NCBI GenBank assembly: GCA_050246315.1
Contig: JBFWWG010000026.1
Span: 1-19,714, forward strand
From: Nitrospiraceae bacterium
GTDB taxonomy: Bacteria > Nitrospirota > Nitrospiria > Nitrospirales > Nitrospiraceae
DNA length: 19,714 bases
Reading direction: 5' to 3'
Shown here: positions 1 through 19,714 of the stretch, piece by piece
Layout: the number at the start of each line of letters is the position of its first letter
Position numbering within the stretch: the stretch's first letter is position 1
Notes under the pieces: model-generated
The model's database searches: none
Seen by the model: the letters and a program-made list of their open reading frames with translations, nothing else
Told to the model about the DNA's origin: nothing
Made by a program: the position numbers and the translations under genes

Positions 1-30
1 GTCACGGGGAACAAACGCGTGCTGTCTCAT
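1..30 (-). CDS. 5' end of a gene running off the left edge (MRQHAFVPRD...), product unknown
   Basis: Minus-strand ATG at 30 preceded by a strong RBS (AAGGAGGA, reverse complement of 37-44). Only 10 codons are visible. Confidence 0.55.
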   Translation of the reverse strand, partial: MRQHAFVPRD

Positions 31-92
31 CGGAAGTCCTCCTTACGCGCCATGGCGATGCGATGCACCATCATACTCACGAAAGAGGACAT

Positions 93-130
93 GTACTGAC
101 ACCTGACAACCATCATACAGGTCTCAGTAC
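93..130. repeat. Inverted repeat in the divergent intergenic region; possible operator or hairpin
   Basis: GTACTGACACCTG (93-105) and CAGGTCTCAGTAC (118-130): 13-bp arms, 1 mismatch, 12-nt spacer. Confidence 0.55.
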
Positions 131-161
131 GATCGGAAACCACCGTTATCTTCAATGACCG

Positions 162-215
162 CTCCGTTCGTCCTGTGGCTCTCGACGGATGAACGGAGGG
201 TTTTTCGCAGCCTGC
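162..215. repeat. REP-like palindrome related to the element at 3846-4010, followed by a T-run
   Basis: CTCCGTTCGTCC (162-173) pairs with GGATGAACGGAG (187-198). It shares CCGTTCGyCCTG...TCGA...TGAACGGAGGG with 3931-3990 and is followed by TTTTTCGCAGCCTG. Confidence 0.6.
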
Positions 216-217
216 CA

Positions 218-672
218 ATGAGTCGTGTGCCGAGTGCGGTGGAAATGGCGGCGGATCTGTTGATGGTGGGGAGTCTGCCCGCTCGCCTGGCCGTGGCCGA
301 CGATCAGCCGTCGATGACAAGAGATCGAGAACATCGCGTCGTGTTCTACCTCAACTCGGCCGAGGAGCAGATACAGATGAGACTGCTCAGTAACATCACG
401 CATCTATATGAGGCTCTTGGCCCAGATTGTCTTCGGGGCGAGCTCGTCGCGCAGGGACCTGGACCGTCGTCGCTGGCGAGGAAGGGCAGCCGGTTTGCCG
501 GCGAGGTGGCGTGGCCGAAACAGCAAAACGGCGTTGAATTAACGGTCTGTTCCAGCACGATGGAAGCGCAGGGGCTCACGTGAGAAGACCTGCTCGAACA
601 GGTAGACCGGACGGTGCCGGCGATGGTGCGGCTGATCGACTTCAAGAGGAAGGACGGAGTGATCTCAACCTG
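218..672 (+). pseudogene. DsrE/DsrF-like protein with a signal-like N-terminus, disrupted by a nonsense codon and a frameshift
   Basis: HRVVFYLNS...LLSNITHL...ELVAQGPG...VELTVCSSTM is DsrE-family-like. After TGA 581-583 the same frame continues EDLLEQVDRTVPAMVRLID, then a -1 shift near 640 gives LQEEGRSDL, resembling the family's LQxxGWxY C-terminus. Start (ATG 218) is uncertain. Confidence 0.75.
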
Positions 673-673
673 C

Positions 674-729
674 GGGAAGGGAGAAATGTGGAAGGTGAAA
701 TGGAGAGTGTGGAATGAGCAATGTGCGAC
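674..729 (+). repeat. Degenerate 7-nt tandem repeat
   Basis: GGGAAGG GAGAAAT GTGGAAG GTGAAAT GGAGAGT GTGGAAT GAGCAAT GTGCGAC. Confidence 0.55.
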
Positions 730-811
730 AGTGAGCGGGGATAAACAGAACGTGCGAATGACGATTGACCGATGATCGAGGACGATCGACGGCGTACGAA
801 AGGGACCAGCC

Positions 812-1246
812 ATGGAAATTCGCAGCAAGGTCTATCACTATCACACGGAGGTACGGTGGACGGAACAGAAAAAGGGGATCGCCTCCGCCTCCGGGAAGCC
901 CGACCTGGAGGTGGCCTCGCCGCCGGAGTTCAAGGGACACCAAGGGATCTGGTCTCCTGAGGATCTCTTCGTGGCCTCGGTCAGCATCTGTTTGATGACC
1001 ACGTTCCTAGCCTTTGCCGAACGGGCGGGGCTGGGATTCATCTCCTACCGTGGAGATGCAGAAGGGACCTTGGAGCTGGTCGATGGAAAATTTCAATTTA
1101 CGACCATCACGCTTCGCCCGCAGGTGACGCTGAAATCGGGCGAAGACCGAGCCAAGGCTCGGCAGATTCTCGACAAGGCCGAGGCCGCCTGCCTGATTTC
1201 CAATTCGATGAAGTGTCGGGTCATCCTGGCTCCTGTTCTTGAGTAA
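812..1246 (+). CDS. OsmC/Ohr family protein (thiol peroxidase-like)
   Basis: 144 aa; SPPEFKGHQGIWSPEDLFVASVSICLMTTF and AEAACLISNS carry the two conserved Cys; purine-rich RBS AAAGGGA. Confidence 0.92.
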   Translation: MEIRSKVYHYHTEVRWTEQKKGIASASGKPDLEVASPPEFKGHQGIWSPEDLFVASVSICLMTTFLAFAERAGLGFISYRGDAEGTLELVDGKFQFTTITLRPQVTLKSGEDRAKARQILDKAEAACLISNSMKCRVILAPVLE

Positions 1247-1256
1247 CGTAGGCATC

Positions 1257-1306
1257 TGTAGCATCTCGCCCCAGATGACAAGGTCTTGCTGGGGACTTTA
1301 GCCGCA
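1257..1306 (+). promoter_or_regulatory. Pair of 17-bp putative enhancer (bEBP) sites for the sigma54 promoter at 1391
   Basis: TGTAGCATCTCGCCCCA (1257) and TGGGGACTTTAGCCGCA (1290), 33 bp apart. Each is 12/17 identical to its counterpart at 11752/11785. Confidence 0.6.
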
Positions 1307-1340
1307 ACTGTGGCCGGTTATTTTCCGCTCACACCCTTAG

Positions 1341-1353
1341 AATCAACCACTTG
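1341..1353 (+). promoter_or_regulatory. IHF binding site
   Basis: AATCAACCACTTG matches WATCAANNNNTTR exactly and lies between the enhancer pair and the -24/-12 element. Confidence 0.6.
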
Positions 1354-1390
1354 GCGGTTGTCTCGGAACGAGATCACTCCGATGCGCAAT

Positions 1391-1406
1391 TGGCACAATC
1401 ATCGCA
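1391..1406 (+). promoter_or_regulatory. sigma54 -24/-12 promoter
   Basis: TGGCACAATCATCGCA: TGGCAC with GG-N10-GC spacing, upstream of the PepSY-cytochrome operon. Confidence 0.75.
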
Positions 1407-1598
1407 CTGAGCCTCTTGGATGAATGACCGGGGCGACTCATCTCGATGCAGTCCCACAATAAGCAGCCAGTTCAACCAAGGGTTCGCAGGAAGGGAGGTA
1501 AAGAGAATTACTCGCGGTGTTTCTCCGGCGGCATCAATGAAGAGGGGCTTTGCCCGATGAGCCGCCGGTTCAACCAACGGTCGGTATGGAGGGAAACC

Positions 1599-1961
1599 AT
1601 GAGACAGATTGCGATGGCGGCGGCAATGGTGGCGGGCCTGGTGTTGGCGATGGGCGGTACGGCGTTCGCGGACAAGAAAGGTGAGAAGGGAGGCAAGCAG
1701 AAGAGCAAGATCGAAATGGCGGAGACGGCCAAGGTCACGATCGATCAGGCGGTCAAGACGGCATCCGAGAAAGTCCCCGGTAAGGTCATCGAGGCCGAAC
1801 TTGAGAAGAAGCACGGCAAGACGGTCTGGGAAGTCGAGATCATGACGGACGACAAGATGATCAAGGAAATCCACATCGATGCGGATTCCGGCGAAGTGAT
1901 CGACGTCGAGGATAAAGGCAAGGGCAAGGGGAAAGGACACAAGGAAGAGGGCAAGCACTGA
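1599..1961 (+). CDS. Secreted PepSY-domain protein
   Basis: 120 aa from ATG 1599 (RBS GGAGGGA); signal peptide ending AFA; VTIDQAVKTA...GKVIEAELE...VWEVEI...EIHIDADSGEVI is a PepSY repeat; Lys/Gly-rich flanks. Confidence 0.88.
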   Translation: MRQIAMAAAMVAGLVLAMGGTAFADKKGEKGGKQKSKIEMAETAKVTIDQAVKTASEKVPGKVIEAELEKKHGKTVWEVEIMTDDKMIKEIHIDADSGEVIDVEDKGKGKGKGHKEEGKH

Positions 1962-1984
1962 ACCATGAGGAAGGAGATAAGTTT

Positions 1985-2332
1985 ATGACGGTGGTGTCGT
2001 GGATGGTTGCCATCGTGCTGCTGATGTCTGGGTTGCCCGGATTGGCTCGAGCGGCCGGAACCGGCGATGCGGCAAAGGGCAAACTGCTGTTCGACAAGCA
2101 CTGTCTGGTCTGTCATGGGCCGCGAGGGAAAGGCGATGGACCGACCGGACGGGCATTGATTCCGCCGGCATCCGATTTCACGGCGGACGCAAGTCGGAAG
2201 AAAAGCTCGACCGAGCTGCGCCGGATCATCGAACAGGGCAGCCCACGCACGGCGATGCCCGCTTGGAAAGGTCAGTTGTCCGAGGAGCAACTGAGTGATG
2301 TCGCGGGCTATGTGGAAACGTTAAGAAAGTGA
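1985..2332 (+). CDS. Periplasmic monoheme class I cytochrome c
   Basis: Signal peptide (ARA), GDAAKGKLLFDKHCLVCHG, distal Met in TAMPAW; RBS AAGGAG. Confidence 0.92.
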   Translation: MTVVSWMVAIVLLMSGLPGLARAAGTGDAAKGKLLFDKHCLVCHGPRGKGDGPTGRALIPPASDFTADASRKKSSTELRRIIEQGSPRTAMPAWKGQLSEEQLSDVAGYVETLRK

Positions 2333-2341
2333 GGTGTCTCG

Positions 2342-2812
2342 TTGCGGCGGCTCTGCGTGGCGGCCATTCTGTTATGGATTGCGGGAATCGGTCTGTTCGC
2401 CTGGTTGTTTGTCCGGGGCGTGACCGCATCGACCAGTGACGGAAGGACTGAAGTGCTCCTCGCTCCGGCCGAGCGGGACCAGATTCTGGCCGAGATGCGG
2501 CAGTTGCTTCAGGCGATCGACGGTATCCTCGATGGCATGGCGGAGCCGGATCGGACGGAGGGTGCACAGCGAATCGCCGCAGCCGCCCGTGCCGCAGGGA
2601 TGGGCATGGCGGCAGACGTGAATCCCATCCTGATGGCGAAGCTTCCGCTTCCGTTCAAGCAGATGGGCATGTCGGTTCATCGAGACTTCGACGGGATTGC
2701 GGCACGAGCTGCACAGGGAGCTCCAGGTGACGCGATTGTACGGGACCTTGCCGGTATCACGAAGCGCTGCACGACGTGCCATGGACTCTATCGGCTGACT
2801 GCAGCGAGGTAG
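2342..2812 (+). CDS. Membrane-anchored class II (c'-like, helical bundle) cytochrome c
   Basis: TTG start after GAGGTG; N-terminal hydrophobic helix; amphipathic helices; single C-terminal CTTCH. Confidence 0.82.
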   Translation: MRRLCVAAILLWIAGIGLFAWLFVRGVTASTSDGRTEVLLAPAERDQILAEMRQLLQAIDGILDGMAEPDRTEGAQRIAAAARAAGMGMAADVNPILMAKLPLPFKQMGMSVHRDFDGIAARAAQGAPGDAIVRDLAGITKRCTTCHGLYRLTAAR

Positions 2813-2820
2813 GTGGGAGC

Positions 2821-2869
2821 GAGGGTTGTGAAGTCTGAAATGGCGAAGGTGAAGCGGAGAATGCGGATG
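2821..2869 (+). repeat. Degenerate 7-nt tandem repeat
   Basis: GAGGGTT GTGAAGT CTGAAAT GGCGAAG GTGAAGC GGAGAAT GCGGATG; same character as 674-729. Confidence 0.5.
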
Positions 2870-3005
2870 ACGTGAACCCTTTCCCGGGCGCGACACTCAA
2901 ACGAATCAGCAACCACGGGCTGGGGCTCGACGGATGTGATGTCGCGGGACCGATCGTGTTCCCCGCCAGGCGAATCGAAGGTTGGTGCAGAAGGGGGGTA
3001 TTGCC

Positions 3006-3221
3006 ATGGCCTGTAACGTCGGAGGAATCGAGAGACCGATTCGAATGGTATTGGGGCTGGCGTTCATCGCGCTTGGTGCGCTTGCGGATCTCCCCGCGGC
3101 GGGAATGTGGACCAGTTATGCGGTCGGAGCTATCGCGTTGATCACAGGGGCGGTCGGCTTCTGCCCCGCATGGAGCCTGTTAGGGATCAACACCTGCCCC
3201 GCGCAACCCAAAACCAAATGA
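3006..3221 (+). CDS. DUF2892 (YgaP-like) small membrane protein
   Basis: 71 aa; CNVGGIERPIRMVLG...GFCPAWSLLGINTC is the family signature; two TM helices; RBS AAGGGGG. Confidence 0.9.
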   Translation: MACNVGGIERPIRMVLGLAFIALGALADLPAAGMWTSYAVGAIALITGAVGFCPAWSLLGINTCPAQPKTK

Positions 3222-3624
3222 CGAGTCGTGGGGGTTGAGGGCATCGCCTGCCTGCCCGGCTCCTTCGCTGAGCCCGAGGGGGCATTGACCCCGATACGAA
3301 ATGCGACGCAGCGAGCTGATGCCCGTGCAGAGTTCTGCGTCCGGTCTCGATGGTGAGATCTGACATCGCAGCCAGGTGCGCTCGCCAGCGGTGGTCGGAC
3401 GCTCGTCGTCCCTGCCGACACAATCGTCACGGTCGAGTTAGGATACCAAAAGGGTGAACGGGTCGATCGTTAAAGTCTGGACCTGCCCCGGCATCTAGTT
3501 TTGGCTGACGGCGGCTCTCATGTCTCTATCGTGATCGATCCGGCTCTGGCAGGGGAGGAGCGTCCGTTCCAGCCATGCTCGTCCACACTCTCATATGGAA
3601 AAGTCACGGCATGATCCTGCAACC

Positions 3625-4044
3625 TCCAGCGTTCGGAGTCGGTTACTGGCGGAGAGATGGGCGAATTGACGAGCGGATTCATCAAGGACGCCGATCGAAT
3701 CACTTGGAGACCTCCGGGTCGTTCGTGACTTCCTTTCTCGGCCCGAGGAACTGGTCTTTCAAGACGAAGGCGTCAAAGGCACCATTGCGTTGCGCAAGAG
3801 AATCGTCGAGTTCTTCAAGGGTGCGGCGCGAGAACGGCACGCGCAGTACTGGATATCATTTCAAAACCTCATGACCGCGCTTTGACAAGCTCAGCACGAA
3901 GGGAGGAATATCCTGTTTCCATGAACAGATCCGTTCGCCCTGAGCCGGTCGAAGCCTGTGGTGAGTGCATCGAATCGGGTGAACGGAGGGCTTGAAATGA
4001 CTTCTAGTACATGATCCAGCGGCTGTTCGATGCCTGGCGCATCA
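3625..4044 (+). pseudogene. Decayed BrnT-family toxin C-terminus plus CopG/BrnA-type antitoxin, interrupted by a MITE
   Basis: FGVGYWRRDGRIDE resembles the toxin end (IFGAGYWRKG...). Then ACG (lost ATG) SGFIKDAD, a frameshift, and ESLGDLRVVRDFLSRPEELVFQDEGVKGTIALRKRIVEFFKGAARERHAQY. After the insertion it resumes as MIQRLFDA at 4011. Family assignment is from recalled consensus, not a search. Confidence 0.7.
3846..4010. mobile_element. 165-bp non-autonomous MITE/REP-like element
   Basis: 25-bp terminal inverted repeats (3846-3870, 3986-4010; 20/25 match). Internal TTTGACAAGCTCAGCACGAAGGG / CCGTTCGCCCTGAGCCGGTCGAAG palindromic pair. AGTAC is present at both junctions. It splits an otherwise colinear antitoxin reading frame. 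Confidence 0.7.
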
Positions 4045-4394
4045 TTCGTGATCTCTCACCTCAGGCTCAACTCGGGCGCGCCTAAAACTGAGGCGCTCCG
4101 ATTCGTGCTTAGTTCGTCGGAGAGGTCAGGTTGGACCGAGAGTGGCCCTTCCGGTATTGTCGCGTTCCTGCCTCGGTGTCCCCCGGTTCATCATGCGGAG
4201 GGTTCCGCTACCCGAGGGTCAGCTTCACGATCTCACGAGCGATAGGTGGGCCTGAAGCGGCGATCGGACGAAGGGTTGAAGATTTTTGTGAATCCTTTCT
4301 GCGCTGAAGGACTCTCATCTCGAAGCGGACGGTCTCGTTCCACAGCCGTTCGCGACCGCACCATCACTTTACTCATAATCTTAAGGAGGCCGTC

Positions 4395-4916
4395 ATGAGA
4401 GCAGGTACGCAGGGACTGGCATGGGTCGGGGCGTTCGCAGTGCTGGCATGGGGAGGGCTGGCCATGCCGGCCATGGGAGCCGAACCTTCGTCGCCGGCCG
4501 CAGGCTATGATATTCATGTGCAGGCGCCGCATATGATGCCGGACGGTACGCCGGGCGGCCCCTACCACCATTATTGCAAAGGAATCTCCGACCAGATTCT
4601 CCAATGTCTCCTCTTCGAATCAACCGATCCCAAGGCCAAACTGGTCGCCGTCGAATACTTTGTGGCCAAGGATCTGACCCGCAAGCTTTCCCCGATCCAA
4701 TGGCATCGGTACTTCCATGACCACAAGGTCGAAATTGCCACCGGCCGCGTGCAGGTGTTGGATATGCCGGAGGATCAAGCCAAGGCCGTGGCCGAAGCGG
4801 CCTCGAAGACCGACGGCGTCATCTACCATCTCTGGCAACAGGGGCAGGAGTTTCCCGATGGAACGGTGACATTCCCCCAGTCGTTGGGACATAAGTTCCC
4901 CGGACATGCTGAATAA
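4395..4916 (+). CDS. Secreted DUF1264 / OBAP-family protein
   Basis: 173 aa; signal peptide; HHYCK...LQCLLFESTDPKAKLVAVEYFV...HDHKVEI...YHLWQ; RBS AAGGAGG. Confidence 0.85.
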   Translation: MRAGTQGLAWVGAFAVLAWGGLAMPAMGAEPSSPAAGYDIHVQAPHMMPDGTPGGPYHHYCKGISDQILQCLLFESTDPKAKLVAVEYFVAKDLTRKLSPIQWHRYFHDHKVEIATGRVQVLDMPEDQAKAVAEAASKTDGVIYHLWQQGQEFPDGTVTFPQSLGHKFPGHAE

Positions 4917-4979
4917 GGGTGATCGATCGGCTGAACAGCAGATTCGACCTGGTTGAACCGTTCAGCCACCGATAGCCAA

Positions 4980-5005
4980 GAGGGCCCGGCCTGTGCCGGG
5001 CCCTC
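4980..5005. terminator. Perfect GC-rich hairpin (possible terminator or mRNA stabiliser)
   Basis: GAGGGCCCGGC-CTGT-GCCGGGCCCTC: 11-bp stem. No U-tract, so termination is uncertain. Confidence 0.4.
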
Positions 5006-5032
5006 CCCATGTGGTCCTGCGAGCAAAACAGC

Positions 5033-5506
5033 ATGAGGCATCGAAGACGCGCTTCCATTTGGAGAGTTCCGGTTCTGCTCTGCTGCTCCCTGGCGGGAGT
5101 CGGATTCGGACTGTCGTCGGCCTGGCCTGCCGACGAGGTAGTGCTCAGGCCTCGCGTTCCTCTCGATCAGATCGAGGAAGCCCGGACCTGGGTCAATCCC
5201 CTGGCTGCCACACCGGACAACCTCGATAAGGGGAAGGCTCTCTTTCACGGCAAGGCCTTCTGCGTCACCTGTCACGGTAGGGACGGCACAGGACTGGGCG
5301 ACATCCCGGGACTGCGCGGGAAGCTGCCGAGAAACTTTACGGACCAGGCCTGGCAGAGAGCCAGAACCGACGGTGAACTGTTCTGGATTCTCAGGAATGG
5401 AAGTCCAGGCACCGATATGGCACCATTCATCCCACTCGTGCTGACGGAAGAGGAGGCCTGGCAGGTACTCCTCTATGTCCGTTCATTCGGACGCCCCTCA
5501 GACTGA
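5033..5506 (+). CDS. Periplasmic monoheme cytochrome c
   Basis: Signal peptide, GKAFCVTCHG, PRNF, GELFWILRNGSPGTDM (distal Met). Start is ATG 5033 or 5009. Confidence 0.9.
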   Translation: MRHRRRASIWRVPVLLCCSLAGVGFGLSSAWPADEVVLRPRVPLDQIEEARTWVNPLAATPDNLDKGKALFHGKAFCVTCHGRDGTGLGDIPGLRGKLPRNFTDQAWQRARTDGELFWILRNGSPGTDMAPFIPLVLTEEEAWQVLLYVRSFGRPSD

Positions 5507-5590
5507 CCTGAGCCGCATCACCTGGACGCGAGGCAACGTTTGCGCAGCGTTTCAGGCAAGGCCCGGACCTCACTTGAGGGGAGGCTGGCC

Positions 5591-5908
5591 ATGCAGTCCG
5601 AGCAATATGGCGCAACACGCTCGTCGAAAGCGTTTGCACCAATGCCCGCCGGTGTACTCAGCACAGGCACCTTGCCGGAGGCCGAAGTCATCTGGTTTTC
5701 TGCGGCGGACACGTATGAAATCTGGCTGACCGATCAGACCGACATCGGGAATGCGAATGACGGATATTTCTACTCTTATGAGGGCGCACACCTTGCGCGC
5801 CATCCCGGTTCGGCCAAGCCCGCTGCGACCTACGACCTCTTCGGAGAGATCAACGCCTGCTGCGAGGAAGCGACAAAGACACTGCTTCGCCGAGCTCCGA
5901 GGTTTTGA
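5591..5908 (+). CDS. Hypothetical protein
   Basis: 105 aa; strong RBS GAGGGAGG before ATG 5591; protein-like composition; no recognised motif. Confidence 0.6.
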   Translation: MQSEQYGATRSSKAFAPMPAGVLSTGTLPEAEVIWFSAADTYEIWLTDQTDIGNANDGYFYSYEGAHLARHPGSAKPAATYDLFGEINACCEEATKTLLRRAPRF

Positions 5909-6138
5909 CAGGGCTGCTGCCTCACATTCCCACATTCCTCCTGAGCGCTTCCTCTGGGGATGGGAGGTTGGAGGTAAGCTCCCTGTCCGTCGTCCTTCGA
6001 TCGTCGTCTGTGGCGCTGCAGGGGCCGGCGGGTACCAGGGCGGCTCAAGCGAAGTTTGGGGTGGCGGCCGGTTTTATTGAAGTGAATCGCGCCGGAACCG
6101 CTTGCCCGTCTCTCCTTTCCCGTCGCGACCGTCCGGTC

Positions 6139-7164
6139 ATGAGGTGCGCATGGACAAGGACGGTCCGGTGGGGCGTCATTGGTCGTCTGATCCTGCTGTC
6201 CCTCGCTGTTGACAACGCCTGGCCCGCATTGATCCGGGCCGAGTGGTCGCTGAACGCCGGGCAAAAGGTCAGTTATACGACCGACGCGTTTCAATTCTCC
6301 TCTTCCCGGCGTCTCGCCCTCAGCGAAGATCCGACACAACCCACCATCGTGCCGCTGGAGAAACCGCAAGACGTGATCTGGGAGCCGATGGTGGAGGCGG
6401 TCCGGACTTCCTCGAATCGGCTGGGCGCCAACGAGTTGTCATTCAAAGCGAGAGGCTTCATTTTTACGGATAAACCGATTTTCAATAATGGAGAATACCG
6501 TATCCAAGATCTCCAGCAGCTCAACGATTCGACGTCGCTCCTGCTCCGCTACCGCTACGTGCCGAACCTGTTCTTAGGTCCCAACTACGAACGCCGTTCC
6601 GGCGAACGAACGATTCAAGAAGAGCGGGTCACCTCCCACCGGTGGCGAATGGAATTGGAGCATCGGCTGACCGAGCGATGGACCGCGACCGCAATCGGCC
6701 GCTTCGGGCTGCGCTACTATAACGAGGCGTTCGCCGAGCGAGACACGTTTTTCTATGCGGTCGGGCCGCAGGTGAGTTACCAGGTCGTCCCATGGACAAC
6801 CCTGACCCTGGGGTATCTCTATGAGCGAGGCTTGGCGGACGGGCGCAACGAGCCGCAATTCCAGGACGACGTCTCCTATTACCTGAACATGCTTTCGGCC
6901 GGGGCGGAGATCCGCCTCCTCCCCAAGGTCACGCTGAGCCTCATGTATCTGTATCTCCGCAAGGACTTCACCAGCGGTATTGCAGGGGACCCTCATGTCG
7001 GCCGTATCGATCAGACTCACCAGGGTTGGATCGAACTGAGCTATCAACTCACCATCCGAGCGACGCTCACGGCCGGTTTCCAACGGACCCAGCGGACCTC
7101 GACCAATATCGACAGGAACTTCCAAGATTCGATTTTTTCGGTTGGCGTGCTGTATCAATTCTAG
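6139..7164 (+). CDS. Outer-membrane beta-barrel protein
   Basis: About 341 aa from ATG 6139; signal peptide; many alternating amphipathic strands rich in Tyr/Arg; C-terminal SVGVLYQF beta-signal. The ORF-track start at 5905 is probably too long. Confidence 0.85.
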   Translation: MRCAWTRTVRWGVIGRLILLSLAVDNAWPALIRAEWSLNAGQKVSYTTDAFQFSSSRRLALSEDPTQPTIVPLEKPQDVIWEPMVEAVRTSSNRLGANELSFKARGFIFTDKPIFNNGEYRIQDLQQLNDSTSLLLRYRYVPNLFLGPNYERRSGERTIQEERVTSHRWRMELEHRLTERWTATAIGRFGLRYYNEAFAERDTFFYAVGPQVSYQVVPWTTLTLGYLYERGLADGRNEPQFQDDVSYYLNMLSAGAEIRLLPKVTLSLMYLYLRKDFTSGIAGDPHVGRIDQTHQGWIELSYQLTIRATLTAGFQRTQRTSTNIDRNFQDSIFSVGVLYQF

Positions 7165-7204
7165 TCGTTCATGTGACATGCGAAGGGAGGATCTGACCCG
7201 CCGC

Positions 7205-7254
7205 TGTGGCATAGAGCGACAGGGAGACCATGCCGTCTGTCGCGTTTGTCTTCA
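7205..7254 (+). promoter_or_regulatory. Pair of 17-bp putative enhancer sites for the sigma54 promoter at 7336
   Basis: TGTGGCATAGAGCGACA (7205) and TGTCGCGTTTGTCTTCA (7238), 33 bp apart; the second is 98 bp upstream of the promoter. Confidence 0.6.
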
Positions 7255-7335
7255 AGTGTGTGGCGACTGAAGGCGTATTTCCTCAAGAATCTGCCCTGTC
7301 ACATCACATCCGGCAGAGAACAGGGCCCTCACGCA

Positions 7336-7351
7336 TGGCATACCTATCGCA
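7336..7351 (+). promoter_or_regulatory. sigma54 -24/-12 promoter
   Basis: TGGCATACCTATCGCA, GG-N10-GC; same ATCGCA -12 as 1391; upstream of the osmC-cytochrome-sorA-like operon. Confidence 0.7.
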
Positions 7352-7470
7352 AGGAGGTTACTTGTGCCGGGCCCGATCGAGCGTCCGCCTTGTGCCATGC
7401 GTCAACGACGCGATGGAAGTCGGAGGTGAAAGAGCACACAAGGTGCGCCTCGGAGAGAACTGGAGGCGAT

Positions 7471-7881
7471 ATGAATCTCACGGTCAGCTATCGCGGAGGC
7501 ACGAAGTTCCACATTCACAGCAATGCACACATGGTCGTGACCGACCAACCGCGCGATGACGGCGGCACCGATGCCGGAATGAGCCCGGTGGAGCTGTTTA
7601 TCGGATCGCTCGCCAGTTGCGTCGCCTATTTTGTTGCGCGGTATTGCGCCCGTCACAATATCGAGTCCGAAGGGTTGGTGTTGGACGTGGAGTATGAGAT
7701 GGCGGAGCAGCCGCATCGAGTCGGAAACGTAGCCGTGAGAATCCATGTGCCGACTTCCATGAATCCTTCCCAGGAAGAGAGGCTCTTACGGGTGGCCCAG
7801 GCCTGTACCGTGCACCAATCTCTGGTCATTCCGCCTACGACGAGTATCAGTCTGGTCGCAAAGGATCGCACGGCGGCGTAA
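7471..7881 (+). CDS. OsmC family protein (YhfA-like subgroup)
   Basis: 136 aa from ATG 7471 (RBS GGAGG); TDQPRDDGGTDAGMSPVELFIGSLASC and ACTVHQSL carry the two Cys. Confidence 0.9.
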   Translation: MNLTVSYRGGTKFHIHSNAHMVVTDQPRDDGGTDAGMSPVELFIGSLASCVAYFVARYCARHNIESEGLVLDVEYEMAEQPHRVGNVAVRIHVPTSMNPSQEERLLRVAQACTVHQSLVIPPTTSISLVAKDRTAA

Positions 7882-7946
7882 AGCGGCCTGGTCGTCGACA
7901 GACACAATAGATGAGCAGCCGAATCCACAAAGGGAGGACGAGCGTG

Positions 7947-9380
7947 ATGGATGATGTATCGAGCGGAAGGCGGCGGATGCACCTTTGGCTGATCATGGGG
8001 GCGGTTTTGGTCGTCACCTTGCTGAGCGTCGCGACCAGGTCCTTGATGGCGGACGATCGGGCACGGATGGAAACGATGCTCAAGACCACCTGCTCCGGCT
8101 GCCATCGCCTGGACGGCGAGCCGGTCTCCCGACTCGAGAAGAAAGCTCCCGATCTCATCGGGATCGGCAGCAAATTCAAACATGAGTGGCTTGTCGGGTG
8201 GCTGGCGGGGAAAGAGCCGCCGGTCTACACGTCCGGCTACCGATGGGATCAACCGGACGTCCGCCAACCGCATATGGCGTTGCCTCAGGCTGAAGCGGAA
8301 GCGATGGCGGCGTATCTTGAGACCCACATGACCGATCCCAAGATCAAGCCCGGCGCCATCGACATGGCCACGTTCAGCAAACAGGAGGCCTCATTCGGAG
8401 AGGCCATTTTCAAAGAGCACGCCTGTATCGGCTGCCATCAGATCCAAGAGGGGGGAAAGACGGTCGGTGGCCCGCAAAGTACGTCGTTGGTGAACGCGGG
8501 AAGACGGCTCAAGGCCGACTGGATTTATCGGTTTAATTCCAATCCTCCGGACTATGTGCCGCACAGCGGCGAATTTGTCGGAGATGTCAGCGAACTGGGG
8601 TTGCGGTATGTGACCGGCTTCATCGCCACCAGGGGGTGGGATGATTTCCGATATTACGAACCGTGGACAAGTGAACCGTTCAGTCGCCCGAGCGTGGATC
8701 GCGGGAGGGTGATTTACAAGGAGTATTGTGCCCAATGTCACGGAGCCTCCGGAAAGGGCGACGGGGCGGCCGCGCCGGGATTGAATCCCAAGCCGGCGAT
8801 TCATGCCAATATGGCGTTCGACAAGCTGCCGATGGACTATCTTTACAATGTGATTTATTACGGCGGTCGCAGCGTGGGGAAAGCCTCGACGATGCCCTAC
8901 TGGGGATTGACGATCGGACAGCAGGGCGTGGCCGATGTCATGGCCTACCTGCGCGGGACATTCAAGGGCGGGGAAGCGGTCGCTCAAGCGTCGGCAGGCG
9001 GTGACGCCTTTGGCGTCTGTCCTCAGCCGCGCAGCACACAGCAGGCGCCGGAGCAGTTCCTCACAATGGCCAACCCGCTGCCGGCCTCGCCACAGACGAT
9101 CATGGCCGGGAAGCGACTGTACCAGGAAACCGCGAAGCCGATCGCCTGCATGAATTGCCACGGAGCAAAAGGGGATGGAGCGGGCGCCATGGGCCTGGCC
9201 TTCCAGCCGCCTCCGCGTAACTTTACCTGTGGCCAAACGATGAAGAACCTGCCCGACGGACAGTTGTTCTGGGTGATCAAGAACGGGTCGCCCGGGACCG
9301 GCATGATGGCCTTCGGCAACCTGTCTGATGAGGAAGTGTGGCAGTTGATTCACTACTTTCGTTCGCTGGCCAAGCCTTGA
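7947..9380 (+). CDS. Tetraheme cytochrome c built from four class I domains
   Basis: N-terminal hydrophobic anchor or signal; widely spaced CSGCH, CIGCH, CAQCH, CMNCH; RBS AGGGAGGA at 7931-7938 favours GTG 7944 or ATG 7947. Confidence 0.9.
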   Translation: MDDVSSGRRRMHLWLIMGAVLVVTLLSVATRSLMADDRARMETMLKTTCSGCHRLDGEPVSRLEKKAPDLIGIGSKFKHEWLVGWLAGKEPPVYTSGYRWDQPDVRQPHMALPQAEAEAMAAYLETHMTDPKIKPGAIDMATFSKQEASFGEAIFKEHACIGCHQIQEGGKTVGGPQSTSLVNAGRRLKADWIYRFNSNPPDYVPHSGEFVGDVSELGLRYVTGFIATRGWDDFRYYEPWTSEPFSRPSVDRGRVIYKEYCAQCHGASGKGDGAAAPGLNPKPAIHANMAFDKLPMDYLYNVIYYGGRSVGKASTMPYWGLTIGQQGVADVMAYLRGTFKGGEAVAQASAGGDAFGVCPQPRSTQQAPEQFLTMANPLPASPQTIMAGKRLYQETAKPIACMNCHGAKGDGAGAMGLAFQPPPRNFTCGQTMKNLPDGQLFWVIKNGSPGTGMMAFGNLSDEEVWQLIHYFRSLAKP

Positions 9381-9400
9381 ACGGAACAGGAGACGGGACC

Positions 9401-10609
9401 ATGTCACGGCACTCCATTTCCCGCCGGCACATCTTGCAACTGGCCGCTTCCGCCGCTTTGGTGGCGGCCGTACGGCCGCAGCATCTGCTCGACCAAGCCT
9501 GGGCGGACGTGGATTCGACTGAGGACGCCGAGGCTCCGTCCGGCCGAGAGCTGCTGCGCACGAAAGTGAGTCGGCCGTACGATGCGGAGACCGATATTGC
9601 TGCCTTCCGGGAGTGGCTCACGCCCACAAAATCCTTCTTCGTCCGCAGCCATTTCGGGCCTCCACCTGAGGAAGCGGTCGATCCGGCAGGCTGGCGCTTG
9701 ACGGTGACCGGTCTCGTCGATCGGCCGCTGACCTTGAGTCTCGCCGATTTGAAACAGTTCGAAGAAGTCACGATCACGGCGGTGCTGCAATGCAGCGGGA
9801 ACGGGCGGGTCTTCCATCGACCACGGGCTCCCGGAGTGCAGTGGGAAAGAGGGGCGGTTGGAAACGCACAGTGGACCGGCGTGCGCCTTACGGATGTGCT
9901 GCGACGGGCGGGAGTTCAACCAACGCGCGCTCGGCATGTCCAGTTGGAGGGCGCCGACCGGCCTGTGTCCGACAAGACGCCGCAATTCATCCGCAGCATT
10001 CCGTTGGCGAAGGCATTGCATCCGGACACGTTGCTTGTGTACCGCATGAACGGGGAGCCGTTGCCTCTGTTGCACGGAGGTCCGCTGCGGTTGATCGCCC
10101 CGGGCTGGATGGCCGATGCCTGTACCAAGTGGCTCACGACCGTCACGCTTCAAGAGCGAGAGGCGGAAGGCTACTATATGCAAACCGCCTATCGGCACCC
10201 GATGAAGGCGGTGGATCCAGGCGCCACGGTGCCGCGCGAGCAGATGCGCCCGATTGAAGCCATGGTCGTGAAGTCCCTGATCGTCAGTCCGTCAGAAGGA
10301 GCGACGATTTCGACTGACTCGGTTCTCGTGCAGGGGGTGGCATGGACCGGCGAAGGGCGTATCACGCGAGTTGAGGTTTCGACAGACGGGGGTGCAAGTT
10401 GGTCACCGGCCCGCTTGCTGGGAGAGGATGTACCCTATGCTTGGCGATCCTGGGACTATCGATGGGAGCGAAAACCCGGCGAGAGTGGCGTGATTCTGTC
10501 TCGCGCAACCGATAGCCAAGGCCATGTGCAGCCGGAACGGTCGCCATGGAATCCCGGAGGATTTTTGTGGAACGGATGGGACCGTGTCACCGTGTCAATC
10601 GTCGGTTAG
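9401..10609 (+). CDS. sorA: Tat-exported sulfite oxidase family molybdoenzyme (SorA/SoxC-like sulfite dehydrogenase subunit)
   Basis: 402 aa from ATG 9401; SRRHIL twin-Arg signal ending AWA; FFVRSH, LQCSGNGR (Mo-ligand Cys), AVGNAQWTGV, MNGEPLPLLHGGPLRLIAPGW, C-terminal dimerisation domain (RVEVSTDGG...WNPGGFLWN). Family is secure; symbol and substrate are less so. Confidence 0.88.
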   Translation: MSRHSISRRHILQLAASAALVAAVRPQHLLDQAWADVDSTEDAEAPSGRELLRTKVSRPYDAETDIAAFREWLTPTKSFFVRSHFGPPPEEAVDPAGWRLTVTGLVDRPLTLSLADLKQFEEVTITAVLQCSGNGRVFHRPRAPGVQWERGAVGNAQWTGVRLTDVLRRAGVQPTRARHVQLEGADRPVSDKTPQFIRSIPLAKALHPDTLLVYRMNGEPLPLLHGGPLRLIAPGWMADACTKWLTTVTLQEREAEGYYMQTAYRHPMKAVDPGATVPREQMRPIEAMVVKSLIVSPSEGATISTDSVLVQGVAWTGEGRITRVEVSTDGGASWSPARLLGEDVPYAWRSWDYRWERKPGESGVILSRATDSQGHVQPERSPWNPGGFLWNGWDRVTVSIVG

Positions 10610-10626
10610 CACGGGCGAGACGCGGG

Positions 10627-11250
10627 GTGTCCCTGCGGACGACCCTGCCCATGAGTGCCGTGTGCATGGTATCCATGCTCGCGTTGTATTTCGGACTCTC
10701 GGCCGGGGGTGCGGAAGAGCCGTTCGTCACGACGGCGGGGACGCGCCAGGCCGAGGGACTCCTCATCGCTCGCTGTGCCGTCTGTCACAGCACGGATCTG
10801 GTCGTGCAGCAGCGACTCGCCCGCCCGGCTTGGGAAGCGACCGTCGCCAAGATGCGGCATTGGGGGGCGGACCTTTCGGATGAAGAGGCGGGACTGCTCG
10901 TGGACTATCTTGCAGGCCGATACCATGCAACGGCGCCCGATCACCTGACGGACGAGCAGCACGAGGCAACTCCCTTTCGCTTCGACGATGAGAGTCAGGT
11001 GATGGCTGTACATTCGCTGGGCAACGCCAAGCGAGGGGCAGGCCTGTTCTCGGTCAATTGTCAGGCCTGTCACGGCGCCAAAGCCGTCGGCGGCGCCGGT
11101 CCCAAGCTTGCCGGCAATCCCATCGTGACCGAGGACGAGCGGTTTTGGGACACAGTGGTGCATGGGCGCGGAGCGATGCCGGCTTGGGGCACGGCCCTCA
11201 AGTCTCAGGAGATCGCGGATATCCAGGCCTGGCTCCGCTCGTTGGAGTGA
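10627..11250 (+). CDS. Diheme cytochrome c: SorB-like domain fused to a c6/c553-like domain
   Basis: Signal peptide; CAVCHSTD...WEATVAKM...LVDYLAGRY (SorB-like); CQACHG...GPKL...GRGAMPAW. Start is GTG 10627 or ATG 10651. Confidence 0.85.
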   Translation: MSLRTTLPMSAVCMVSMLALYFGLSAGGAEEPFVTTAGTRQAEGLLIARCAVCHSTDLVVQQRLARPAWEATVAKMRHWGADLSDEEAGLLVDYLAGRYHATAPDHLTDEQHEATPFRFDDESQVMAVHSLGNAKRGAGLFSVNCQACHGAKAVGGAGPKLAGNPIVTEDERFWDTVVHGRGAMPAWGTALKSQEIADIQAWLRSLE

Positions 11251-11288
11251 CGCGCCTGGTTGCACAAACGAAGAAAGGGGACCATGAG

Positions 11289-11648
11289 ATGGCCACGTTC
11301 ATTATTTCCGGCAGCCGAGGCACCGACGATCCCACCATGGCGACCTTGCCGTTTATGGCGGCCAAAACCGCGAAGGAACAGGGGCACGATGTGATCCTGT
11401 GGCTCTGGAACGAAGCGGTCACGCTCGGACGAAAGGGCACGGCCGATCATGTGACGGGGGTGAATCTGACGCCGTTAAAGGATCTACTGGGCGCGATTCA
11501 AGCGGCCAACGTGCCAATCTGGGTCTGCGGGGCCTGTGCCGTGGCCCGGCAGATCGGGCAGGGAGATTTGGCAGCGGGCGCCACGATCAAGGGCATGCCG
11601 GACTATATCAAGGCCGTCGCCGAGCGTGACCGAATCGTCGCCTTCTGA
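11289..11648 (+). CDS. Cytoplasmic DsrE family protein (sulfur carrier or peroxiredoxin-like)
   Basis: 119 aa from ATG 11289; GTDDPTMATLPF...EAVTL...IWVCGACAVAR with CxxC; no signal peptide. Confidence 0.9.
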   Translation: MATFIISGSRGTDDPTMATLPFMAAKTAKEQGHDVILWLWNEAVTLGRKGTADHVTGVNLTPLKDLLGAIQAANVPIWVCGACAVARQIGQGDLAAGATIKGMPDYIKAVAERDRIVAF

Positions 11649-11751
11649 CACGTTCCCGTGCGAGCAGGTTCCTGTCACGATCGGCGATGCGCGACCTGTG
11701 CATGACACGGACCCACAGACGAATGGAGAAGGCAAGGTCTGCGTCATCACT

Positions 11752-11801
11752 CGTCGCATTTTGCACCAGGCCTCTCGTCGAGTCTGGGGAGTTTCTCACC
11801 A
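11752..11801 (+). promoter_or_regulatory. Pair of 17-bp putative enhancer sites for the sigma54 promoter at 11886
   Basis: CGTCGCATTTTGCACCA (11752) and TGGGGAGTTTCTCACCA (11785), 33 bp apart; the second is 101 bp upstream of the promoter, as at 1290/1391. Confidence 0.62.
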
Positions 11802-11885
11802 CGAGCCGTCGCTAGCCGTCATAGCCGTCCCTCCTAACTCACCGATCCTCCGCAACTCGTTTCGGTCGCCGATCTGAGACCTGAG

Positions 11886-11901
11886 TGGCACGATCTTGGC
11901 A
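11886..11901 (+). promoter_or_regulatory. sigma54 -24/-12 promoter
   Basis: TGGCACGATCTTGGCA: one mismatch to TGGCACG-N4-TTGCW. Confidence 0.75.
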
Positions 11902-12084
11902 CTTCGCCCAGGCGGATGAGTATGGCGTTTCGACCATGGCATGTTCACGTAATGCGAAGCGAGAAAGAATCCTCAGCGAGAACAGCCGCTCTAAGATGAA
12001 GGGAGACAGGAATCGGCGAAGGTCGGTGAGCCGAGCCATCCGCTCATCGGTTTCATCAACGGTCTACAGCAGAAGGAGGGCACG

Positions 12085-12516
12085 ATGTCGACAGAAATAC
12101 GGCCAGGTGTACCGGTTGGAGGATTCAAGACGGTTGGACAGATTCATGCTACGAATGATCTGGTCATTAATCACAAACAGAATGCACTCGCCGTCGCGGT
12201 GGAACTGTTGACGGACCACATTCCCGGTGCGCCGGTGGTGGACGAGAAACATGAGTTCATCGGCTTCATCAGCGAGTTCGATATTCTGCGGGCGCTTGAG
12301 GCGGGCAAGGATTTGGGCAAGCTCACGGCCGAGGACGTCATGGTGAAGGATCGTGTCGCCGTGACGGACGATACAACGGTTGAGCAGGCGGTAAAGATCA
12401 TGGAAGAAAAGCGCCTACTCAGCCTGCCGGTGAAAAAGAACGGCAAGGTCGCCTATTCGGTGACCAGGCACGACCTCCTGAGGGCCTGGATCGGCCTCGG
12501 CGTGTCGTTTGAGTAA
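12085..12516 (+). CDS. Stand-alone CBS-pair protein
   Basis: 143 aa; HIPGAPVVDEKHEFIGFISEFDIL and RLLSLPVKKNGKVAYSVTRHDLL; RBS AAGGAGG. Confidence 0.92.
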   Translation: MSTEIRPGVPVGGFKTVGQIHATNDLVINHKQNALAVAVELLTDHIPGAPVVDEKHEFIGFISEFDILRALEAGKDLGKLTAEDVMVKDRVAVTDDTTVEQAVKIMEEKRLLSLPVKKNGKVAYSVTRHDLLRAWIGLGVSFE

Positions 12517-12611
12517 GTGGAATCGACGTTTGGAGGCTCACGGAGCGTGTCACGCTGCAGATCAGGTCATCGCGGGCCTTGTATCGAGTGAATGAGAAGA
12601 GGAGTTGGCGT

Positions 12612-13193
12612 ATGAAGAAGGTCCTGTGGCTTGCGATTGGCCTGGCCGGTTGCTTGGCTTTGCCGCTCTGGGCGGCGGAACAGCATGAGAGGCAGGGGAT
12701 GCGAGGTATGGAGAGCATGATGCAGCCGCGCGTGCCGGCGGACAAGCTCGCGGAGGCTCGCGGTATCACGAGCCCGCTTCCCGATTCGGCCGAGGTAGTC
12801 GAGAGGGGGAAGGCCTTGTATGAAGGCAAGGGCACCTGCTTCACTTGTCACGGACTCACCGGGCAGGGAGACGGATCGGCTGGGGCGACGCTCAATCCAC
12901 CTCCGCGCAATTTCCATCATCGCGGGTTTTGGCGGCACCGCAGCGAGGGGGAAATCTTCTGGGTCATTAAGAACGGCTCGCCCGGCACCGGCATGATTCC
13001 ATTTGCCGGCGCGCTCACAGATGAGGAGATCTGGAGCATCATCCAGTATGAACGAACCTTCTCTGGAGGCCATGGACCACGGCGCAGCATGGATCCGCCG
13101 GAGGGGATGGGTCACAGGGGATCACGCGGCGGCATGGGAATGGGGGCTGAAGGGGGAACCGCAGCGCCGGGAGGAGAATGTTGTCCACCGTGA
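12612..13193 (+). CDS. Monoheme cytochrome c with Met/Gly/His-rich extensions
   Basis: ATG 12612 (RBS AGGAG); signal peptide; CFTCHG, PPPRNF, GEIFWVIKNGSPGTGM; paralog of 5033-5506; ends GGECCPP. Confidence 0.9.
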   Translation: MKKVLWLAIGLAGCLALPLWAAEQHERQGMRGMESMMQPRVPADKLAEARGITSPLPDSAEVVERGKALYEGKGTCFTCHGLTGQGDGSAGATLNPPPRNFHHRGFWRHRSEGEIFWVIKNGSPGTGMIPFAGALTDEEIWSIIQYERTFSGGHGPRRSMDPPEGMGHRGSRGGMGMGAEGGTAAPGGECCPP

Positions 13194-13239
13194 TGCTCAA
13201 CGAGCTGCCATTGGTGCGCTTTCAGGAAGGAGTGCCTTC

Positions 13240-13656
13240 ATGAAGAAGCACAGCAGGGTCGTTCTTGGGGTTCTGCTTCTGGTCTCGACTGGGTCGTGGT
13301 TGCTGGCACAAGAAATACGGGGCAATCCGAAACATGGGCAGGCCGTGTACGAGAAACATTGTCTGCGCTGTCACGGAGCTTCTGGAGACGGCCTTGGGCC
13401 GGACGCGACCGATCTGATCGTACTCCCGGCGAATTTCCAGTCGGCCAAATCCAGAGCCAAGACCGATTTCGAGCTGCTCATCGCCATTTCCAACGGTGTG
13501 CTGTTCAGTCCGATGCATGGATGGAGGGGGCGATTGAACGAAACGGAGATGATGGATGTGATCGCGTACATCCGGATGCTCGCGCCGTTTCTGGCCGTTT
13601 CCCAGACGGCTCCGGTCGGTGCCGATGCGCTGATTGTTCAGGACGAGCGAGCGTAG
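13240..13656 (+). CDS. Periplasmic monoheme class I cytochrome c
   Basis: ATG 13240 (RBS AAGGAG); GNPKHGQAVYEKHCLRCHG...SPMHGWRGRL; paralog of 1985-2332. Confidence 0.9.
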   Translation: MKKHSRVVLGVLLLVSTGSWLLAQEIRGNPKHGQAVYEKHCLRCHGASGDGLGPDATDLIVLPANFQSAKSRAKTDFELLIAISNGVLFSPMHGWRGRLNETEMMDVIAYIRMLAPFLAVSQTAPVGADALIVQDERA

Positions 13657-14215
13657 ACGGTCTTTATATCGTCGGTTCCCTTGTCGGTTGAGGAGATCGT
13701 GCTCACCTGGTTGCCGTTTGCAGGAGCGCCTTCTCCCTCGAGTCGGATGAACAGAGGATCACTGTACCTTGTTACGGTCATGATGGCTCGCGACAGGGCC
13801 TGACCGGCATCGATCTCAGCCATGGCATGCTGCTGCGGTTGGTTCCTGCCGTAATGGGTCTGACGCGAAGAGGTTCGGCTCTGAAGAGGGTTCGTCGCGT
13901 TGCACCCGTTGCATCGTGAAGAGCAATGGGCATCCGGCAGTCGCCAGGCGTTGGACCCATCGCATGGGACGAGCAATGGGTACCCCCACGATGGACGTCC
14001 CGGAAGATCGATTGCGGAGCAATCGGAGGGTGGCGGGGGAGATGACGGTCATGGGGACGATCTGCAATGGCTTCTGAGATCGTTCGTGATCGCTGCTGAA
14101 CCGGCTTTAGCGGATACTCAACAGGTTACTCGTCAGCCTGCCGGCCCGGCTCATTCATGAAGCGTCGTGGCGAAACTGCGGGCGAGGAAGGACATCGCTC
14201 CTGCTGCGAAGGACA

Positions 14216-14635
14216 ATGATTGCGATGAGAGGAAGGAGCCGGTCGGTAGGGGTGGTGCTGTGCCTGAGGCTTGCGTTCGGCGTCGGCCTTGTCGGCATGA
14301 GCGTCACCATCGGCGCGATTGGCATGTCGGGCTTGCCGGCGCTGGCTGTCGGCGGACCAGCCAGCGATGTGCAGAAGGGTGGCGAAGATGCGGGAAGGCA
14401 AGACTCGTCCGAGCCGCCATTCAACCCGCACGGCAACTTGGTGTTCCGCGCGACCGGTGCCACGTCCTGTCGCGAGTGTCACGTCGCCGGCCGATCGACA
14501 TCTGGGGCATGGCCTGTGCTGGACAACGATCGAGTGCGATCGCTGGTGGCCAAAGGGAAGGGCGCGCACGCAGGGAGATTTGCCGACTGTTTTCGATGCC
14601 ATCCCGGTGGCAGACTGCCAAGCGAGCAGCCGTGA
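14216..14635 (+). CDS. Small diheme cytochrome c
   Basis: Hydrophobic N-terminus; CRECH and CFRCH with candidate distal His in NPHG and GAH; homologous to the C-half of 15976-16536. Start is uncertain (14216 or 14225). Confidence 0.82.
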   Translation: MIAMRGRSRSVGVVLCLRLAFGVGLVGMSVTIGAIGMSGLPALAVGGPASDVQKGGEDAGRQDSSEPPFNPHGNLVFRATGATSCRECHVAGRSTSGAWPVLDNDRVRSLVAKGKGAHAGRFADCFRCHPGGRLPSEQP

Positions 14636-14641
14636 ACGAGG

Positions 14642-15220
14642 ATGACGACGAGAGGCGAGCAGAGAAGGGATTGTACAGGCACCGGAGCGACGACCGCGTA
14701 TCTGAACCGGATGTCCCCGGGACAGTCCCGATCTGTGCTCCTTGCCGCGTGGCTGGTCTTCGGGGTCGGCGGCTGTGGCGACGGACTCAAGGACGTCAGG
14801 CAGTACGAGCGAGGCGAATCAGCTCAAACCCTGCCGGTGATCCCCGATGGCCGGCAGGCCATCCGCCTCTCGTCCGCCGCGGAAATCGAGCATCAGGGAG
14901 CGATGGTTCAGCACCTGCAGACGATGGAAGGCATCGTCGAGGCGCTGGCGGCTGGGGATTTCCTGATGGCCCAGATGCGAGCGGAAGCCCATCCAAGTTT
15001 CTTCGCGCGTCGCATGGCCCTCGTCCGACAACGAATGGAGACCTACCCGCCGGGCTTTCAAGACCTGGCTGCCGCGCATCAGGCGGCGGCCGACGAGTTG
15101 GCCCGCGCCATTCCCTCCCGCGATCTCGTTCAGATTCTTCCTAAGCTGAGCGCGCTGTTGAAGGCCTGCTCGGCCTGTCATCTGACGTTTCGCTTGGACC
15201 GAAGCGACCGCGGAGGGTGA
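14642..15220 (+). CDS. Class II (c'-like) cytochrome c, probable lipoprotein
   Basis: LLAAWLVFGVGGC lipobox-like; helical body; single C-terminal CSACH. The true start may be ATG 14711. Confidence 0.8.
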   Translation: MTTRGEQRRDCTGTGATTAYLNRMSPGQSRSVLLAAWLVFGVGGCGDGLKDVRQYERGESAQTLPVIPDGRQAIRLSSAAEIEHQGAMVQHLQTMEGIVEALAAGDFLMAQMRAEAHPSFFARRMALVRQRMETYPPGFQDLAAAHQAAADELARAIPSRDLVQILPKLSALLKACSACHLTFRLDRSDRGG

Positions 15221-15375
15221 CTCCATGACAATGGCGCTCACGCTCGCGGGGGGTGATCCCATCGGAAGGCGCAATGGAAACGAGGGGACCGCAAGGCTTC
15301 ACCGATAGCCTTTGCTCACGAAATCTGTGGGGCCGCGATGCGGAAGGCCGCCGATCGTTCCGATGAAGGGACCGC

Positions 15376-15969
15376 ATGAATTCGCTGAGGTCGCGGGCCA
15401 GGCTGGTGGCGCTGGCTGCGACCTTCGTCGTTGGAGCGGCCTTCGGCGTTGAATTGCTGCTCAGCCTCGGCGAGGAAGTGGAGTTCGGCCACAGCCGCCG
15501 TGGCCATGTCCTCGGTTGGGTTGGGTTGCTGATTCTTCTGCTGGTCTTCGTCTATCCCCTGAAAAAACGATACGCTCCGGAGGCCCCGAGGCGGGGCTGG
15601 ATTCAACCTTGGTTTCGGGTCCATCTGATTGCCGGCATTCTAGGGCCTGTCCTGATCCTGATTCATGCCGGGGCGCACTTTCACGCGCTCGTGCCGGTCC
15701 TTGCGTTGGTTGCGCTGGCTCTGGTGACCCTGAGCGGCGTTGTCGGCCAAACGCTACATTCACTGGCGGTGCGGCAGATGAATCAACAATGGCACGAGCT
15801 TCAGAAGCAGGACCTGGCAGAAGCTGAAATCCAGGAACGATTGACGGAACGGACGGCGCAAGAGGAGGCCTTTCGATTTTGGCAGCTCGTCCATGCGCCC
15901 GTGACCATTCCGTTTGTCGCACTGACGCTCCTGCACATCATCGGAGCGCTCTTTTTCGGCGGATGGTGA
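15376..15969 (+). CDS. Integral membrane di-heme b-type (ferric-reductase-like) protein
   Basis: 197 aa; several TM helices; two His pairs at i/i+14 (VHLIAGILGPVLILIH; VHAPVTIPFVALTLLH). Confidence 0.78.
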   Translation: MNSLRSRARLVALAATFVVGAAFGVELLLSLGEEVEFGHSRRGHVLGWVGLLILLLVFVYPLKKRYAPEAPRRGWIQPWFRVHLIAGILGPVLILIHAGAHFHALVPVLALVALALVTLSGVVGQTLHSLAVRQMNQQWHELQKQDLAEAEIQERLTERTAQEEAFRFWQLVHAPVTIPFVALTLLHIIGALFFGGW

Positions 15970-15975
15970 CGTCCG

Positions 15976-16536
15976 ATGCGGTATGTGCCGCTGCCGGCCT
16001 CGGTGGTGCCGATTGTTTTCATCGCGACCCTGTTGTTGCTGGTCTGGCTCGGATGGGAGTCCTATCGCGACCCGGAAACCTGGTGGGCGCCCGGCGATCT
16101 GAGCCGGGCTCATGCGGACGTCGGATCGTGTCTCCAATGCCACCAACCATTCAAAGGCGTCACGAGCAGAAACTGTGTCGCCTGTCACGGTGAGACACAG
16201 TTTGCCAAGACCGCATCACAGGCTGTTGCTGCGGCTCATACAGAGGCCCTGCATGCAAAGAGGAGCTGCCTAACTTGTCACACAGAGCACCGGGGCGTAT
16301 CGGCTTCCATCACGATCGGTGCGTTGCAGAATCCTCATGGCGAGTTCGTCTTTCGCGCCACCGGTGCGCGGACCTGCGGCACCTGCCATGTCGTTTCGCC
16401 GGAAGGCGGCCCGCCGAGCATGCGTGACAATCCGACGGTCCGGCGGCTCTTGGATCAAGGCAAGGGTGCGCATCGGCGGGGTCGGATGGCCGATTGCCTC
16501 AGGTGTCATGCAGGAGGCGTGACGGAAGGCGGATAG
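15976..16536 (+). CDS. Membrane-anchored pentaheme cytochrome c (class III-like)
   Basis: 186 aa; N-terminal TM helix; CLQCH, CVACH, CLTCH, CGTCH, CLRCH; extra His (RAHA, TEHRG, NPHG, GAH) available for bis-His ligation. Confidence 0.9.
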   Translation: MRYVPLPASVVPIVFIATLLLLVWLGWESYRDPETWWAPGDLSRAHADVGSCLQCHQPFKGVTSRNCVACHGETQFAKTASQAVAAAHTEALHAKRSCLTCHTEHRGVSASITIGALQNPHGEFVFRATGARTCGTCHVVSPEGGPPSMRDNPTVRRLLDQGKGAHRRGRMADCLRCHAGGVTEGG

Positions 16537-16743
16537 GACGATTGATGTAAATCAGCTCATTCGGAAGTGTCGAGTCGGAGCAGCGCCCCGATAACCAACC
16601 CCCCTTGAACGCCCCGATCAAGTTTGAGAGCGGATCTGAGGTCTTCGGACTGTTCGAAGAACGCCCTCTGAGCATGACATGGCGAACCGAGCCAAGAGAT
16701 GGAGGAGGAGACAGCTCAATGGCAGCCTCAACAAAGACGATCC

Positions 16744-16920
16744 ATGGACGCGACCATCAAGTAGATGAATGAGTCGCCAGGCGAGATTCGTGCGATCCCC
16801 GAATGTGTCCTTCTCCAACCGATATGGCTTTTCGACAGGAGGGTGTCAACGTCACGCTGGCCTTGAGCAAGGAGTCGCTCGAATTCTTCGAGGCCGAAGC
16901 GAGCCGGCTTCGAGCACGAG
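16744..16920 (+). pseudogene. Second decayed CopG/BrnA-type antitoxin
   Basis: MDATIK*MNESPGEIRAIPE (TAG 16762-16764), a frameshift, then PSPTDMAFRQEGVNVTLALSKESLEFFEAEASR; aligns with the relic at 3670-3849; C-terminus lost. Confidence 0.7.
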
Positions 16921-16924
16921 ACCG

Positions 16925-17242
16925 TGCACATGACTCGATTCATACGGCAACCCCTGCCGGATCTCCCGCCACGGCACGGCCGCCATGGTGACCACTGTCA
17001 GGGGTTCCTCCAAAACGGCCACGTCAGCCAAGGATTCATGTCCGATGATCAGACGGTCAGACAGTCCGACCTATGGGAAGGCCGGATGGCCATTCCATGC
17101 TCAAACGCACAGATCTCCCGGTCGGTCCCGCAGCCGCCCACTTCGCGAATAGGCCGCATGACCTGATTCGACACGAGGGGTTCAGGCTGGACTTACCCGA
17201 TCAGTCGGACGTTCCGTTCCAAGGAAACCCCGCCGGCGCCAT
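16925..17242 (-). pseudogene. Zn-dependent (MDR family) glucose 1-dehydrogenase-like relic
   Basis: Minus strand: RNVRLIG*...IREVGGCGTDREICAFEHG (CGTD at 17121-17132, TAA at 17193-17195), a frameshift, then SDRLIIGHESLADVAVLEEPLTV (GHES at 17032-17043). Confidence 0.75.
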
Positions 17243-17368
17243 CCTCTCACATCTCCTGCTCCACCTCTGACGCGCGTTGGCTGTTATCCAGGAGGCGGTC
17301 CGAACAATCCGAGCCGTCAGATTCTCCCCACGTGCACCCGTCCGGTTAGTGTCGTGGTACGGGACCGC

Positions 17369-19195
17369 TCACGGGCGGACTGTCGCCTCCGGCGATCCGA
17401 AGGGAGGATAGTCCAGCGACCCCCTCACTTCGGCGATCCTCTCCTTCGGGAAATTCGGAAAATACAGCGCTCGTTGTGCTTTCCAGTCCTCAACCTGGGT
17501 CTCGACGGCTCGCGTCCGTTCCTCATCAAGGGTAGGCCCGGGCAGTTGATATTCAATCGCCGCAGGAACGGCAAACCCGGTTCCCGCTTCCGCCACCAGG
17601 TCCATGATGCGAAAGTTCAGATCTTCCACAACCTCCAGCGATTCCTTGTAATCGGCGGCGCTGATATAGGCGAAGACCTGCACATCGAGCGACGCCTCCC
17701 CAAACCCCCTGAATCGCACATGCAATGGGTCTTCAAGGACCTTCGGATGGGCATACAGCATCTTCCGGAGTTCGAGAATAATGTACCGGAGCTGGCCCGA
17801 CGTGGTTTCGTACCGCAGCTTGAGCAGGGGGTGAAACCAGAAGCGGTCTCGGGAGGAAAGATTGTCGATGGGCATGCTCACCAGTTTTGCATTGGCGATG
17901 CTGATGACCGACCGTTCGCGGGTCCGAATCCGCGTGTGGCCCAGCCCGATCTCCTCCACAAACCCCATTTTATCGCCGAATCGGCAGAGGTCGCCGATCT
18001 TGATCGGTCTGGACATGAACAGCGTCACGGCGCCGATCATGTTCTCGATGTTCTTTTGAGAGGCCATCGCCACGGCAATCCCTCCGATGCTGAACTCGAC
18101 CAGCAGCGCCATCACCCGGTACCCGATGTTGTCCAGCCAGAGAGCCAGCACGCCGGCCAGAGCCAAGACCTTGATCACCTTGGCGACAGGCACCAGCGAC
18201 TCGCGCACTCTACTGAAACCTTTCTGTTCCAAGTTCACGCCGACTCGTTGCAGAACCCAATCCACCAGTCGCACGAGGAACCATGCCAGGGCGATGACCT
18301 GGACCGGTCGAGCCTGTTCGATTGCCCGCACCGCCACGGAGGGGCCCACCATGGCGCCGGTCGCCCTGATCAGCACGGTCCAGAGGAGGAGGGTCAACGG
18401 TCCTGAGAAGAACCGCACGAGCGTCTCGCCGAGTTCGGCATGGAAGCGGCGCACTACGAAGAGGACCGATCGACTGATCACCGCGGCCACCGGATACAGC
18501 GCGAGGCCGAGAACGATGAACAACGCCCACAACCACAGGTGGATGCCCAGCACGGATACGTCGAACAACCACGTAGGGAGGATGCGCTCGATCGCCCCGT
18601 AGCCGAACTCGCCGTAGAGATCGGGGATATCGGCGACCGTGGCGCCGGATATCTTCCAAATGTATATCCCGTCTCCGCGCGGCACCCGCTGGAGCAAGAT
18701 CTCATAGGTCGTGCCTGCTTCAGTGGAGATTCGCCCCACACGATCGCGCGCCACGGGAAGACCGTCCTCAAGATCGCCTTCCGGGCTGGTGCTGAGAAGA
18801 TCGAGATCGATCCACAGGACACGATCGAGCACGATGCGCAACTGGCGCGCCAATTCTTCTCCCTCCTCGTGCGCCATCTCCACCGGCAGGTTCCTCAGGT
18901 CGAGATACTCAACGGCCTGCGCATAGTTTCGATTTCTGGCCGCAGCGAGAAATCCGCGCATGCTCGACTGCGGCACCCCGCGGCCTAATGGGTCGTCGGG
19001 AGCGACGACTTTCGCCGATTTTGGCTCGGCCGCTTTGGCCGGCTCTCCCTTGGGCTTCGTTCCGATCAACTCTCGAAGGGTCGGCGTCGATTTACCGGTC
19101 TCCGTCAAGGCCGGCGGAGTCCACCACACGATCGAGAGTCCCGTAAAGAGGACCGGCAGCAAAGCAAGCCGGCCAATGGTTGCGGACTTAGGCAT
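17369..19195 (-). CDS. mscS: Large MscS-family mechanosensitive channel with N-terminal periplasmic domain
   Basis: About 608 aa; IGGIAVAMASQKNIENMIG, RPIKIGDLC...GFVEEIGLGHTRIRT...ISIAN, VRFRGFGEASLDVQV. RBS AGGAGG best fits the third of three tandem ATGs (19195; alternatives 19198 and 19201). Confidence 0.92.
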   Translation of the reverse strand: MPKSATIGRLALLPVLFTGLSIVWWTPPALTETGKSTPTLRELIGTKPKGEPAKAAEPKSAKVVAPDDPLGRGVPQSSMRGFLAAARNRNYAQAVEYLDLRNLPVEMAHEEGEELARQLRIVLDRVLWIDLDLLSTSPEGDLEDGLPVARDRVGRISTEAGTTYEILLQRVPRGDGIYIWKISGATVADIPDLYGEFGYGAIERILPTWLFDVSVLGIHLWLWALFIVLGLALYPVAAVISRSVLFVVRRFHAELGETLVRFFSGPLTLLLWTVLIRATGAMVGPSVAVRAIEQARPVQVIALAWFLVRLVDWVLQRVGVNLEQKGFSRVRESLVPVAKVIKVLALAGVLALWLDNIGYRVMALLVEFSIGGIAVAMASQKNIENMIGAVTLFMSRPIKIGDLCRFGDKMGFVEEIGLGHTRIRTRERSVISIANAKLVSMPIDNLSSRDRFWFHPLLKLRYETTSGQLRYIILELRKMLYAHPKVLEDPLHVRFRGFGEASLDVQVFAYISAADYKESLEVVEDLNFRIMDLVAEAGTGFAVPAAIEYQLPGPTLDEERTRAVETQVEDWKAQRALYFPNFPKERIAEVRGSLDYPPFGSPEATVRP

Positions 19196-19330
19196 CATCA
19201 TTCCTCCTTCTCCGTGCTACCTCAATGTGGGCGAAGAATGTTTTTGAACAACCCTGATCCAAGCCGGGTAACGATCGAGCGGGTTGCCCCACCCTGTCGG
19301 TTGCCAGGAATCGTTGAGTTTCGGACGGCC

Positions 19331-19560
19331 ATGCCAACGATCCTACTCGACATGGCACCGGGCGGTACATTCCCTCAGCGGGACCCTGTTTGCTGGAAGG
19401 GGAATGATGTTGGAGCTGAGCATGTCCGAACTCAACGGTCTTGCGGTGCTCCGGCAGATCCGAGAAGGGAGCCGCACGCCGATCATCATGGTCGCGGCCT
19501 CAGGGTCCAAAGATCGTGCGAAGCAAGCCGCCACCGTCGGCGCGCAAGATGATTGTCTAG
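19331..19560 (+). pseudogene. Response-regulator receiver-domain relic
   Basis: MPTILLD at 19331; in another frame from 19401: GMMLELSMSELNGLAVLRQIREGSRTPIIMVAASGSKDRAKQAATVGAQDD. The phospho-Asp is Glu, and the P, T and KP consensus residues are lost. Confidence 0.65.
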
Positions 19561-19714
19561 CAGACTGCGGAAAAACGCGATTGGTGGGCTTCGACAGGCT
19601 GCTATGTGGATGTCAAGTGGATGGACACAAGAATCCTCTTTCGGTTGTCAGCTGCGTGTCCTTTCAGGCCAAAGAGAGACTGGCTGCTATGCGTGGCACG
19701 GCACACGGCCGTCA

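Follow-up and report, generated by a model that had tools for sequence, protein, structure and literature searches.

The use of reduced sulfur by nitrite oxidisers is an open question (PMC8115632, PMC10579370, PMC12342949, PMC10839748). In a 2025 survey, SorAB was found to be largely restricted to lineage IV; assimilation or detoxification roles were suggested (PMC12342949, PMC3578206), and no activity or phenotype is tied to sorAB in nitrite oxidisers (PMC10579370). A second complex III (CIII_2), consisting of a Rieske protein, a cytochrome b/c fusion and a diheme c-type subunit, was described in PMC6606698, the main text of which contains neither the word "sulfite" nor the word "sulfide". 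According to the supplements of the same paper, the island copy of N. moscoviensis was transcribed at 0.9–5.9 times the median in a nitrite-fed reactor. Matches to K19713 are listed as QcrC in Table S6 of PMC12342949. In heterotrophs, a non-Sox set comprises SQR, persulfide dioxygenase, sulfurtransferase, TauE, SorAB and TsdA (PMC12345210). No paper on the clustering of SorAB, SQR and complex III in Nitrospira was found through a literature search. However, the original prediction for the locus considered here, a candidate undescribed island, overstates its novelty, as each of sorAB, sqr and this complex III already carries an annotation in Nitrospira papers.

The window, i.e., the whole analyzed stretch of 19,714 nucleotides, is the middle portion of a large Nitrospiraceae region. 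Its host, proposed earlier to be nitrifier-like, is indeed of the nitrite-oxidiser type and lacks AMO; the AMO model gave no match in the control genomes in one scan and was positive in 36 of 151 genomes. The ORF and profile scan returned the listed genes at their positions on a single strand. The plus strand contains ten c-type cytochrome genes and genes encoding a Tat molybdoenzyme, two OsmC proteins, DsrE, YgaP-like, DUF1264 and CBS proteins and a beta-barrel. The count of 19 CxxCH motifs was reproduced gene by gene (1, 1, 1, 4, 2, 1, 1, 2, 1 and 5), versus 0.04 expected from residue shuffles, and the window is the top 20-kb bin of its own genome by CxxCH density (19; mean 0.83; runner-up 11). 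The stated lack of sox, dsrAB, sqr and hdr genes was likewise confirmed, with no match among the 25 window ORFs scanned; the SoxB (79 bits versus 550) and DsrA models were below cut-off across the whole genome. Overlooked earlier were an exported PepSY-domain protein (1599–1961, +, PF03413), as well as the truncated DsrE-like and propeller genes and the qcrB remnant described below.

Several plus-strand genes surround the core of the locus. These encode an OsmC-like protein with two invariant cysteines (812–1246; PF02566; Cys in 29/29; 27 of 74 loci), a monoheme class I cytochrome c (1985–2332; profile match and CxxCH count), a cytochrome c'-like monoheme protein with an N-terminal anchor (2342–2812; weak PF01322 match; 30/74 loci) and a YgaP-like (DUF2892) two-helix membrane protein (2982–3221; PF11127; 42/74). 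An accessory exported DUF1264 protein follows (4395–4916; PF06884; 11/74). Two monoheme cytochromes resemble cytochrome 579 (5009–5506 and 12579–13193), with NF033864 scores of 93.7 and 117 bits, both under the cut-off of 280. The remaining genes encode a tandem CBS-domain protein (12085–12516; profile match; 18/74), a further monoheme class I cytochrome c (13231–13656; profile match and CxxCH count) and a second cytochrome c'-like protein (14642–15220; profile match and locus comparison).

The gene at 9401–10609 (+) encodes a Tat-exported molybdoenzyme of the sulfite oxidase family. Its predicted SorA-like nature was borne out by active-site residues, structural relatives and a tree. Residues R82, H84, C131, R136 and Y264 are equivalent to R55, H57, C104, R109 and Y236 of SorA, and these equivalents are present in 86, 85, 86, 85 and 84 of 86 family members, respectively. 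The twin arginine at residues 8–9 is kept in 84 of 86. The same active-site residues are common to many unassayed relatives. The closest solved structure is Starkeya SorA (2BLF; 233 bits), followed by SorT (169) and SoxC (145). The enzyme scored 317.7 bits with the SorA model NF052245, under the curated cut-off of 600, which was passed by none of the 61 genomes of the class. Membership in the SorT, SoxC and MsrP families was rejected, as the scores were under each cut-off (NF052247, 243 bits versus 570; SoxC, 228 versus 420; NF003767, 38.5 versus 207); the dimerisation domain PF03404, not expected in MsrP, is present. R55 or R109 is missing from MsrP and from the paralogs in the host genome, and no SoxA/TsdA domain was matched in this genome. 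In a quick tree, which contained no SorT member, the enzyme belongs to its own 13-row clade (SH-aLRT 99), nested in a 37-row group (95) that includes true SorA. It is located outside the 19-row clade of true SorA, which holds a sequence over the cut-off (L190). Thus, the phylogeny set the enzyme apart from SoxC and MsrP and did not place it among the true SorA proteins. Taken together, the sequence comparisons support an enzyme that is SorA-like and not MsrP-like, yet forms a separate clade under the SorA cut-off.

The next gene (10546–11250, +; true start near 10627; 73/74 loci) encodes a diheme cytochrome in which a SorB-like domain (NF052246, 51.8 bits versus the cut-off of 93) is joined to another, class I domain. 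Modeling of the SorA–SorB domain pair gave a score of 0.85 (best control, 0.00), with runs agreeing in 100% of contacts and a partner pLDDT of at least 83; the mark applied was reached by 51 of 78 solved pairs and 2 of 108 mismatched pairs. Since a like complex has already been solved, the model may reflect likeness to the known pair, with binding predicted. A SorA-like ortholog was found in 87 of 151 Nitrospiraceae genomes, which suggests that the restriction to lineage IV should be corrected.

The fixed core consists of OsmC, the SorA-like enzyme, the diheme SorB-like protein, a tetraheme cytochrome and DsrE (50–73 of 74 Nitrospira-type loci). Synteny was kept by SorB in 73 loci, the second OsmC in 70, the tetraheme cytochrome in 65, TsdA in 53 and DsrE in 50; these and the genome counts are not independent, the compared genomes being kin. 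None of these families was seen in the six non-Nitrospira loci compared. Thus, the genes do co-occur across Nitrospiraceae, as the original prediction supposed. The second OsmC-like protein (7471–7881, +) has three cysteines invariant in 74/74. The tetraheme cytochrome c (7911–9380, +; profile and CxxCH count) would be the likely acceptor of electrons downstream of SorB. The DsrE/YchN-type protein (11289–11648, +) is cytoplasmic, contains CxxC, is 81–100% identical across the family and occurs in 102 of 151 genomes. It is single, YchN-like and not part of a dsrEFH trio, and with DsrA under cut-off in the genome this does not correspond to reverse Dsr. The sulfite branch is present in 83 of 115 canonical nitrite oxidisers and in 4 of 36 comammox genomes, 30 of which have TsdA; DsrE is also kept in comammox.

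Other genes proved to be accessory. The outer-membrane beta-barrel (5905–7164, +; true start probably near 6130; PF10082) scored 25.1 with BBP2_2 (cut-off 23.7), and a paralog at 39% is located on contig C20 of the host genome. Nothing connects the barrel to sulfur, and a porin for sulfur uptake was rejected as a core part, the barrel being found in 6 of 74 loci. The small diheme cytochrome encoded at 14216–14635 (+; CxxCH count; 14/74) belongs to no named family. The His-rich membrane protein (15376–15969, +; 9/74) has five hydrophobic segments, and eight of its ten histidines are invariant in 11/11 homologs (nine when one end gap is disregarded). Its match to the cytochrome b561 Pfam was sub-threshold (21.6 bits versus 30.1). 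The protein, predicted earlier to be a di-heme b protein, is possibly a cytochrome b, and heme b binding may be proposed from its sequence. Atlas clusters describe this protein as hypothetical only. It is followed by a membrane-anchored pentaheme cytochrome c (15976–16536, +; profile and CxxCH count; 8/74). A membrane/pentaheme "quinone module" was rejected as a core part given these two frequencies, and the 19-heme network does not hold as a fixed unit, with the diheme, pentaheme, membrane and barrel genes in 14, 8, 9 and 6 of 74 loci.

In relatives, a TsdA-family gene was found in 90 of 151 genomes. Where it shares a contig with the SorA-like gene, it lies directly upstream on the same strand (56/56 pairs; median 630 bp; 58 genomes with both). 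SQR is also upstream on the same strand (38/38 same-contig pairs; 3.8–68 kb; 46 genomes with both); it is often tens of kb off, and the region is therefore not one operon. This SQR is of type I (514 bits to Acidithiobacillus SQR; Cys kept in 12/12). Fifteen hand-picked wide regions contained SQR (12), complex III (10), TsdA (9), TauE (5), YeeE (3) and CoA-disulfide reductase-rhodanese (1); no persulfide dioxygenase was found among the island genes scanned. In the host genome, 13 frames have a metallo-beta-lactamase-like motif. The wider region also has many non-sulfur genes, among them USP, HSP20, PPK2, acetate kinase, phosphoketolase, POR, hemerythrin and an FNR-like regulator. Sulfur is the best supported theme of the locus, as TsdA, SQR, YeeE and TauE are all located within this region in relatives.

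The relatives' TsdA scored 183 bits to Allochromatium TsdA, with C96, R92, R99, H164 and M209 present in 54/54 sequences and R82 in 51. The protein is diheme, and the catalytic Cys96, the His/Met second heme and the Arg pocket are all present. By these marks, the diheme protein published as "QcrC" looks like a thiosulfate-oxidising TsdA. The published reading is different: the locus would be a second complex III accompanied by further cytochromes, with the diheme protein as its cytochrome c subunit (QcrC) and sorAB as an unrelated neighbour. This agrees with the CIII_2 description (PMC6606698), the QcrC filing (PMC12342949) and the finding that 10 of the 15 wide regions have complex III inside the island. 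However, the relatives' QcrB already has a fused cytochrome c, and the diheme protein retains both the catalytic Cys and the Arg pocket of TsdA, tracks SorA (53/74 loci) above QcrB (24/74) and persists without QcrB in genomes G012 and G141. We consider the published reading very improbable. The electron route to quinone through dedicated cytochromes, as predicted earlier, was not upheld: the family connects to quinone through SQR and a Rieske/cytochrome b-c complex III, and the window copy has lost both by deletion.

A comparison with a genome of the same genus (G001) revealed the state of the window copy. In the gap at 3222–4394, G001 has SQR, Cu/Zn SOD, Rieske and QcrB genes; the gap contains a multicopy repeat (3852–4011) and a remnant of the QcrB C-terminus that carries a frameshift (4113–4240). 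In the gap at 13657–14215, which has a multicopy repeat at 13882–14141, G001 has a hemerythrin gene. A second DsrE/F-like gene (155–583, +; 13/74 loci), of the exported type in relatives, has a premature stop, with homology continuing to 652. At 5540–5908 (+), a putative beta-propeller of 412 aa, complete in G001 and G012, is truncated to its N-terminal quarter; the name "methanethiol oxidase" was an automatic Atlas name without Pfam support and serves only as a lead. After the gene at 14642–15220, a remnant (15269–15370) was found of an uncharacterised gene that is whole in G001. A supposed TrkA-channel remnant at 11103–11261 was an artefact of an over-long ORF and disappeared with the corrected start, the gene being simply absent. 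TsdA, YeeE, TauE and SOD had no match in this genome, and the host's sole strong SQR-like gene (on contig C2) lacks the catalytic Cys. Without TsdA and a Cys-bearing SQR, the genome therefore has no evident internal sulfite source. The window copy is partly deleted and keeps the putative sulfite branch only.

Decay with loss of function would fit the four broken genes or remnants, the three further deletions relative to G001 and the repeats located in two of the gaps. It is very improbable in our view: all core genes are intact and 79–93% identical to G001, and a second species (L031/G002) shares the layout from 7046 to 16744 at 94% DNA identity. The core genes are also covered by contigs of RNA libraries in four of four studies, a weak indication, as DNA may be present. 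RNA-library depth along the window was not usable, since contigs cannot rank genes, and X9, a related strain, has long contigs that extend over the non-island mscS gene as well. A further alternative is a role of the SorAB-like pair in sulfur nutrition, or in removing sulfite released from organosulfonates or cysteine, unlinked to environmental sulfide. Assimilation or detoxification is raised in PMC12342949 and PMC3578206, and this genome retains SorAB without SQR or TsdA; however, oxidation of sulfite to sulfate runs counter to assimilation and no sulfonate transport or desulfonation gene was found among the island families scanned, leaving such a role very improbable.

The reading we favour, with somewhat better than even confidence, is that of a sulfite:cytochrome c oxidoreductase in the periplasm, as one branch of an island that oxidises or detoxifies reduced sulfur in sulfidic, low-oxygen spells. 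From the gene content, conservation, active-site residues and deletions observed, we infer the following steps. In intact copies, SQR would act at the quinone pool and turn sulfide into sulfane sulfur. Sulfur species would be carried or exported by the DsrE, YgaP-like, YeeE and TauE proteins, and TsdA would oxidise thiosulfate to tetrathionate. The SorAB-like pair would oxidise sulfite to sulfate, and in intact copies the island's own complex III would connect quinone and cytochrome c, the electrons thereby entering respiration. The purpose would primarily be detoxification and redox poise in such spells, and the energy gained would be a by-product. Points against this reading are the enzyme's score under the SorA cut-off and its position outside the SorA clade, the sharing of its active-site residues with many unassayed relatives, the lack of an evident internal sulfite source in this genome and of a persulfide dioxygenase among the island genes scanned, the non-sulfur genes of the wider region and the distance to SQR.

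Alternatively, the locus may be a general low-oxygen or redox-stress island, in which the cytochromes, OsmC, DsrE and CBS proteins are part of a survival regulon, while the target of the molybdoenzyme is not sulfite (e.g., a role in S- or N-oxide reduction or in the repair of oxidised periplasmic thiols). USP is found in 10 of 15 wide regions, together with the non-sulfur genes named above, SOD and a protoglobin cyclase; the enzyme is under every named-family cut-off, and the window has two cytochromes c'. Cytochromes c' could bind NO. On the other side, the MsrP score is only 38 bits versus 207, the SorA substrate residues are retained, the closest fixed neighbours are TsdA, YeeE and DsrE rather than stress genes, and no enrichment of FNR, CRP or sigma-54 boxes was found in islands versus the genome (a single FNR-like site is located at 16542). 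We regard this alternative as rather unlikely; it overlaps the sulfite-branch reading because sulfide and low oxygen co-occur. A wider proposal is possible, if doubtful: most Nitrospiraceae, including comammox, could be facultative sulfur oxidisers. An overlooked respiratory module would then comprise SQR, a TsdA annotated wrongly so far, a SorAB-like enzyme specific to the family and a complex III of its own, and sulfide, thiosulfate and sulfite would supply these bacteria with energy and low-potential electrons.

A defined gene set in two cultured strains is now attached to the nitrite-oxidiser sulfur question, and two annotations are corrected: the protein annotated as "QcrC" in the second complex III resembles TsdA, and the SorAB-like enzyme is in 87 of 151 genomes of the family, in contrast to the survey's restriction of SorAB largely to lineage IV. 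If true, the favoured reading bears on Nitrospira sulfide tolerance in wastewater reactors, where operators attempt either to suppress nitrite oxidisers or to retain them, and on N–S coupling in soils and aquifers.

Compared with Starkeya novella SorAB (2BLF; NF052245/NF052246), the window has a similar Tat Mo subunit with five residue equivalents, a cytochrome gene directly downstream and a predicted heterodimer. It differs in its separate clade (318 versus the cut-off of 600), in the fusion of the SorB-like domain to a second heme domain and in the fixed OsmC, tetraheme and DsrE neighbours. The relatives' diheme protein is similar to Allochromatium vinosum TsdA (4WQ7 series) in its His/Cys and His/Met hemes and Arg pocket, whereas Asn occupies the Lys208 position in 53/54; the TsdA gene is absent from the window and was not found in the host genome. 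Intact copies resemble heterotroph non-Sox sulfide oxidation (PMC12345210) in having SQR, TauE, YeeE, TsdA and a SorAB-like pair without Sox/Dsr. However, the relatives' genes are gathered in a single region of a nitrite-oxidising autotroph, together with a complex III belonging to that region, persulfide dioxygenase was not found in the region, and the window copy lacks SQR and TsdA. A further counterpart is N. moscoviensis NITMOv2_3979–3944 (sqr, CIII_2, YeeE pair, OsmC, putative sorAB, multiheme c and DsrE), annotated gene by gene in PMC6606698 with the diheme protein as a complex III subunit. It shares the same families in the family's usual order, whereas the window copy is reduced and its tetraheme gene precedes sorA.

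The cluster in the window is a real, conserved, sulfur-themed gene island composed of known enzyme types, each of which has already been annotated individually. All genes listed in the original prediction (the molybdoenzyme, c-type cytochromes, OsmC, DsrE and others) were found on the plus strand, and motif counting returned the claimed 19 CxxCH motifs in 10 ORFs with the same pattern. Shuffling gave 0.04 motifs, and the maximum in any other 20-kb bin of the genome (4.39 Mb, 30 contigs; the window is the entire contig C26) was 11. Also present are a PepSY gene and, in broken form, four others, namely a second DsrE-like gene with a stop at 583 (homology comparison), the N-terminal quarter of a propeller-like protein of 412 aa (5540-5908; comparison with whole relatives), a frameshifted qcrB piece (4113-4240) and a remnant of an uncharacterized gene (15269-15370). 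A model search of the genome found no AMO. Beyond the island lie an MscS channel gene (17369-19201, minus strand) and a response-regulator fragment (19284-19714), and blastn of this stretch against the region of G001, a genome of the same genus, gave no match. Two remnants (3697-3903 and 16797-16907) resemble a BrnA-like antitoxin gene of G001.

Neighbors were counted within about 10 kb of the SorA-like enzyme (9401-10609, plus strand) in the best 80 of 110 loci, 74 of which were Nitrospira-type and 6 other. The proposed synteny recurred: in the 74 Nitrospira-type loci of this set the enzyme was accompanied by the SorB-like gene (10546-11250) in 73, OsmC2 (7471-7881) in 70, the tetraheme cytochrome c (7911-9380) in 65 and DsrE (11289-11648) in 50. 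In the same 74 loci, TsdA was present in 53, YgaP-like in 42, PPK2 in 33, the first cytochrome c' in 30, OsmC1 (812-1246) in 27, QcrB in 24, Rieske and hemerythrin in 22 each, CBS in 18, SOD in 16, the small diheme cytochrome in 14, YeeE in 12, DUF1264 in 11, the membrane protein family of 15376-15969 in 9, the pentaheme cytochrome in 8, the barrel in 6 and SQR in 4. None of the counted families occurred in the 6 other loci. Of the 43 loci that extend 9 kb to either side of the enzyme, all 43 had OsmC2, 42 SorB, 41 tetraheme, 38 DsrE and 36 TsdA. OsmC2, with three invariant cysteines and no export signal, is the tightest-linked of the genes without a known role.

In 151 evenly drawn family genomes, which are kin rather than independent and many of which are fragmented, the enzyme ortholog was found in 87 (89 matches, 2 weak ones dropped), TsdA in 90, type I SQR in 63 (68 matches, 5 distant homologs dropped) and DsrE in 102. 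Whenever TsdA and the enzyme shared a contig (56/56 pairs), TsdA was the upstream gene and the strand was the same; this also held for SQR (38/38), at about 4-68 kb. The 36 AMO-positive genomes contained the enzyme in 4 cases, TsdA in 30, SQR in 7 and DsrE in 28 (hand count).

In 15 genomes hand-picked for long contigs, the region spans up to ~80 kb. It runs from two-component genes and a large multicopper protein through SQR (12/15) and TauE (5/15) to a YgaP-like/RND trio (12/15), an Mla transporter, OsmC1 and cytochromes. Rieske and fused cytochrome b/c genes (10/15), TsdA (9/15) and a YeeE pair (3/15) precede the core; PPK2, thioredoxin, POR and hemerythrin follow it, with USP (10/15), HSP20 and an acyl-CoA ligase/GNAT fusion on the opposite strand. 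The wider region is a mix of reactive-sulfur and low-oxygen survival genes.

Several other features of these regions were observed. The 1644-aa multicopper protein (L142:7891-12825, minus strand, and homologs; also G000:C1:653617-661543 in the window's genome) has weak MnxG similarity, and its gene, with FGE-sulfatase-domain and barrel genes, starts the region in 9/15 genomes. An FNR-like regulator with N-terminal cysteines lies a few genes 5' of sqr (L123:11733-12443, minus strand, G075), and a CoA-disulfide reductase-rhodanese fusion immediately follows sqr in AMO-positive G141 (L138:14201-15922, minus strand). The whole 412-aa protein (L112:7236-8474, minus strand), of which window 5540-5908 is a truncated homolog, has no Pfam family; its Atlas clusters are auto-named methanethiol oxidase (score 0.99), and it lies near SQR or cytochromes in 3/15 regions. 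Independent erosion was seen as a split TsdA (L133, G145), loss of the downstream half (L126, G131) and loss of OsmC-sorAB (L135 region, comammox G141).

The window copy of the island is a reduced one. Compared with G001 it is without SQR, SOD, Rieske and QcrB (a stretch of 4.0 kb in G001 and 0.9 kb in the window), a potassium-channel gene and hemerythrin. The remnant shows that qcrB, for its part, was lost here and not gained in G001. No TsdA match was found in G001 or the window's genome, nor, with the queries used, were YeeE, TauE or SOD in the latter. Its SQR-like gene beside nar lacks four of the five cysteines kept by 12/12 island SQRs. That nar locus (contig C2, L157:7144-11641 and upstream) contains narHJI matches and, upstream, a 1233-aa ORF (NarG by position); these make up a cytoplasmic-type nitrate reductase, a type said to be rare in Nitrospirales. 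C1 ends with the island's front part and C19 begins with the USP block; since both C26 ends are repeats, we only infer the C1-C26-C19 joins. Short multicopy repeats (2-220, 1465-1607, 3852-4011, 13882-14141 and 19555-19713, with up to 32, 44, 16, 20 and 10 overlapping genome matches) mark both ends and two deletion sites. An island-type Rieske and fused cytochrome b/c pair occurs off-island (G000:C18:53267-55321; 59% and 76% to G001), which may let complex III-2 keep working despite the deletion. The core genes are intact and are covered by RNA-library contigs from 4 studies, which indicates presence in libraries, not level; pieces at least 99% identical occurred in three runs.

SorAB was reported as typical of canonical Nitrospira, with none in the comammox genomes of that study (bioRxiv 10.1101/138586). 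Two comammox MAGs of another study carry it, with transcripts from one of them (PMC7078480), and PMC12342949 gives it as largely restricted to lineage IV, with SQR common in lineages I, II and VI. Table S6 of the latter lists K00387 sulfite oxidase genes on contigs of two loci compared here; it files K19713 matches as 'QcrC, complex III' and its TsdA row is empty. A diheme subunit of CIII_2, the second complex III, is described in PMC6606698. According to the tables of that paper, N. moscoviensis NITMOv2_3979-3952 holds the following genes (transcripts as multiples of the median in brackets): sqr (4.2), Rieske (5.9), qcrB (1.6), an 837-bp diheme gene (1.3), two YeeE (1.2/0.9), OsmC (2.4), sorA (3.2), sorB (1.6), multiheme c (1.1) and DsrE (1.4). 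By position, length and KEGG number, this diheme gene (NITMOv2_3959) probably belongs to the TsdA family; its N. defluvii counterpart is at L071:8472-9386. TsdA was reported in 143 sediment Nitrospirota MAGs, with neither Nitrospiraceae nor a cluster named in the accessible text (PMC12345210), and a tsdA region in Nitrotoga (PMC9239080). Physiological proof of sulfur use by nitrite oxidizers is described as lacking in PMC8115632, PMC10579370, PMC10839748 and PMC3578206. The accessible text of PMC10203281, PMC7522533, PMC12903955 and PMC11033732 contains no description of this cluster, nor was its clustering described in the literature searched, which excluded subscription papers. What makes the case notable is that the island extends across the family and that 'QcrC' can be reread as TsdA; cultured strains would allow a direct test of either point.

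Gene content, order, residues and losses were read directly, and from them we infer the following scheme. Periplasmic sulfite would be oxidized at the Mo of the SorA-like enzyme, with electrons passing through the SorB-like heme and the fused second heme to tetraheme or 579-like cytochromes; from there they would reach a terminal oxidase or run in reverse through complex III. Where the island is intact, SQR would turn sulfide into sulfane sulfur, which carriers and exporters would move, and TsdA would convert thiosulfate to tetrathionate; the scheme contains no step from sulfane sulfur to sulfite. The potentials of sulfite (~-0.52 V) and thiosulfate/tetrathionate (~+0.2 V) make these compounds better donors than nitrite (nitrite/nitrate ~+0.43 V), so detoxification could also yield energy.

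Domain search found both sulfite-oxidase-family domains in the enzyme. Its NCBIfam scores were 318 for SorA (cut-off 600), 243 for SorT (570), 228 for SoxC (420) and 38 for MsrP (207), and Starkeya SorA was the top match among solved structures. R82, H84 and Y264 align with SorA R55, H57 and Y236, a numbering fixed by mutant structure entries, and C131 and R136 with C104 and R109; the five equivalents hardly vary across 86 family members, a small number of which are duplicates or paralogs. A quick tree of 56 rows without SorT gave the Nitrospiraceae enzymes their own clade (13 rows, SH-aLRT 99). The predicted affinity held insofar as they lie near SorA and apart from SoxC and MsrP, but they fall outside the neighboring clade of true Cupriavidus SorA (700 bits) and family f11 enzymes (518-528 bits). 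Elsewhere, SorA-clade enzymes of the order-level family f4 (L021, L022, L024, L025) have Arg at His57 and Met at Arg109, which suggests another substrate. The SorB-like gene encodes a SorB-like domain followed by an added second heme domain. The predicted SorA-SorB complex scored 0.85 (3 controls: at most 0.00), with 100% contact agreement and partner pLDDT of at least 83; the mark used is reached by 51/78 solved and 2/108 mismatched pairs. As SorAB has already been solved, the model indicates likeness only. By anatomy the pair thus resembles SorAB, but the enzyme is not classed as SorA.
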